This document shows positions 1-64,000 of a DNA stretch of 64,000 nucleotides, in pieces. The notes under the pieces are model-generated. The model made no database searches. It worked only from the letters and a program-made list of their open reading frames with translations, and was not told the origin of the DNA. The position numbers were made by a program, and so were the translations under genes. Source of the DNA: an uncultured Spirochaetota bacterium (GTDB lineage: Bacteria > Spirochaetota > UBA4802 > UBA5550); NCBI GenBank assembly GCA_963827275.1, contig CAWHAA010000004.1, forward strand, positions 480,001 to 544,000, read 5' to 3'. The number at the start of each line of letters is the position of its first letter. Within the stretch, counting starts at the first letter, position 1.

Positions 1-41
1 GAGACTATCTGTTGAACATGCTGAAGCAGGAGTCCCGCTGA
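1..41 (+). CDS. rmlA: 3' end of glucose-1-phosphate thymidylyltransferase (partial)
   Basis: Frame reads DYLLNMLKQESR*, resembling the RmlA C-terminus. TGA overlaps the rmlC ATG (TGATG); operon context fits. Confidence 0.6.
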   Translation, partial: DYLLNMLKQESR

Positions 42-583
42 TGCCGTTTATATTCAAGCGGCTCGATATTGACGGCCTGGTGCTTGTAGAGCCCCGGGTG
101 TTTCCGGATGACCGGGGATTTTTCCTCGAGTCATACAAGGAGTCGGAGTTTGCGAAGGGCGGCCTGCCGCACCGGTTCGTCCAGGACAACCACTCCCTGT
201 CGAAAAAAAATGTCATACGGGGGCTCCATTTTCAGCGTGACCCGCGTTCGCAGGGCAAGCTCGTCCGCGTTGTCAGGGGCGCGGTGTGGGACGTTGCGGT
301 CGATCTGCGGGAAGCGTCCCCCACTTATAAAAAGTGGCTCGGCATCGAGCTTTCAGCCGAGAACTGCCGGATGCTCTATGTCCCCGCCGGGTTTGCGCAC
401 GGGTTTATCTCGCTTGCCGATGATACGCACCTTCTTTATAAATGCACCGAGGAATACGATGCCGCGCTCGACGGGGGCATCCGGTGGGACGATCCCGACA
501 TCGGGGTCGAGTGGCCGGTCCGGGAGCCGGTCGTATCGGACAAGGACAGGGTCCTCCCGTATCTGAAAGACCTGGTGAAATGA
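41..583 (+). CDS. rmlC: dTDP-4-dehydrorhamnose 3,5-epimerase
   Basis: DDRGFFLES, QDNHSLS, RGLHFQ and GFAHGF motifs. Confidence 0.97.
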   Translation: MPFIFKRLDIDGLVLVEPRVFPDDRGFFLESYKESEFAKGGLPHRFVQDNHSLSKKNVIRGLHFQRDPRSQGKLVRVVRGAVWDVAVDLREASPTYKKWLGIELSAENCRMLYVPAGFAHGFISLADDTHLLYKCTEEYDAALDGGIRWDDPDIGVEWPVREPVVSDKDRVLPYLKDLVK

Positions 584-1443
584 TGATCTGGCTTATCGGC
601 AACAGGGGGATGCTTGGTTCGGATGTGGAGATGCTGCTGAAGCGCCGTTCGGTCCGCTACGTCGCGACCGACGCCGAAGTCGACATCACCGATCCCGCGG
701 CGCTCCGCGATTTTGCCGCGGGACGCGGCGTCACGCGGATCATCAACTGCTCCGCCTATACCGCGGTCGACAGGGCCGAGGACGAGCCGGACCGGGCCAT
801 GGCGATCAACGCGGACGGCGTGATGAATATCGCGCGTGTGGCGGTCGGGTGCGGCGCGGTCCTGACGCACGTATCCACCGACTATGTCTTTGACGGCGAA
901 AAAAACGGCGCGTATCTCGAGGACGATCCCACGGGCCCTGCCGGCGCCTACGGCAGGAGCAAGCTCGAGGGCGAGCGGAATATCGCCTCGGCCGCGAATG
1001 AGTATTATATAGTGAGGACCGCGTGGCTGTACGGGACGCAGGGCAATAATTTTGTCCGCACCATGCTCCGGCTCTTCAGCGAGCGCGACGAGGTGCGGGT
1101 GGTGGCGGACCAGTGGGGGAGCCCCACCTTCACCCGGGACCTTGCCGCGGCGCTCGTCACGATTACCGGCGGCGCACTGGCGCGGTATGGCATCTATCAC
1201 TATACCAACGAGGGGCGCACCAGCTGGTTCGAGTTCGCGAAGGAGATATATGCCCTGGGCAGGCGCCACGGGATTGTCAGGCGCGATGTGGCCATTGTAC
1301 CGATCCCCACGTCCGGGTACCCGACGAAAGCGAAACGTCCGATGAATTCATATCTTTCGAAAGACAAGATCAAGCGCGAGCCGGGTATCGAGTGCCGCGG
1401 CTGGAAAGAGGCGCTGGAGGAATGTATCCGGGAAATGGCCTGA
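580..1443 (+). CDS. rmlD: dTDP-4-dehydrorhamnose reductase
   Basis: GNRGMLG, AYTAVDRAE, STDYVFDG, YGRSKLEGE. True start is the ATG at 580/583 overlapping the rmlC stop. Confidence 0.95.
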   Translation: MMIWLIGNRGMLGSDVEMLLKRRSVRYVATDAEVDITDPAALRDFAAGRGVTRIINCSAYTAVDRAEDEPDRAMAINADGVMNIARVAVGCGAVLTHVSTDYVFDGEKNGAYLEDDPTGPAGAYGRSKLEGERNIASAANEYYIVRTAWLYGTQGNNFVRTMLRLFSERDEVRVVADQWGSPTFTRDLAAALVTITGGALARYGIYHYTNEGRTSWFEFAKEIYALGRRHGIVRRDVAIVPIPTSGYPTKAKRPMNSYLSKDKIKREPGIECRGWKEALEECIREMA

Positions 1444-1473
1444 GGCCTTGAAATTTTACAACAGGACACTATA

Positions 1474-2544
1474 ATGCGTAAACTCACAAACATCATGGTG
1501 ACCGGCGGCGCCGGGTTCATCGGATCGAATTTTATCAAGTACCTTTTCAACGATGCCGGCTTTAAAGGGACCATCGTCAATGTTGACTCCCTCACCTATG
1601 CGGGCAACCCGGAGAACCTGGCCGACGTGGACGCCGCCCATGGCGGAACCAGCTATTTTTTTGAAAAGGCGGATGTATGCGATTTTGACGCGATAAAGCG
1701 CGTTTTCGAGAAATACGGCATCGACACCGTGATACACTTCGCGGCCGAATCGCACGTTGACCGGTCGATCTTCGGGCCGAAGGAATTCATCCAGACCAAC
1801 ATCATGGGGACCTTCAACCTGCTGGAGGTGGCGCGGGAGTGCTGGCCGGGACGAGACGACGTCCTTTTCCATCACATCAGCACGGACGAGGTGTACGGCT
1901 CGCTCGGCGACACCGGCTTCTTTTTCGAGACGACGCCCTATGATCCGCGGAGCCCCTATTCCGCGTCGAAGGCCTCCTCGGACCACCTGGTCATGGCGTA
2001 CAACCATACGTACAATCTCCCGGTGACGATGTCAAACTGCTCGAACAACTACGGCCCCTACCAGTTCCCGGAGAAGCTCATACCGCTGATGATACAGAAT
2101 ATTAAGGACGAAAAGCCGCTCCCGGTTTACGGCGACGGGAAGAATGTCCGCGACTGGCTCTACGTGGACGACCACAACAGCGCGATCTGGTCGATCGTGA
2201 ACAGGGGGAACAGCGGCTCGACCTACAATATCGGCGGGGAGAATGAATGGGAGAACATCAGGCTGGTGCACGTCCTGTGTGAAAAAATGGCCGCCGCCCT
2301 GGGAAAGGATAAGGAGTACTACAAGAAGCTCATCACCTACGTCAAGGACCGGCCCGGCCACGACCGCCGCTACGCCATCAACTGCGACAAGATAAAAAAA
2401 GAGCTTGGCTGGCGGCAGAGTTACGATTTCGACAGGGGGCTTGATAAAACGATCCGCTGGTACCTGGACAACCAGGCATGGGCGGACCGCGTCAGGAGCG
2501 GCGAGTACCGGAAGTGGATCGACAGGAATTACGGCGCACGATAG
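1474..2544 (+). CDS. rmlB: dTDP-glucose 4,6-dehydratase
   Basis: VTGGAGFIGSN, HFAAESHVDRSI, STDEVYG, YSASKAS, DRPGHDRRY. Confidence 0.97.
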   Translation: MRKLTNIMVTGGAGFIGSNFIKYLFNDAGFKGTIVNVDSLTYAGNPENLADVDAAHGGTSYFFEKADVCDFDAIKRVFEKYGIDTVIHFAAESHVDRSIFGPKEFIQTNIMGTFNLLEVARECWPGRDDVLFHHISTDEVYGSLGDTGFFFETTPYDPRSPYSASKASSDHLVMAYNHTYNLPVTMSNCSNNYGPYQFPEKLIPLMIQNIKDEKPLPVYGDGKNVRDWLYVDDHNSAIWSIVNRGNSGSTYNIGGENEWENIRLVHVLCEKMAAALGKDKEYYKKLITYVKDRPGHDRRYAINCDKIKKELGWRQSYDFDRGLDKTIRWYLDNQAWADRVRSGEYRKWIDRNYGAR

Positions 2545-2656
2545 CTGCCCCTGTAAAACCTGTTAAAAATATCCGGCGCCGGCCGAATTATCACTCGACA
2601 GATTAAGTATTTTAGATTATATTAATGTATTGGCGTGCCGGCCCGCGGGAATATAT

Positions 2657-2685
2657 TTGACAGTTGATTCGCCGGCTGCCATAGT
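2657..2685 (+). promoter_or_regulatory. sigma70-like promoter of nifUS
   Basis: TTGACA-N17-CATAGT, followed by an AGGAGG RBS at 2701-2706. Confidence 0.55.
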
Positions 2686-2712
2686 GCTCAGCTGATTCCG
2701 AGGAGGATTCCT

Positions 2713-3561
2713 ATGTGGGATTATACCGATAAAGTGAAAGAACTCTATACGCATCCGAAAAACGTGGGCAAGCTGGAGGACGCGAACGCGATCGCGGAGG
2801 TGGGGAGCATCGTGTGCGGCGACGCCCTTAAGTTATATCTTAAAATCGACGAAAAGCAGATCATCCGGGAGGCCACGTTCGAGACGTTCGGCTGCGGCAG
2901 CGCCATCGCGTCCTCCTCGGCCCTGACGGAGATGATAATCGGCAAGACCGTCGAGGAGGCCCAGAAGATCACCAACAAGGACATCGCGAAGTTCCTTGGC
3001 GGCCTTCCCGAGGAAAAGATGCACTGCTCGGTCATGGGCAACGAGGCCCTGGAAAAAGCGATCAGGGTCTGGCGCGGCGAGAAGGTGACCGACCATGTGG
3101 ACGTCGAGGGGGAGATCATCTGCCACTGCTTCGGCGTCACTGAAAACCTTATACGGAACGTCATCCGGGAAAACAACCTGAAAACAGTGGAGCAGGTCAC
3201 CAACTATACCAAGGCCGGCGGGGCGTGCGGCTCCTGCATTCCGAAAATCGAAGACATCCTGCATGAGATGGCGGGCGAGGCCGTCGCGGCGGGGGCGAAA
3301 GCCGCGGAGAAGAAGCCGCTGACCAATATCAAGCGCATGCAGCTCGTAGAAGAGACAATCGCCAACGTCATCAGGCCGATGCTCCAGAAGGACGGAGGCG
3401 ACATCGAGCTCATCGACGTTGACGGCAAGAACGTGCACGTGGGCCTGCGGGGCCACTGCGTCAACTGCATGGTGTCGGACGTGACCCTGAAAAACCTGGT
3501 CGAGGCCAAGCTCAGGGAGTTCGTCGAAGAGGACATCACCGTGCACGAGGTGAAATCATAG
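2713..3561 (+). CDS. nifU: Fe-S cluster assembly scaffold NifU
   Basis: IscU domain (CGD, FGCGSA, KMHCS), BFD-like [2Fe-2S] domain (CHCF...GACGSC) and Nfu domain (DGGDIEL...GHCVNC). Confidence 0.95.
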   Translation: MWDYTDKVKELYTHPKNVGKLEDANAIAEVGSIVCGDALKLYLKIDEKQIIREATFETFGCGSAIASSSALTEMIIGKTVEEAQKITNKDIAKFLGGLPEEKMHCSVMGNEALEKAIRVWRGEKVTDHVDVEGEIICHCFGVTENLIRNVIRENNLKTVEQVTNYTKAGGACGSCIPKIEDILHEMAGEAVAAGAKAAEKKPLTNIKRMQLVEETIANVIRPMLQKDGGDIELIDVDGKNVHVGLRGHCVNCMVSDVTLKNLVEAKLREFVEEDITVHEVKS

Positions 3562-3586
3562 GAGCGGACAGCGCTGGGGGCATTAT

Positions 3587-4780
3587 ATGAATAGAACCGT
3601 GTATCTTGACAATAACGCGACCACGATGATCGCGCCGGAGGTGCTTGACGCGATGATGCCGTTCTTAAAGGAACGCTACGGCAATCCCTCGAGCATGCAC
3701 GGCTTCGGCGGTTCCGTTGCCAAAGAGCTGGAACGGGCGAGAGCGAACGTGGCGCGGTTCATCGGCGCCGATAATGATTACGAGATAGTCTTTACCGCGA
3801 CCGGGACCGAAAGCGACAACATGGCCCTCCAGGGGGCGATCGCATATTACCGCGACCGGCGGCACGTGATCACCTCGCGGGTGGAACATCCGGCGGTCCT
3901 CTCCCTCTGCAAGAAGCTCGAAAAAGACGGCTACCGTGTCACCTACGTGCCGGTGGACCGGGACGGCAACCTGGACATGAATGTCCTGAAGGAGTCGGTT
4001 GACGACGACACCGCGGTCGTCTCGATCATGTATGCCAACAACGAGACCGGCGTCATCTTCCCGGTGGAGGAGATCGGCCTGTTCCTGAAAGAAAGGGGCG
4101 TCCCGTTTCATGTCGATGCGGTCCAGGCGGCCGGGAAGATCCCGATAGACGTTAACAAAATCCAGTGCGACATGCTGACGATATCCGGCCACAAGTTCCA
4201 TGCGCCCAAGGGGATCGGCGCGCTCTATGTGCGCAGGGGCACGAGGATGCGCCCCATCCTCTTCGGCGGCCACCAGGAAAAGGGACGCAGGCCCGGCACG
4301 GAGAACGTCCCCGGCATTATCGGCATGGGGAAGGCGGCCGAGCTGGCGCTTTCCCATCTTCCCGAGTACGCCGGCAGGGTCAGCGCGCTCCGCGACCGGC
4401 TGGAGAAGGGGATCCTGGGCGCATTTAAAAACTCCGGGCTGAACGGCAACCGCGGCAGGCGGGTGCCCAACACCACGAACATCGGGTTCGAGTATATCGA
4501 GGGCGAGGCGATCCTCCTCTACCTTGACGCGCAGGGGATTGCCGCATCGTCCGGGTCGGCCTGCTCGTCCGGGACCCTTGAGCCGTCCCATGTGCTGCGC
4601 GCCATGGGCGTGCCCTTCACCTCTGCGCACGGGTCTATACGCTTCAGCCTGAGCCGCTTTTCTACCGACGGCGATATCGACCATGTGCTCGCGGTCATGC
4701 CGGGCGTGGTGAACCGCCTGCTCGAGATCTCCCCCTACTGGGACAACGAAAAGCAGGAAGGGCGCCCGATCACCCTGTAA
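3587..4780 (+). CDS. nifS: cysteine desulfurase NifS
   Basis: YLDNNATT, HVDAVQ, SGHKFHAPKG, SSGSACSSG; adjacent to nifU. Confidence 0.95.
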   Translation: MNRTVYLDNNATTMIAPEVLDAMMPFLKERYGNPSSMHGFGGSVAKELERARANVARFIGADNDYEIVFTATGTESDNMALQGAIAYYRDRRHVITSRVEHPAVLSLCKKLEKDGYRVTYVPVDRDGNLDMNVLKESVDDDTAVVSIMYANNETGVIFPVEEIGLFLKERGVPFHVDAVQAAGKIPIDVNKIQCDMLTISGHKFHAPKGIGALYVRRGTRMRPILFGGHQEKGRRPGTENVPGIIGMGKAAELALSHLPEYAGRVSALRDRLEKGILGAFKNSGLNGNRGRRVPNTTNIGFEYIEGEAILLYLDAQGIAASSGSACSSGTLEPSHVLRAMGVPFTSAHGSIRFSLSRFSTDGDIDHVLAVMPGVVNRLLEISPYWDNEKQEGRPITL

Positions 4781-4831
4781 ACGCTTCAAATTAAGAATTG
4801 AATAATAACGGTCAATCTGTAGAATGCCGCC

Positions 4832-5452
4832 ATGGCCTCCTCACGATCCATCACGATAGCCTGTATCGCCGCGGCCTGCGCCGTGGCGGCCCTCTTCTGT
4901 CTTGCCGCGGGGATCGTTTTTTACGATGAAGGCGGGACGGCAACCAGGGCCGACGCCGCAATTGTCCTGGGCGCCGCCTCGTGGGGCGACGTGCCTTCGC
5001 CGGTGTTCCGCGAAAGGATCAATTACGCCGTAGCGTTGTATAAAAGCGGCATGGTGAAAAAAATAATATTCACCGGCGCACGGGACAGTGCTGACGAGCC
5101 GCCCGCGTCTGCGGTCGCTAAGCGGTACGCGGCGGGCCTGGGGGTGCCGGAAGCCGATTGCCTTGAAGAGGCCAGCTCGCGCACCACGGAGGAGAACCTC
5201 TACTTTGCGCGAGAGCTGGCCCGCGCCGGCGGTCTTGCGACCTTCCTCGTTGTAAGCGATCCCCTCCACATGAAACGCGCCATGACCATGGCGCACGACC
5301 TGGGAATGAACGCACGCCCGGCGCCGACCCCGACGACGCGCTATCGCGGCCTGGGGAGCAGCGCGCGGTTCCTCTTCCGGGAGATGTATTATTCCCTGAC
5401 CTATCGAATAAAAAGATTTTTTTCCGGAACGGCCGTGGGAAAATCCGCCTGA
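4832..5452 (+). CDS. YdcF/DUF218 (ElyC/SanA-like) family protein
   Basis: N-terminal TM helix, DAAIVLGA, SRTTEEN, VSDPLHMKRA. Confidence 0.85.
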   Translation: MASSRSITIACIAAACAVAALFCLAAGIVFYDEGGTATRADAAIVLGAASWGDVPSPVFRERINYAVALYKSGMVKKIIFTGARDSADEPPASAVAKRYAAGLGVPEADCLEEASSRTTEENLYFARELARAGGLATFLVVSDPLHMKRAMTMAHDLGMNARPAPTPTTRYRGLGSSARFLFREMYYSLTYRIKRFFSGTAVGKSA

Positions 5453-5478
5453 CCGGGGCATCAACACGGAGGGAGCCC

Positions 5479-6123
5479 ATGTATGTCGCTTTTTTTGACC
5501 TGGACCATACCATCCTCAGCACCTCGAGCGGCCGGATCATGTTCAGGGGTTCGTACGAGCGCGGGATCATCGGCAAACGCGAGGTGAGGCGGGGCGTCGT
5601 CATCAATGCCCTCTACCGCACCGGCCTCATGAGCGCCGGGGCCGCGGTCGGCCACTGGATGAAATGGTACGGCGGTCTTGAGCTTGCGGAGATCGCGCCG
5701 CTGGGTGCGGAGTGGGCAGGGGAGCTTCTGGGATATGTGCGTGAGGATGCGCGCAGGGAAGTGGCCCATCACAGGGAACGGGGCGCCCTCACCGTGATAC
5801 TTTCCGCGTCGCCCGCCTTTATATGCGAGCGGATGAAAGAGCACCTGGGGATGGACGATGTCATCTGCACCGAGCTCGATGTTGCGGACGGCCGTCTCAC
5901 GGGGAGACTGAAGGGCGAGTATTGCCATGGCAGGGAGAAGCTGGCCCGGGCCCTGCGCTATTGCGGGGAGCGGAGGCTCCGCATGGAGGACGCATTTTAT
6001 TACGCCGATTCAATCCATGACCTGCCGGTCCTGGAAGCGGTGGGAAACCCGGTCTGCGTAACGCCGGAGCGGGCCCTCGACCGCAGGGCGCGAAAGCGCG
6101 GCTGGAAGATCGTCAGGTGGTAA
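5479..6123 (+). CDS. HAD-IB family hydrolase (SerB-like)
   Basis: FFDLDHT motif I, ILSAS motif II, YADSIHDLPVLEAVG motif IV. Confidence 0.9.
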   Translation: MYVAFFDLDHTILSTSSGRIMFRGSYERGIIGKREVRRGVVINALYRTGLMSAGAAVGHWMKWYGGLELAEIAPLGAEWAGELLGYVREDARREVAHHRERGALTVILSASPAFICERMKEHLGMDDVICTELDVADGRLTGRLKGEYCHGREKLARALRYCGERRLRMEDAFYYADSIHDLPVLEAVGNPVCVTPERALDRRARKRGWKIVRW

Positions 6124-6324
6124 GTCTCTCCTGCAATTTAGCAAACTCCCGCCGGGTGGATTTTTCGATCATGCCCGCCGTGGTGCGCAATTTTTTGAGA
6201 ACCGGAACCGGCCGAAACCCTCTGATTGCGAGACAGATAAAGCCGCCGGCAGGCGAATTAGACTGATTTTTTCCGGCGATCGGTCCGATTAATATGATGG
6301 ACGCTCATGGATGAGGAGGTTGCC

Positions 6325-6495
6325 ATGTTGAGAAAAAGCACCGTCATCCATATCATGGATGCCAGCGACAGGATCCTGTTCACCAGGGATGATGCGGACG
6401 ATATTCATGCCATCCTGGCGGGTTCCTCGGAAGAACAGGTTAACCGATGTTATTCGGCGTATCTGAAAGAGATAGTCCGGCAGTGCCGGAGATAA
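6325..6495 (+). CDS. small hypothetical protein (56 aa)
   Basis: GAGGAGG RBS before the ATG at 6325; no recognisable motif. Confidence 0.5.
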   Translation: MLRKSTVIHIMDASDRILFTRDDADDIHAILAGSSEEQVNRCYSAYLKEIVRQCRR

Positions 6496-6673
6496 GCCGG
6501 CATCCCGATGCCCGGCTATCCACAACATCCACACAATGATTTTTTCCTTTCCTTGCCGGGAGAGGGTATGCGGTGATTATAATCAACCTCCTCCACGCTG
6601 TCCTCTATCATAAGTGGAAGTGTTGTCCCTTGTCGCGGGATCTTCTCCTTGTCCTTCCGCATAATAAAAAGTA

Positions 6674-6702
6674 TTGCAAAATATAATCCACGTATGTATT
6701 AT
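6674..6702 (+). promoter_or_regulatory. sigma70-like promoter of the methyltransferase gene
   Basis: TTGCAA-N17-TATTAT upstream of the AAGGA RBS. Confidence 0.5.
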
Positions 6703-6728
6703 ATGGCATCATATATAAGGAAATTGCC

Positions 6729-7730
6729 ATGTCTGACAAAGAAACAAGCGGGGCATTGCACAGCCCCGAGCAGATCATCGAAATGGCAGCGGGGTATCAG
6801 AAGAGCAGGATAATCCTGACCGCGTTTGAGCTGGAAATTTTCACCGCCATCGGGGACGGCGCGCTCACTTCTTTTGAAATTGCGGAACGGATCAACGCGA
6901 AGCCCCGGTCCACCGAGCGGCTGCTGAACGCGCTATGCGCGCTGGGATTTATTGAAAAAAAAGAGGGCCGCTATTCCAATTCAATGGTCTCTGCGCGTTA
7001 CCTTGTGAAAGGATCAAAAGAGTATCTGTCACGGATAGGCCATATGATCGGCCTCTATGCCTCCTGGGGGACGCTCACCGGCGCGGTGAAGGCGGGAGCT
7101 TCCGTACACGTGCGTGAACATGACCCGGTTACCCTCTCGCATTTCATCGAAGCGATGCACTATCGGGCTAAAAAGACCGCCGGAGAACTCGTGTCGCATA
7201 TCGACCTGTCGGGCGTGAAAACGGTGCTTGACGTGGGCGGGGGATCAGGCGTGTATTCCATGGCCTTCGTGAAGGCGAAGCCCGGCCTGAAGGCAGTGGT
7301 TTTCGACCTGGCGGATGTGACGGCGCTCGCTCGGACCTACATCGCGGAGAGTGGCCTCTCCGGCAGCATCTCGACTATGGACGGTGATTACAACAGCGAC
7401 AGCTTCGGCGCAGGATATGACCTCGTCTTCATGTCTGCAATCGTGCATATTAACTCGTATGATGAGAATGTCGCCCTCATGAAACGGGCCCGTCAATCAC
7501 TGGCGAAGGGGGGCAGGATCGTGATACAGGACCACATCATGGACGAGGACCGTACCTCGCCGGCGCGGGGCGCTATCTTCGCGCTTAACATGCTGGTCAA
7601 TACGCGCGGGGGGGATACCTATACGGAACGGGAAATGCGGGAATGGCTGGAAAAGGCCGGATGCACCTCGATTGAGCGCATCCCCACCGGCATGGAAAAC
7701 GACCTCATGGTCGGCAGGGTCCCCGCCTGA
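6729..7730 (+). CDS. class I SAM-dependent O-methyltransferase with dimerisation domain (ASMT/Methyltransf_2-like)
   Basis: N-terminal wHTH dimerisation region, VLDVGGGSG, VFDL, GDY, YDLVFMS, GGRIVIQD. Confidence 0.88.
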   Translation: MSDKETSGALHSPEQIIEMAAGYQKSRIILTAFELEIFTAIGDGALTSFEIAERINAKPRSTERLLNALCALGFIEKKEGRYSNSMVSARYLVKGSKEYLSRIGHMIGLYASWGTLTGAVKAGASVHVREHDPVTLSHFIEAMHYRAKKTAGELVSHIDLSGVKTVLDVGGGSGVYSMAFVKAKPGLKAVVFDLADVTALARTYIAESGLSGSISTMDGDYNSDSFGAGYDLVFMSAIVHINSYDENVALMKRARQSLAKGGRIVIQDHIMDEDRTSPARGAIFALNMLVNTRGGDTYTEREMREWLEKAGCTSIERIPTGMENDLMVGRVPA

Positions 7731-7734
7731 CCGG

Positions 7735-9072
7735 TCACGCCGTCGCGGGCTGGATCCGGGCGGGGAAGGTGATTTCCCAGGAGGTACCGCTCTCCCTGTC
7801 GATACGGTAGGTGCCATGGATCTGCTTGATCAGGACGCTCACCAGCTGCAGGCCGAGCGTCGCAGTCGTGCCGACATCAACGTGCGCCGGCAGCCCGATG
7901 CCGTTATCGCTGATGGTGAGAATGATGGCGTCGGTCCCGGCCCGCCGCATTGCCACCCTGATCTTATACCCGCCGCCGCCCGACGGGAATGCGTATTTAA
8001 GCGAGTTCGTCACCAGCTCATTCAGAATAAGCCCGCAGGGTATGGCCTGGTCGATGCCGAGAAAGATGTCCTGGCTGTCAATGATCAGCTCCGGCTTGTT
8101 CGGGCCTGATGCGTAGCTGGCGTACAGCTCTTCGGAAATCCTGCTGATGTAGGCGCTGAAATCAATGTCCGATATGCTGCTGGACTGATAGAGCTCTTCA
8201 TGAACGAGAGCCATCGCCCTGATCCGGTTTATCGATTCATTGAAGAGACGGAGCAGGTTGTCGTCCGCGATGCCGCTTGACTGCAGGTTGAGCAGGCTGA
8301 TGATGATCTGGAAATTATTTTTAACCCGGTGGTGGATCTCTTTGAGCAGTACTTCTTTTTCGCTGAGAGAGATGGTGAGTTGTTGCTCCGCCCTTTTCTT
8401 CTCGGCGATTTCGGTTTCAAGGTTCAGGTTGGTCTCGCTCAATTCGGAAGCGATCTCCTCAAGTTCTCTCGTCATTGACCGGGCCTGTACAAGCGCGGTC
8501 CGGTATTGCGCGGTAATGAACCAGATAAGCATTGTTATGCCGGTAAAGCTCGCGGTAACGATGATTACCCGGTTAAGAAACGCAGTGTCAGGGAAACGGA
8601 GCTGGGGTATGATCCCCATGACATGCCCGGTGCCGATCACCGCATATGTTGCCACGCACACTGCGAACATGATCCACTGGGCCCTCAGTCCCTGCAGGAT
8701 GGCGGTCATGATGGTTGCCAGGGCGTATATCAGCATGGCGGGCGCGCCGGGCCCTCCTATATAACTGCCGTAGACGGCGGTGGCGTAGATGATCGCGGGA
8801 GGCAGAAATCCGGCAGGGCGCCAGTACCCCTTGTAGGTCAGCCACATGCCGATTGACATGATTAATGTTATGGCGCTCACTATGATGAATGAATCAAGTG
8901 GCAGGTAATCCAGAAGCCAGCCGAATAAGAAAATGATGCTGAATAATAGCGCGATGATGCCGGTGATAAGAATTATGACCCTCGTCATATATTCCCGGCG
9001 CGCTATGTCGGGATTATCCGCATGCGGAGCGGTTAGTTTTTTCCATAATTTGATAAGGCGGTAATCTTTCAT
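7735..9072 (-). CDS. membrane-bound sensor histidine kinase, HisKA_2/HWE type
   Basis: About 6 TM helices, LLKEIHHRVKNN H-box, NELVTNSLKYAF, DNGIG, LGLQLV. Confidence 0.9.
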   Translation of the reverse strand: MKDYRLIKLWKKLTAPHADNPDIARREYMTRVIILITGIIALLFSIIFLFGWLLDYLPLDSFIIVSAITLIMSIGMWLTYKGYWRPAGFLPPAIIYATAVYGSYIGGPGAPAMLIYALATIMTAILQGLRAQWIMFAVCVATYAVIGTGHVMGIIPQLRFPDTAFLNRVIIVTASFTGITMLIWFITAQYRTALVQARSMTRELEEIASELSETNLNLETEIAEKKRAEQQLTISLSEKEVLLKEIHHRVKNNFQIIISLLNLQSSGIADDNLLRLFNESINRIRAMALVHEELYQSSSISDIDFSAYISRISEELYASYASGPNKPELIIDSQDIFLGIDQAIPCGLILNELVTNSLKYAFPSGGGGYKIRVAMRRAGTDAIILTISDNGIGLPAHVDVGTTATLGLQLVSVLIKQIHGTYRIDRESGTSWEITFPARIQPATA

Positions 9073-9170
9073 CGGGATCACGTAATGGAAAAGTATTTGA
9101 ATTATTTATTTTGTTCAAAATTATGGGGACAAGTCAAGTAAATAAAAGATTAATATGCGGGATCATAATA

Positions 9171-9195
9171 AAAGACCCCGGGAGCACCCGGGGTC
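9171..9195 (-). terminator. intrinsic terminator after the flagellar rod gene; 5' arm overlaps a motif A copy
   Basis: Minus strand GACCCCGGG-TGCT-CCCGGGGTC followed by TTTT. Confidence 0.75.
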
Positions 9196-9219
9196 AGAGT
9201 AAGATTCATTTTATGATTG

Positions 9220-10050
9220 TTATCGTGCAACTTCATTGATGAGCCTGCCGAGCTCGGTGTCATGGGTCTGTACCGCTTTCTGGTTGGCTTCATAGCTGCG
9301 CTGGACTTCGATCATGTCCACCATCTCGCGGATCATGTTGACATTCGACTTTTCCAGGAATCCCTGGACTACCTTGACATTTTGCGGAGGCAATGGCGGC
9401 CCGGAGTATTCCGTTTCCTTCCAGAGGGAATCCCCTTCTTTTTTGAGCTCGCGGATCTTTTCGAAATCCACAAGCTTCAGCCGATCAAGGACCACCGGCT
9501 GGCTCCAATCGTTGTTTGCCATGCCCACGACGGTATTGGGATCGACGGCGCTGTTAACCAGGATTTCGCCGCGCTCGTTCACGATGAAGTTGTTATGCTG
9601 GACCCGGACAATCCCGTTCTCGCCCATGACCGGATACCCGTTGTGGTTCATGAGGATGCCGTCCTGGTTGATGGTAAAGGACCCGTTCCGGGTATAGCGC
9701 TCGCCCCGCTCGGTCATAACGGTTAGGAAGCCGCGTCCATCCAGGGCCAGATCAAAGTTGTTCTCCGTGCGCTGGAGTGCGCCCTGATCGAAATCGGTGT
9801 AGACCTCGTTCACTTCCACGCCGGTTCCGAGCTTGCCCACGTTGGGCATGGTGTCATACGAGCCGGCAGGGGTCACGCCAAGCCCGTTGTCGCTGATCCG
9901 GCGGATCAGCATGTCGGGGAAGGCCTTGAATATGGCCAGGTCCTTCTTGAACCCGGTCTTGTCGACGTTGGCCAGGTTGTTGGCCACCACGTCCAGTCTC
10001 GCCTGTTGCGCTATCATGCCGCTTGCGCCGGTGTATATTCCTCGAAGCAT
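9220..10050 (-). CDS. flagellar basal-body rod protein, FlgF/FlgG (FlhO-like) family
   Basis: GASGM...ANNLAN..KTGFK, DLALDGRGF, YTRNGSF, GFLEKSNVN...EMVDMIEVQRSYEAN. Confidence 0.92.
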   Translation of the reverse strand: MLRGIYTGASGMIAQQARLDVVANNLANVDKTGFKKDLAIFKAFPDMLIRRISDNGLGVTPAGSYDTMPNVGKLGTGVEVNEVYTDFDQGALQRTENNFDLALDGRGFLTVMTERGERYTRNGSFTINQDGILMNHNGYPVMGENGIVRVQHNNFIVNERGEILVNSAVDPNTVVGMANNDWSQPVVLDRLKLVDFEKIRELKKEGDSLWKETEYSGPPLPPQNVKVVQGFLEKSNVNMIREMVDMIEVQRSYEANQKAVQTHDTELGRLINEVAR

Positions 10051-10080
10051 ACCGTGCCCCCTTGTACTATGTCGCTTTTA

Positions 10081-10108
10081 TTATCGGCAGGGATGAATGA
10101 GGGGTATA
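10081..10108 (-). promoter_or_regulatory. sigma28 (FliA)-like promoter of the flagellar rod gene
   Basis: Perfect GCCGATAA -10 (10088-10081); weak -35 TATA 16 nt upstream; flagellar gene downstream. Confidence 0.55.
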
Positions 10109-10120
10109 ATGAAAAATTTA

Positions 10121-10573
10121 TTATACGATACGGGATTCGGGTAGAATGCGTGCTATATTGGGTGGATAGCCCCAGATGAATTTCCAGTATGTGATATTAT
10201 CTATCATATCTTTTATTATAACATAATTTTTATAACGATAGTTATCGGTATTAGCCTCTTTTAGAATGCTATTTAAGTATTTCGATACAGCATATGAAAG
10301 AATCAATGAAACCGACATTTTAAGCAGTTTCCTCAAATCCAGCATGTACTCATAATCATCAACCCGCAGCTGGATATGAAAAATGCGCCAGTCCTCCGGG
10401 TTGCTTCGTTCCTGGTATCTAACCATAGAGCCGAATCGTCCCGGATCGGGAATATCATCCATAACCAGTTTTATGAGCGTAACAATTACATCCGACCGTG
10501 AAACACCCTTTAATTGTGCCGCCAGAGTGATCCTTTGTAAAGTCTCAGCATGAATATTAAGGGTTGTTTCCAT
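10121..10573 (-). CDS. AT-rich hypothetical protein, DUF1564-like / possible ribbon-helix-helix DNA-binding protein
   Basis: Two RHH-like segments (TTLNIH..LQRITLAAQLKGVSRSDVI and HIQLRVDDYEYMLDLRKLLKMSVSLIL). Family assignment from pattern recall only. Contains motif B. Confidence 0.6.
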   Translation of the reverse strand: METTLNIHAETLQRITLAAQLKGVSRSDVIVTLIKLVMDDIPDPGRFGSMVRYQERSNPEDWRIFHIQLRVDDYEYMLDLRKLLKMSVSLILSYAVSKYLNSILKEANTDNYRYKNYVIIKDMIDNITYWKFIWGYPPNIARILPESRIV

Positions 10574-10658
10574 GTCGTTTACATCCTCGATAATGGTTTT
10601 ATGAGGATTAACGAATTATGCAGCAAGGCTGATAAAATTTTTTATCCGGTCTGTGATA

Positions 10659-10702
10659 AAAAACAAGAAAGCGGGATGTTGCCATCCCGCCTTCTTGTTT
10701 TT
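10659..10702 (-). terminator. intrinsic (bidirectional-type) terminator after murA
   Basis: AAAAACAAGAAAGCGGGATG-TTGC-CATCCCGCCTTCTTGTTTTT inverted repeat. Confidence 0.85.
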
Positions 10703-10728
10703 ACTGGGATAAAATAGGTAAGGATGAA

Positions 10729-11997
10729 TTACAGTCCGCCGCCTTTCACGCGCGATATGGAAGCGCCAAGGGACGTAAGCTTTTCGTCGAGCCGCTCGTA
10801 GCCGCGGTCGCAGTGATAGATGCGCCGGATCTCGGTCTCGCCCTGCGCGGCAAGGGCGGCCACCACCAGTGCCGCGCCGGCCCTGAGGTCGGACATCATA
10901 ACAGGGGCCGACATGAGTTTTTTTACGCCTTTTACTATGACGACGCTCCCTTCGATTGTTATATCGGCTCCCATGCGGCGAAGTTCCGCCACGTGGGTGA
11001 AGCGCCGCTCAAATATGGTCTCTACAATAACATTGATGCCGGGCAGTATCGTCGCGAGCGCCATGATGGGCGCCTGGAGGTCGGTAGGGAATCCAGGGTA
11101 TGGCATGGTGCGCACCATCGCGCCTTTGAGCGCTTTTGATGGTTTTACAGAGACCCAGTCCCTGCCAGACTCGATGATGAACCCCATCTCGGAGAGGGTG
11201 GTCATGCACGCACCCACGTGTTCGGGCACGGCGCCGGTTATGGTGACCGCCCCCCCGGTGGCGGCACCGGCGATGAGATACGTGCCGGCCTCGATCCGGT
11301 CGGGGATGATCGAATAGGCGACGGGCTGGAGCTTCTTCACGCCGTCTATTTCGATGCGCTCGGTGCCGAGTCCCGAGATTTTCGCGCCCATCTTCATCAG
11401 GAAGTTCCCGAGATCGACCACGTCCGGTTCCATGGCGCAGTTGTCAAGAACGGTCTTTCCCTTCGTGAGGACTGCCGCCATCATGAGGTTCGCAGTGGCC
11501 CCGACGGATACCGCCCTCATTTTGAATTCGTTTCCCTTCAGCGAGGATGCCCTGGCCTTGATATACCCATGGTCAAGGGTGATTTCCGTGCCCAGCGCCT
11601 CGAAGCCGGAGAGGTGTATGTCCATCGGCCGTTCGCCGATCGCACATCCGCCGGGGAGAGAGACGTCGGCCTCGCCGATGCGGGCAAGGAGCGGACCCAT
11701 GACGTAGTATGACGCCCGCATGGTCTTGACCAGTTCATAGGGGACTTCCGCGTTTTTGATGGAATTGACCCTGATGCGGAGGGTGTTCTTGTCGGTATTG
11801 AATTCGTATTCCGCGCCGAGGCACTGAATGACCTCGAGCATCGTGCGTATATCCTTCAGATCGGGGACGTTCTTCAGGGTGGTCTCGCCGTCGGCCAGCA
11901 GGCTGGCGACGATAATGGGGAGGGCGGCATTTTTTGCCCCGGATATTCTAACTTCTCCCGACAGCGCCCTGCCGCCTTTTATCCTGTACATGTCCAT
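10729..11997 (-). CDS. murA: UDP-N-acetylglucosamine 1-carboxyvinyltransferase
   Basis: SGAKNAALP, MRAS, LPGGCAIG, SVGAT, PGFPTDLQ, DLRAGAAL, DRGYE. Confidence 0.98.
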   Translation of the reverse strand: MDMYRIKGGRALSGEVRISGAKNAALPIIVASLLADGETTLKNVPDLKDIRTMLEVIQCLGAEYEFNTDKNTLRIRVNSIKNAEVPYELVKTMRASYYVMGPLLARIGEADVSLPGGCAIGERPMDIHLSGFEALGTEITLDHGYIKARASSLKGNEFKMRAVSVGATANLMMAAVLTKGKTVLDNCAMEPDVVDLGNFLMKMGAKISGLGTERIEIDGVKKLQPVAYSIIPDRIEAGTYLIAGAATGGAVTITGAVPEHVGACMTTLSEMGFIIESGRDWVSVKPSKALKGAMVRTMPYPGFPTDLQAPIMALATILPGINVIVETIFERRFTHVAELRRMGADITIEGSVVIVKGVKKLMSAPVMMSDLRAGAALVVAALAAQGETEIRRIYHCDRGYERLDEKLTSLGASISRVKGGGL

Positions 11998-12101
11998 GGA
12001 CGTTCAGTCTCCCGCATTTGTTGTCACAGGTGTAACAGCGATGGCTTTGTTGACAAGATATTTTTTATATTTTTTGAATGCTTCCCCGGGGAGGAAGGCT
12101 T

Positions 12102-13274
12102 TCAATTCGGGATATAGAGTATCCGACCGGTTTTGAGGGTTCGAGCGTTTTTGATCCCGTTCAGCCGCAGTATCGGGCCTGTTTTTTTATTGTAGCGACG
12201 TGCGATTTTTGAAATTGTATCGCCTTTTTTAACCCGGTGCTCGATGACGCCGCCGAGCCCGTTTTTGTACAGGTCCTCCGCGTTTTCATCGATCTTGTCC
12301 CTGGCATCGGCGGGCACCCTGAGCCTGTATGGCTTCATGAATGGCGGGGTCTTCGCGGTGGCAAGTTCGGGATTCAGCTCCCGCAGTTTCTGTACCGGTA
12401 TGCCTGAAAACCGCGCAACATCGTGGAGGTCCGCCGGGCGCCGGAGCTCAACGGTCGTTGTCGCACAGGTGTCCGGCCGAATGATATCATCCTGTATGCC
12501 GAAGAGGCGCTGGTTTTTGTAGATCAGCATGAGGGCGATGAATTTCGGGACATAGTCACCCGTCTCTTCCCTTATGAGCTTCTGCTCCGCCAGTTTCCAG
12601 TAATCAGAGACGCCGGTGCGGTTCATGGTGCGCTGCATGTATCCGGCACCGCCGTTGTAGGCGGCCAGCGCCAGGTCCCACCGGGGGAAGATTGTGCGCA
12701 TCGTTCGCAGGTGCCGGAGCGCCGCCTCGGTCGATTTCTCCACGCTGCGCCGCTCGTCGATCCACCGGTCACACTTCAGCCCCAGGGGCCGGGAGGTGTT
12801 TTCCAAAAACTGCCACAGGCCGACGGCTCTGCTTACCGATACCGCATGGGGGTTGAAGCAGCTTTCCAGGAGCGGGAGGAGCCACAGCTCCTCCGGCAGG
12901 TCGCTATTATTTTTTATGATTTCGGCGATTGCGGCCTCATAGCGGTATGATCGGTTGATGGCGCGCAGCAGGTATTCACGCTTGGTTGTCAGGTAGAGGT
13001 AGAGATGTTTCCTGACCGCGCTGTTTCTGCAGATCGACAGGTCGCGTGAGGCCTCAAAAATGTCTCTGCCTGAAATTTCGGGAAGATAAAGGATATCGCG
13101 TCCGGGATCAAACGTGCCGGCCGTGTCCGGTCCCCCGGCGGGATGAGCCGCATCGGTGAATATATCGACGAGGCCCCAGGAGAGGAGCCTCGTGGCGGCG
13201 CCTGTTACCATCGACATTGACAGCAGGGCGATGATTATACAGCGTGATAGGGCGGTGGTATGTTTCATCTGCAT
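12102..13274 (-). CDS. MltD-like lytic transglycosylase (SLT + LysM)
   Basis: LES catalytic Glu, AVGLWQF, LAAYNGG, ETGDYVPK, C-terminal LysM (HRVKKGDTISKIA). Start uncertain. Confidence 0.88.
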   Translation of the reverse strand: MQMKHTTALSRCIIIALLSMSMVTGAATRLLSWGLVDIFTDAAHPAGGPDTAGTFDPGRDILYLPEISGRDIFEASRDLSICRNSAVRKHLYLYLTTKREYLLRAINRSYRYEAAIAEIIKNNSDLPEELWLLPLLESCFNPHAVSVSRAVGLWQFLENTSRPLGLKCDRWIDERRSVEKSTEAALRHLRTMRTIFPRWDLALAAYNGGAGYMQRTMNRTGVSDYWKLAEQKLIREETGDYVPKFIALMLIYKNQRLFGIQDDIIRPDTCATTTVELRRPADLHDVARFSGIPVQKLRELNPELATAKTPPFMKPYRLRVPADARDKIDENAEDLYKNGLGGVIEHRVKKGDTISKIARRYNKKTGPILRLNGIKNARTLKTGRILYIPN

Positions 13275-13441
13275 AATGGAATTTTGGATAGCTGAACGCA
13301 CGGAATACGTAAAAGCAAGTAAATTTTAATTTTCACCGGATCATGCCCGCTTCCGCGGTGAAGCGGGTTGAAATTTAATTATTGAAAAAAATCAATTTGA
13401 TTTCTATCGTTGTCATTATTATGGAATGAAAGGGACGTGGC

Positions 13442-13708
13442 ATGAATATCGCGGTCAAACTCCATATCAAGAATCACTGTATTGAGGCGGAGGCCCGGAA
13501 GGAGTATTCACGCCTGATGGATACCTATTTCAGCACTGACGATGTTGAGGGAGAACTTGATGAGAGGATCGTGCTGCTGAGGGATTTCCTTGAAAAAAGC
13601 GATTTCCGAAAACTGAGGTCATCGGACCAACGGCTTTCAGGGGAACGGGAATCCGAAGTCGTGATAACAAGGAACGCCGGGGGTTCAATCAATCTCGAGG
13701 TCTATTGA
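13442..13708 (+). CDS. hypothetical protein (88 aa)
   Basis: RBS AAGGGA; compact ORF with protein-like composition. Confidence 0.7.
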   Translation: MNIAVKLHIKNHCIEAEARKEYSRLMDTYFSTDDVEGELDERIVLLRDFLEKSDFRKLRSSDQRLSGERESEVVITRNAGGSINLEVY

Positions 13709-13857
13709 TCGGCTGTGACGATCAACGGAGCAGCGTCTATTGCAGGCAAGGGCGGCAGTGCAGGCAAATATCGGCAGTCAATCCAATTATTCCAAAAAAG
13801 TAGTTGTAATTTTAATTGCCGTGAATGTATATTTCATATAAGTCAAGCGGTGGGGAT

Positions 13858-14739
13858 ATGGAAATGGAAAAAGTTACCATATGGTACCTTAAGGACAATG
13901 ATACCGGTGCGAAGCTCTTAACTGCCATTACGGGACTCGGCCTGACGGTCAATGTCGTCGCCGGCCACAAACTGACCCACGCCAATATCATAGAAGAAGA
14001 GATTAATATCTTCATCTATGATATCGCCTCCACTGACCCGGAACTGCTGGTGGACGAAATTACGAAAGACGAGCGCCTCCGCAGCTGCCTGAAGTTCCTG
14101 ATGGTGAAGAAAAGCCAGGTCAAGGGAATTACGCGTCTGAATTACAACCTGATGCACCTCGAGTTCCTTAACAGGCCCGTTGACAAGAGGGAATTCATGC
14201 TGCTTCTTGAAAAATCTATAATCGTCGAGCGGTATCGCGAAATAATGAAGTTCATATCACGAGAGGCTGAGTCGAGGATCGAGGCGTATGAAGGCCTGAT
14301 GGATATTAACCGCAAAAATGTGTTTGAATCTGAAAAAGAGAAAGAAGCATTTGAAAAGATACTCGACTTTGAAAAAAACCTGATACGGCAGCAGTCCAAC
14401 CTGAGTACGGCCATCCGGGACTTCACGCTCCTGAGGCAGATGAACCTTTTCGATATGCGCGATCGCATCAAGGCAGAGGAGATGCTCGCCGATCTGAGGC
14501 GCAAGGAGCTGATGGACGCCCGTGATGTCATTAAGGCCCAGGAATCGGTCATAGATTATTCCGCGCGCGAGCTCGACGATGCGAAGAAAATCATCGACGC
14601 GCGCGAGAAGGTGGAAGAATTATCGCGCAGCGAGCTTATTGAGCTGCATAAGGAGATTGATCGCCAGAAGGATCTCAACAAGCAACTGGCTGAACAGGTC
14701 AACCGCCTTCTTGCAGATGTCCGGAAGGACAAGGAGTAA
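13858..14739 (+). CDS. atypical receiver-like domain fused to a long coiled coil
   Basis: N-terminal alternating beta/alpha pattern (IFIYD; EFLNRPVDKREF), then a charged heptad coiled coil. Confidence 0.6.
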   Translation: MEMEKVTIWYLKDNDTGAKLLTAITGLGLTVNVVAGHKLTHANIIEEEINIFIYDIASTDPELLVDEITKDERLRSCLKFLMVKKSQVKGITRLNYNLMHLEFLNRPVDKREFMLLLEKSIIVERYREIMKFISREAESRIEAYEGLMDINRKNVFESEKEKEAFEKILDFEKNLIRQQSNLSTAIRDFTLLRQMNLFDMRDRIKAEEMLADLRRKELMDARDVIKAQESVIDYSARELDDAKKIIDAREKVEELSRSELIELHKEIDRQKDLNKQLAEQVNRLLADVRKDKE

Positions 14740-14825
14740 TACGGCGTCATCGGGTGAAATACCGGCATTGCGTTGACATACGCGGCGCCGTCCACGATCA
14801 AAATTTTTTCCGGAGTCTTCTCGCT

Positions 14826-15104
14826 ATGCCGATGGAATGGGAAACGATATTAGCTGATTCCGTGCAGAACGGCAAGATCCGGGAATTGCATCTGAGCAAG
14901 ATCCCGCTGCTCAAAACCACGACCAACTGGAAGAAAGTGGAGCTCCTCGGCTGGATCGACCACCAGTTGAAATATACACACTACCGGGGCGCGCTGGTAA
15001 AACTGAACGGCAAGCTGTTTTTCGTTAGGGAGAACACCATTAAGGCGCTTCAGGAGTTCATCAACTGGAAGGCCAAGAATGTCATACAGGTGATTAAGGA
15101 TTAA
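14826..15104 (+). CDS. conserved hypothetical protein (~91 aa)
   Basis: Compact ORF starting MPMEWETIL; same-strand context. Confidence 0.65.
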   Translation: MPMEWETILADSVQNGKIRELHLSKIPLLKTTTNWKKVELLGWIDHQLKYTHYRGALVKLNGKLFFVRENTIKALQEFINWKAKNVIQVIKD

Positions 15105-15141
15105 AAACGAAACATGGCCGGCTTGACCGTTCGGACCGGCG

Positions 15142-17004
15142 TCAATCTTCTTCTTCAAGCTCGTTAAACAACGAAATGACCGCGTCTTTTTTCCTGCCGA
15201 TTTTTATAATTTCATCAATATAGTCTTTGCGTACCAGGGCGTGCGTCTCGCCAATGCGCTCCACGATCCCTTCTTTTGCGATGCCCAGCAGCAATTCGTC
15301 GATGAATTCCGGGTGGCTCGTCGTAAGGAGAATTCGCTGAGAAATGTTTATGTTGATGGTCTGGCTCGACCATTCGCGGAGCAGAAAGTCGAGGTTCTGC
15401 GGCAGGTCGTTTTTCGAAAATAATTCCAGGGCGTTAAGGAACTTGGTGAGCGACATGCCGCGTTTTTGCGCCCTCACGATTGCGGATTTGCTTATGACCG
15501 CGTTGATAATGACGTCGTGCTTCGTGATATCCGTATGGGTGAGCAGGTGATAGAGCGTCTCCGATGCCAGCTCGTGCGCCGGAATGATCAGGCTGAAGTC
15601 CGGATTGATGTATATGTTTTTTTTCGGGGTGACCGACTCTTCTGCCGGGTATGTCTTCAGCATGTGGTTCGCGAGGTCCCTGCCGATGTCTGATAGCGAG
15701 ATCCTGTCTCCGTCGATGTCGACAATGCCCATGATGCAGAGTAAATTCATAACGGTGCCGAAGCGCTCCATCTCCTCTTCCATGTCGATAAGGCTGTCGG
15801 CGAAGGACCGCTCGTCCGATTCGGAGAGAGTCCTGGTCAGTATGGTTATCTTCAGGTATGCGTGCGTGACCGACTTGAGCTTGTGCAGGAGCTTGATGAT
15901 CGATTTGCTGAACTCGTAGGATGGTATTTCGAAGGGCGGTTTGAAATATGTTTCGTACGCGCCTGACCCGCCCACGCTTTTCAATACCCGTTTCAGCAGC
16001 ATGAGCGGCTGTTCGATTTCATTCCTTATTTCAAAAAGAGATATGCCGGCGATGTCCTTGTTCAGTTTGAGGCACCCCAGCCGGTTTAAAATGAACATTG
16101 ACAGCTGGGCCGATTCCTCGGGCGGCAGGTCGGCCCCGTTGATGTCCTTCAGGGGGAGCATTGCCTCGGAGATCCGCCTGATGTCGATTTTCCTGAATTC
16201 CTGCTGCTTGGTCAGGAAAAGCCCGAATGTTGAAATGATGTCAAAGGTGTTCAGGAGGTTCAAAACCTGGAAAAACCGGTTGCGGACCCGTGATTTTTTA
16301 TGCGTGTCATCCTGCCCGGCCATCATTGCCACGGACGGGCTGATTTTTTCCTGTAAAACGAGGTATGAATTGAACTCCGGCCGGTAGCAGTGATACAACT
16401 GCACCAGGTTCTGCGCTATGATGCCATGCACTGTTTTTTCAGCGGATTTCTGCGGCAGCCGGTCACGCGCCGCGTCCAGGGTCACAATGCAGCCGGACGC
16501 TGCCATGAATTTCAGCAGGGTCTGCACGTCACGGTCGCGTACCGTTTTTTCCACCTCCTGGTTCTGCTTTTGCATCTCGAGGTGGATAAAATTTTTATGG
16601 AGCCGGTCTGTCAGGGTTTTCGGCTCGACGATGCGGAGAAGGTGGGCGATCTCCGATATCCCATGGGCCTTGTCCATCTTGGTGTTCAGCATCTGCCGGT
16701 TTTTTATCGTGTAGATGAGCAGGTTGCGGGTAAGGGTATCCGCCGTTTTTTCAATGACGGGAATATCAAGTTTCAGCTCCTTCTGTATTTCGACGAAGGT
16801 CGCCCCGTCCGGCGCGGCGTAGACCGCCATAAGGACCCGGTGACAGTTGGCATCCAGGCTCTTGAGAAGCACATGCAGGCCCGTCACCGTCGTGAGGGCG
16901 GCCAGCAGGTCCCTTTTTGATTTGTTCTTAAGATTGAGCCTTGCTGTCAGCTCACGGATGTCATCCGGAGTAAGTTTTTTAAACGCTTCGGTTATTTCTT
17001 TCAT
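15142..17004 (-). CDS. helicase-associated (XPB/Ssl2-like Helicase_C_3) domain protein
   Basis: C-terminal IYINPDFSLII...LPQNLDFLLREW pattern; no Walker motifs. Confidence 0.7.
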   Translation of the reverse strand: MKEITEAFKKLTPDDIRELTARLNLKNKSKRDLLAALTTVTGLHVLLKSLDANCHRVLMAVYAAPDGATFVEIQKELKLDIPVIEKTADTLTRNLLIYTIKNRQMLNTKMDKAHGISEIAHLLRIVEPKTLTDRLHKNFIHLEMQKQNQEVEKTVRDRDVQTLLKFMAASGCIVTLDAARDRLPQKSAEKTVHGIIAQNLVQLYHCYRPEFNSYLVLQEKISPSVAMMAGQDDTHKKSRVRNRFFQVLNLLNTFDIISTFGLFLTKQQEFRKIDIRRISEAMLPLKDINGADLPPEESAQLSMFILNRLGCLKLNKDIAGISLFEIRNEIEQPLMLLKRVLKSVGGSGAYETYFKPPFEIPSYEFSKSIIKLLHKLKSVTHAYLKITILTRTLSESDERSFADSLIDMEEEMERFGTVMNLLCIMGIVDIDGDRISLSDIGRDLANHMLKTYPAEESVTPKKNIYINPDFSLIIPAHELASETLYHLLTHTDITKHDVIINAVISKSAIVRAQKRGMSLTKFLNALELFSKNDLPQNLDFLLREWSSQTININISQRILLTTSHPEFIDELLLGIAKEGIVERIGETHALVRKDYIDEIIKIGRKKDAVISLFNELEEED

Positions 17005-17298
17005 TGGTATAAAAAAATTGTAGACACTAAAATTAATCTATTTTATATAGACGCAGTAATTTTAGCAATACATTTTATTGTAAAATAGGGCCCGGGGCGA
17101 AATATCGTAAAAAAATCGTCTTTACCGCCCTGCCGGCTCATACTGACAGTGCAGAACGGGCTTTTGCACAGACCTGAAATCGGTTGAGACGTATCAGGCC
17201 ATCTGACGTCCTTTTTTTTATATGCCGGTTAAAATTGAGGGCGAATAGCCGGATATCCTTCACCCCTTATCCCGAGATACTTTGCAAGGAGTTTCCCC

Positions 17299-18393
17299 AT
17301 GATACAGTTTTTGCGTTTCGACGGTTCATCTATAGAAGACTCGCGGTTCAATATTATTACCGGCAAAGACGTGGCGCTCTTTTTCCTGAAACAGGCGGTG
17401 TATTTCGTGCTGTTCATCTATTCCACCCTGTTTCTTGCCGCTGCGATCCCCTTCGTCAAGACGCCGTTTGTCCCGATCTACTTCATCGGCGGTTTTGCGA
17501 CGATGGTGCTGGTTATCCGGCTTGCCAATCACGCCATCAAGTACTTCCGTTATCGTAACGGATCGATCGCGGTCAGCCAGGCAGGACTGGAGCTTGCGGA
17601 GAAGGACGTGAGGATAAAGATACCCGGGTCCGAAATTACCTATATGGAGCGGAATTTTCTCGGGAACCTTCTCATCCGCCAGAAGTACGACAAGTTCTCG
17701 TTTCCCCTGATGCTCCTTTCGGGCGATGACCGCGAAAAGCTCGTTTCCCTCTTCCAGGACCTGGCGCCGCGCCGGAGTTACATTTTCGCCAAGACATGGG
17801 ACTTCATCGATGCCATCGTCGTCGCGCTGGTGCTCGCGGTCCATATCATCCAGTTCATTATCCAGGCCTACTATATCCCTACCGGCTCCATGGAGGATAC
17901 GCTGAAGGTGGGCGATCATCTCTTCGTGGAAAAGATCACCTACGGGCCGATGATACCCCGGATGATCTGCATGGATAAGCCGGTCCACCTCTCCTTCCTC
18001 GGCCTGCGGGGCATTGAGAGGGGGGATATCGTGATTTTCAGGCCACCCCATGACGAGGACAAGGACTATATCAAGCGCTGCATCGCGGTGCCGGGCGACC
18101 GGTTCGAGATGAAAAACGGCGCGGTCTATATCAACGACAAACCCGTCGAGGAACCCTATGTCAAGGGCATCACCAGGCCGTTCAATTTCGGCCCCACGCG
18201 GCAGAACGAGATCCAGGGCGTCGTCCCGCCGGGCAAGGTGGTGGTGCTCGGGGACAACCGCGAGAACTCACAGGACAGCCGCTTCTTCGGGTACCTTGAA
18301 ATCGAGCGGATCAAGGGAAAGGCCTTTGTCCTCTACTGGAATACGGCGCAGGTTTTCAAGCTTGACTTTTCGAGGTTCGGCCTGATACGGTAA
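17299..18393 (+). CDS. lepB: signal peptidase I with N-terminal membrane extension
   Basis: YIPTGSMEDTL (Ser), GDHLFVEK, DYIKRCIA (Lys), LGDNRENSQDSRFFG. Confidence 0.93.
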   Translation: MIQFLRFDGSSIEDSRFNIITGKDVALFFLKQAVYFVLFIYSTLFLAAAIPFVKTPFVPIYFIGGFATMVLVIRLANHAIKYFRYRNGSIAVSQAGLELAEKDVRIKIPGSEITYMERNFLGNLLIRQKYDKFSFPLMLLSGDDREKLVSLFQDLAPRRSYIFAKTWDFIDAIVVALVLAVHIIQFIIQAYYIPTGSMEDTLKVGDHLFVEKITYGPMIPRMICMDKPVHLSFLGLRGIERGDIVIFRPPHDEDKDYIKRCIAVPGDRFEMKNGAVYINDKPVEEPYVKGITRPFNFGPTRQNEIQGVVPPGKVVVLGDNRENSQDSRFFGYLEIERIKGKAFVLYWNTAQVFKLDFSRFGLIR

Positions 18394-18495
18394 GGAGGGG
18401 CCCGTATGCCTTGTCGCCGGGACGGAACTGCCCGCCGCCCGCTTTCGCGGCGCCGTCGGCCCGGGTACCCCGCATAAACATACTCCGGGTTGTAT

Positions 18496-20337
18496 ATGAA
18501 CCAGAAGGTATTCAAGCGGCGGGTTATAATCGCCGGTCTGCTTTTTGCCGCGCTCTCCCTCGTTTTCATCGTGAGGCTTTTTAATCTTCATTTTTCAGGC
18601 AGGATCACGGTGTCGGACGGTGACGGCAACCCGGCGCGCCGCGGGATCATCAGGGACCGCGGCGGGTACATCCTGGCCATTTCCCTTGAAAAGAACTCCC
18701 TCTTTGCCAATCCCGAGGAGATCACCAATCCGGAGGGGACCGCGCGCGCGCTGTCCGGGCCGCTGCAGCTTACGCCTGAAGCGATCCTGAAAAAAATTAA
18801 AAAGAAAAAGCGTTTTGTCTGGATCAAGCGGAAGATAGACGATGCTGCCGCGGAGCAGATCGGGAAACTGGACATGCCGGGCATCTATTTTAAAAAAGAG
18901 TACCGGCGCATGTATCCCCATGAGGAGCTCGCGGCGAACATCATCGGGTTCACGGGTATCGACAACGACGGCCTTGCCGGAATAGAATACGGCTTTGACC
19001 GTATCCTGGCGTCGCGGCCCGAGAGGGAGGCGGCCGGGCCGGGCGCGGGGAACTTCGGCGGGAACATCACCCTCACCATCGACCGGTTCATACAGCACGA
19101 GGCGGAACAGGAGATCGGACGCGCGGTCGCGCTTTACCGCGCCAAGCAGGGCGCCGTGCTGGTCATGGAAGTGAAAACCGGCCGGATACTCGCCCTTGCG
19201 AAGGCGCCGGGATTCAACCCGAACCGGTACTACGAATATTCTTCATTCGATCTCAGAAATTTTTCCTTCATCGATTCGTTCGAGCCGGGCTCGACGCTGA
19301 AGATACTGTCCCTGGCGTCCATGCTCGAGCACAATCCCCCGGTAGCGGACCGCCGCTATGATTGCAAAGGCGCGATCGACATCGCCGACGTGCGGATCAA
19401 CTGCACCGGGGTCCATGGCTCCGTCTCGATGAAGGACATCATCCGTCATTCCTGCAACGTCGGGGTCATCGAGGCGATGCGCGGCGTAAAAAAGAAAAAC
19501 CTCTATGACACGCTCGCACGGTTCAGGTTCGGCCGCAAGACCGGCATCGAGCTGCCGGGCGAATCGGAGGGAATTTTCCGTCACTGGAGCAGGTGGTCCG
19601 GGCTGTCAAAATACTCGATGGCTATAGGGCACGAAATCTCGGTGACGTCGGTACAGCTTGCGGCCGCCTTCTGCGCGGTCGCCAACGGAGGGGTGTACAT
19701 CTCTCCCTCGATCATTGAGTCGATTGAGGACGGCAACGGCACGGTGCTGAAAAAGTTCAGCCCCGCGGTCAGGGGGCGGGTCATCAGCAGGGATATCAGC
19801 AGGAAGCTGATGGCAATGATGCGGGGCGTGGTCGAGGGAGGGACCGGGCAGCGCGCCGGGTCGCTCTACTACTGCGTTGCGGGAAAGACCGGCACATCGC
19901 AGAAGTTCGTGCGGGCGCGTGGATATTCCGACCGCGTGCTCGCTTCATTCGTCGGCATCGCGCCCTGCGAGGACCCCGAGGTGTGCATGCTCGTCATCAT
20001 CGACGACCCGGCCGACAGGCTTTCTGGCGGCCAGATCGCTACCCCGGTCTTTGCAAATTTAATCGACAAGGTCCTGGTACGGCAGGGCGTGGTGAAAAAA
20101 CGCCTCACACCGGCAGACCCGCTCCGCAGAGCCAATCCGAAGGTCGAATTCGACGGCGGCGCCATGCCCGATTTCAGGGGGCGGGGGCTGGCTGAATCGC
20201 TCTCCGCCCTTGTGGAGATGAAGAAACAAAATGATATCGTCTACTCGCTGCAGGGATCCGGCAAGGTGTATGCCCAGCAGCCGGCCCCCGGGGCACGGCT
20301 TGAAAAAGCGGGTGAGATAAAATTATTTCTGAAATAA
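18496..20337 (+). CDS. class B penicillin-binding protein (FtsI/PBP2-like) with C-terminal PASTA-like domain
   Basis: RGIIRDR, GLAGIE, EPGSTLK (SxxK), SCN (SxN), GKTGT, MPDFRG. Confidence 0.92.
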   Translation: MNQKVFKRRVIIAGLLFAALSLVFIVRLFNLHFSGRITVSDGDGNPARRGIIRDRGGYILAISLEKNSLFANPEEITNPEGTARALSGPLQLTPEAILKKIKKKKRFVWIKRKIDDAAAEQIGKLDMPGIYFKKEYRRMYPHEELAANIIGFTGIDNDGLAGIEYGFDRILASRPEREAAGPGAGNFGGNITLTIDRFIQHEAEQEIGRAVALYRAKQGAVLVMEVKTGRILALAKAPGFNPNRYYEYSSFDLRNFSFIDSFEPGSTLKILSLASMLEHNPPVADRRYDCKGAIDIADVRINCTGVHGSVSMKDIIRHSCNVGVIEAMRGVKKKNLYDTLARFRFGRKTGIELPGESEGIFRHWSRWSGLSKYSMAIGHEISVTSVQLAAAFCAVANGGVYISPSIIESIEDGNGTVLKKFSPAVRGRVISRDISRKLMAMMRGVVEGGTGQRAGSLYYCVAGKTGTSQKFVRARGYSDRVLASFVGIAPCEDPEVCMLVIIDDPADRLSGGQIATPVFANLIDKVLVRQGVVKKRLTPADPLRRANPKVEFDGGAMPDFRGRGLAESLSALVEMKKQNDIVYSLQGSGKVYAQQPAPGARLEKAGEIKLFLK

Positions 20338-20413
20338 TTGCCCGGACCCGCTCCCCGGTGTCCTCTGCGGCCCTGGCGCTTTAAAATATTAAAATGTATG
20401 AAAGGAGCAGCCA

Positions 20414-20986
20414 ATGCGCACCATGAGATCGGCCCGGATTTTCCTGCTCGCCCTGCCGGGGGCGGCCATTGCCACGGTGTGCGACGGGATCCATGTTCAT
20501 ACCCGGACGCTGTCATATCCCGATCCGCTCCTGTTTGGCCAGGCCTGGTGGGTTTTCCCCGGGTTTCTTCTGGTGTTCCTCTTCATGGGACATGCCTATC
20601 AGTTCATCGCCCGGCGTCTTCCTGACGGTATCCCCGTGCGGCAAAGCACTTCGAAAGGGAACCCGCGCGAAGTGGTTGAAGCCGCGGCGGCCTTTGCTTT
20701 TGTGTACCTGCTCAGCGGGTACGGTAATTTTGATCCGGTGCTGCTGTCGGTGGTTTTCTACTGTGCGTTCGCGGTGCGCTGGCTGTTCAGCTATGACCGT
20801 GGCTGGCTGTTCCTCCTCGCGGTCCTGATGGCATTCGGCGGGATGGCCGCGGAAGGCGCCATGTCGGCCGCAGGGCTGGTGACGTATCGCCATGTCGATC
20901 TGTTTTACGTGCCGTTCTGGCTGGGGGGCCTGTACCTGCACGGCGCGTTCGCGCTGCGTGAAGGGATGCGCTATTTTGCTTATTGA
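20414..20986 (+). CDS. integral membrane protein (DUF2878-like)
   Basis: AAGGAG RBS; about 6 hydrophobic helices with repeated Y..P...P.W pattern. Confidence 0.6.
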   Translation: MRTMRSARIFLLALPGAAIATVCDGIHVHTRTLSYPDPLLFGQAWWVFPGFLLVFLFMGHAYQFIARRLPDGIPVRQSTSKGNPREVVEAAAAFAFVYLLSGYGNFDPVLLSVVFYCAFAVRWLFSYDRGWLFLLAVLMAFGGMAAEGAMSAAGLVTYRHVDLFYVPFWLGGLYLHGAFALREGMRYFAY

Positions 20987-21029
20987 TATTTTCATTGAAA
21001 TTTCACGCCACTCATACGATAGGTAATCC

Positions 21030-22907
21030 ATGGGGCATTTTGAAAAAAACATCTCCATCATCAAATCCCGCTTTCCCGCGGTGCATGAACTGATTTCCGC
21101 CTGCGCCGATGACGCTTCCATCGAAGCGGTCGAGACAAAACAGGGGGATTTCGTGCCGGCAGTGACGAAAGAGGGGAAGCGAATATTCGTCCACAGCAGG
21201 TTTGACCCGGTGAAAGAAGCGGCGCGTTTCCTCGGCGAGGTCGATACCGCAGCCCATGACCTGTTCATCGTGTTCGGCTTCGGTTTCGGCTACCACGTGG
21301 AGGGGATACTCGCGGGGATGGGAGCGGGTTCTCTTCTCCTGGTGATCGAGAAAAGCCCCCTCATGCTGAAGCGCGCTGCGGAGAGCAGGGACCTTGCCCG
21401 GGTCTTCGGTGACGAGCGCCTTCTGCTCCTTGTCGCACCCGGCGAAGATGCCATGGCCGGGGTGCTGAAGGGAAAGTCATCCCGGCGCACCAGCCTTGTC
21501 CTGCACCGCGGCTCGTTCCAGGCGGAGCCCGACTACTACGGCAACATGCAGGAGATCGCGCGCTCCTACCTCTCCACCAAAGAGGTGAACATCGCCACCC
21601 TGGCAAAGTTCGAAAGGATATGGGCGGCGAACATAGCCCGGAACATCGGCGCGTTCATTGACGCGCCGGGGGCGAACAGCTTCTTCGGCAGGTTCGAGCA
21701 TATCCCGGCGATCGTCGTGGCCGCAGGGCCGTCACTCACGCATAGCCTTGGTTTTATCCGCGCGAACCGCGGCCGCGCGGTCATCGTCGCGGTTGACACC
21801 TCCTACCGCATCCTGATGAAACAGGGGATCGAGCCGCATTTTTGCGTCGTGGTGGACCCCCAGCTGATCAATGCCCGGTATTTCGAGGGAGCGGGTCAGA
21901 GCAGCACGGTACTGATCGCTGACCCGACCGTGCACCCCTCCGTCTTCCGCCTGTTCCGGGGCCGCGTGGCGATGACCGGCGTTGCGTTCGAACTCATGAA
22001 GTGGATCGAGCGGCAGTGCGGTGAAAAGGGAGAGATCACGCACGGCGGGTCCGTATCGACCAACGCCTATGATTTCGCCAAGCGTCTTGGCGCTTCGCCC
22101 GTGATCTTGGTGGGGCAGGACCTTGCCTTCACCGACGGCCTCGCGCACGCCAGGGGATCATACCTTGATGAGCAGGTGTTCCTGCGGACCGGGAGGCTCT
22201 ATACGCCGGAGATGCTGAACCGGTTCCAGCTCACTGCTCTGCCGAAAATTATGGTAAAGGGGATCCGGCAGCCGGCCGTGCATACCAACCAGAAGATGAT
22301 GATATTCCACTCCTGGTTCCAGAAGCGCCAGGACCGGGAGCTGGTTAACGCGACCCATGACGGCGCGTATATCGCGGGGATCACGCATGTCCCTGCGGGC
22401 GAGATCACCCTCCCGGCGCACGATACCGGCATCGACCGCCTTGTCGATGACATCTTCCGGGATGCGGCAGGCCATACCGCGCAGGACGCGCGGGAGCGCC
22501 TGAAGAGCAGGGTTGGCCTCATCCTGGGGGAAATCGATGCGCTTCTTCCGGTCCTGGGCAGGGCGGTGGGACTGGCCGGGGACCTCCAGACACTCATGCG
22601 GACCAGGGGCAGGGGGACGGGGGATGCCGGGGGTCAGAGCAAGCTTGACTATGTGCTGAAAAAACTCGCCGAAACCGACCGCATCGTGGAATCCCGGAAA
22701 AACGCGAAAGACATGATCAGCTTCACCATGCAGCGGGTGGTGCATACCATAACCGAGGGACACGCGATTGACGAGGACGACGGCGCCTGCAGCGAGGATG
22801 AGCTTGTCGCAAAGCGGTCCCGCTACCTGTACCAGGGCCTGCTTGACGGCGCCCGGTTCAACGCAAAGATCCTCAAAAAGATGGCGCGCCTTCTCAATGG
22901 ACGCTGA
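21030..22907 (+). CDS. motility-associated factor (Maf) flagellin glycosyltransferase family, DUF115/MptE-like domain
   Basis: HSRFDP, FGFGFGYH, VVAAGPSL, IVAVDT, GGSVS, ILVGQDLAF, NATHDGA. Confidence 0.88.
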   Translation: MGHFEKNISIIKSRFPAVHELISACADDASIEAVETKQGDFVPAVTKEGKRIFVHSRFDPVKEAARFLGEVDTAAHDLFIVFGFGFGYHVEGILAGMGAGSLLLVIEKSPLMLKRAAESRDLARVFGDERLLLLVAPGEDAMAGVLKGKSSRRTSLVLHRGSFQAEPDYYGNMQEIARSYLSTKEVNIATLAKFERIWAANIARNIGAFIDAPGANSFFGRFEHIPAIVVAAGPSLTHSLGFIRANRGRAVIVAVDTSYRILMKQGIEPHFCVVVDPQLINARYFEGAGQSSTVLIADPTVHPSVFRLFRGRVAMTGVAFELMKWIERQCGEKGEITHGGSVSTNAYDFAKRLGASPVILVGQDLAFTDGLAHARGSYLDEQVFLRTGRLYTPEMLNRFQLTALPKIMVKGIRQPAVHTNQKMMIFHSWFQKRQDRELVNATHDGAYIAGITHVPAGEITLPAHDTGIDRLVDDIFRDAAGHTAQDARERLKSRVGLILGEIDALLPVLGRAVGLAGDLQTLMRTRGRGTGDAGGQSKLDYVLKKLAETDRIVESRKNAKDMISFTMQRVVHTITEGHAIDEDDGACSEDELVAKRSRYLYQGLLDGARFNAKILKKMARLLNGR

Positions 22908-23059
22908 TTCATTTTTTTTCTTGCTTTTTCAAATGAAAATATTTTTATACATGTATCAATACACCATGTGACTTGAACAAAAACGCACAAAAAGCAGTTT
23001 TTTTTGTCACATGGGCGTCATGCGTGACGCTAATCCAGTAGAACGGGTTGCCCGATACC

Positions 23060-23578
23060 ATGTTTGCGAAAAACAGGGACTTTGCCGAGACATACAGCGA
23101 CCTGTACCCGGTTGTCTTCAGTGCGGTATACCGCAAGGTGAGGAGCCGCGAAGACGCGGAAGACATCAGCCAGGAGCTTTTCATCAAGCTGTATGATAAG
23201 CTTGGCGAGGTCGAAAACAGGAGGAAATGGCTCTACGGCGCCCTGAAGCTGGAGGTGATGGCCTATTACCGGAAAAAGAAGCCGGGTGCCGTCGATATTG
23301 ACGAGGTCTTTGACGATGTTGCCCTCACGTTCGTTAACGGCTTCCGCGACACGCGGATCATGATCAGCGATGCCCTCGAAGACCTGGATAATTTCAGCGA
23401 CAGGACGGACCAGGCCCTCTTTGACCTTGTTGCGGTGCGCAGTTTTTCTTACGAGGAGGCGGGGGCGCAGCTCGGCCTGTCAAAGCGGCAAGTACGGTAC
23501 CGGTATGGCCTGATCGTAGACCGGCTGGTTGATTATTTTAAGAAGAAGGGGATCAATAGCCTGGAGGAACTCTTATGA
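23060..23578 (+). CDS. ECF sigma-70 factor
   Basis: Region 2 DAEDISQELFIK..KWLY; region 4 SYEEAGAQLGLS. Confidence 0.85.
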   Translation: MFAKNRDFAETYSDLYPVVFSAVYRKVRSREDAEDISQELFIKLYDKLGEVENRRKWLYGALKLEVMAYYRKKKPGAVDIDEVFDDVALTFVNGFRDTRIMISDALEDLDNFSDRTDQALFDLVAVRSFSYEEAGAQLGLSKRQVRYRYGLIVDRLVDYFKKKGINSLEELL

Positions 23579-24318
23579 ATGAAAGCCCGAACATTTTGCT
23601 GTTCGGCGAGGTCCTGCACAAGTACCGTTTTACGGAACCTGCGCCGGCGGACATACAGCACTTCATCAGGGAGAACAAGCGGAAGCAGTTTCAAAAGATC
23701 ATGAAACGCACAGCCGGCTATTCTGTCCTGTTCGCGCTTATATCGCACATGTTTTTTACAATCAGGAAATACGGCATTGCGATTACGATCGTCAAGAGCG
23801 CGATACTTCTCGGGGTCCTCTCGCTCATCACGGCCGCCGCGGTTACGACAGGCGTCTACCTCTTTGTCGTGCGCGGCGCGCAGGACGCGGTCATGGCGCC
23901 CGCGATGGAATTTATCAGGGGCGCCGTCCGGGAAGGCAATGCCGGGGACCATGACGACTACCTGAAGGAGCCCCCGGCGGTCATCGAAGACCGGCTGGGC
24001 ATACAGCCCTTTGCCGGCGTACATATGCCCGATGCGCGGGCAGCGCGCCTGTCCGACCGGATGGCGAAGACGCTCTCCTCCCTGCGCGGCAACGACCGCG
24101 TGGTGAACCTGCGGCTCGGCCGCGGCGGCAGGAAATCAGGCATGATGCTTTTCGGGAGCGTTGAATCGTCCGCCGGGACCTGGATTGTGTCCGCACGCGT
24201 TGCGAGCGTGAAGGATTCCAGGATACTGTTTTATGACACCGAGACGGCAGGCTCGGAGCCGGATCTGGAGGGTGCCTGCGACCGGCTGGCGCGCAGGATA
24301 TATGATGCCATCAGGTAG
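23575..24318 (+). CDS. membrane protein, candidate anti-sigma factor, with periplasmic CsgG/FlgO-like domain
   Basis: Overlaps the sigma stop (ATGA); TM helices; C-terminal LGIQPF...MLFGSV...VSARV. Confidence 0.55.
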   Translation: MNESPNILLFGEVLHKYRFTEPAPADIQHFIRENKRKQFQKIMKRTAGYSVLFALISHMFFTIRKYGIAITIVKSAILLGVLSLITAAAVTTGVYLFVVRGAQDAVMAPAMEFIRGAVREGNAGDHDDYLKEPPAVIEDRLGIQPFAGVHMPDARAARLSDRMAKTLSSLRGNDRVVNLRLGRGGRKSGMMLFGSVESSAGTWIVSARVASVKDSRILFYDTETAGSEPDLEGACDRLARRIYDAIR

Positions 24319-25309
24319 AATCGCCGCATGCCTGGCGCTGGCCTTCCTGGCCGCGGGCCCCGCCGCAGCGCCTTCCGGCGCCGGGGAATCCGGCGCTGCC
24401 AGGCCCAGGATTGCCGTCGTCAGTTTCGCGGAGAATAACACGGACGCCGGCACGGGACGTGCGGTCAGGAACAGCGTCGAGATGAATTTTTTCAAAGACG
24501 GCTCATTCGTGATCCTGGAACAGAGCCAGATGGAAAGCATTATCCGGGAGCGCAAGCTCCAGACATCGGAATGCAGGGACGCACAATGCGCCGCGCGGCT
24601 GGGGCTGCTGATGAAGGCCGATTACGTCATCATCGGGAGCGTTGATAAACTCAATACCTATACCGTGACCATGAAGGTGGTGAACGTAAGGGAGGGGAGC
24701 ATTGTCATCTCCGAATCGGGCGAAGCGCGGGAAATTGCGGACCTGCGTCCGGCATCCGAAGAGCTGACCCGCAGGGTCGCGGAGAGGATCAAGGGGATCG
24801 GCGGCAAACGGCGCAGGTTCGAGTATCCCGTGTACATTACCGCCAACTTCCAGTACGCGTTTCCCGTCGGCTACCTGCGGCGGCTCGCCGCTGCCGGGTA
24901 TGGGGCTTCGGTGAGCGCCCGCCTCGAGGACATCTTCGTTAAAAACGTGCTCGCCGGCGTCGAGGTCCAGTTTCTTTATTTTACCGGCAGAAAAACCATG
25001 CACCATGCCATGATGGTCCCGGTGACGGCTCAGTTCGGGTATGCCCTGGACGTGTGGCGGTTCTCTTTCGTTCCCCTGGTCTCGCTGGGGACCGTGTACT
25101 CAATGAACTATTATTACGCGGACATGCTGCGGCTCAGGAAGACCCAGCGGAGGGGCTTCCAGTTTATGCTTAAGGCCGGGATGACCGTTGATTGCATGGT
25201 GTATAAGAATTTCCACGTAAGGATCGGTGCGGAGTACGGGAGTTTGTTTGAGAAGGGCGGTGACGCCCCCTTTATCTCATGCGGCGCCGGCGTGGGGGTA
25301 CAATTTTAA
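24302..25309 (+). CDS. exported CsgG/HfaB-like protein with C-terminal outer-membrane beta-barrel
   Basis: Signal peptide, RIAVVSF, C...CAARLG..ADYVIIGSV, alternating beta strands, terminal Phe (GVQF). Confidence 0.7.
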   Translation: MMPSGRIAACLALAFLAAGPAAAPSGAGESGAARPRIAVVSFAENNTDAGTGRAVRNSVEMNFFKDGSFVILEQSQMESIIRERKLQTSECRDAQCAARLGLLMKADYVIIGSVDKLNTYTVTMKVVNVREGSIVISESGEAREIADLRPASEELTRRVAERIKGIGGKRRRFEYPVYITANFQYAFPVGYLRRLAAAGYGASVSARLEDIFVKNVLAGVEVQFLYFTGRKTMHHAMMVPVTAQFGYALDVWRFSFVPLVSLGTVYSMNYYYADMLRLRKTQRRGFQFMLKAGMTVDCMVYKNFHVRIGAEYGSLFEKGGDAPFISCGAGVGVQF

Positions 25310-25344
25310 TGATGCCTGGTTCGCATGAAGAGCCCCGCGGCAGA

Positions 25345-25980
25345 TTATGCGCCTGACGGGAAGAAGTCCCATGCCCTGAAGATAAGCTTCAGGGCGGCGA
25401 TCGGCTCGAGCTTCGCTCTGGTGATGGTTGAGTCCGGCGAGCGGGTCAGATCAATGCCGAAACCCGACCTGAATCCGAATTCCACGCTTATCGTCATATT
25501 CTCTATGGTGTGTATGTTGGCTCCCACGACCGCGCCGAATTTGGTGTATAGTATCGGATCGTATATCCTGTTATTTTTGTTGATAAACTCATATGCGAGC
25601 GAAATCTGCGGTCCGGCCCAGAGCCTCAGGAAATGTGAGCGCATGAAACCAAAACCGAAAGTATTGGAAAATACAATAGTATTGGTGTCCCGGGAGCTAT
25701 TCTCGTACAGGGTATTCAATCGTCTTGTAGTGGTATAGCATTCGAGATTTGCGCGATAATTGAAGAGCTGGTCCTTCGCCACCGCGGTATCAAACACGAG
25801 ATCGATCCCCTGCATCTTCCCAATGAGTCTGTCCATGAGCGTGGGATGGGACGGCTGGAGCGGCCGGGCAGGCAAGGCCGCGACGGTCCTGTTCAGGCCC
25901 AGTCCGGCCGACGAGAGGGGCTGTCCCCCCAGGACCAGCAGCGCCAGCGCAAGAGTGCCATATGCCAATATCCTTTTCAT
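25345..25980 (-). CDS. exported hypothetical protein, probable outer-membrane beta-barrel
   Basis: Signal peptide MKRILAYGTLALALL; amphipathic beta strands. Confidence 0.6.
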   Translation of the reverse strand: MKRILAYGTLALALLVLGGQPLSSAGLGLNRTVAALPARPLQPSHPTLMDRLIGKMQGIDLVFDTAVAKDQLFNYRANLECYTTTRRLNTLYENSSRDTNTIVFSNTFGFGFMRSHFLRLWAGPQISLAYEFINKNNRIYDPILYTKFGAVVGANIHTIENMTISVEFGFRSGFGIDLTRSPDSTITRAKLEPIAALKLIFRAWDFFPSGA

Positions 25981-26283
25981 AACCGCCCTGTTCAAGATCA
26001 CGCCACAAAAATAATAGTGCATTTCCCATCGTCAAGTATTTTAGTGATTTTTGATAAAACGATTCCCGTGATTTCAGCCTGACCGGGTTGCTTTTCCGGT
26101 AGCGGAAGGGCTCGTAACAGTTGCTGCTGGACCCCTCATGAAATTTTTTTACAAAAATTTTGTCACTCCCGGCATGGTCCCGACGCGTCTCTATCAGGAA
26201 GCGATGCTTCATGCGGGCCGCGCCGGTGTTTTGCACTGACACGGTTCCGGGTATAATCTAAATCATTTTTCGGAGGAAATTTT

Positions 26284-28536
26284 ATGAAACGGATTTTTTG
26301 TATTATTCTGTCCGTTCTCTTTCTGGCGGGCATGATGGGATGTAACGGCGACGGCGGGAGCATGCTGCCGTTGCTGGGATTGGGGGGGGCAGGAGAGTCG
26401 CCCGAACCAGATGCGTTGAAATACATGGAGTACATGTATGACAATCAAAACGGGAAACGGCTCAATGACCAGGCCGTGAGCGGCATGCCGGACTCGGATG
26501 AGTTCAAGGCTGAGCTGGGCGAATACATGAGCGCCCCCTTTATTGAAGAGCTTGGCAACAGCGGAGAAAATGCCGAGTCCGCCAACTGGTGGGAACGGCT
26601 CGATGTCAACGCCGATGAGGTCACTAATTACCTTGGTACAGCGGCAGGCCGGCAGGCGCTGCAAAATTACATGTCGCCTGATGGCGATATGAAAGCGAAC
26701 ATCATGCCCGGGGTTTCCATGGAAGGTCCCATGAAAAGCAGTGATGTCATGCTTGAGTGGGACACGTACAAATCGACCATCAGGCTTCTTAATGATATGC
26801 ACGGGATATTGACGATGAACAATATCATCGGTGTGGGTTTGTGGGTATTCAGCCAGATAAATGCCATAAATCAGAAACTTGATACAATACAGGCGACCAT
26901 TGAGCTTGGTTTTGAGCAGACCCTCTATAAGCTGGACACGATAGAGGCGTGGCTGAAGGAGCAGGACCTCGTTGAAGCCAAAAACACCGTCAATGCCAAG
27001 ATAAAATCATTCGCGAATCTCGAGGGTTATGATGATTCCTACAGGCGTTCAGTGGTCAAGGAATACTTTGCCACCGAGCATCAGGTCCTGTTTGAGCAGG
27101 CATATAAATCGGCCAAGGAGATAACCGCCCACCTGAATGCGAGGGAATTCAGCGTTGATTATACAACGGTCCCGGGCAGCATGCTCTATTCTCACATGGT
27201 GTTCATGCGGCAGATGAGCGAACTCCGGCTCGCCTTCGCACCGGTGTTTTATTCGCGCCGCGATCTTCTCAGCTTCAGGGCCAACTGGGCCGAGTCGGAC
27301 CTGGTGTGGCTGAAGGAGATAAAAGACGCCTTCCTGAGCGATCCTGATTGCACTGCGGACGCGACGTATTATTCCCAGGTGTGCATCCTGCTCGCTTCGT
27401 GGGAGATCGAGCTCAGGGCCCATATCGGGCTTATGGGCGGAAACGATATACGCGGCATCGACCTCGAAAACGCGAGCAACATCAGGAATGACGAGGCATT
27501 CGGGACCTTCGGTGATCTGGACGACATCGCGGACAGCGGTTCCTGCGGCGAGGCCCTTACCGGCAATGCAGGCGATTTCCTCTCGAAAATGTTTGCTCCG
27601 GGCGTATCACTTGAAGGCGTGTTCGATACCGGCAGGTCGGGGGAGCTGGCGGACGGCGCGTATCTCCGTATCGTGCACAGCGGCAGGAACCTCCTTTCTG
27701 ATCTCAGGCTGGTGCCGGTCGTGAAGTCGCTGCTCAGGCCGATCGACCAGGTCGCACCGGCAAAGGGCCAGTTTTTCATCGATCCGGCGCTGGGGCGGTT
27801 TGTGCTTCCCCGGCCCGATTACTGGTGCAAGATGGAAACGGCGGCGAGCATGACCGAACCTGAGCTTCGCGGGGATGTGAAGCCGGAGGTGACCCTGACA
27901 AGCGGCGCACTGGCGGCAGTGGCGGGAAAGTTCGGCAACTGCATTGAGCTTAATGGCAACGCCGCAAGCATATGGGACCTCTATGCCTTCGGCAGGTCCG
28001 GGGTTGCTCCCGAGGGCACGCTTTCCGCCTGGTGGAATCCCGACGGCTCGCTTGATTACTATTTCAGAGTTTTTATCGGCGGGGCCAACAGTTACGTGGA
28101 TATTAAAAATAATTATGCAAGGATCGTCATCGACGGATCTGAGCGGACAATAAAAACGGGCCTCGACCTGGACCGGAAGTGGAACCACATTTACGTGGTC
28201 TGGGACATCGCCCAATCGCTGTCAAACAACATCAAGACTGTCCGTGTGTTCATAAATGGTGTCGAACAGGCGTCGTGCTCTGATGTATTTACCCGCGGCG
28301 TGTTTTCTTGCAGGGCCGAGTCGCACATGGGGATTTTTGGCAGCAATAACAAGGTGGACAATATAAAGATATGGAAACATGTTGTTTCAGAGGACCCGAA
28401 CTGGGAATATAGAAACGGGATCGGCCGTGAGAAGGCGCTTCATGTTATCTACGGCCCCGATGCCAATGCCGAATATGATTACCGCCCGAAGCTGACAGGG
28501 TCAGGAAATGGGGTCGGGTATTATTATATTCCGTAG
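26284..28536 (+). CDS. large lipoprotein with helical/coiled-coil region and C-terminal LamG-like domain
   Basis: GGAGG RBS, lipobox LAGMMG-C, WNHIYVVWD...VFINGV...VDNIKIW. Confidence 0.75.
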   Translation: MKRIFCIILSVLFLAGMMGCNGDGGSMLPLLGLGGAGESPEPDALKYMEYMYDNQNGKRLNDQAVSGMPDSDEFKAELGEYMSAPFIEELGNSGENAESANWWERLDVNADEVTNYLGTAAGRQALQNYMSPDGDMKANIMPGVSMEGPMKSSDVMLEWDTYKSTIRLLNDMHGILTMNNIIGVGLWVFSQINAINQKLDTIQATIELGFEQTLYKLDTIEAWLKEQDLVEAKNTVNAKIKSFANLEGYDDSYRRSVVKEYFATEHQVLFEQAYKSAKEITAHLNAREFSVDYTTVPGSMLYSHMVFMRQMSELRLAFAPVFYSRRDLLSFRANWAESDLVWLKEIKDAFLSDPDCTADATYYSQVCILLASWEIELRAHIGLMGGNDIRGIDLENASNIRNDEAFGTFGDLDDIADSGSCGEALTGNAGDFLSKMFAPGVSLEGVFDTGRSGELADGAYLRIVHSGRNLLSDLRLVPVVKSLLRPIDQVAPAKGQFFIDPALGRFVLPRPDYWCKMETAASMTEPELRGDVKPEVTLTSGALAAVAGKFGNCIELNGNAASIWDLYAFGRSGVAPEGTLSAWWNPDGSLDYYFRVFIGGANSYVDIKNNYARIVIDGSERTIKTGLDLDRKWNHIYVVWDIAQSLSNNIKTVRVFINGVEQASCSDVFTRGVFSCRAESHMGIFGSNNKVDNIKIWKHVVSEDPNWEYRNGIGREKALHVIYGPDANAEYDYRPKLTGSGNGVGYYYIP

Positions 28537-28565
28537 CACTGATTGAAATCGATGGTTTTTTACAT

Positions 28566-28600
28566 GATGGGTGGGGTGAATTGCCCCATCCATCTTTATT
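28566..28600 (+). terminator. intrinsic terminator after the lipoprotein gene
   Basis: GATGGGTGGGGTG-AAT-TGCCCCATCCATC followed by TTTATT. Confidence 0.65.
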
Positions 28601-28613
28601 ATATGCAGTCACG

Positions 28614-31334
<2,721 letters not shown>

Positions 31335-31601
31335 GGATAGTATCCCTGTACAAAATATCTATCTTGTAATAAAAACGCGCTGTCCTTTTGTCAATAGTTA
31401 ATTTGACCGCGGCGCACCGATCACGCCAGGATTACTTTCACACTGGCGGTTTTTTCAAAACGTACTGTCCACTTTGCGGCCATATGTCAGTTGCACCAAC
31501 TATGTATAATCAGCAGGGCTGTTATTTATTCTTGACTTTTTCATGCAAGGGGGTATCTGTACATGCACGCCATACTTTACCATCTGCAAGGGGAGGAATT
31601 T

Positions 31602-32525
31602 ATGAAACGATTTTCATATGCAGCACTTATACCGTTGATCGTCATCAGCCTCTATTGTAAGAAAGAAACAAAGGTACAGCGGGAAGGCGTTGTGAACCTC
31701 CTGACAGGCGCTGTCACTGTCATCGACGGCGAAAAAAAGAGCACCGCCAGGGTCGGTGATGTTGTCAGGCAGGGGATGATAATCGAAACCGCGGACAACT
31801 CGTTCGCTGACATCTATTTTGATGATAGTGCGGTCAAGATCCTGGAAAACAGCGTGGTGGAAATCAGCGAGCTTGAATTAAACATACGTGAAGAATCAGA
31901 GAAGACGAGGTTCCATGTTACAAAAGGCAAGGTTTTCGCCAAGGTGGCGCGAAAGCTTTCCAAGAAGGACCGGTTTGTGGTAACCACACCGACCGCCACC
32001 GCCGGGGTCCGGGGCACGGAATTTCTTGTGGCGGAGGAGTTGAACAAAGGTCTGGTCGCCACTCTCAATGGAACGGTCGCGGTTACGAACGAAGTCTCCG
32101 CTGACAAGCAGGTTATAGACGTGACCGGTGGGAAAGAGGTAGTCATCGAGATGGATAAATTGATGACTCTGCAGGACCTGTCCGCGGAGAACAGGAGGCT
32201 CCTCGAGGGTATAACACGGAATTTCCAGGACGCGAAGAAAGAGATCCGGGAACGGTTTGAAAAAAAGCGGGAAGAGATCCGCAAGGCGGTGGAGGACCAG
32301 CGCCAGAAGAACCTCGATTCGATTGAAAAACAAAAATCCATTGACCTGCAGAATGTGGAGGAACAGAAGGCGCTTGATAAGGCCAATGTCGAAAAATTGA
32401 AGATCAATGCCGAGAAAACCGCCGACCAAGCAAAGGAAAGTGTCTCCAGACAGCAGGAAGAAGCAGAGCAGAAACTTGAAAGCGTGAAGCCGGATATAAA
32501 GAAGTTCAAAGGGACTCTGGAATAG
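31602..32525 (+). CDS. FecR-domain lipoprotein (LipL45-like) with C-terminal coiled coil
   Basis: GGAGG RBS, lipobox ISLY-C, VTTPTATAGVRGTEF FecR signature. Confidence 0.85.
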   Translation: MKRFSYAALIPLIVISLYCKKETKVQREGVVNLLTGAVTVIDGEKKSTARVGDVVRQGMIIETADNSFADIYFDDSAVKILENSVVEISELELNIREESEKTRFHVTKGKVFAKVARKLSKKDRFVVTTPTATAGVRGTEFLVAEELNKGLVATLNGTVAVTNEVSADKQVIDVTGGKEVVIEMDKLMTLQDLSAENRRLLEGITRNFQDAKKEIRERFEKKREEIRKAVEDQRQKNLDSIEKQKSIDLQNVEEQKALDKANVEKLKINAEKTADQAKESVSRQQEEAEQKLESVKPDIKKFKGTLE

Positions 32526-32584
32526 GTTCTCTTTTCATCAGGCGCGGCTGAATGGCCGCATTGTTAATGCGATTTGTACGGTTT

Positions 32585-32636
32585 TTACTCTGACCCCTCC
32601 CGGGGATATTGAAAAGTAGAATTTTACTCTGACCCC
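32585..32636 (+). repeat. two tandem motif A copies at the left edge of the AT-rich island
   Basis: TTACTCTGACCCC at 32585 and 32624. Confidence 0.9.
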
Positions 32637-32666
32637 CTTTGCGGGAATATTTAACAGGCAAAGTGT

Positions 32667-33929
32667 ATGAAGAACGTTGGATTCATATCGACAAGAATAT
32701 CTGGCACTGACGGAGTAAGCCATGAGATCGAAAAATGGGCCGCCGTGCTTGAGAAGAATGGCCTGTCCTGCTCCTATTGCGCCGGGGAAGTCGATCGGCC
32801 ACGGGAACGCTGTCATGTTATCGATGAAGCCCATTTCAGGCACCCGGACATCGACACTATTAACCGGAGCGTATTTGGAAAAACAATCAGGCCGGAGAAG
32901 ATAACCGACCTTATCCATGTGTTATCCGCACACTTGAAAAGCGAACTATCAAACTATATTCGGCGTTTTGATGTCGATTGTATAATAGCCGAAAATGCGC
33001 TTGCCATTCCAATGAATATCCCTTTAGGGATAGCGTTGACAGAGCTGGTTGCAGAGACCGGTATTCCGGTTATAGCCCATCACCATGACTTTGCGTGGGA
33101 GCGTGAACGATTCCTGGTCAATGCCGCTGGTGACTACTTGCAGATGTGCTTTCCGCCTGTACTGCCCTCCGTGCTCCATGTGGTAATAAATTCGCTCGCG
33201 CGGAGGTCTCTTGCGCATCGTCGGGGCGTGACAAGCACCGTTATTCCCAATACCATTGATTACGCCAATCCACCCAAACCGGCTGATCCCGGGGCAATTA
33301 AAGGGGTCAGAGTAAATGCGGGAGTGTCCGATGGTGAAATTTTTGTTCTCCAGCCCACACGCGTGGTGCCGCGCAAATGCATTGAGCGCTCAATTGACCT
33401 TGTGAGTGGACTTGCCGGCGCGGGCAAAAGGCTTGTAATCTCACATCCCTCCGGCGATGAGGGTGATGAGTACTATACACAATTGAAGGAATACGCGAAT
33501 ATGCGCCAGGTAAGTCTGGTCAGCATAGAATCGGTGGTATCGCCGGGCCGGTCGGTGTCAGAGCAACGGCCGTATACCATCGGTGAGGTATATCAGGCCG
33601 CTGATCTTGTTACATATCCTTCGGCGTATGAGGGATTCGGGAACGCCTTCCTTGAGGCAATTTATTTCAGGAAGCCAATTTTAATGAATCGCTACCCGAT
33701 TTTCATAGCTGACATTGAGCCAAAAGGTTTTGAGTTATGTCTTATAAATGGGTTTGTTACCGTTGATGTGATCAGGTATGTAGAGCGAATTCTTTCAGAT
33801 CCGGATGCTCGTAAGAAGATGGTAGATAAAAATTATAGTATAGCGAGCGAGTGTTTTTCTTATCAAAGGCTTGAAGATCTTTTAATGGGTGTGGTGGGCT
33901 GCCTCAGACCTCGATCTCCTTGCAGATGA
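32667..33929 (+). CDS. GT4 glycosyltransferase (mannosylglucosylglycerate synthase-like)
   Basis: GTDGVSHE, IPMNIPLG, HHHDFAWER, QPTRVVPRK, YPSAYEGFGNAFLEA. Confidence 0.88.
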   Translation: MKNVGFISTRISGTDGVSHEIEKWAAVLEKNGLSCSYCAGEVDRPRERCHVIDEAHFRHPDIDTINRSVFGKTIRPEKITDLIHVLSAHLKSELSNYIRRFDVDCIIAENALAIPMNIPLGIALTELVAETGIPVIAHHHDFAWERERFLVNAAGDYLQMCFPPVLPSVLHVVINSLARRSLAHRRGVTSTVIPNTIDYANPPKPADPGAIKGVRVNAGVSDGEIFVLQPTRVVPRKCIERSIDLVSGLAGAGKRLVISHPSGDEGDEYYTQLKEYANMRQVSLVSIESVVSPGRSVSEQRPYTIGEVYQAADLVTYPSAYEGFGNAFLEAIYFRKPILMNRYPIFIADIEPKGFELCLINGFVTVDVIRYVERILSDPDARKKMVDKNYSIASECFSYQRLEDLLMGVVGCLRPRSPCR

Positions 33930-34632
33930 TCATTTCCGAGTCTTCTTCCTCCGGTCGAACTCGGTAGAGTATGCCATTTCTATCTGCTATTAAACTACGC
34001 GCTTGCAAGAAATTGCGAAATTCAGATTTGACACCGCAAACCTTGACGATGACCGCATTCGCCATCGCTGCACCCCGGACATAAATATCAAGATCACGCT
34101 TGAATTTTTCATCCGCAGATTCCTCTCTCCTTGGTGAAAAAGTAGGGGCAAATATTAGGTGAGTTCCCTGCTCGCGCATGAAATGAAAAGCATCGTCTTC
34201 AAATACATCGGCGCAGATAATCACTCCAAAAGTAATTCCATGTGCACTGAATACCTGATATAAGTCTCCTGGTGTTATCTTGCCCACTTCAGCAAAAAAG
34301 AGTCGTTTTTTACGATAACTACCCAATAGGATGCCATTATGAAACACAAAACAGGTATTGTAAGTTACCCCATTTGCAAGTTCTGGCATTGTCCCACCGA
34401 TAACAACGGTTGACAGTTCCTTGGATAATTTTGATATTCGCTGCAATTGACGTTTTTGGTTGTGGGGCGTTTGGTTCTGTGTGCCCAGAGCAGTGTTTAC
34501 GAAAAAATATTCGGGGAAACATATAAAGTGTGGCTTGAAACTTCGAAACAGGCTGGTGTCAGAGTGAGTTATAGGGACTCCAAGCGGTTTTTGAGATATT
34601 ATAATTCGAAGTTTCATGACTACGTTTCCCAT
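33904..34632 (-). CDS. carbon-nitrogen hydrolase (nitrilase superfamily)
   Basis: Catalytic E-K-C triad: FPEYF, YRKKRLF, ICADVF. Confidence 0.88.
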   Translation of the reverse strand: MGNVVMKLRIIISQKPLGVPITHSDTSLFRSFKPHFICFPEYFFVNTALGTQNQTPHNQKRQLQRISKLSKELSTVVIGGTMPELANGVTYNTCFVFHNGILLGSYRKKRLFFAEVGKITPGDLYQVFSAHGITFGVIICADVFEDDAFHFMREQGTHLIFAPTFSPRREESADEKFKRDLDIYVRGAAMANAVIVKVCGVKSEFRNFLQARSLIADRNGILYRVRPEEEDSEMIICKEIEV

Positions 34633-34848
34633 GCAACTAGTAATCTTTTATTTAATAATATCAAGAGATTTTAGTGTCAGAGTAACATTATTTTAGTACT
34701 GGAATAGCATAGTAGCAAAAATATCTAGTAATCTGGGATCTATGGACTTTAAAGATAATCAGAACTGATTTGAATTTTAAGGAGAGAAGGCTTAATAAAA
34801 TAAGCTAAATATTTGTACTTCTGGAATTCCAACTGTTGCGATAACCAA

Positions 34849-35448
34849 TTACCCAAACAGGCTTTCCGGGAAGATTCGCTTTCTATACCTTTCTTCGTAT
34901 TCAAGAAATTTTCCGACCCGTTCCTCGAAGGTAGCCCCCAGCTTTACAAAATATTCATGCAGGGTGATGGTTACCGGCGGAATGAATTCCTTGCTCAAAT
35001 AGCAGCGGATAGACCCATACTTGTAATCTCGGGGATCTGCGACAGTTTTGCTTTTTACCGGATTATAGGCCATATAAAGCAATATTACGAAAAACGTCGA
35101 AACCGGGTCGTCAGTAAGTTCAATAATGGTATCGCTGAAGCGCTCATTCCAGAAGGGGCCAATCCTGCCCATGATCCGGTTATATCGCCGTGCAAATTGT
35201 GACTTGATGAACTGCATGATACGAGAAATGGACTCGCCGCCATCAAGCGTACGGATAAGAAAATGGAAATGATTGGCCATGAGGGTATAGTTGATCAGCT
35301 CAAAATGGTATTTTTCAAGCGCCAGGTCTAAGACAAAAAGCATCAAGTCTTTCATCTCATCAGAATGCATGAGGTGTTTTTTCTCGATGCAGCGTGACAT
35401 GGTGTGATAGGTATGTTCCGGCAGGCAGTTCCGTTGTTTTCGCGGCAT
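34849..35448 (-). mobile_element. REP-associated tyrosine transposase-like (HUH/Y1, IS200-superfamily TnpA)
   Basis: MPRKQR start, YHTMSRC, NHFH (HUH), FWNERF, YMAYNPVK (catalytic Tyr), DYKYGS. No tnpB. Flanked by motif A at 35532 and 34673. Confidence 0.9.
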
Positions 35449-35567
35449 GGCGTCCTCCTTTGCTTGTGGGATGTCTTGCTTGCGTTTGCTGTATATACGA
35501 ATGGGAGGCCGCCTTCTGGTAATAATTTTATGGGGTCAGAGTAAAAAAGTTAAATATAAAAATAAAT

Positions 35568-35675
35568 TTCATTCCAAGACTCTTTGCCGTTTATTCCCTC
35601 CCACGTAGCTTTCATTCCACAAAACGTAGCATTCATTCCTCTTGGCTTGCGTATTTTTAAAAGATTCGGTATTAA
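35568..35675 (+). promoter_or_regulatory. four phased TTYATTCC boxes followed by a sigma70-like promoter
   Basis: ATTCC at 35571, 35593, 35614, 35635 (spacing 22/21/21), then TTGCGT-N17-TATTAA at 35647-35675. Confidence 0.55.
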
Positions 35676-35766
35676 TTATTACAACAATATGCTTCCTTTG
35701 TTCTGGTCCCGGGATGGCCGGCATGGAAGGCGTATTGTGATTTTATTGTTATGGTGAGGAGGGAAT

Positions 35767-36321
35767 ATGTCAGAATTAAATTATGCCGATGCCGGATTTG
35801 ATGAGCAATTTTCCATTAATTATCGAAAGTTTTCTCTGGCGGTAGTGAGGTTCCTGAAAAAAATCATCTATGACAGAGACATCTGCGAGGAACTGTGTCA
35901 GGATGTATTTCTCAAAGTATACGAAAGAAAAGTTCGGCTTGATCCGGATGCGCCTCAGACGCTGAATTATTTATTTACCATGGCAAAGAATATGGCCATA
36001 GATTATCTGCGGCGCAGAAGGTCCGAAGAAGACAAATTGAAGTATTTGCGCCTTGATGAAGCGCACATGGACCGCCAATTTTATGAAAATATTGAAAACA
36101 TATGTCTGCGCGGGGAGATTATCTCTACTTTAAGGGATACGATTGATTCTTTTCCTCAAAAACAACGGACTCTATTTATCGCTAAGAATTTATTCAATAT
36201 ATCAAAAGCCACACTATCCAAAGACAGCGGCATTTCTTTGTATCTATTGAGGCAGATGGAGGGTGAAATCGTTCGTAAGATAAAAAGCAATCTCGGGCAT
36301 TTCTTTGGATATAATGATTAA
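35767..36321 (+). CDS. ECF sigma-70 factor (AT-rich)
   Basis: GAGGAGG RBS, ICEELCQDVFLK, NYLFTMAKNMAIDYLRR, region-4-like C-terminus. Confidence 0.85.
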   Translation: MSELNYADAGFDEQFSINYRKFSLAVVRFLKKIIYDRDICEELCQDVFLKVYERKVRLDPDAPQTLNYLFTMAKNMAIDYLRRRRSEEDKLKYLRLDEAHMDRQFYENIENICLRGEIISTLRDTIDSFPQKQRTLFIAKNLFNISKATLSKDSGISLYLLRQMEGEIVRKIKSNLGHFFGYND

Positions 36322-36498
36322 CAGAATAATCTTGACAGGAAAAACATAAAAAAGATAAAGAAAAAATTCGAGAACCGGGACTCCGCGTCCGTGGCGCGCG
36401 ACGGCGGTACGTCCGTCTATCTATTTAAGAAGATAGAGCGTGAGTTCAACCGGCGGGTATGGGACTCCCTATGGCACTATTTTTCCGGCGCAGAATAA
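36322..36498 (+). pseudogene. relic 3' end of a paralogous ECF sigma factor (no start codon)
   Basis: Translates ...KKFENRDSASVARDGGTSVYLFKKIEREFNRRVWDSLWHYFSGAE*; 14/41 ungapped identity to the C-terminus of the upstream sigma. Confidence 0.75.
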
Positions 36499-36528
36499 TG
36501 TATTGACAAAAAAAGAGACCGGGATATG

Positions 36529-36557
36529 TTGACCGAGCGCTCGTTCGGTATTATATT
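36529..36557 (+). promoter_or_regulatory. promoter overlapped by a putative TetR operator
   Basis: TTGACC-N17-TATATT with the inverted repeat ACCGAGCG-CT-CGTTCGGT (36532-36549). Confidence 0.65.
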
Positions 36558-36575
36558 ATAATCATAAGGGGGGTC

Positions 36576-37256
36576 ATGGCGCCCGCGCAAGGGGCTCCGG
36601 AAGCCATGGAAACAAAAAAAAGGGGGAAAAACGTACCGACACAGATCAAGAACCAGGACCTGGTCGCGAAGCGACGGCGGCAGATTATAGACGCGGCCGT
36701 GCGTCTGTTCATAGAAAAAGGTTTTCACAAAACGACCACCCGTCAGATCGCCGCCGCGGCCGGTCTGCCGATCGGCTCCATGTATGAATACGTGGCCTCA
36801 AAGGAGGACATCCTCTACCTTGTCTGCGACGCGATACACGCCGAGGTCGAGAAGGGCGTGATCGAAGCCATGGCCCGGGCCAGCAAGGGGAAGAACATCC
36901 TGGCCGGGGCTATCCGGGAATACTTCCTGGTGAGCGACCGTATGAGCGACCACATCCTGCTTATCTATCAGGAGACGCAGTCACTCCCCCGCCAGTGGCG
37001 CCGCAAGGTGCTGGAGAACGAGGTACGCATTACCGGGATCTTCATTACCCTGATCAAGCTCCTGATATCCTCCGGCGATCTGCCGCCGCGCGGTGACCGC
37101 GCAGTAGAAGTGGCGGCACACAATATCGCTGTGCTGGGACACATGTGGACCTTCAGGCGATGGTTCTTCACCCGGCACTACAGCATCGAGGAATATATCA
37201 AACTCCAGACCGAGTTCATCCTTGGATCGTATAAAATGAAGGAAAAGAAACAATAA
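36576..37256 (+). CDS. TetR/AcrR family transcriptional regulator
   Basis: RRQIIDAAVRLFIEKGFHKTTTRQIA...GSMYEYVASKEDIL. Confidence 0.93.
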   Translation: MAPAQGAPEAMETKKRGKNVPTQIKNQDLVAKRRRQIIDAAVRLFIEKGFHKTTTRQIAAAAGLPIGSMYEYVASKEDILYLVCDAIHAEVEKGVIEAMARASKGKNILAGAIREYFLVSDRMSDHILLIYQETQSLPRQWRRKVLENEVRITGIFITLIKLLISSGDLPPRGDRAVEVAAHNIAVLGHMWTFRRWFFTRHYSIEEYIKLQTEFILGSYKMKEKKQ

Positions 37257-37322
37257 AAAGACTTGATAAAAAATGGAGCGCTTCATTAATCAACGGGATT
37301 ACGCAGGGAGAATATTCAGGCC

Positions 37323-40300
37323 ATGAAACAAACGACCGCAACCAAAACTGAAAAAAGCCCTTCGGGGGCATCATCACATGTGCACGGGATATACAGGCCG
37401 AAGAACAGGGTCCGGGTCGTAACCGCGACGTCTCTCTTTGATGGCCATGACGTGGCCATCAATATGTTCAGGAGGATCCTTCAGGAAACAGGCGTTGAGG
37501 TGATTCATCTGGGTCACAACCGATCCGTCGATGAGATCGTAAGCGCAGCAATAGAAGAGGATGTGCAGGGGATTGCCGTTTCCTGTTATCAGGGCGGGCA
37601 CGTCGAATTTTTCAAATATATAATCGATCTCCTGAAAGAGCGGGGGGGCCCGCATATCCGGGTCTTCGGCGGCGGGGGCGGCGTGATCGTACCGGAGGAA
37701 GCGAGCGAGCTCGAGGAATACGGCGTGGCAAAAATCTATACGCCTGAACATGGCGCGCAGATGGGCCTTCAGGGCATTATCAACCACCTTGTAAGTGAAA
37801 TTGATTTTCCGATTCCGGACGCTGTCGCGACTGATATCTCTCTACTTTCATATGATAATAAAGCTGCGATCGCCCGGCTCATCACCATGGCGGAGACGGT
37901 TGATCCCCGTGGTTCTGATAATTACGCGTCGATTCGCCAGCTTGTCCGCAAGGCTGCCGGTGAAAGAAAGATGCCGGTCATCGGGATCTCCGGCACCGGT
38001 GGCGCAGGCAAGTCGTCAATAATCGACGAGATCATTGTGCGCTTTCTGCATGATTTTAGTGATCTGCGCGCGGCGGTGCTCTGCAGCGATCCTGCAAAAC
38101 GCAGGAGCGGTGGTGCGCTGCTGGGCGATCGTATCCGGATGAACGCGATCACGAATCCCCGTGTATATATGCGCTCGTTTGCCGCCGGCCAATCCAATAT
38201 TGATTTTTCTGAATCGCTGTCCGATGCGCTCGCCGTTGTAAGGGCGGCCGGCTTTGATCTCGCGATAGCGGAGACGGCGGGCGTGGGCCAGGGAAGCGCC
38301 GGTCTTACCGATCTCGCCGATGTGTCGGTCTACGTGATGACCAGCGAGTACGGCGCGGCATCGCAGCTCGAAAAAATCACCATGCTCGATTATGCCGATG
38401 TGGTTATCGTGAATAAATTCGAAAAAGAGGGCGCGGATGATGCCCTCCGCGACGTACGGAAACAGGTCCAGAGGAACCACAAGGCATTCGACAGGTCGCC
38501 TGATGAGATGCCGGTATTCGGTACCATCGCTTCCCGGTTTAACGACGACGGCCTTACCGCCCTCTATCATTTTCTGCTCGATTGTATCAATGAGAAAACA
38601 GGGAGCAACCTGGTTTCGGGCCTGCCGCGACCGGATCGGCGGACATCGTCATCCAAGACAATAATAATTCCGTCCCGTCGCACCCGCTACCTGTCAGAGA
38701 TAGCCGATACGGTGCGTGACTACCATAAACGCACCGTGGAGCAGGCGGATATCGTGCGCGCCATATGGCACCTGCGGGAATCTGCGACGCGGCTGGCGGA
38801 ACGGGGCGATGCCGCTGGTGCGGTTGAACGGCTTACCGAGGAAGCGGCGCGCATGGAACCGCTGATCGAAAGCGAGACAACGTATCTCCTGTACCAGTGG
38901 GACGTCATCAGGGAGGATTACCGGAAGGATGAGCTCGTGTATCTCGTGCGCGACCAGGAGGTCAGGACGCCCCTGTATTACGAGTCCCTTTCCGGCAAGA
39001 AGATCCCCAAAATCGCCCTCCCGCGTTTCACCGACCCTGGCGAGGTGTATCGCTGGATGCGCGAGGAAAATATCCCCGGCTGGTTTCCCTATACGGCGGG
39101 CGTATTCCCGTTGAAGCGGATGAACGAGGACCCCACCCGCATGTTCGCGGGCGAGGGAAACCCGGAGCGGACCAACGCGCGCTTCAAGCTCCTGTCCGCC
39201 AATTTCGCAGCGAAGCGCCTCAGCACCGCATTTGACTCGGTCACGCTCTATGGCCGTGATCCTGAGACAAGGCCGGATGTCTACGGCAAGGTGGGGACTT
39301 CCGGCGTGAGCGTGTGTACGCTTGACGATGTGAAGGTCCTCTACGGCGGGTTCGACCTTACAGCGCCCGCGACCTCGGTTTCAATGACCGTAAACGGCCC
39401 GGCGCCGATGATGCTCGCAATGTTCCTGAACGCGGCGATTGACCAGCAGGAAGAACGGTTCGCGTCTCAGACGGGGCGGCAGCCGAATGCGGAAGAGCAT
39501 GCAAGGATACGCACCGATGTGCTTTCGAACGTACGTGGAACGGTGCAGGCCGATATATTAAAAGAAGACCAGGGCCAGAATACCTGTATTTTTTCTATCG
39601 ACTTTGCCCTCAAGATGATGGGAGATATACAGCAGTTTTTTATTGATAATAACGTGCGCAATCTTTACTCCGTGTCGATATCCGGCTATCATATCGCAGA
39701 GGCGGGAGCAAACCCGATCACACAGCTGGCCTTCACGCTGGCCAACGGATTCACCTATGTGGAATACTATCTCTCGCGCGGCATGCCCATTGACAGCTTT
39801 GCGCCGAACCTCTCCTTTTTCTTCTCAAACGGCATGGACCCGGAATACACGGTCATCGGTCGGGTGGCGCGTCGTATATGGGCAGTTGCCATGAGGGAGA
39901 AATACCGTGCCGCGCCGCGGTCGCAGATGCTCAAATATCACATCCAGACATCAGGCCGGTCGCTTCACAGCCAGGAGATACAGTTTAACGATATCCGTAC
40001 CACGCTGCAGGCACTCTGCGCGGTGTACGATAACTGCAATAGCCTCCATACCAATGCCTATGACGAGGCCATCACGACACCCAGCCGCGAATCGGTACGC
40101 CGTGCTCTGGCGATACAGCAGATCATCAACAGGGAATGGGGTCTGGCGCGGAACGAAAACCCGGAGCAGGGGAGCTTTATCGTTGAAGAGCTCACCAGTC
40201 TTGTCGAGGAAGCGGTGCTCGCGGAATTCGACCGCATCACGGAGCGGGGCGGGGTGCTCGGCGCGATGGAAAAGGGCTACCAGCGGAGCCAGATACAGGA

Positions 40301-40640
40301 AGAATCGATGCACTATGAACACCTGAAGCACTCCGGGGGGCTCCCCATCGTGGGGGTGAACGCGTTCCTTGACGGCGAGACGTCTCATGGCGGCGAGATA
40401 GCCACCGTTGAGCTCGCTCGCGCCACCGAGGAAGAGAAGCGCTCACAGCTCCGGCGCCTGGACGAATTTCACCGCCGCAATGCACATGAAGCGCCGCGTG
40501 CGCTGAAAAAACTTATGGAGACGGCATTGTCGGGAGGAAACGTTTTTGCAGAAATGATGAACACCGTCCGCTACTGCTCCATAGGCCAGATCACGAATGC
40601 GCTTTACTCTGTGGGCGGCCAGTACCGGAGAAGCATGTAG
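37323..40640 (+). CDS. icmF: fused isobutyryl-CoA mutase / MeaI GTPase
   Basis: B12-binding DGHDVA...SCYQGGH, GTPase GTGGAGKSS / GDRIRM / ETAGVGQ, mutase TRMFAGEG (Phe specificity position), RGTVQADILKE. Confidence 0.95.
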   Translation: MKQTTATKTEKSPSGASSHVHGIYRPKNRVRVVTATSLFDGHDVAINMFRRILQETGVEVIHLGHNRSVDEIVSAAIEEDVQGIAVSCYQGGHVEFFKYIIDLLKERGGPHIRVFGGGGGVIVPEEASELEEYGVAKIYTPEHGAQMGLQGIINHLVSEIDFPIPDAVATDISLLSYDNKAAIARLITMAETVDPRGSDNYASIRQLVRKAAGERKMPVIGISGTGGAGKSSIIDEIIVRFLHDFSDLRAAVLCSDPAKRRSGGALLGDRIRMNAITNPRVYMRSFAAGQSNIDFSESLSDALAVVRAAGFDLAIAETAGVGQGSAGLTDLADVSVYVMTSEYGAASQLEKITMLDYADVVIVNKFEKEGADDALRDVRKQVQRNHKAFDRSPDEMPVFGTIASRFNDDGLTALYHFLLDCINEKTGSNLVSGLPRPDRRTSSSKTIIIPSRRTRYLSEIADTVRDYHKRTVEQADIVRAIWHLRESATRLAERGDAAGAVERLTEEAARMEPLIESETTYLLYQWDVIREDYRKDELVYLVRDQEVRTPLYYESLSGKKIPKIALPRFTDPGEVYRWMREENIPGWFPYTAGVFPLKRMNEDPTRMFAGEGNPERTNARFKLLSANFAAKRLSTAFDSVTLYGRDPETRPDVYGKVGTSGVSVCTLDDVKVLYGGFDLTAPATSVSMTVNGPAPMMLAMFLNAAIDQQEERFASQTGRQPNAEEHARIRTDVLSNVRGTVQADILKEDQGQNTCIFSIDFALKMMGDIQQFFIDNNVRNLYSVSISGYHIAEAGANPITQLAFTLANGFTYVEYYLSRGMPIDSFAPNLSFFFSNGMDPEYTVIGRVARRIWAVAMREKYRAAPRSQMLKYHIQTSGRSLHSQEIQFNDIRTTLQALCAVYDNCNSLHTNAYDEAITTPSRESVRRALAIQQIINREWGLARNENPEQGSFIVEELTSLVEEAVLAEFDRITERGGVLGAMEKGYQRSQIQEESMHYEHLKHSGGLPIVGVNAFLDGETSHGGEIATVELARATEEEKRSQLRRLDEFHRRNAHEAPRALKKLMETALSGGNVFAEMMNTVRYCSIGQITNALYSVGGQYRRSM

Positions 40641-40722
40641 TCATATCCCTCTGTTTTTATGGTAAAATTCTCTTCCTGCTGTGAATTAAACTGAAGCTGG
40701 CCAGCCTGATTTGATAATAAGA

Positions 40723-40813
40723 CTGCTCTGACACCTCGTTTTCAGAATATTTTACTCTGACCCCGGTTTCCCATTTTCAATTTACTCTGACACCAAATAT
40801 TTACTCTGACCCC
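40723..40813 (+). repeat. four-copy motif A mini-array
   Basis: Copies at 40723, 40752, 40782, 40801 with unique spacers of 16/17/6 nt; the last copy contains the sulfatase TAA. Confidence 0.9.
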
Positions 40814-42738
40814 AGGCCTTTCCTTCGTGGCGGTTCAGATGTAGGCCAGAGTCTGTTTGAATTCAGTATTTTCTGATTAATGTAAATATCCATGAGCCTT
40901 TTTCGCAGACGCTTCATCACTGCGGGCTTCCCTCTCCCGGCAAGATTGTGCTCCTCCCGGGGATCGGTCGTGAGGTTAAAGAGATATTCTTTGCCGGTTT
41001 CGGAATGATGAATGTATTTCAATGGATATTCCACAATGCCAAGGAACAGGCCATTATACGGTTGTATCAAGTATACCGGTCCTGTTTTTACGCCAGGTGA
41101 CACCAAAGATTGCCCGAGAAAATGCGTTTTCACGCCTGATATGCCCGCAATGTCGAGTATGGTGGGTGCGATATCGAGCTGGGAATAGGCCTCGTTGAGG
41201 ATGCGTGGCCCAATTCTGCTGTTCCATAGTATCAGCAGGGGGGTCCGGAAGACCTCATCGTAGAACCCGACTTCATTGTGCGAGATTCCATGTTCATTAA
41301 TTGGAAAACTGTGATCGCCGGTGATAATTACAGCTGTGTTGGCGTGTTGCGGTCGTTTGGCTATTCCTTTCAACAGGTCTCGAAGACCCTGATCGGATAA
41401 ATGGATGGAATTGGCGTAGCGCTGATCGATCGTAGTGGGGTCAGAGTAAATCAAACACTTATCTTTCGGTACGTAATCGAACCACATATGGTTCGATGTC
41501 GTTGCCAGGAGAGCGAAGACCGGCCTGCCGCCGTTCCGCTGCCTGATGCGTTCCATCTGGCGGAGGCATAGTTTATAGAAGAGGCCGTCCTCGGGGCCCC
41601 AGCCCCATACCTGCGGGGCGTCCGCATCAGTCAAAAATTCGTAGGCGGAATGGATATGCCGGAAGCCGGCCTTTTTCATAAAGGCCCTGGTGTTATCGAA
41701 ATCGAGCTCGCGGGCGGCCTGCATGAACAGTGTGTCATATCCGGCATCGTGCAGTAGCTCCGGGAGCGCCCTGAAGGAAAGCTCGGGGAATGACGTGAAG
41801 ATTTTTCCGCGAATGCTCGGTAGCACGGACAGCAAGACCGCGGCCTGTCCCTTGCATGTCTGGACGGAATTGCCGTAGAAGCGCTCGACGTAGAGGCCGC
41901 GGGGGATGAGTGAATTGAATACCGGCGTTATCTCCTTTCCCTCCGGGGACTTCTTCCTGACTACATTGGCGTTATATGATTCAACCATTACCAGGACAAT
42001 ATCCGGCCTGGATGATCCCCTCGGAAGGGCCGGCGACGCGTTGAATGTTGTCAGGTACGGGTATCCGCTAACGCTGATGCCGGCCATGGGGTCCTGGAAG
42101 GGATAGCGGAGGATTCCCCGCAGGAGGCCGGTGAATTCATCATGGGTCTTGACCGGCAGCAGCAGTATCACCGCATAGAGCAGAGCGGCCACGACTGTTT
42201 TTTTCGCCGCATGCGGGTATTCTGGCGGGGATACCAGAATTTTTTTCCGCCAGTGAAGCATGAGCAGGAGTACGAGAGATATCCCGATTATGATGAAGAA
42301 CCAACGGGGAAAAATTCCGATGATGGTGTACCAGGATTCCTTGTAAAAGCCGAGGGTGAAATTATCGATAATGATGGAACAGTTGAGCGGGATGTGTGTT
42401 ATGAGATAGTAGGTGTGTATCATTGTAAACAGCGTTAAAAAGAGCATGTTGATGACAAGCCGTACCGCCCGCACCCTGCTGGCCGCAAGGTTGATAAGCT
42501 GGACCGCGACAGTGGCCGTGAATATGCTGTAACAGATATACAGTGCCGATGTTATGGAGAGATCGAAAGGCCGTATGCCGTAACGCCGCTGGAATCCGTA
42601 TAAAAAAAATATCATGAGGATGACTGTCAGGGTATTCATGCAGCCAAGATCCAGGGGGAGCCACTCACGTACCAGCTCGCGATATCTGCGGGCTCTCTTT
42701 GTGATTATGTCTAACGTGGTGGTATCGCTCCTTGTCAT
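40801..42738 (-). CDS. LTA synthase / sulfatase family membrane protein
   Basis: About 5 TM helices, IVLVMVES, TTSNH, IITGDH, SQLDIAPTI, FNLTTDPRE. Confidence 0.88.
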   Translation of the reverse strand: MTRSDTTTLDIITKRARRYRELVREWLPLDLGCMNTLTVILMIFFLYGFQRRYGIRPFDLSITSALYICYSIFTATVAVQLINLAASRVRAVRLVINMLFLTLFTMIHTYYLITHIPLNCSIIIDNFTLGFYKESWYTIIGIFPRWFFIIIGISLVLLLMLHWRKKILVSPPEYPHAAKKTVVAALLYAVILLLPVKTHDEFTGLLRGILRYPFQDPMAGISVSGYPYLTTFNASPALPRGSSRPDIVLVMVESYNANVVRKKSPEGKEITPVFNSLIPRGLYVERFYGNSVQTCKGQAAVLLSVLPSIRGKIFTSFPELSFRALPELLHDAGYDTLFMQAARELDFDNTRAFMKKAGFRHIHSAYEFLTDADAPQVWGWGPEDGLFYKLCLRQMERIRQRNGGRPVFALLATTSNHMWFDYVPKDKCLIYSDPTTIDQRYANSIHLSDQGLRDLLKGIAKRPQHANTAVIITGDHSFPINEHGISHNEVGFYDEVFRTPLLILWNSRIGPRILNEAYSQLDIAPTILDIAGISGVKTHFLGQSLVSPGVKTGPVYLIQPYNGLFLGIVEYPLKYIHHSETGKEYLFNLTTDPREEHNLAGRGKPAVMKRLRKRLMDIYINQKILNSNRLWPTSEPPRRKGLGSE

Positions 42739-42899
42739 GCGTATAAGTTAACATGGAATCATTGTGTCCTGTCAATAGTTTATCATGGATGCCGGTGGTT
42801 CCCGCGGGCTTAAAATTATCATTGACGGATAATGGGATGTTTTAAGATGATCATTGAGTGATGGACGTGATCCGCAAAATCCGCTGTTTGAGAGGGCTT

Positions 42900-45086
42900 A
42901 TGAAACGATTGATTTCTGCTGCTCTTCCGACCCTCCTGCTTGTTCTCTTTTTTGCGATTTTATCTGCGAATCCTGCGAGTGCCGGGCCGGTCACGCTGGA
43001 TCCATCTATCGATCAGTATGTTTTTACAAAACAGGTTGAATATATCGAAGACCCGGACAGGACACTGACCATTGAAGATGTATCGCAGGCGACAGGGCAG
43101 TGGACCCGTCAAACAGAAAACGCGTTTAACTTCGGATTTACAAAATCGGCATACTGGTTTAAATTTTCGGTGAAGAACCCCCTGGATTCCGCCATCAGCT
43201 GGTTCCTTGAAATAAATTATCCGATGCTGGATTCGATAAAGCTCTACATCCCCCTCGAGAAAGGCGGCTTTACCCTGAAGGAAACCGGCGACCACCTGCC
43301 TTTTTCACACCGGGATGTCGCTGATAAAAATTTCATATTCCTGCTCAACGAGGAACCGGGCACCCATACGTATTACATGCACGTCGATACTACCAGTTCT
43401 GCAAATTTTTCCATGATCATGTGGTCCACGAAAGGGGACCGCAACCGGCTTACCGCCGAGCTGCCCGTCATATGGATCTATTACGGCCTTATGATGATCA
43501 TGGTCTTTTATAACCTGTTTATCTTTTTTTCTGTCCGGGATATCAGTTATGTGTTTTACGTGCTCTTTATCTCGTCGTGGATACTTATGCAGCTGACCCT
43601 GAATGGTTTCGCGTTTCAGTATCTCTGGCCGAACTGGATCTGGTGGGCCAACAACTGTCTTCCATTTTTTACTTCAAACATCAATCTCTGGTCCGCTTTT
43701 TACCTGCGTTCGTACCTGCAGACCAGGGATAATCATAAAATAATCGATAAAATAGCGCTCTATGGCATCGCGCTTCCCTCTGCTGCGATGATTCTCATAT
43801 CACTCGTCGCGCCGTACCGTATAGCAATGATGGCGGCCACGATGTCATCTCTGGTCATAACTATCTTTTATTTTACTGTGGGGACCATACTGGTGCTGCG
43901 AAAAAACCGTGCCGCGCGGTTTTATCTGATAGGTTTTTTGGCGTTAATGATCGGCATCGTAGCATTTACCCTGAAGACCTTCGGGGTGGTGCCTTCTGTC
44001 TTTATCACCAACTGGGGCATGCAGATCGGATCGGCGGCCATGGTCTTCTTCCTGTCTCTGGGATTGGCCGACAGGATCAGCTCCATGCGTAAAAACCTGG
44101 AGGTGCTCTTCAAGGAGCAGCAGGAAAATGAAAGGCTGGCGCTCGAACGGGCGAAGTTCCTCGAGGGTGTTGTGCGTACGGCGAACTCCATTTCCGATGA
44201 ATTCACGAGGATGAGCCGGGAGCTGGACTCGGTTAGCGGGACCCTTGCCATGCTTTCTTCCGAGCAGGCGTCAAGCAGCGAGGAATTCTCGGCAACCTTC
44301 GAGGAGCTGACGGCGGCGACGGAGCATATCCATAAATCATCGGTCCGGCAGAAGGATGAGGGCGACAAGTCCAGGCACATGATTGATGAATTGAGCGGCG
44401 CCCAGAAAAACATGGTTGACGAGAGCATGAAGGTCGCGGAGAGCGTCAGCGAGATTTCGAAGTCCGCCACCAGCACCGAGGCGAGCCTCAAGCGGATGAA
44501 TGAAAAGATGACGATGATCAACGCCGGGGGCAATGAAATCAGCGAATTCGTCACGATCATCGATGACATCTCCGACAGGATCAACCTCCTCAGCCTGAAC
44601 GCGGCGATAGAGGCGGCCCGTGCCGGCGAATACGGGCGGGGGTTTGCGGTGGTCGCGGACGAGATCGGGAAGCTCGCCCAGGCGACGTCCGATAACTCAA
44701 AGCAGATCGCGGAGAAGATCAGGAAGATCATCGGGGACATCGAAGAGGGTGCCACAATAGTCGGCAGCACGAAGCAATCGACCGATGTCATTTTCAGCAT
44801 GCTCGGCGATATCCAGCAGCGTATCGACCAGGTCAAAAAAATCATGGAGGTTCAGTCAAGGGGAGTGCATATGGTTGTCAAGCAGACCGCCGTCACCGAC
44901 GAGGTGTCCCGCGGTATTGCGGCCGCAACGACCGAGCAGATGACCTCAATGAACCAGTCCCTCAAGACGATTGAACGGCTTTCAGAAATGGCGGTTGAAG
45001 TGTCCAGGGTGAACGACAGGATAATACAGATGACCAGGACGATTATGCAGAAATCGGACGAGCTTTCTCGCGTTGTAAACGCATAA
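42900..45086 (+). CDS. 7TM-DISM methyl-accepting chemotaxis protein
   Basis: 7TMR-DISMED2 ([11 protein letters not shown]), 7 TM helices, MCP core [29 protein letters not shown]. Confidence 0.93.
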
Positions 45087-45147
45087 CGAAATCCGCTCCT
45101 CCCGGCGCCGGGGTTCGGATCGATGTCAGCAGTATGCTCCGCGGTTG

Positions 45148-45531
45148 CTATTTATGGCATCCGGCGCACTGCGCCTGCTTCGGCGCCGCTGCAGCGGTCA
45201 GGTGACATTCGCCATAGCATTTCTTGTGCACGAGCTTTTCCGCCCCGGGCCCGAAGTGGCATCCCTGGTTGGAGCACTTGTCGTTGATTTTTCCTTTATG
45301 ATGGCAGGTCTTGCAGGCCTTCCCCTGTGACGCGGCCTTTTTTTTATGCGCGGAATGGTCGAATGCCACGGCCTTCTGCTGCGGGGCGGCGGATAGTTTT
45401 GTAATTACAAGGGGGGCGTTAGTTGTTACGGCCTGCTGCTCCGGTTCCTTCGGGGCCTCCTCCTTCTTGCAGGCGACCGTGAGGGCAATACACGCGGTGA
45501 TGACGAAAAAAATCGGAACATACTTTTTCAT
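45148..45531 (-). CDS. tetraheme cytochrome c3-like lipoprotein
   Basis: Lipobox LTVA-C; FDHSAH; CKTCHH, CSNQGCH, CYGECH, CAGCH. Confidence 0.85.
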   Translation of the reverse strand: MKKYVPIFFVITACIALTVACKKEEAPKEPEQQAVTTNAPLVITKLSAAPQQKAVAFDHSAHKKKAASQGKACKTCHHKGKINDKCSNQGCHFGPGAEKLVHKKCYGECHLTAAAAPKQAQCAGCHK

Positions 45532-45657
45532 GGTCCTTCTCCTGGCGGCGCTTATATTGTAAACAATCATGCAGCCGTTTATTGATAAAAAGCAAGAGTT
45601 TTTTCGATCGGGCCGGATAGCGTGTGATCGTCTGTCGTGTGCGCGCGGCGGGTCCTT

Positions 45658-46821
45658 CTATCTCACCGGCAGGGTGAGACGCGCCTTCCATTCGTCCAGG
45701 ACCGGCCGGGCAATGCCGTCCTGGTCATAGAAGCCGGTGTCCCGCCAGGCCTTGAGGATGTCTTCCGGGGACCCCAGGCCCCCCGGGACCGGAGTGGACC
45801 AGAGCACGTCATAGTCGCGTACGAGAAAATTTACCACGAAGAGCAGGTCGTGCTCCTGCGCCTCGTCCAGGAGGAGGTTGAAATAATAGCGCTGTTTCTC
45901 CGCTGTTCCGGCGAGAGTAATGTCGGGCTCGTAGGCGGTCATGGTGAGCTCCTCCGCCGGAAAGCTTGTCTCGGTGATGCACGCCGGTTTGGCGCTCAGG
46001 GCGAATATCCTGTCAAACATGTCCGCCGGCAGTGTCCCGCCGGAGACCTCGGCAAAAAATGGGTGGAGCGAAATGGCGTAGTAATCGGTGTAATCGATGA
46101 TATCGGACAGGGCGTTCATCTGCTCCGTGTGGTCCGCGCCAGAGTAACCCTCAACGAGGTCAATCCCGGTAAGGGTGACGAAGATGGGGAGGGACGGGTA
46201 TTCGGCTTTGAGAGTGGCATAGACATCCTGCTGGAGACTGACGTACGCGTTCCAATCATCCGCTCCCATTTTTTCCATGACCAGGTTCACCTCGACGCCT
46301 ACCGCGATGTAATCGGGATTGAAATATTCGATAACGCGTCTGCAGTAATTGAGATACGCGGTTTTTACCTCAGCATTGTCGAAGGCGTATCCGCTCCAGG
46401 GAGCGGTGAGGGGCTGGTTGTCGCCGGTGGCATTCCAGATCGGCGCGAGCCCGTCGCGCATGCTGTTGATGGGGGTGATGGCGACGTAGAGCTTATGGCC
46501 GGCCGGCGTGCGGCTTTTGCGGATATCCCAGTCATCCATGATTTTCGTCGTGTAGGGATATGTATCAGTCAGGGCGTCGTCCCATGGAATGCCGTTGTCA
46601 AAGTGGTGGGCCATCAGGTCCGCGTCGGTCCGGATCTTGCTGTACACGTACTCAATTTTATCCATGCCCGATATATCATAGGGGAAGGGCGTCAGGCCCA
46701 TGTAGTAGCTCCGGGACGCGAGGAGGAAGGGCAGGGCCCCTGAATCACCGGCGCCTGTTTTGCCGGCACATGATAGTGAGAAAAATATCCCGCAAAGAAT
46801 AACGATGCATGATTTGCGCAT
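45658..46821 (-). CDS. lipoprotein, putative TIM-barrel glycoside hydrolase
   Basis: Lipobox SLS-C; PDYIAVGVEVN and KPACITETSF clan-A-like acid/base and nucleophile patterns. Confidence 0.65.
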   Translation of the reverse strand: MRKSCIVILCGIFFSLSCAGKTGAGDSGALPFLLASRSYYMGLTPFPYDISGMDKIEYVYSKIRTDADLMAHHFDNGIPWDDALTDTYPYTTKIMDDWDIRKSRTPAGHKLYVAITPINSMRDGLAPIWNATGDNQPLTAPWSGYAFDNAEVKTAYLNYCRRVIEYFNPDYIAVGVEVNLVMEKMGADDWNAYVSLQQDVYATLKAEYPSLPIFVTLTGIDLVEGYSGADHTEQMNALSDIIDYTDYYAISLHPFFAEVSGGTLPADMFDRIFALSAKPACITETSFPAEELTMTAYEPDITLAGTAEKQRYYFNLLLDEAQEHDLLFVVNFLVRDYDVLWSTPVPGGLGSPEDILKAWRDTGFYDQDGIARPVLDEWKARLTLPVR

Positions 46822-47102
46822 ACCGGCATCTCCCTTGATAATCCTGATAATAATACAGGAAATTTTATGTCAGGGCAAATATTTTTTGTCAAAATACCTC
46901 TTTTGCTCAGGTAATTCGCAGATTGACGTGGGCCGGGGTGCTTTTTTAAAAATACAATGCCCCCGTAACCGGATCCTGATCGGACATAAGGTGCCAGCGG
47001 GAAGTCGCATGGCGACATTCAGGTCTGAAAATTTCTTATTGAAAAAAATAGGGCATTTTATAAGGTGTGCCCTAACTTTAAAAAGGGCACAAACAAGAAA
47101 AC

Positions 47103-47327
47103 ATGACCAAAACAGCGGTAAAGCATTCTGTTAAGATAAATTATGAAATGTGCAAGGGGTGCGGCCTCTGCATCGCCTATTGCACGAAAAAAGTCCTCAG
47201 AGAGTCGGAGCACCTGAACAAGTCGGGCTATCATTATGCCGAGCCGGACGATGCGGCCCAGTGCTCCGGGTGCATGATCTGCACGATGGTCTGCCCGGAG
47301 GTCGTGATAGAGGTATATGATGAGTAA
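47103..47327 (+). CDS. 2-oxoacid:ferredoxin oxidoreductase delta (2x[4Fe-4S] ferredoxin) subunit
   Basis: CKGCGLC...C and CSGCMIC..VCP. Confidence 0.9.
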   Translation: MTKTAVKHSVKINYEMCKGCGLCIAYCTKKVLRESEHLNKSGYHYAEPDDAAQCSGCMICTMVCPEVVIEVYDE

Positions 47328-48387
47328 AGTATTCATGAGCGGGAACCACACCTTCGCCGAGTCCGCCATCCGGGCCGGCTGCAGGTGCTATTTCGGCTAT
47401 CCCATTACCCCGCAGAACGAGCTTGGCGAGTACATGGCCGACCACATGCGGAAGGCCGGCGGCGTGTTCATCCAATCCGAAAGCGAGACCGCGGCCATCA
47501 ACATGGTGATCGGCGCGGCGGCGACCGGGACCAGGGCAATGACCTCCTCCTCGAGCCCGGGCATCAGCCTGAAGCAGGAGGGCATCTCCTTCCTCGCCGG
47601 GTTTGAGCTCCCCGCGGTCATCGTGAACGTGATGCGCGGCGGCCCGGGACTGGGCAACATCGCGCCGGCCCAGGGCGACTACTTCCAGGCGACCCGCGGC
47701 GGCGGGCACGGCGACTACCGGACGCCGGTGTTCGCGCCGGCCTCGGTGCAGGAGATCGCCGACCTCACGCTGCATGCCTTCAACGTCGCTGACAAATATC
47801 GCACGCCGGTCATGCTCCTTTCCGACGGCATGATGGGCCAGATGAAGGAGCCGGTCGTGTTCCCCGAGCCGGTCAAAGAACTGCCGGCAAAGGAGTGGGC
47901 GCTGAAAGGAAGGGGCGAGGGCCCCAGCCGGTACCTCTGCTCCCTCATCCTTGACGCGCTGGAGATGGAGCGCCACAACTGGAAGCTGGTGCGCAAGTAT
48001 AACGAGATCGAAAAGAATGAAGTGAAGTTCGAAGAATACATGATCGATGACGCCGAAATTGTCGTCATAGCGTACGGCACCACCGCGCGCATCGCCAAGG
48101 GCGCGATCAAGCGGGTGCGCAAGGACGGCGTCCGCGCGGGTATGATACGGCCCATCTCCCTCTGGCCCTTTCCCAAGAAGGTGCTGAACGATCTTGCGGG
48201 CCGGATCAGGCAGTTCATCGTGTTCGAGATGAGCACCGGCCAGATGCTGGAGGATGTCCAGATCGCCCTCGAGGGAAAGGCGGACATCACGTTCCACGGC
48301 CGGCCCGGGGGCACGGTGCCCACACCGGTTGAGTTCGCGCGGATAATATACCGTGAATACCAGAAAACAGCGAAGAAAGAAAAATGA
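47320..48387 (+). CDS. vorB: 2-oxoacid:ferredoxin oxidoreductase alpha subunit (VorB-like)
   Basis: YFGYPITPQ, TSSSSPGISLKQEG, MRGGPGLG, EMSTGQM. Confidence 0.88.
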   Translation: MSKVFMSGNHTFAESAIRAGCRCYFGYPITPQNELGEYMADHMRKAGGVFIQSESETAAINMVIGAAATGTRAMTSSSSPGISLKQEGISFLAGFELPAVIVNVMRGGPGLGNIAPAQGDYFQATRGGGHGDYRTPVFAPASVQEIADLTLHAFNVADKYRTPVMLLSDGMMGQMKEPVVFPEPVKELPAKEWALKGRGEGPSRYLCSLILDALEMERHNWKLVRKYNEIEKNEVKFEEYMIDDAEIVVIAYGTTARIAKGAIKRVRKDGVRAGMIRPISLWPFPKKVLNDLAGRIRQFIVFEMSTGQMLEDVQIALEGKADITFHGRPGGTVPTPVEFARIIYREYQKTAKKEK

Positions 48388-49136
48388 AACTGAAAAACGC
48401 ATGGCCCCGGTATTATAAAAAGGACGTGGTCACCCACTACTGCCCCGGGTGCGGCCACGGCATCGTGCACCGCATCGTCGCCGAGGTGCTGGAGGAGATG
48501 GACCTTGGCAAGCGCGCCATCTGCGTGAACCCTGCCGGGTGCGCGGTGCTCGCTTATCTCTATTTTGATTTCGACGTGATCGAATCCGCCCACGGCCGGG
48601 GCACGGCCATCGCCACCGGCGTCAAGCGCTCGCGGCCCGACCTGTTCGTGTTCACCTACCAGGGCGACGGGGACCTCTCCGCCATCGGCACCGCCGAGAC
48701 CATACACTCTGCCAACCGGGGCGAGAACATCTGCGTTATTTTCATCAACAACGCGGTGTACGGCATGACCGGCGGGCAGCTCGCCCCCACCTCGCTCATC
48801 AATATGAAGACGACCACCACGCCCGCGGGGCGTGACCCGAAATATGACGGCTATCCCCTTCACATAACTGACGTTGTGGCGCAGTTCCCCGGCGTTGTCT
48901 ACGCCGAACGGGTGGCCGTGGACGGCCCTGCCGGCATCAGGAAGACGAAGAAAGCGATCGCCAACGCCTTTCAAACGCAGGTTGACGGGCTCGGGTATTC
49001 GATCATCGAAGTCCTGTCACCCTGCCCGACGAACTGGAAGCTTTCCCCGGTGGATTCCTTCAAGTGGATCACCGAGGTGATGGCGAAGGAATATCCTACG
49101 GGCGTGCTGACCGACAAGAGGAGCAAGAAGGAATAA
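48384..49136 (+). CDS. 2-oxoacid:ferredoxin oxidoreductase beta (TPP-binding) subunit
   Basis: YCPGCGHG, QGDGD, NNAVYGMTGGQ, SPCPTNW. Confidence 0.92.
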   Translation: MKLKNAWPRYYKKDVVTHYCPGCGHGIVHRIVAEVLEEMDLGKRAICVNPAGCAVLAYLYFDFDVIESAHGRGTAIATGVKRSRPDLFVFTYQGDGDLSAIGTAETIHSANRGENICVIFINNAVYGMTGGQLAPTSLINMKTTTTPAGRDPKYDGYPLHITDVVAQFPGVVYAERVAVDGPAGIRKTKKAIANAFQTQVDGLGYSIIEVLSPCPTNWKLSPVDSFKWITEVMAKEYPTGVLTDKRSKKE

Positions 49137-49137
49137 T

Positions 49138-49677
49138 ATGCTGGTAAGAATATTAGCGGCCGGTTCCGGGGGGCAGGGGGTCCTGACCATCGGCAATACC
49201 CTCGGTAACGCGGCGATGATGGATGACTACTTCGTGACCTACCTCCCATCGTACGGCGCGGCCATGCGGGGCGGAACGGCCAACTGCACGCTCTGCATTT
49301 CGGACGAGGAGGTGGCGTCGCCCGTTGCGTCTGCGCCGGACATCCTCGTGGCAATGAACCAGCCGTCTCTCATGGCCTTCATCACCAGGCTCGAGGCGGG
49401 CGGCCAGCTCCTCTATAACGCTGATCTTGTCGATTTTGTGCCCGAGCGGGGCGACATTGACATGTTCGCGGCGCCGGTGAACCGCCTGGGCCGCGAGCTG
49501 GGGAGCGAGCGTTCGGCCAACATGGTCATGCTCGGGGCCCTGGTAAAGATGACGGATATAATCAAGATCGATACGATATTCAAGAGCGTCGAGATGATGA
49601 TGGGGTCTAAAAAGAAGCTTGCCGAATCGAGCATCCATGCTATAAAGGCCGGATACGACGGGTTTCCGTTTAAATGA
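49138..49677 (+). CDS. 2-oxoacid:ferredoxin oxidoreductase gamma subunit
   Basis: AGSGGQGV, PSYGAAMRGGTA, NMVMLGA. Confidence 0.92.
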   Translation: MLVRILAAGSGGQGVLTIGNTLGNAAMMDDYFVTYLPSYGAAMRGGTANCTLCISDEEVASPVASAPDILVAMNQPSLMAFITRLEAGGQLLYNADLVDFVPERGDIDMFAAPVNRLGRELGSERSANMVMLGALVKMTDIIKIDTIFKSVEMMMGSKKKLAESSIHAIKAGYDGFPFK

Positions 49678-49715
49678 CCTCCGGCGATTAAAGCATTATT
49701 AAAAGGATACACACC

Positions 49716-50144
49716 ATGTCAATAACCCAGGTCTCAATCGCGGTTGACAACGCACCCGGCAGCCTCTACCGGGCGAGCTCGATCCTCGAGAAAGAGCAGA
49801 TAAACATTAAGGCCATCATGGCGGCCACTGATCTGAGCCCCGTGCAGGTGCATATGGTCGTTGACGATCCGGACAGGGCGGTGAAAGTGCTGGAGATGAA
49901 CCGTTTCACGGTTACCACCAAAGAGGTCATCGCCGTGGCCGCTCCCGATCATCCCGGCGGGCTCAACGCCATCCTCAGGCCGCTCATCGAGGCGAAGGTC
50001 AACATCGACGCCATGTATCCCTTTATCTATCTCAAGGGCGATGAGGCGGTCCTGATCCTTGATGTTGATAAGATAAAGGAAGCCAGGGAGGTGCTGAAAA
50101 AGCACTGGGTGAAGACTTACGGCGGCGAGATATACAAGTCATAG
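49716..50144 (+). CDS. tandem ACT-domain protein
   Basis: QVSIAVDNAPGSL and DHPGGL repeated ACT motifs. Confidence 0.88.
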   Translation: MSITQVSIAVDNAPGSLYRASSILEKEQINIKAIMAATDLSPVQVHMVVDDPDRAVKVLEMNRFTVTTKEVIAVAAPDHPGGLNAILRPLIEAKVNIDAMYPFIYLKGDEAVLILDVDKIKEAREVLKKHWVKTYGGEIYKS

Positions 50145-50153
50145 GGCGGGTTG

Positions 50154-50296
50154 CCGATAGTTATCGGTACTGTTTAAGTATTAATTTACTCTGACCCTGC
50201 GACGTCACACATTAATTCCGATAGTTATCGGTAATAAAGTTACTCTGACCCCGCAATCACATGCAAGAATCCCGATAGTTATCGGTAAAAAGGCAG
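50154..50296. repeat. B-A-B-A-B motif array
   Basis: B at 50154, 50218, 50272; A at 50186, 50240. Confidence 0.92.
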
Positions 50297-50345
50297 AAAA
50301 CGCTGGTTCTATCTTCCCGGTCTGTCCCGCTCCACCGACCGCAAT

Positions 50346-52196
50346 TCAGCGTATTATTTCGTTTCTGTTCCGCAGGGATTCAATCTCTCGGTTGATCATG
50401 GCCTTGATTTCCCGGTCCTTTCCCCCGCGCATGTATCCGAGCATCTCGATGATGTTCCTGGCGGACAGGACCCGCGGGACAAACACGTAATCGGCCCCTT
50501 CCGCGTACATCTTCAGGGCCCGCTCTATGCTCTCGGCGGTAACGATTATTTTCGCCTCCGGGCAGATTTCTTTCATATGCCTGATGATCCTCAGGTTATC
50601 GGTCCCAACGAGTATCGTGTCAGGTATGGTTGATATGACGATTTTCGCGTCATGGATGCCCGCGTGATGCAATGTGTCAGGGTGGCTGATGTCCCCGTAC
50701 ACGACCTTGATCCCCATGCTCTGGAGTGACTCGTGTATCTCCGGATTGAAATCCACGACTATTATCTTGTTCTTCAGCGGGATCCCGTCTGCGTCGTTGC
50801 CGGTTTCAATTATATCATGCAGCAGGGAGCTTGCGGTGCGGAAGAATCCGAGTATGGCGATCTCCCTGCTGTGTGCCGCTCCATCCTTCTCTTCCGCGGA
50901 TTTGATCTCCCTGAATCCGATTTTTTTCAGCAGGGACGCCCCGCCTTTCTGGATGGCGTCGCTGTATTTAATCATGTAGGTCGATACGATCGAGGTGATG
51001 ACGAAGACGAATATTATTATCGACATCGTGTCGCGTGAAATATGGCCGGCCGTCACGCCGAGGGCGGCGATGACCAGCGAGAATTCGCTGATCTGGGCGA
51101 GGTTGATGGGCGTCAGGAGGCTTACGCGAAGGCCGTTTTTCAATGAATAGAGTACGGGGAAGACGGCCAGGAACCGGGACGCTATTAAAAACAGCGATAC
51201 AACCGCGGCCGTTGCGAGTATCGCGGTATTATCGAGCGGGTTGGGTATCTGCATGCCCAGCGACACGAAAAAGAGCGTGACGAAAAAATCCCTGATATTG
51301 ACCACCTTCGCAATAACGTCGAGGTTGTAGGGAAAGGTTGATATCGAAACGCCCGCGATCAGCGCCCCCATTTCGAGGGAGAGGTTCAGGAAATTCGCCG
51401 CGCCGCAGACCAGGAAGCACCATCCAAGCGAGGAAACAAGCACAAGCTCCGGGACCTTTGCGACCGACTTGAATACCCGGGGTAATATATATTTGCTGAT
51501 CAGCATGCTGACTGCGACGAGGAGCAATCCCCTGCCGAAGGAGAGCAGAATCTGGACAATGTCGGGGTTTGCCAGGTTCGGCTGTATGCCCAGAAGAAGT
51601 ATTGCCCAGAGGTCCTGGAACACGAGGATCCCCAGCGTAAGCCTGCCGGCCAGCGTGTCCAGCTCGAATTTTCCATACAGAAGCTTGACGACTATCGCGG
51701 TACTGCTGAGGCCGCAGCACGTGGCCAGGTAAAGGAGGTCATAGGTGCCCGTGCCCAGAGTGTAACCCATCAGGAGGAAAAATCCAATGCCGAGGGCCAG
51801 CGTTAAAGGGAATTGGGTGAGTCCACCGATGATGAGTGATTTTCCCGATTCTTTCAGCTTCTTAATGTCTATCTCGAGTCCGATCAGGAAAAGGAGCAGT
51901 ATGAGGCCGAAATGGGATATTGTTTCGATGTCATGAGCGTTCTGTATGAGCCCCAACCCCATGGCGGGCCCGATCACTATTCCGGCTGCCAGGTATGCCA
52001 GGAGGAGCGGCTGCTTGAGAAGGTGGCCGAGGTACGCCATGACAGTAGCCGCAAGTATTGCTATGCCGACGCCGCTGATCATGGTGTCGCCCCTGCCGCC
52101 CTCCGATTCGGCTGCGGTCAGTGATGCAGCCAGGGTCAGTAGCATTATTATTGTATATAAAAGGCAATAACGGATCGGTTCTGATGTTGTCCTCAT
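50346..52196 (-). CDS. CPA2 (Kef-type) cation:proton antiporter with TrkA-N domain
   Basis: LLFLIGLE, SSTAIVVK, GILVFQD, AQISEFS, VVDFNP...YGD. Confidence 0.92.
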   Translation of the reverse strand: MRTTSEPIRYCLLYTIIMLLTLAASLTAAESEGGRGDTMISGVGIAILAATVMAYLGHLLKQPLLLAYLAAGIVIGPAMGLGLIQNAHDIETISHFGLILLLFLIGLEIDIKKLKESGKSLIIGGLTQFPLTLALGIGFFLLMGYTLGTGTYDLLYLATCCGLSSTAIVVKLLYGKFELDTLAGRLTLGILVFQDLWAILLLGIQPNLANPDIVQILLSFGRGLLLVAVSMLISKYILPRVFKSVAKVPELVLVSSLGWCFLVCGAANFLNLSLEMGALIAGVSISTFPYNLDVIAKVVNIRDFFVTLFFVSLGMQIPNPLDNTAILATAAVVSLFLIASRFLAVFPVLYSLKNGLRVSLLTPINLAQISEFSLVIAALGVTAGHISRDTMSIIIFVFVITSIVSTYMIKYSDAIQKGGASLLKKIGFREIKSAEEKDGAAHSREIAILGFFRTASSLLHDIIETGNDADGIPLKNKIIVVDFNPEIHESLQSMGIKVVYGDISHPDTLHHAGIHDAKIVISTIPDTILVGTDNLRIIRHMKEICPEAKIIVTAESIERALKMYAEGADYVFVPRVLSARNIIEMLGYMRGGKDREIKAMINREIESLRNRNEIIR

Positions 52197-52205
52197 GGTG
52201 CCTCC

Positions 52206-52616
52206 TCAATGCAGGTTCGGGTTTTCTTTTTGCTTCATCAGAAATGACTTGAATCGTTCAGATTGCACTATGGCCCTGCAGGTAAAGAGCGAAATGGTAA
52301 AGGCCAGGTAGAAATACCCGAAAAAAACCTGTGTTGCTGCGATGATCTTGCCGCCCATGGTCGCCGGTATTATATCACCGTATCCCACGGTCGTCTGGGA
52401 TGTTATGCTGAAGTAAAAATGGTCCAGGTAGGAGGTCGTGTGGCTTAGTGCCGGCTCGCAGGTGTTGTATTTCAGCGATGGGGCCCCCTCAAAAAAGGGG
52501 AGCATCAGGTAATAGCAGAGTGAATAGATCACCGCTGTGCCGAGATACAAACAGATTACCAGGTATGTGCTCCGGGGATTATTGATGATATTCCACGCAT
52601 TGATCTTCATGGTCAT
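52206..52616 (-). CDS. two-TM potassium channel pore protein (Ion_trans_2)
   Basis: YFSITSQTTVGYGDIIP selectivity filter. Confidence 0.9.
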   Translation of the reverse strand: MTMKINAWNIINNPRSTYLVICLYLGTAVIYSLCYYLMLPFFEGAPSLKYNTCEPALSHTTSYLDHFYFSITSQTTVGYGDIIPATMGGKIIAATQVFFGYFYLAFTISLFTCRAIVQSERFKSFLMKQKENPNLH

Positions 52617-52836
52617 GCTTCCTGTTTTGTGGATTGTTTTCTATAGTATCTATCGTCAGGCGGTGAAAAGTGATTAATATACAAAAATAAAATAATAGAC
52701 ATTAATGTCCTGATATATTAATTTGTTTGTATGGCTTCCTTGTGTTAATGAGGAAGGCCATCTTGTCGCAATGTTCTCTTGGTTTTTCATGCAGCCGGTT
52801 CAGGTAATGATTAAAATCAATTACAAAGGAGCAAGC

Positions 52837-53703
52837 ATGCTGCTGCCTCCGCGAAGAATCCTGCTCGCAACAGACCTGAGCGCTCGAAGCGATCGGGCAC
52901 AGGACCGGGCCGTATCGCTCATGAAGATGTGGAATTCCGAGCTTGTGGCCCTCCATGTCCTGGAGGCGCCGAATGAAATCGGCGGAATCGCCCACATCCC
53001 TTTTTTCCCCTATCACAGGCCCAATGACCGGCGCATATTTAAGGCGCGGAATCAATTGCTTGAATCCATTGGCGATATCGGTCCGCGCATAACCGTGCGC
53101 ATCGAGGAAGGCGTGCCGCATGAGGCTATCATCCGGATTTCAGAGGAGGAGGGGTGTGATCTCATCGTCTGCGGCGTCGCGCGCAACGAGGTCCTCGGGC
53201 GCTTCACGCTGGGGAAAACGGCCGATCGTCTCATGCGCAAATCGGACAGGTCTATGCTGGTGGTGACCGAGCGTGTTCTGGCGCCCTACCGGAAAATCGT
53301 GGCAATAACCGACTTGTCGGAAGAATCGAAAAGGGCGATCGAGGTCGCTTCGAACTGGTTTCCCGAGCAGATGCTATCGGTATTGTACGCGTATTCCGCT
53401 CCCCGCTCGTCCTCGGTTGATAATATCGACGACTATCGAGAAAAGATGCGTCAGGTGGCGCAGCGCGATCTCATAAAATTTCTTGATTCGGCTGACGTGG
53501 CCGTTGAACGGCGCGCGCGCATCACTATGCTGGTCGAATTCGGGAAGGCAACAACCCTCATCAATGGCCTGCTTCAATTTTCCGATGTGGGGCTGGTTGT
53601 CGCGGGTCTGCACAGACGCGGTTTTTTATTCGATGCCGTTTTCGACAGTGAGGCAAAGCGCATCATATCCTCCCTTTCCTGTGATGCCTTGATCGTCCGA
53701 TGA
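52837..53703 (+). CDS. universal stress protein (tandem USP domains)
   Basis: ILLATDLS, DLIVCG...LGKTA, second domain IVAITDLS; AAGGAG RBS. Confidence 0.9.
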   Translation: MLLPPRRILLATDLSARSDRAQDRAVSLMKMWNSELVALHVLEAPNEIGGIAHIPFFPYHRPNDRRIFKARNQLLESIGDIGPRITVRIEEGVPHEAIIRISEEEGCDLIVCGVARNEVLGRFTLGKTADRLMRKSDRSMLVVTERVLAPYRKIVAITDLSEESKRAIEVASNWFPEQMLSVLYAYSAPRSSSVDNIDDYREKMRQVAQRDLIKFLDSADVAVERRARITMLVEFGKATTLINGLLQFSDVGLVVAGLHRRGFLFDAVFDSEAKRIISSLSCDALIVR

Positions 53704-53829
53704 AACTGCATGTGGAGTGCTGCTATACGGCCCATGCGTGGGTCTGTGCGCCAGCTGCCGATTGTAACGGTCGTCGGTCCAGGAAGCAATAATACGTTTT
53801 GCCTTTTTGCTGTCACGGATATAATCGGA

Positions 53830-55524
53830 ATGACTATGAACGAATACAATGTATTGATGACATTCGTCGGAAGCCTGGCGGCCGCACTGGTTCTCGGATA
53901 TTTGGCCCAGTGGCTGAAAATATCACCCATCGTCGGCTACCTCCTGGCCGGCATAGCCGTTGGCCCGTTTACTCCCGGCTTCACGGCACAGCAGGCGATT
54001 GCCCATCAGTTCGCGGAAATCGGCGTGATCCTTCTGCTTTTCGGCATAGGGCTGAGGTTCCATCTCCGCGAGCTGGCCGCCGTATGGCGGATCGCGGTGC
54101 CGGGCGCAATAATCCAGAGCGCTTTTTCAACTGCGGTGATGGCGGGCTTGTTGCACCTGCTTGGCTGGAGCTGGAGCTCCGGGGTCGTCCTCGGCCTCGC
54201 GATTTCTGTCGCGAGCACTGTCGTCATGGCCCTTGTGCTTGCGGAGCGGCACGACCTGCACGCGCCCATAGGACACATCGCCATTGGGTGGACGGTCGTT
54301 GAGGACATCCTCACCGTTGCATACCTTCTTCTCCTTCCGATTGTTTTTTCCGGCGATGGCGCTGGCGGCAGGGAGGCGGGATGGGCGCTCGCGATAACCG
54401 CGCTAAAAATTATCGGTTTGGCCGGCTCTGTTGTTGTCCTCGGCCGCTGGGTTATTCCATGGGCGCTGGAACGAATAGCGGTTACCCGTTCGCGTGAATT
54501 GTTTACTCTGTCAGTCCTGGTCATTGCCATGGGCATTGCTGTCGGGTCCTCGAAACTTTTCGGTGTTTCCATGGCCCTAGGGGCTTTTCTTGCGGGACTC
54601 GCGGTCGGCCGATCGGAATTCGCCGCCCGGGCCGGCGGTGATGCCCTGCCGATGCGCGACGCTTTCGCCGTGCTCTTCTTTGTTTCCATCGGTATGATGT
54701 TTGATCCCCGAAGTCTCGTAAACGAGGCGTTGGTCATTGTCGTTGTTCTATCGGTAGTGCTCGTCGGCAAGCCGCTTTCCACCTTGCTTACGGTACGCAT
54801 CCTTGGCAGACCGCTGTCAACAGCAATTCCCGTCGGCGCGGCCCTTTCGCAGGTGGGGGAATTCAGCTTCATTCTCGGGGTCGTCGCCAGGGATCTCAAC
54901 CTGTTGAGTGAAGCCGGCTGGAATGCAATGATAGCCGCGTCAATTATATCAATTGCTCTTAATCCATCAATTTACCGGTTTGCGCGGCGTATCTCTTCAC
55001 GGGCGGCAAAAAGCGTGCCTCCCGCCGGTGAGCGGCCGGCGGTCGATCCCCGGAAGTGCATTCTGGTCGGCTACGGGCCGGTCGGCAAAACCGTGCACCG
55101 CCTCCTGGCCGAACGCGGCGCGGTACTAACGGTAATAGAATTGAATCTTGATACGGTCCGCCGCCTGAAGGCCGAAGGATGCAATGCTCTCTATGGCGAC
55201 GTATTAAGACAGGGGACGCTGGAAGAGGCGGGCATAGCCGAGTCAGGAAGTCTCATTATTTCAGCCGATGTCGATGATGCGGCGGAGATCGTCAGACGGG
55301 CGTGCATTCTGAACAAGGACCTGCGTATTCTCGTGCGGTGCGCGCATCTCCGCGATGTCCCGGCTATCCGGAAAGCGGGGGCGACGGTTGTGGCTGCGGG
55401 TGAAGTTGAAGTGGCGGTTGCGCTTGCCGAAGCGGTTATCGAGGAGCATGGTTTGGATAACGGTGTTATGGCCGTGCGGCGTAAGGACATTCGCAGGGGC
55501 CTGTATGAGCCCTCTTCTGACTGA
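53830..55524 (+). CDS. YbaL-like Kef-type cation:proton antiporter with TrkA-N domain
   Basis: VGYLLAG..VGPFTPG, AEIGVILLLFGIGL, SVASTVV, MRDAFAVLFFVS, QVGEFSF, LVGYGPVG. Confidence 0.92.
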   Translation: MTMNEYNVLMTFVGSLAAALVLGYLAQWLKISPIVGYLLAGIAVGPFTPGFTAQQAIAHQFAEIGVILLLFGIGLRFHLRELAAVWRIAVPGAIIQSAFSTAVMAGLLHLLGWSWSSGVVLGLAISVASTVVMALVLAERHDLHAPIGHIAIGWTVVEDILTVAYLLLLPIVFSGDGAGGREAGWALAITALKIIGLAGSVVVLGRWVIPWALERIAVTRSRELFTLSVLVIAMGIAVGSSKLFGVSMALGAFLAGLAVGRSEFAARAGGDALPMRDAFAVLFFVSIGMMFDPRSLVNEALVIVVVLSVVLVGKPLSTLLTVRILGRPLSTAIPVGAALSQVGEFSFILGVVARDLNLLSEAGWNAMIAASIISIALNPSIYRFARRISSRAAKSVPPAGERPAVDPRKCILVGYGPVGKTVHRLLAERGAVLTVIELNLDTVRRLKAEGCNALYGDVLRQGTLEEAGIAESGSLIISADVDDAAEIVRRACILNKDLRILVRCAHLRDVPAIRKAGATVVAAGEVEVAVALAEAVIEEHGLDNGVMAVRRKDIRRGLYEPSSD

Positions 55525-55528
55525 TTAT

Positions 55529-55587
55529 TTACTCTGACTCCCGCAATCACCTGCAATGATACCGATAGTTATCGGTAAGAAAAGCAG
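55529..55587. repeat. A-spacer-B unit, direct repeat of 50240-50296
   Basis: 45 of 50 aligned positions identical to 50240-50288, including the spacer. Confidence 0.9.
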
Positions 55588-55732
55588 CAGTACTGTCATA
55601 AACCTGATTGTTTCGAATAAAATGTCGGTTATTTGGGACAGTTATAAAATACTTCTTGAAAATTCACCTTATACGCTGACCATCACCCCTGTCATTAAGA
55701 ATCCATCAGACGGCCACGGCCGCGGAGAAAGC

Positions 55733-56500
55733 ATGATCACACTCGGCATCGACATCGGTTCAATCACCACCAAGGCGGCGGTCGTAAAGGACGGGAAGCT
55801 CCTCGGGACGCGGGTGGGCTTTACCGGCTACAATATCGAAAAGGCCTGGCGGCACGTCACGGAAGAGCTCCTCGGCGGGCTGGGGCTTGAATTTTCCTCA
55901 CTGGAGAAGATCGTCTCCACCGGTTACGGCAGGGCAAGTGTCGAGCCGGCCCACAAGTCTGTCACCGAGATCACCTGTCATGCCGCGGGGGCGCATTTCT
56001 GCGCGCCGCACATCCGTTCCATCATTGATATCGGCGGCCAGGACTCGAAATCGATCGTCCTCGACGAGAATGGGAAAGTAAAGGATTTCGTCATGAATGA
56101 CAAGTGCGCGGCCGGCACCGGTCGCTTCCTCGAGGTCATGGCGCGGGCGCTGCAGATTGATCTTGAGGATTTCGGCGATATCTCCCTCATGGCGGAAAAG
56201 CCGGGGAAGATATCGAGCCTCTGCACGGTGTTTGCCGAGTCGGAGGTCATCTCCCTCATCTCCCGGGGGGAGTCGCGTGAAAATATCGTTGCCGGCATCC
56301 ACGAGTCGATCGCGATGCGGATCTCGGCCATGGCCAACCGTGTGGGCGTGCGGCCGCCGCTCATGATGACCGGCGGCGTGGCCAAGAATGTCGGCGTGGT
56401 GAGGGCGCTGGAGAAGAAGCTCGGCATGCCGATTGAAGTGTCGGAGCACGCGCAGGTGATGGGCGCCATCGGCGCGGCGGTGCTGGCCAGGGATGTGTGA
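55733..56500 (+). CDS. 2-hydroxyacyl-CoA dehydratase activase (HgdC/BadG-like ASKHA ATPase)
   Basis: GIDIGSITTK, STGYGR, IDIGGQDSK, MNDKCAAGTGRF, CTVFAESE, TGGVAKN. Confidence 0.93.
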   Translation: MITLGIDIGSITTKAAVVKDGKLLGTRVGFTGYNIEKAWRHVTEELLGGLGLEFSSLEKIVSTGYGRASVEPAHKSVTEITCHAAGAHFCAPHIRSIIDIGGQDSKSIVLDENGKVKDFVMNDKCAAGTGRFLEVMARALQIDLEDFGDISLMAEKPGKISSLCTVFAESEVISLISRGESRENIVAGIHESIAMRISAMANRVGVRPPLMMTGGVAKNVGVVRALEKKLGMPIEVSEHAQVMGAIGAAVLARDV

Positions 56501-58072
56501 TTACTCCGGGTACCCGGTGATTTCGTGGATCCTCCTGAAGAGCGGCTTCAACCGCGGGTATATGTCCCGGTACACCTTCCGGTAGAGCTCGTCGTAGAGG
56601 CGGTGGTTTTCCGGTATCGGATCGAACACGTCCCGGAGACGCGTCATGGCCCTCACCGCTTCCGGGAAGCCGGGATAGAGACGGAGCCCCACGGCCGCGT
56701 TGATGGCCGCACCCAGCGCCGATGTCTCGTAGGTGTGGGGGCGCTCCGCCGGGAGGCCGAATACATCGGCCGTTATGCGCATCGCCATGTCGCTCTGCGA
56801 CCCGCCGCCCGAAACCCGGAGGCGTGAGATGGGCGTCTTCGTTTTCTTTACCGTGAACTCCGATCCTTCGCGCAGGGCGTACACCAGTCCCTCGAGTATA
56901 GAACGGTAGAGGTACGCGCGGTTGTGCACGTCGCCGAAGCCTATGATCGAACCTTTCGCGTAGGGGTCCATGTTCGACCCGGGCGACCAGTAGGGCTGGA
57001 GCATAAGCCCCATTGACCCGGCCGGCGTGTTCCGTATCAATTCGTCGAAGAGCTTTTCCGGCGCGACGCGCTTCTTCTCCGCGATCTCCTTTTCCCTGAG
57101 GCCGAATTCCTCCCTGAACCAGCTCACCATCCAGAACCCGCGGTATACCATAACCTCCGTGTAATACGCGCCCGGCATCGCCGCAGGGTAAGGCGGCACC
57201 ATGGGAACAAGCTCGATATACCGGTTTGACACCGTGTTGAAGGTCGCGGTGGTGCCGAAGCTCATGCAGCCGATATCCGGCGTGAGGCTTCCTCCGCCGA
57301 GGATCTCGCATCCTTTGTCAGTCCCCGCGGCGAAGACGGGAAGGCCTGCCGGGATGCCGGTCTCGTGCGACGCGCGCCGGGTGATGCGCCCCATTTTCTC
57401 CGACGGCTTCACAAGGCAGGGCAGCTTTTCCCGCTCCACCTGGAAGAGCCGCCACTTGATGTCGTGCGGTCCGGCCCAATTGTATGTTTTACTGTTGAAC
57501 GGCAGGTAGCCGACGTTGTTGCTGGTAGAATCGGTGTACTCGCCCGTCAGCATGTAGGTGAAGAAGCCGGAGAGGTAAAGGTACTTGTGCGTCTTCTCCC
57601 ATATGTCCGGCTGGTGCTGGCGGATCCAGTTCGCCTCGCAGATTTCAGCAACGCCCTGGACAAGGTCAAGCTTGTTCACCGCGCGGAGCAGGGGCCGTGC
57701 GGCCGCGGGTATGATCCCGCTTGCGTCCGCCTTTCTCTGGTCCAGCCAGGTGATGGCCGGGCGGAGAGGCCTGCCGTCCGCGCCGAGATTAATCATCGTG
57801 GCGCGCTGGGTGGTAAGAGTGACGCCCGCTATCCGCTCTTTTGCCCGTCCGGCCTTTTTGAGGAGGCCGCGGCATGATGCGCAGAGCATGCGCCAGTAAT
57901 AGTCAGGGTCCTGTTCCGCCCATCCCGGATGTTCGGCGTAATAAGGCACGATAGTAGTCTTTACAATATTTACGATGTTCCCGCCGGTATCGATCAGAGC
58001 CGCCCGTATCGACTGGGTCCCGGCGTCGATGGCGAGTATCAGTTCTCCGCTCGTGGTCTTTTGTCCCTTCAT
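56501..58072 (-). CDS. FGGY-family carbohydrate kinase
   Basis: AIDAGTQS, GWAEQDP, WLDQR, SFGTTA, SGGGSQS, ETSALGAA. Confidence 0.92.
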   Translation of the reverse strand: MKGQKTTSGELILAIDAGTQSIRAALIDTGGNIVNIVKTTIVPYYAEHPGWAEQDPDYYWRMLCASCRGLLKKAGRAKERIAGVTLTTQRATMINLGADGRPLRPAITWLDQRKADASGIIPAAARPLLRAVNKLDLVQGVAEICEANWIRQHQPDIWEKTHKYLYLSGFFTYMLTGEYTDSTSNNVGYLPFNSKTYNWAGPHDIKWRLFQVEREKLPCLVKPSEKMGRITRRASHETGIPAGLPVFAAGTDKGCEILGGGSLTPDIGCMSFGTTATFNTVSNRYIELVPMVPPYPAAMPGAYYTEVMVYRGFWMVSWFREEFGLREKEIAEKKRVAPEKLFDELIRNTPAGSMGLMLQPYWSPGSNMDPYAKGSIIGFGDVHNRAYLYRSILEGLVYALREGSEFTVKKTKTPISRLRVSGGGSQSDMAMRITADVFGLPAERPHTYETSALGAAINAAVGLRLYPGFPEAVRAMTRLRDVFDPIPENHRLYDELYRKVYRDIYPRLKPLFRRIHEITGYPE

Positions 58073-58088
58073 GGCATTCTCCTTATAA

Positions 58089-58179
58089 TCCCTCCCCCTT
58101 GAAGAGGGAGGGCAGGGTGGGGGCGGGTCCACCTCGCTTTTTTTCACCCTCTCCCGGCCCCTCCCGTCAAGGGAGGGGA
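58089..58179. repeat. inverted pair of GC-rich REP-like palindromes
   Basis: TCCCTCCCCCTTGAAGAGGGAGGGCAGGGTGGGGG and the inverted ACCCTCTCCCGGCCCCTCCCGTCAAGGGAGGGGA. Confidence 0.7.
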
Positions 58180-58194
58180 AACGGCGGCTTTAGC

Positions 58195-59886
58195 TTAATC
58201 GAGTCCGAGCGTGCCGCCCGGGTTCATGATTTTATTCGGGTCAAAGTGCTTCTTAAGTGTGCGGATCACGGCCATCTGATTCTTCCCGATGTGGGACTCA
58301 AGCCAGGGAGCGATCATCCTCCCCATGCCATGGTGGTGGCTCGGGGAACCGCCGTGCCTGGTGATGGCTTCTATCACGTTGCGCTGGAAGTCAATGTATG
58401 ATTTCACGCTGTCCATCTTCATGATGAATATGAAATAGAGGTTCGTGCCCTGGGGATAGAAATGGGACGCGTGGGTCATGCAGATGGTGCCGGGCCGCTT
58501 CTTGATGAAGGCCCGCACCCCCTGGTGCAGCCGGTGCAGGTTGTCCCAGGTCACGGCTGTTTCAAGGGTATCGGTTACGATGCCGAAATCGCTTAAATCC
58601 TCCCGCATGTAGGGCTTGTGGAAGCGGGTCTTTTCCCATTTCTTTGTCGCGAAACCGGTAAGGGACATGGCGCCGTGCCTTGAACAGATTTTTCCTATCA
58701 TTTTTTTCACATGGCGCGCATATCCTTTCTCGCCTTCTGCCGTGGCGATCAGCATGCACCGCTGCATCGGCTTATAGCCGCGCAGGCGCATGAAGTGGTC
58801 GATGGCAGTGCCGTGGATGCCGAAGAGCTTTAGTCCCACGTCGGTCTCTTCCGGGTCGGATATGCGGTACACGGCGGGCATGCCGAACTCGCCCTGCATC
58901 ACTTCGCGGCTCGCATCGACCGCCGCCTCCCAGGTCGGGAACATGTAGGAGAGGCGCTGACGGTTCGCCGGCATGTACCGGAATATCTTCATGGTTACTT
59001 CCACCAGGATGCCGAAGGTCCCCTCGCTTCCTTTCATGACGTCGTTTACCTTGGGGCCCGTGGCAGTGCCGGGGTAGTCGAGGGTCCTGATATCGCCGAC
59101 CGGCGTCACGTATTCGCCGCTCAGCATGATGTCGCAGGCATCACCGTAGTAGGTCGATGCCTGGCCTGAACCCAGGGTCACGACCCATCCTCCGACCGAG
59201 GAGTATTCAAAGGACTCGGGGAAGTGTCCGCAGGTGTAGGCGTGCTTCGTGCCGTACTGCTCGCGCGCCCGGTTCAGCGCCTCTTCGTATGCGGGCCCGA
59301 ACATGCCGGCCTGGACAACGGCGGTGTGGTTCGTTTCGTTGATGCTGATGAGCTTGTTCATGTGGGTCCCCGTCACCAGGGTCACGCCGCCGCGCCTGGG
59401 CCTGAGGCCCAGTGTCACGGATGACCCGCCGCCGTAGACATAGACGGGGATCTTCCTTTTATTGCAATGGGCCACGATCGCGCGAACGTCATCCTTGGAG
59501 CGGGGATGGAGCACCACGTCGGTCACGGTGCCGATCTTTTTGCTGCGGAGTTCCAGGGCCTCCTCCATGGTCTTGCCCCGGCTGTAGCGGAGGCGGCTGT
59601 AGGCATCGAGGGCCACGTTTTCCTTTCCGACGATCCTCTCGAAGGCCCTGATGTCCGTCAGGGCGATCCGCATCTTCTGCGTGACCGATACCTGCTCCAG
59701 GCCCTCCTGCTTTTTTTTTCTGAACTCGTCGTCGGTCATGCCGAACTCTTCTTTCATCATGCTGTACCAGGCGTTGCTCGGGTGTTCGAAGCCGTCCGGC
59801 GCGCCCCATTTGAATATCGAGCGGTAGGACCCTTTCGGCGGCGCGGTCTCGGTCCAGTCCGGGATAAATCCATTATGCTTTGACAT
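58195..59886 (-). CDS. FAD-linked oxidase, alkyl-dihydroxyacetonephosphate synthase-like
   Basis: YGGGSSV, GHFPESFEYSSVGGWV, GSEGTFG, HASHFYPQG, SHHHGMG, FDPNKIMNPG. Confidence 0.88.
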   Translation of the reverse strand: MSKHNGFIPDWTETAPPKGSYRSIFKWGAPDGFEHPSNAWYSMMKEEFGMTDDEFRKKKQEGLEQVSVTQKMRIALTDIRAFERIVGKENVALDAYSRLRYSRGKTMEEALELRSKKIGTVTDVVLHPRSKDDVRAIVAHCNKRKIPVYVYGGGSSVTLGLRPRRGGVTLVTGTHMNKLISINETNHTAVVQAGMFGPAYEEALNRAREQYGTKHAYTCGHFPESFEYSSVGGWVVTLGSGQASTYYGDACDIMLSGEYVTPVGDIRTLDYPGTATGPKVNDVMKGSEGTFGILVEVTMKIFRYMPANRQRLSYMFPTWEAAVDASREVMQGEFGMPAVYRISDPEETDVGLKLFGIHGTAIDHFMRLRGYKPMQRCMLIATAEGEKGYARHVKKMIGKICSRHGAMSLTGFATKKWEKTRFHKPYMREDLSDFGIVTDTLETAVTWDNLHRLHQGVRAFIKKRPGTICMTHASHFYPQGTNLYFIFIMKMDSVKSYIDFQRNVIEAITRHGGSPSHHHGMGRMIAPWLESHIGKNQMAVIRTLKKHFDPNKIMNPGGTLGLD

Positions 59887-59899
59887 GGTTTGTTCTCCC

Positions 59900-61342
59900 C
59901 TATGTTAGTTTTATCAGGTGTGACAGCGGGTTGACCAGCTTCCCGTGTGTTTTATTCATGAAAGCCCTCGTCAAAAGGTAGAGCGATCGTAACGGATTGA
60001 TGGGCGCGAGCTTCATGGGGTTCACTTTCATGAGATGGCACATCGATTCCGTGGTGGCGCGCAGGTCGTTGCAGACGCCGCTCCGGTACACGCGCCGCGC
60101 GCCGAGCCGCCGCTCCAGGCCTTCGGCCAGCTCCTCGATGGCGCAGTGGCCGGCAATCAGGACCGGCCCGCTGATCGAGTCGATCTCCCCGCGGTCGAAT
60201 CCCTTGCCCATCACCAGCGTCCATCCCCCCCTGCCGTTAAAGTCTTTCACGAGGGACTGCAGCACGGCGAGGGGATTGTTGACGCACCCCTCGCGGCAGG
60301 CCATCTCCCTGCCGCGAATGATCCTGACGCTTTCCGGAAATTCCGGATAGAGATCGAAGGGGTATTTGCCGCCGAATTTTTTCAGGTCCCCGATGATGTC
60401 GATGTTCTTCATGTCCCGGTAATCGCCGCGCAGCGTTATATCGCCGGGCTTTTCCACGCCGTCACCCAGGCCGCGCTCGATGGCCAGCCTGAGGTGCGGC
60501 ACGTCGGCGACGTCGTAGCCGAATACCTGCGCCCCGACGATATCCGCCGCGACCACGTTGGGGCTCCCGATGAGGATGCGGAATGGCTTGACGCAGGTAT
60601 CGGCGAGCGCGAGGGCGTTGTAGTGGCCGTAGATGCTCCCCTCGACCCCCTCAATCAGGGTGAAGTCGGGCCGCACGCGCGCGAGCACGTCGACGAGCTT
60701 GCTGTGGAGATTGTAGTTGTGGTCGTAGCCCCGGTCTTCGTGGCGCGGGAAAGCCCACTGGTTCTTGATGCCCAGGGTCACGACGCCCATGGAGTGGGTC
60801 TTCAGCTTGGGGAGGTTGATGTAGAGGTTCTCATCGCGCTTCGCGATGAGCTTGTCGGCCACGGTTTTCGATATGCGGAGGGTGTTCCAGTCGTATCCGC
60901 GGGGCCGGTCCGTGAAGGTGGTCTCTGTCGTTTTTTCCTCGTCGAGGTAGACCGGCACCGCTCCGAGTTTCCTGCATATCTTCGCATAGCCCGTAATCGC
61001 GAAGACGAGCCGGGTGATGTTGCACTGGGTGGAATTTTCGAAGACGTAGATATTCCTGGCTCCCGCTTCCTTCCAGTAGCGAATCACCGCCTCCAGCGCT
61101 TCGGGACGTGTATGCGCATACGGCTTCGAATCGACCGCGTTTGGCTTGATGTACACGTCTCCGCTCGATTTCAGCATTTTCTTTCCGCCGTACGCGTCGA
61201 AGATCTCCTTCACGCCGGCGGTAAGCTCCTTTTTCATTAATTCGCCGAGGGGCCGGTATGCCTTGAAGGTGCCGTCACCGTGCGGGGCGGCGAGTTTTTT
61301 TATGTACACGCTTGTTCTGTCTTCCGGTGTCGTGCCGCTCAT
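59900..61342 (-). CDS. DUF362 domain (Fe-S) protein
   Basis: VYIKPN, INLPKLKTH, TLGIKN, VVAAD; C-terminal CREGC, GHC and GVC cysteines. Confidence 0.85.
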   Translation of the reverse strand: MSGTTPEDRTSVYIKKLAAPHGDGTFKAYRPLGELMKKELTAGVKEIFDAYGGKKMLKSSGDVYIKPNAVDSKPYAHTRPEALEAVIRYWKEAGARNIYVFENSTQCNITRLVFAITGYAKICRKLGAVPVYLDEEKTTETTFTDRPRGYDWNTLRISKTVADKLIAKRDENLYINLPKLKTHSMGVVTLGIKNQWAFPRHEDRGYDHNYNLHSKLVDVLARVRPDFTLIEGVEGSIYGHYNALALADTCVKPFRILIGSPNVVAADIVGAQVFGYDVADVPHLRLAIERGLGDGVEKPGDITLRGDYRDMKNIDIIGDLKKFGGKYPFDLYPEFPESVRIIRGREMACREGCVNNPLAVLQSLVKDFNGRGGWTLVMGKGFDRGEIDSISGPVLIAGHCAIEELAEGLERRLGARRVYRSGVCNDLRATTESMCHLMKVNPMKLAPINPLRSLYLLTRAFMNKTHGKLVNPLSHLIKLT

Positions 61343-61403
61343 CGCGATCCTCCCTGCAAAAAGTGCGCGCCGCTCCCGGCGCGTTCCGTGTCCGCATTCC
61401 GCT

Positions 61404-63038
61404 TCATATAACGGGCAGCGTCAGCAGCGCGGACAGTTTCTCAATCTCCGCGGCTGTTTTCGCGCCGTCCCAGTTCAGTTCGCGCGCGGCCGCCTCCGCG
61501 GTCTTCCGTATAACGTCGACGCCGGGATGCCCGAGCGTGCCGAGCCCTGTCCTCCGGAGCATGATGTCCGGAAGAGTACGGGCCATTTCATGGCGTACCG
61601 CGTATACAACCTCCGCCAGTATCTCTCCGTCGTTGTTAAGGGGCCGGGCGAGGGTGGCGTCGTCCCTGGCGATATCGCAGACCAGGCGGTAGTCGCTTCC
61701 GTAGGCCATGCCGAGATAGTTCATCGTATTGCCGGGGAGTATGTTCTCCGTTCCGAGCGCCGAGGCGAAGGCCTGCAGGTCGGGGATTTCGCATCCTTTT
61801 AAAAATTCATCCGCCGTTGTGCAGTGTTTCATCTTTCGTCCCGATTTTTTCCGGACCTCCGCCATCACCTTCTCCGCGAGATTCCTGCTGGTGGTGTATT
61901 TGCCGCCTTCGACCGTGATCAGGCCGTCGAGTCCGTCAGCCGCGTTGTCGTATATCTCGTAGCGGCGCGACGAGCCGTAGGTGCCGGCGGTCTGTGTCTC
62001 AACGAGGGGGCGGAGGCCGCCGTAGGCATGGCGCACGTCGCCGTACCCGAGCGTGCCGCTTCCGAACGACTCGTTCACCTCGTCGATCAGCTCCTGTATG
62101 CTCTGTCGCGACACGCGGTAGCCGTCGGGCCCGCCGGTGTATTCCTTGTCGGTGGTGCCGACGAGGGTGTGCCCCCGCCAGGGAACGAAGAAGATGTGCC
62201 TGCCCCGCGTGGTCCTGAGTCCCACCATGTGGCTGTTGACCGTTTTGTCGGTAATGATGTGAATTCCCTCTGAGCGGGTAATATGACGCGCGGTGTCGCG
62301 GTGAAGGGCCTTTGCCAGGAGGATGTCGGCCCAGGGCCCGGCGCAGTTTATGACCAGCGACGCCCTGATCTTCAGCGTGGAGCCGCCCAGCTCATCGGTT
62401 ACCACGACGCCCCGGACTGATTTGCCCTCGACGATGAAATCGTCAACACGGGCGTAGTTCGCGACCCTGGCGCCATGGTGCGCCGCGGACCGGATAAAGG
62501 CGAGGGTGAGGCGCTCCGGGAAGGAGCTCAGGCAATCGTAATACACAAACCCGCCGTTCAGCCTGGCGGGCCGCACGCCCCCCTCCGCCGCGAGCACCTC
62601 CTTGCCCGACATCGAGCGGTGGCCCGGAAGCCGCTTGGCATGGTCCCGCGTCCTCCCTTTATCGAAGGAGAGGATGTCGTAGAGGATCATGCCGGCCCTC
62701 ATTACCTCTCTGCTGTTCATGAGGCCCTGGCCCGTGTAGGTCGCGATCAGGCAGGGAAGGGGGAGCACCAGGTTCGGCGCTATATTTTCCAGGATCCGCC
62801 GCTCGCGCAGCGACTCCCGGACCAGGGCCACCTCGCCGTTCGCGAGGTAGCGCAGGCCGCCGTGTATCAGCTTTGATGTCGCGGATGACGTGGCCGCGCC
62901 GAAATCGCCTTTTTCAACGAGGGCCACTGAAAAGCCCCTGCTCGCCGCGTCATAGGCAACGGCGGCGCCGGTGATGCCGCCGCCGATAATCACCATGTCG
63001 AATGTTTCTCCGTTGTACTGTTCGATAAATCGTTTCAT
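61404..63038 (-). CDS. glpD: FAD-dependent glycerol-3-phosphate dehydrogenase/oxidase family
   Basis: IIGGGITG, TSSATSKLIHGGLRYL, NCAGPW, GTTD, GLRPL, GGKYTT. Confidence 0.9.
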   Translation of the reverse strand: MKRFIEQYNGETFDMVIIGGGITGAAVAYDAASRGFSVALVEKGDFGAATSSATSKLIHGGLRYLANGEVALVRESLRERRILENIAPNLVLPLPCLIATYTGQGLMNSREVMRAGMILYDILSFDKGRTRDHAKRLPGHRSMSGKEVLAAEGGVRPARLNGGFVYYDCLSSFPERLTLAFIRSAAHHGARVANYARVDDFIVEGKSVRGVVVTDELGGSTLKIRASLVINCAGPWADILLAKALHRDTARHITRSEGIHIITDKTVNSHMVGLRTTRGRHIFFVPWRGHTLVGTTDKEYTGGPDGYRVSRQSIQELIDEVNESFGSGTLGYGDVRHAYGGLRPLVETQTAGTYGSSRRYEIYDNAADGLDGLITVEGGKYTTSRNLAEKVMAEVRKKSGRKMKHCTTADEFLKGCEIPDLQAFASALGTENILPGNTMNYLGMAYGSDYRLVCDIARDDATLARPLNNDGEILAEVVYAVRHEMARTLPDIMLRRTGLGTLGHPGVDVIRKTAEAAARELNWDGAKTAAEIEKLSALLTLPVI

Positions 63039-63039
63039 T

Positions 63040-63759
63040 TTATTTTTCCCCTGTACGGTGTTCTGTCAGGTAGTGTATCGTTTTACGCTCGGCGTATACG
63101 AGGAGGTCATACATGATCCTCCTGGATTTTTCCGGTTCCTGGCCTTTTATCGACTCGTATATGTCCCTGTAGAAGTTCATGGTGCGCCTGACGTTGGCCT
63201 GCTCCTCGAAATAGTAGGTCAGCAGCTGTGCGACCATGCCGCTGTTGTTGAAGAAGTTCAGCACGATAAGAAAGGGGATGTTCCTGCTCGCCCGGGCGAT
63301 GAGCCGGTACAGCATCATGTCCCTGTCATTCAGGGGAATGTCGTTGTCTTGTATGATGCGGTCCATCTCAACGAGGTCCTCCTCCGTCCTGTTCAGGGCC
63401 GCCTGATAGGCCACATCCGGCAGGATGAGCCTGCGGAGGTCAAGAAGGCCCTTCAGTATTTCGATATTGATGCCGCCGCCCGCGGTTGCCAGGGCCCGCA
63501 GGAGGTCCATGTTCCCGCTGTCAAGGTAGTCCTTGACATAGACGCCGTCGCCATGGCGGATTTCAACAAGGTCGAGCATCTCGAGTTTTTTGAATGCTTC
63601 ACGCACAGTCGCTCTGTTGACGTTCAGCCTTTCGGCGAGGTCGCGCTCCGGCGGGAGCTTGTCCCCTTCCCTGAATTCTCCGGATAGTATCTGTTCCTGG
63701 AGCTGGGTAACGATCCCTTCGTGCAGCCTGGTTTTCTGAAGCGGGTTGAGTATTGCCAT
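63040..63759 (-). CDS. GntR/FadR-family transcriptional regulator
   Basis: GDKLPPERDLAERLNVNRATVREA...RHGDG plus FCD domain. Confidence 0.93.
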   Translation of the reverse strand: MAILNPLQKTRLHEGIVTQLQEQILSGEFREGDKLPPERDLAERLNVNRATVREAFKKLEMLDLVEIRHGDGVYVKDYLDSGNMDLLRALATAGGGINIEILKGLLDLRRLILPDVAYQAALNRTEEDLVEMDRIIQDNDIPLNDRDMMLYRLIARASRNIPFLIVLNFFNNSGMVAQLLTYYFEEQANVRRTMNFYRDIYESIKGQEPEKSRRIMYDLLVYAERKTIHYLTEHRTGEK

Positions 63760-63776
63760 GATCTATTCACCTTTTG

Positions 63777-63795
63777 TGGTCGGGTGGTCCGACCA
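63777..63795. promoter_or_regulatory. FadR-subfamily operator
   Basis: TGGTCGG-GTGGT-CCGACCA inverted repeat containing TGGT-N3-ACCA, 18 nt upstream of the regulator start. Confidence 0.75.
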
Positions 63796-64000
63796 ATTTT
63801 AATATACTCAATCCCGTCCAGTCAGTCAAGGCGGGAGGCAAAAAAAATCAACAACAGGGGAATTTTGTAAGGTGTCTGTTGATCGGGGGGAGATGGGTAT
63901 GCCGGGATAATAATAAAAAAATTATATCAAAAAGTGGTTGAAATTTTTTATGTCTCATATATTATGTCTCTTAGGCTATAATTCAATACCTCCTTTTGAT

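Follow-up and report, generated by a model that had tools for sequence, protein, structure and literature searches.

In the window, a stretch of 64,000 nucleotides from an uncultured Spirochaetota bacterium, a 13-base word (motif A) brackets the gene of a Y1 (HUH) transposase, clusters near it and takes the place of codons in neighboring genes; the enzyme probably nicks single-stranded DNA at A and exchanges strands with nearby near-matches. On the sequence comparisons presented here, we give roughly even chances to a fuller reading, a cis-acting site writer by which near-matches within about 100 kb would be turned into A in one length-neutral step that changes two to four residues in housekeeping proteins, the resulting sites then serving to swap the gene between old loci and to take in multi-gene cargo.

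Motif A and the Y1 transposase gene

All 10 exact copies of motif A listed in the original prediction were found at their coordinates and on their strands. With up to two mismatches allowed, 18 matches were obtained in the window, against a mean of 0.93 in 100 shuffles (maximum 5; none reached 18). The nine near-copies that had been listed also exist, but only three (22630, 33554, and 40782) conform to the strict consensus, the others being one or two letters off; an extra copy at 21892–21904 (−) had been missed. A genome-wide count, suggested at the time as a check, gave 78 exact copies and 163 with at most one mismatch, with none at that level on contigs C2, C6, and C11. The G-rich strand carries 59 of the 94 single-strand loci (p = 0.017). 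Rough ORF calls, which put 25 of 199 copies in ORFs, were set aside as evidence because they missed the glycosyltransferase gene and called false ORFs over arrays. A promoter role for A was rejected, as 34600–35800 holds 4 sigma-70-like sites against 3.7 by chance. The transposase unit and the copies in two other intergenic positions are as follows.

9190–9202 (−), motif A in the gap separating a flagellar rod gene from a histidine kinase gene, common to G009
32585–32636 (+), two motif A copies separating fecR from the glycosyltransferase gene; the relatives fetched have none at this position
34673–34685 (−), downstream motif A, 2 mismatches, right end of the unit, 763 bases after the start codon
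34686–34848 (−), AT-rich tail from the stop codon to the right-hand A, unlike the G009 tails at the same locus
34849–35448 (−), Y1 (HUH) tyrosine transposase, 199 aa, class 2 signature (NHFH; Tyr125 in YxxxNP)
35532–35544 (−), upstream motif A forming the unit's left end, 96 bases before the Y1 start codon

The transposase gene first recognized at 34849–35448 (−) is real: its product matches PF01797 (E = 3e-10) and contains NHFH and YMAYNP. The class 2 motifs (HUH and YxxxNP) are present, and among 41 sequences H60 and N129 are invariant, whereas H62 and Y125 are conserved in at least 90%. Against NCBIfam NF047646, the protein scored 73.2 bits (cut-off 80), and its predicted structure (pLDDT 94.8) gave 4er8, TnpA-REP, as the top fold match (E = 4e-8). 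A C-terminal helix-turn-helix was not detected in the 199-aa protein, for which Pfam gives PF01797 only, and PF01797 was likewise the only domain in 120/120 of the matches to relatives listed.

As had been noted, the two A copies that flank the gene (35532–35544 and 34673–34685) are direct on its coding strand. The upstream copy lies on the coding strand 75–120 bases 5′ of the start codon in 37 of 40 related loci, and the downstream copy shares this strand in 29 of 34. In more distant homologs, all orientations of the flanking copies occur (inverted at L002, L028, and L031; both on the other strand at L035), and the flanking repeats of the C10 paralog are inverted. The description of A as a non-hairpin motif was borne out, and hairpin ends for the unit were rejected, in that neither end folds better than shuffles (z 2.2 and 0.35). 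In a co-occurrence check over 60 relatives, the 14 without a homolog hold 0–11 A copies (median 1), and the 46 with a homolog have a median of 22.5, although nine of these have at most 4 copies of the exact pattern. The link between motif A and the transposase, as originally proposed, is supported.

Clustering of motif A around Y1 genes

Judged by position in the assembled genomes, A copies cluster around Y1 genes in what appears to be a cis halo. The number of A loci per 100 kb falls from 10.9 at 2–10 kb from a Y1 gene to 0.6–0.7 beyond 400 kb or on contigs without the gene, and density in G016 declines with distance at the same slope. Over nine contigs of four genomes, with the length of contig G008:C2 assumed, 55 A loci lie at 2–50 kb against 23.5 ± 6.3, a number reached in 0 of 20,000 rotations. 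Enrichment near Y1 genes depends on the match level, being 24-fold at 13/13, 8.6-fold at 12, 1.4-fold at 11, and absent at 10 or fewer. Contig by contig the halo is weak at 50 kb (p = 0.015 and 0.023 in two of the nine, 0.09–0.82 in the others), and for G000 taken alone p = 0.11.

The span from thrC to icmF holds 12 A copies in 12.4 kb in G000 and 7 in 10.8 kb in G009, both with a local Y1 gene, against 4 copies in 230.5 kb over 13 genomes without one, some of which hold 119–143 copies elsewhere. The halo tracks the position of the Y1 gene, which varies between genomes. G010 has seven core A copies in this span, yet no Y1 gene within the 30.6 kb fetched, and the G016 Y1 copy at 1.68 Mb has no further exact-pattern A within 400 kb.

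Motif A copies inside protein genes

Six A copies of the window lie inside protein genes and are not extragenic.

21892–21904 (−), second motif A in the Maf/PseD-like gene, common to G009; 9 other orthologs match 3–10/13, ungapped
22630–22642 (−), motif A in the Maf/PseD-like gene (21030–22907), common to G009; 9 other orthologs match 7–10/13, ungapped
33303–33315 (−), motif A in frame in the glycosyltransferase gene (32667–33929), own to the window species; 14 orthologs match 3–7/13, no gap
33554–33566 (−), motif A in the glycosyltransferase gene, common to G009; 13 other orthologs match 3–9/13
34555–34567 (−), near-copy of A in the carbon–nitrogen hydrolase gene (33904–34632), common to G009; 13 other orthologs match 3–8/13, ungapped
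41437–41449 (−), motif A in the sulfatase gene (40801–42738); 4 orthologs match 8–10/13, ungapped

At 6/6 in-gene sites examined, the length of the orthologs is kept and amino acids are changed (orthologs at 3–10/13). At 33554–33566, 10 orthologs are ungapped and three are one codon short, and the sulfatase site differs from 4/4 orthologs by Met-to-Ile and Pro-to-Ser. The changes hit positions that are uniform among the orthologs compared, which had to reach 70% coverage and 45% identity; this excluded the split maf gene of G016 and one piece from G004. Length-neutral in-gene copies were also found in G009 (two own sites), in G010 (one), and at the C5 locus, and G016 has its own in-gene site 1.9 kb from its Y1 gene, where five orthologs match 5–7/13 without gaps. 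One in-gene copy stays 13/13 in six genomes, and four are common to G000 and G009, whose DNA is about 80% identical. From these alignments it is apparent that motif A replaced codons of neighboring genes without change in length; as the sites lie in variable stretches, simultaneity of the base changes cannot be shown.

Age of the loci and homogenization of gene copies

The window Y1 unit and the C1 copy share 894 bp from A to A at 99.3% identity, which ends after the 12th base of the downstream A (34673–34685). Three G016 copies show 967 bp of A-to-A identity with the same break, and shared sequence stops after base 12 of A in five copies. Fresh transposition was rejected as a full account of the two 99% identical copies, as both loci are filled in G009 and the C1 locus also in G001; standing at old loci, they look homogenized and not freshly jumped. 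The G009 Y1 genes at both loci have identical 3′ ends and differing tails. Y1 gene copies have, as these comparisons indicate, been homogenized from A to A, but two homogenized tracts stop at or before the stop codon rather than at A, which is what ordinary gene conversion would give and counts against A-bounded exchange.

Four orthologous Y1 loci are occupied in at least two species, and the G016 locus at 1.68 Mb is old, being filled in G004, G010, and G011; the tree, with 13 of 36 inner branches open, was used for two sister pairs only. No gene disrupted by a whole unit was found among the loci examined. One A or a decayed A is kept at 5 of 14 empty sites (in G001 with only 8 unaligned bases), seven are without A, and in two a pair of A-like words remains, set apart by a short spacer; loss has therefore not always been a clean A-to-A excision. 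An 881-base contig corresponding to 34674–35554 is present in runs X1 and X6, with the unit at 1.4-fold (X1) and about 1.6-fold (X6) the depth of the neighboring contig. Empty-site or circle junctions were absent from 9 joints in the assembled contigs, which drop rare forms, of 4 of the 24 listed runs.

Accessory blocks and palindrome B

28614–28692 (+), array of alternating A and B (A-B-A-B) with a step of 43 bases, where genes converge downstream of thrC; B alone here in several relatives
40723–40813 (+), four-copy A cluster at the left edge of a sulfatase and chemoreceptor block (40801–45086)
50240–50292 (+), left copy of the direct repeat, made up of A, a spacer of 19 bases, and palindrome B (50272–50285)
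50346–55524, accessory block of two Na+/H+ exchangers, a channel-like gene, and a UspA-like gene, absent from the locus in the relatives fetched
55529–55581 (+), right copy of the direct repeat, made up of an A variant, a similar spacer, and B (55562–55575), beginning 5 bases beyond the block's final stop codon

The proposal that A marks the boundaries of accessory blocks stood only in part: A lies on both sides of 50346–55524 and on one side of 40801–45086, but six copies are in genes and several relatives hold inserts at the same spots without A. The first of these blocks (5.3 kb) lies between two direct repeats of about 53 bp that start at A; ahead of the left one stand another A (50186) and two B copies (50154 and 50218). 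In a cargo-repeat scan run with B masked, the 50240/55529 repeats were the best non-AT-rich pair of 479 same-strand A pairs, with a score of 12 that 0.12% of 5774 random pairs reach. On this comparison, one A-bounded cargo block is evidently present. A general rule of cargo traveling with A ends was rejected, because exchanger block edges are without A in G010, G011, and G012 (elsewhere in the genome), as are the sulfatase (4) and chemoreceptor (2) orthologs. The sulfatase and chemoreceptor block is missing from G009, which carries four A copies at this spot, and the right edge of 40801–45086 has no A. The nit-sig spot is variable across the whole genus.

The idea that A and B form one system of the Y1 enzyme was not supported: no B locus lies within 2 kb of the four Y1 genes, G021 has 97 B copies with no A and no Y1 match, and outside the genus the number of Y1 genes and B correlate at rho 0.04. 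On the same observations, B was rejected as the REP of the Y1 enzyme. A search for a partner showed B adjoining 0 of 9 Y1 loci (L180–L188) and 2 of 17 GIY-YIG loci (L189–L205), one copy each. B is probably a separate repeat, amplified along with A where both meet.

Proposed mechanism and alternatives

We propose that the enzyme would read A as a plain, hairpin-free sequence on single-stranded DNA, more often on the lagging-strand template, and that Tyr125 would nick near the 3′ edge of A, as the common stop after base 12 in five copies suggests. Where a true A exchanged strands with a near-match and the joint was resolved to the left and to the right of the 13 bases, the target would be converted to A with its length unchanged. 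Exchange between two same-strand copies could lift out, replace, or insert the intervening DNA, that is, the gene itself and rarely cargo. The Y1 protein may act mostly in cis, which would produce the halo of A near the gene.

A simple A-bounded transposon, moving in and out as a single-strand circle without site-to-site conversion, would explain the direct ends, the sharp right break after base 12, the presence of just one A in 5 of 14 empty sites, the raised depth of the unit (1.4-fold in X1, about 1.6-fold in X6), and the cargo between direct repeats. The halo and the in-gene copies would then be insertion-then-excision footprints in another register, but each in-gene insertion would need undoing every time. 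The loci are moreover old, with four orthologous ones filled in at least two species, no gene is broken by a whole unit among the loci examined, and end orientation is not fixed across the wider family, so that we regard this account as unlikely. Somewhat further down we place a selected binding site of a domesticated Y1 protein or host factor, gained by ordinary point mutation near the gene, for which DNA-uptake sequences provide a comparison as selected sites built by point mutation. Ancestral sites were indeed already near-matches (7–10/13 at two sites), and some in-gene copies are long perfect (13/13 in six genomes; four common to G000 and G009). However, matches at 10/13 or below show no excess near Y1 genes, amino acids changed at positions uniform among the orthologs compared, and the halo follows a gene position that differs between genomes.

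The most doubtful of the alternatives is that A is a host repeat gathering in plastic regions and that the transposase merely inserts at A, so that the clustering runs the other way. This agrees with the A+B arrays that several relatives carry at spots remote from every Y1 gene (act-badF spacer), with the variability of nit-sig throughout the genus, and with the 9 of 46 homolog-bearing genomes at 4 or fewer exact-pattern copies. It appears strained by the thrC–icmF comparison, in which the orthologous span is nearly A-free in 13 genomes without the local gene, even those with 119–143 copies elsewhere; where a genome lacks a homolog the median is 1 copy, and 7 of 14 empty sites offer no A for landing.

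If conversion of sites by the Y1 enzyme is correct, a transposase recodes neighboring proteins in place and mimics local positive selection in comparative genomics, an unrecognized position-dependent mutational process. It would also account for REP-like repeats arising at new sites, an open question, and the enzyme would be a compact recombinase of single strands whose 13-base site needs no hairpin. The Y1 clade, with a 199-aa enzyme and a 13-base non-hairpin site, is the smallest test case, and three predictions follow: a nick near base 12, conversion of near-matches, and cis preference.

Comparison with known systems

With IS200/IS605 elements (IS608, ISDra2), the Y1 clade shares the HUH/Y1 fold, asymmetric same-strand ends, and a lean toward the lagging-strand template (PMC6006769). 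It differs by YxxxNP in place of YxxxQ (NF033573, 23 bits; cut-off 55), by having neither subterminal hairpins nor tnpB, and by old loci as against many fresh insertions. REPtrons/TnpA-REP resemble it in fold and catalytic motifs (4er8) and in short dispersed repeats, and its tandem arrays of about 43 bases recall their BIMEs; Escherichia coli TnpA-REP is described in the available text of PMC3333891 as cleaving and strand-exchanging short repeats in vitro. The REP hairpin and GTAG foot are missing at the Y1 unit ends, with no B locus within 2 kb. Intragenic REPs are insertions that add amino acids, according to PMC3733652, whereas in-gene A leaves length unchanged; as a further difference, E. 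coli REPtrons show no apparent movement as a unit.

The pairing of A with a Y1 enzyme had been taken as undescribed, but the reverse strand of A holds GGGGWSAS, the consensus of TIRYT/TIRtron ends in PMC3733652, which makes the pairing one of a described, not experimentally tested, kind. TIRYTs/TIRtrons (Di Nocera et al. 2013, PMC3733652) have been equated with subclass 2.1 of the TnpA-Y1 proteins (Quentin et al. 2018, PMC6006769) and also with the RAYTs of group 1 (Bertels et al. 2017, PMC5581495). The accessible text of PMC6006769 puts such proteins in about 15% of the species sampled, with no activity demonstrated in that text; the C-terminal helix-turn-helix types of subclass 2.1 are given in the available text as Bac_DnaA_C, HTH_23, and HTH_28. 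By its motifs, the Y1 protein is nearest to the subclass 2.1 row of Table 1 in that paper. The features in common are a gene flanked by non-REP, GGGGWSAS-bearing repeats without a REP hairpin, and dispersed copies in moderate numbers that stand alone or in groups; the NH[YF]H and YxxxNP motifs and a few divergent paralogs per genome are shared as well.

In the open literature, supplements and subscription journals aside, no report was found for such enzymes of ends in direct orientation, of clustering in cis, or of replaced codons. The cis halo, length-neutral codon replacement, and homogenization of copies seen in the Y1 clade are not described in the accessible text on TIRYTs. TIRYT ends are inverted and a helix-turn-helix is present in 20/20 of the published subclass 2.1 TIRYTs, whereas the ends in the Y1 clade are direct (29/34 loci) and only 13 bases long, and no such domain was detected in the 199-aa protein. 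The Y1 clade differs from TIRYTs/TIRtrons in having no detected helix-turn-helix, no hairpin, and same-strand sites.

Motif A and its transposase

All 10 exact copies of motif A, a 13-bp non-palindromic word, were found where the original prediction had placed them (reference copy 35532–35544, minus strand), and 18 copies with ≤2 mismatches were counted in the window against 0.93 in shuffles. Genome-wide, 78 copies were exact and 163 had ≤1 mismatch, with a very uneven distribution; the 11-base core of A occurs 199 times, at 101 loci. By rough gene calls, 22 of the 82 intergenic A loci with neighbors called lie in convergent spacers, which make up 284 of the 2017 spacers in total, and 26 of 82 in divergent ones, which make up 506. 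The unit carrying the transposase is composed as follows.

35532–35544 (−), left copy of A
34849–35448 (−), Y1 gene (HUH tyrosine transposase, PF01797)
34686–34848 (−), AT-rich tail
34673–34685 (−), right copy of A

The gene encodes a 199-aa Y1 transposase in which HUH and Tyr125 are invariant or nearly so (41 relatives aligned); the top fold match of its predicted structure (pLDDT 94.8) was TnpA-REP 4er8, followed by the ISDra2 and IS608 enzymes. Homologs are present in 46 of 60 relatives, including all 16 of the genus. The window covers 480001–544000 of contig C4 in the source genome, G000. Six PF01797 genes occur in this genome: the window gene, one on contig C1 with an identical protein, paralogs at 73, 67, and 44%, and a sixth that has different repeats. 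This sixth gene, of a different type (L006, contig C4 about 639600–640450), has tandem arrays of a ~24-base unit on both sides, the unit including a GGGGWSAS-type word. The 44% paralog (L002, contig C10 43250–43940) has inverted ends with a variant word and is classical-TIRtron-like, although it shares its genome with the direct-ended clade.

The proposed link between motif and transposase is borne out, and A belongs to the Y1 enzyme. Among distinct loci with enough flanking DNA, A lies on the coding strand <200 bases before the start in 37 of 40, and downstream on the same strand in 29 of 34 (inverted in three, absent in two). More distant homologs have the same A core, with different first bases and varying orientations. 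Relatives with a homolog have a median of 22.5 copies of A (n = 46; ≤4 in nine), compared with a median of 1 (range 0–11, n = 14) in those without, a comparison in which kin are not independent. Folding of both unit ends gave no hairpin at either, in agreement with the predicted non-hairpin motif. A short conserved word, seen by eye ~30 bases past the upstream A before many related Y1 genes (window 35460–35500), may be a promoter element, making the A just upstream a possible self-control site.

B, a 14-base near-palindrome, had been predicted to form one system with A. It adjoins 111 of the 199 A-core copies, ~10 bases off on one side or the other; the resulting arrays have a step of 42–46 bases. 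In the window, B occurs at four places.

10235–10248, B
28636–28692, B
50154–50285, B
55562–55575, B

The joint system was not upheld: no B locus lies ≤2 kb from the four close paralogs, G021 (a relative, genome 89% complete) has 97 B but neither A nor a Y1 match, and several A-rich genomes have no B. B is a repeat family of its own and behaves unlike A. Exact copies number 185 in G000, 97 in G021, and 79 in G017, with G045 also among the B genomes; B keeps its place at the thrC end and in the act–badF spacer throughout the genus. A search for an enzyme partner of B found none, and the available part of PMC11893778 contains nothing on B. At L196:1050–2340 of relative G010, six A-variant copies with other first bases lie around and inside a GIY-YIG-domain frame, along with one B.

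Unit copies and their loci

Between the window copy and the C1 copy, 894 bp agree at 99.3%; the shared stretch opens immediately ahead of the left A and ends with base 12 of the right A. Three copies in relative G016 have 967 bp in common, with a right break identical to that of the window/C1 pair. In two independent sequencing runs, 34674–35554 assembled as a single repeat contig. Both G000 loci are also filled by a Y1 gene in G009, where the 3′ ends of the two genes are identical and the tails different; G001 also has a Y1 gene at the C1 locus, and three further Y1 loci are filled in several species. Near-identity within a genome at loci filled across species indicates, from sequence comparison, that Y1 copies are homogenized within genomes at old loci. 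Some homogenized tracts run from A to A across unrelated tails, and others end with the gene. At 14 orthologous sites without a Y1 gene, classified by eye and pattern, five had one A or a decayed A, seven had no A, and two had two A-like words with 90–230 bases between.

The AT-rich tails, from stop codon to right A, are 150–450 bases long and unrelated between species, even between loci in one genome. The hydrolase/sigma-factor spacer (window 34632–35767; L071–L085) is an insertion hot spot of the genus, with inserts of roughly 7–28 kb, mostly without A, in six relatives.

Crowding of A around Y1 genes and inside neighboring genes

A loci crowd near Y1 genes: their density per 100 kb in G000 is 10.9 at 2–10 kb, about 5.5 at 10–100 kb, about 3 at 100–400 kb, and 0.6–0.7 farther away or on contigs that lack a Y1 gene, a slope matched in G016 (one 4.8-Mb contig). 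With the genes' own A ends taken out, 55 A loci were counted within 50 kb of Y1 genes, compared with 23.5 ± 6.3 by rotation (nine contigs of four genomes summed; mostly not significant contig by contig). To test which is cause and which effect, one orthologous span, from thrC to icmF, was compared across species. It holds 12 A in G000 and seven in G009, two in each being the unit's ends; these two species have a Y1 gene there, placed between those for the hydrolase and the sigma factor. The 13 species without a Y1 gene at that place have four A in 230.5 kb, some spans being partial. Two cases run counter: one old G016 Y1 locus has no such crowding, and in the same span of G010 a variant word forms a cluster, yet the retrieved sequence contains no Y1 gene.

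Six window copies of A lie inside genes. Aligned by codon, each of these sites equals the orthologous stretch in length (at one, three of the 14 orthologs are a codon shorter), and orthologs without the word match at 3–10 of 13 bases. The encoded residues differ: in the glycosyltransferase (32667–33929), ASKD becomes VSEQ and GVRV is new; in the Maf-like protein (21030–22907), DQG becomes GQS; and in the sulfatase (40801–42738), MYP becomes IYS. Where the gene was at hand, G009 has four of five in-gene sites in common with G000, plus two found in no other; a single site is present in G010, and the same pattern is seen beside the C5 paralog. A G016-only site lies 1.9 kb from its Y1 gene in a 619-aa frame (five orthologs at 5–7 of 13, no gap); of two other sites in the G016 lineage, one matches in full in four genomes and at 9 of 13 bases in the remaining two, and the other matches in full in every one of the six.

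Such words could have arisen by slow accumulation of changes or by a jump to the full word. Enrichment near Y1 genes is 24-fold at 13/13 and 8.6-fold at 12/13, barely present at 11, and absent at ≤10; as only the two highest levels are enriched, these counts fit a jump better than slow accumulation, with the proviso that the in-gene sites lie in variable stretches, so that the changes need not have been simultaneous. The surprising part is this local, length-neutral recoding of genes, rather than boundary marking.

Boundaries and cargo

The predicted role of A at accessory-gene boundaries held in part. None of the relatives retrieved carries block 50346–55524 at this locus; in seven of them an A and/or B array remains there. 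Two ~53-base direct repeats, A first and B included, flank the block. This was the best non-AT-rich pair among 479 same-strand A pairs in the genome, and A-bounded cargo events are therefore rare in G000. Block 40801–45086 has four A copies at its left edge and none at its right, and A is absent from many of the inserts that relatives carry at these spots. A is thus a marker of some boundaries, not a general one. For a 150-aa gene without a Pfam family (10121–10573, minus strand), paralogs with about 70% identity occur at several sites in G000 and related genomes.

Proposed mechanism and comparison with known systems

On present sequence data, we consider it somewhat probable that the Y1 enzyme acts at A near its own gene. 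It would nick and exchange single strands at A on single-stranded DNA without needing a hairpin, mostly in the neighborhood of the gene. Three outcomes would follow: near-matches would be converted to A, the Y1 gene between same-strand A copies would be replaced or lost, and cargo would occasionally be taken up. All chemistry at A is what we infer from these patterns; cleavage and strand exchange of repeats have been shown for E. coli TnpA-REP (PMC3333891, available part). A lies on the G-rich strand at 59 of 94 single-strand loci (p 0.017), consistent with use of the lagging-strand template, which the accessible text of PMC6006769 describes for IS608.

Among the papers listed in literature searches on these enzymes, we found no account of crowding around the gene or of codon replacement. 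As far as the available portions of these papers go, Di Nocera et al. (PMC3733652) describe TIRYTs as Y1 genes with inverted repeats bearing GGGGWSAS and note dispersed repeat families, Quentin et al. (PMC6006769) place TIRYTs in subclass 2.1 and found helix-turn-helix tails, and Bertels et al. (PMC5581495) report that, of all RAYTs, those of group 1 duplicate at the highest rate. The window element works like a relative of the TIRtron, but it has no inverted ends and no detected helix-turn-helix, both defining, and is therefore not classed as one. The motif A finding is real and tied to the transposase: a known kind of pairing, with new features.
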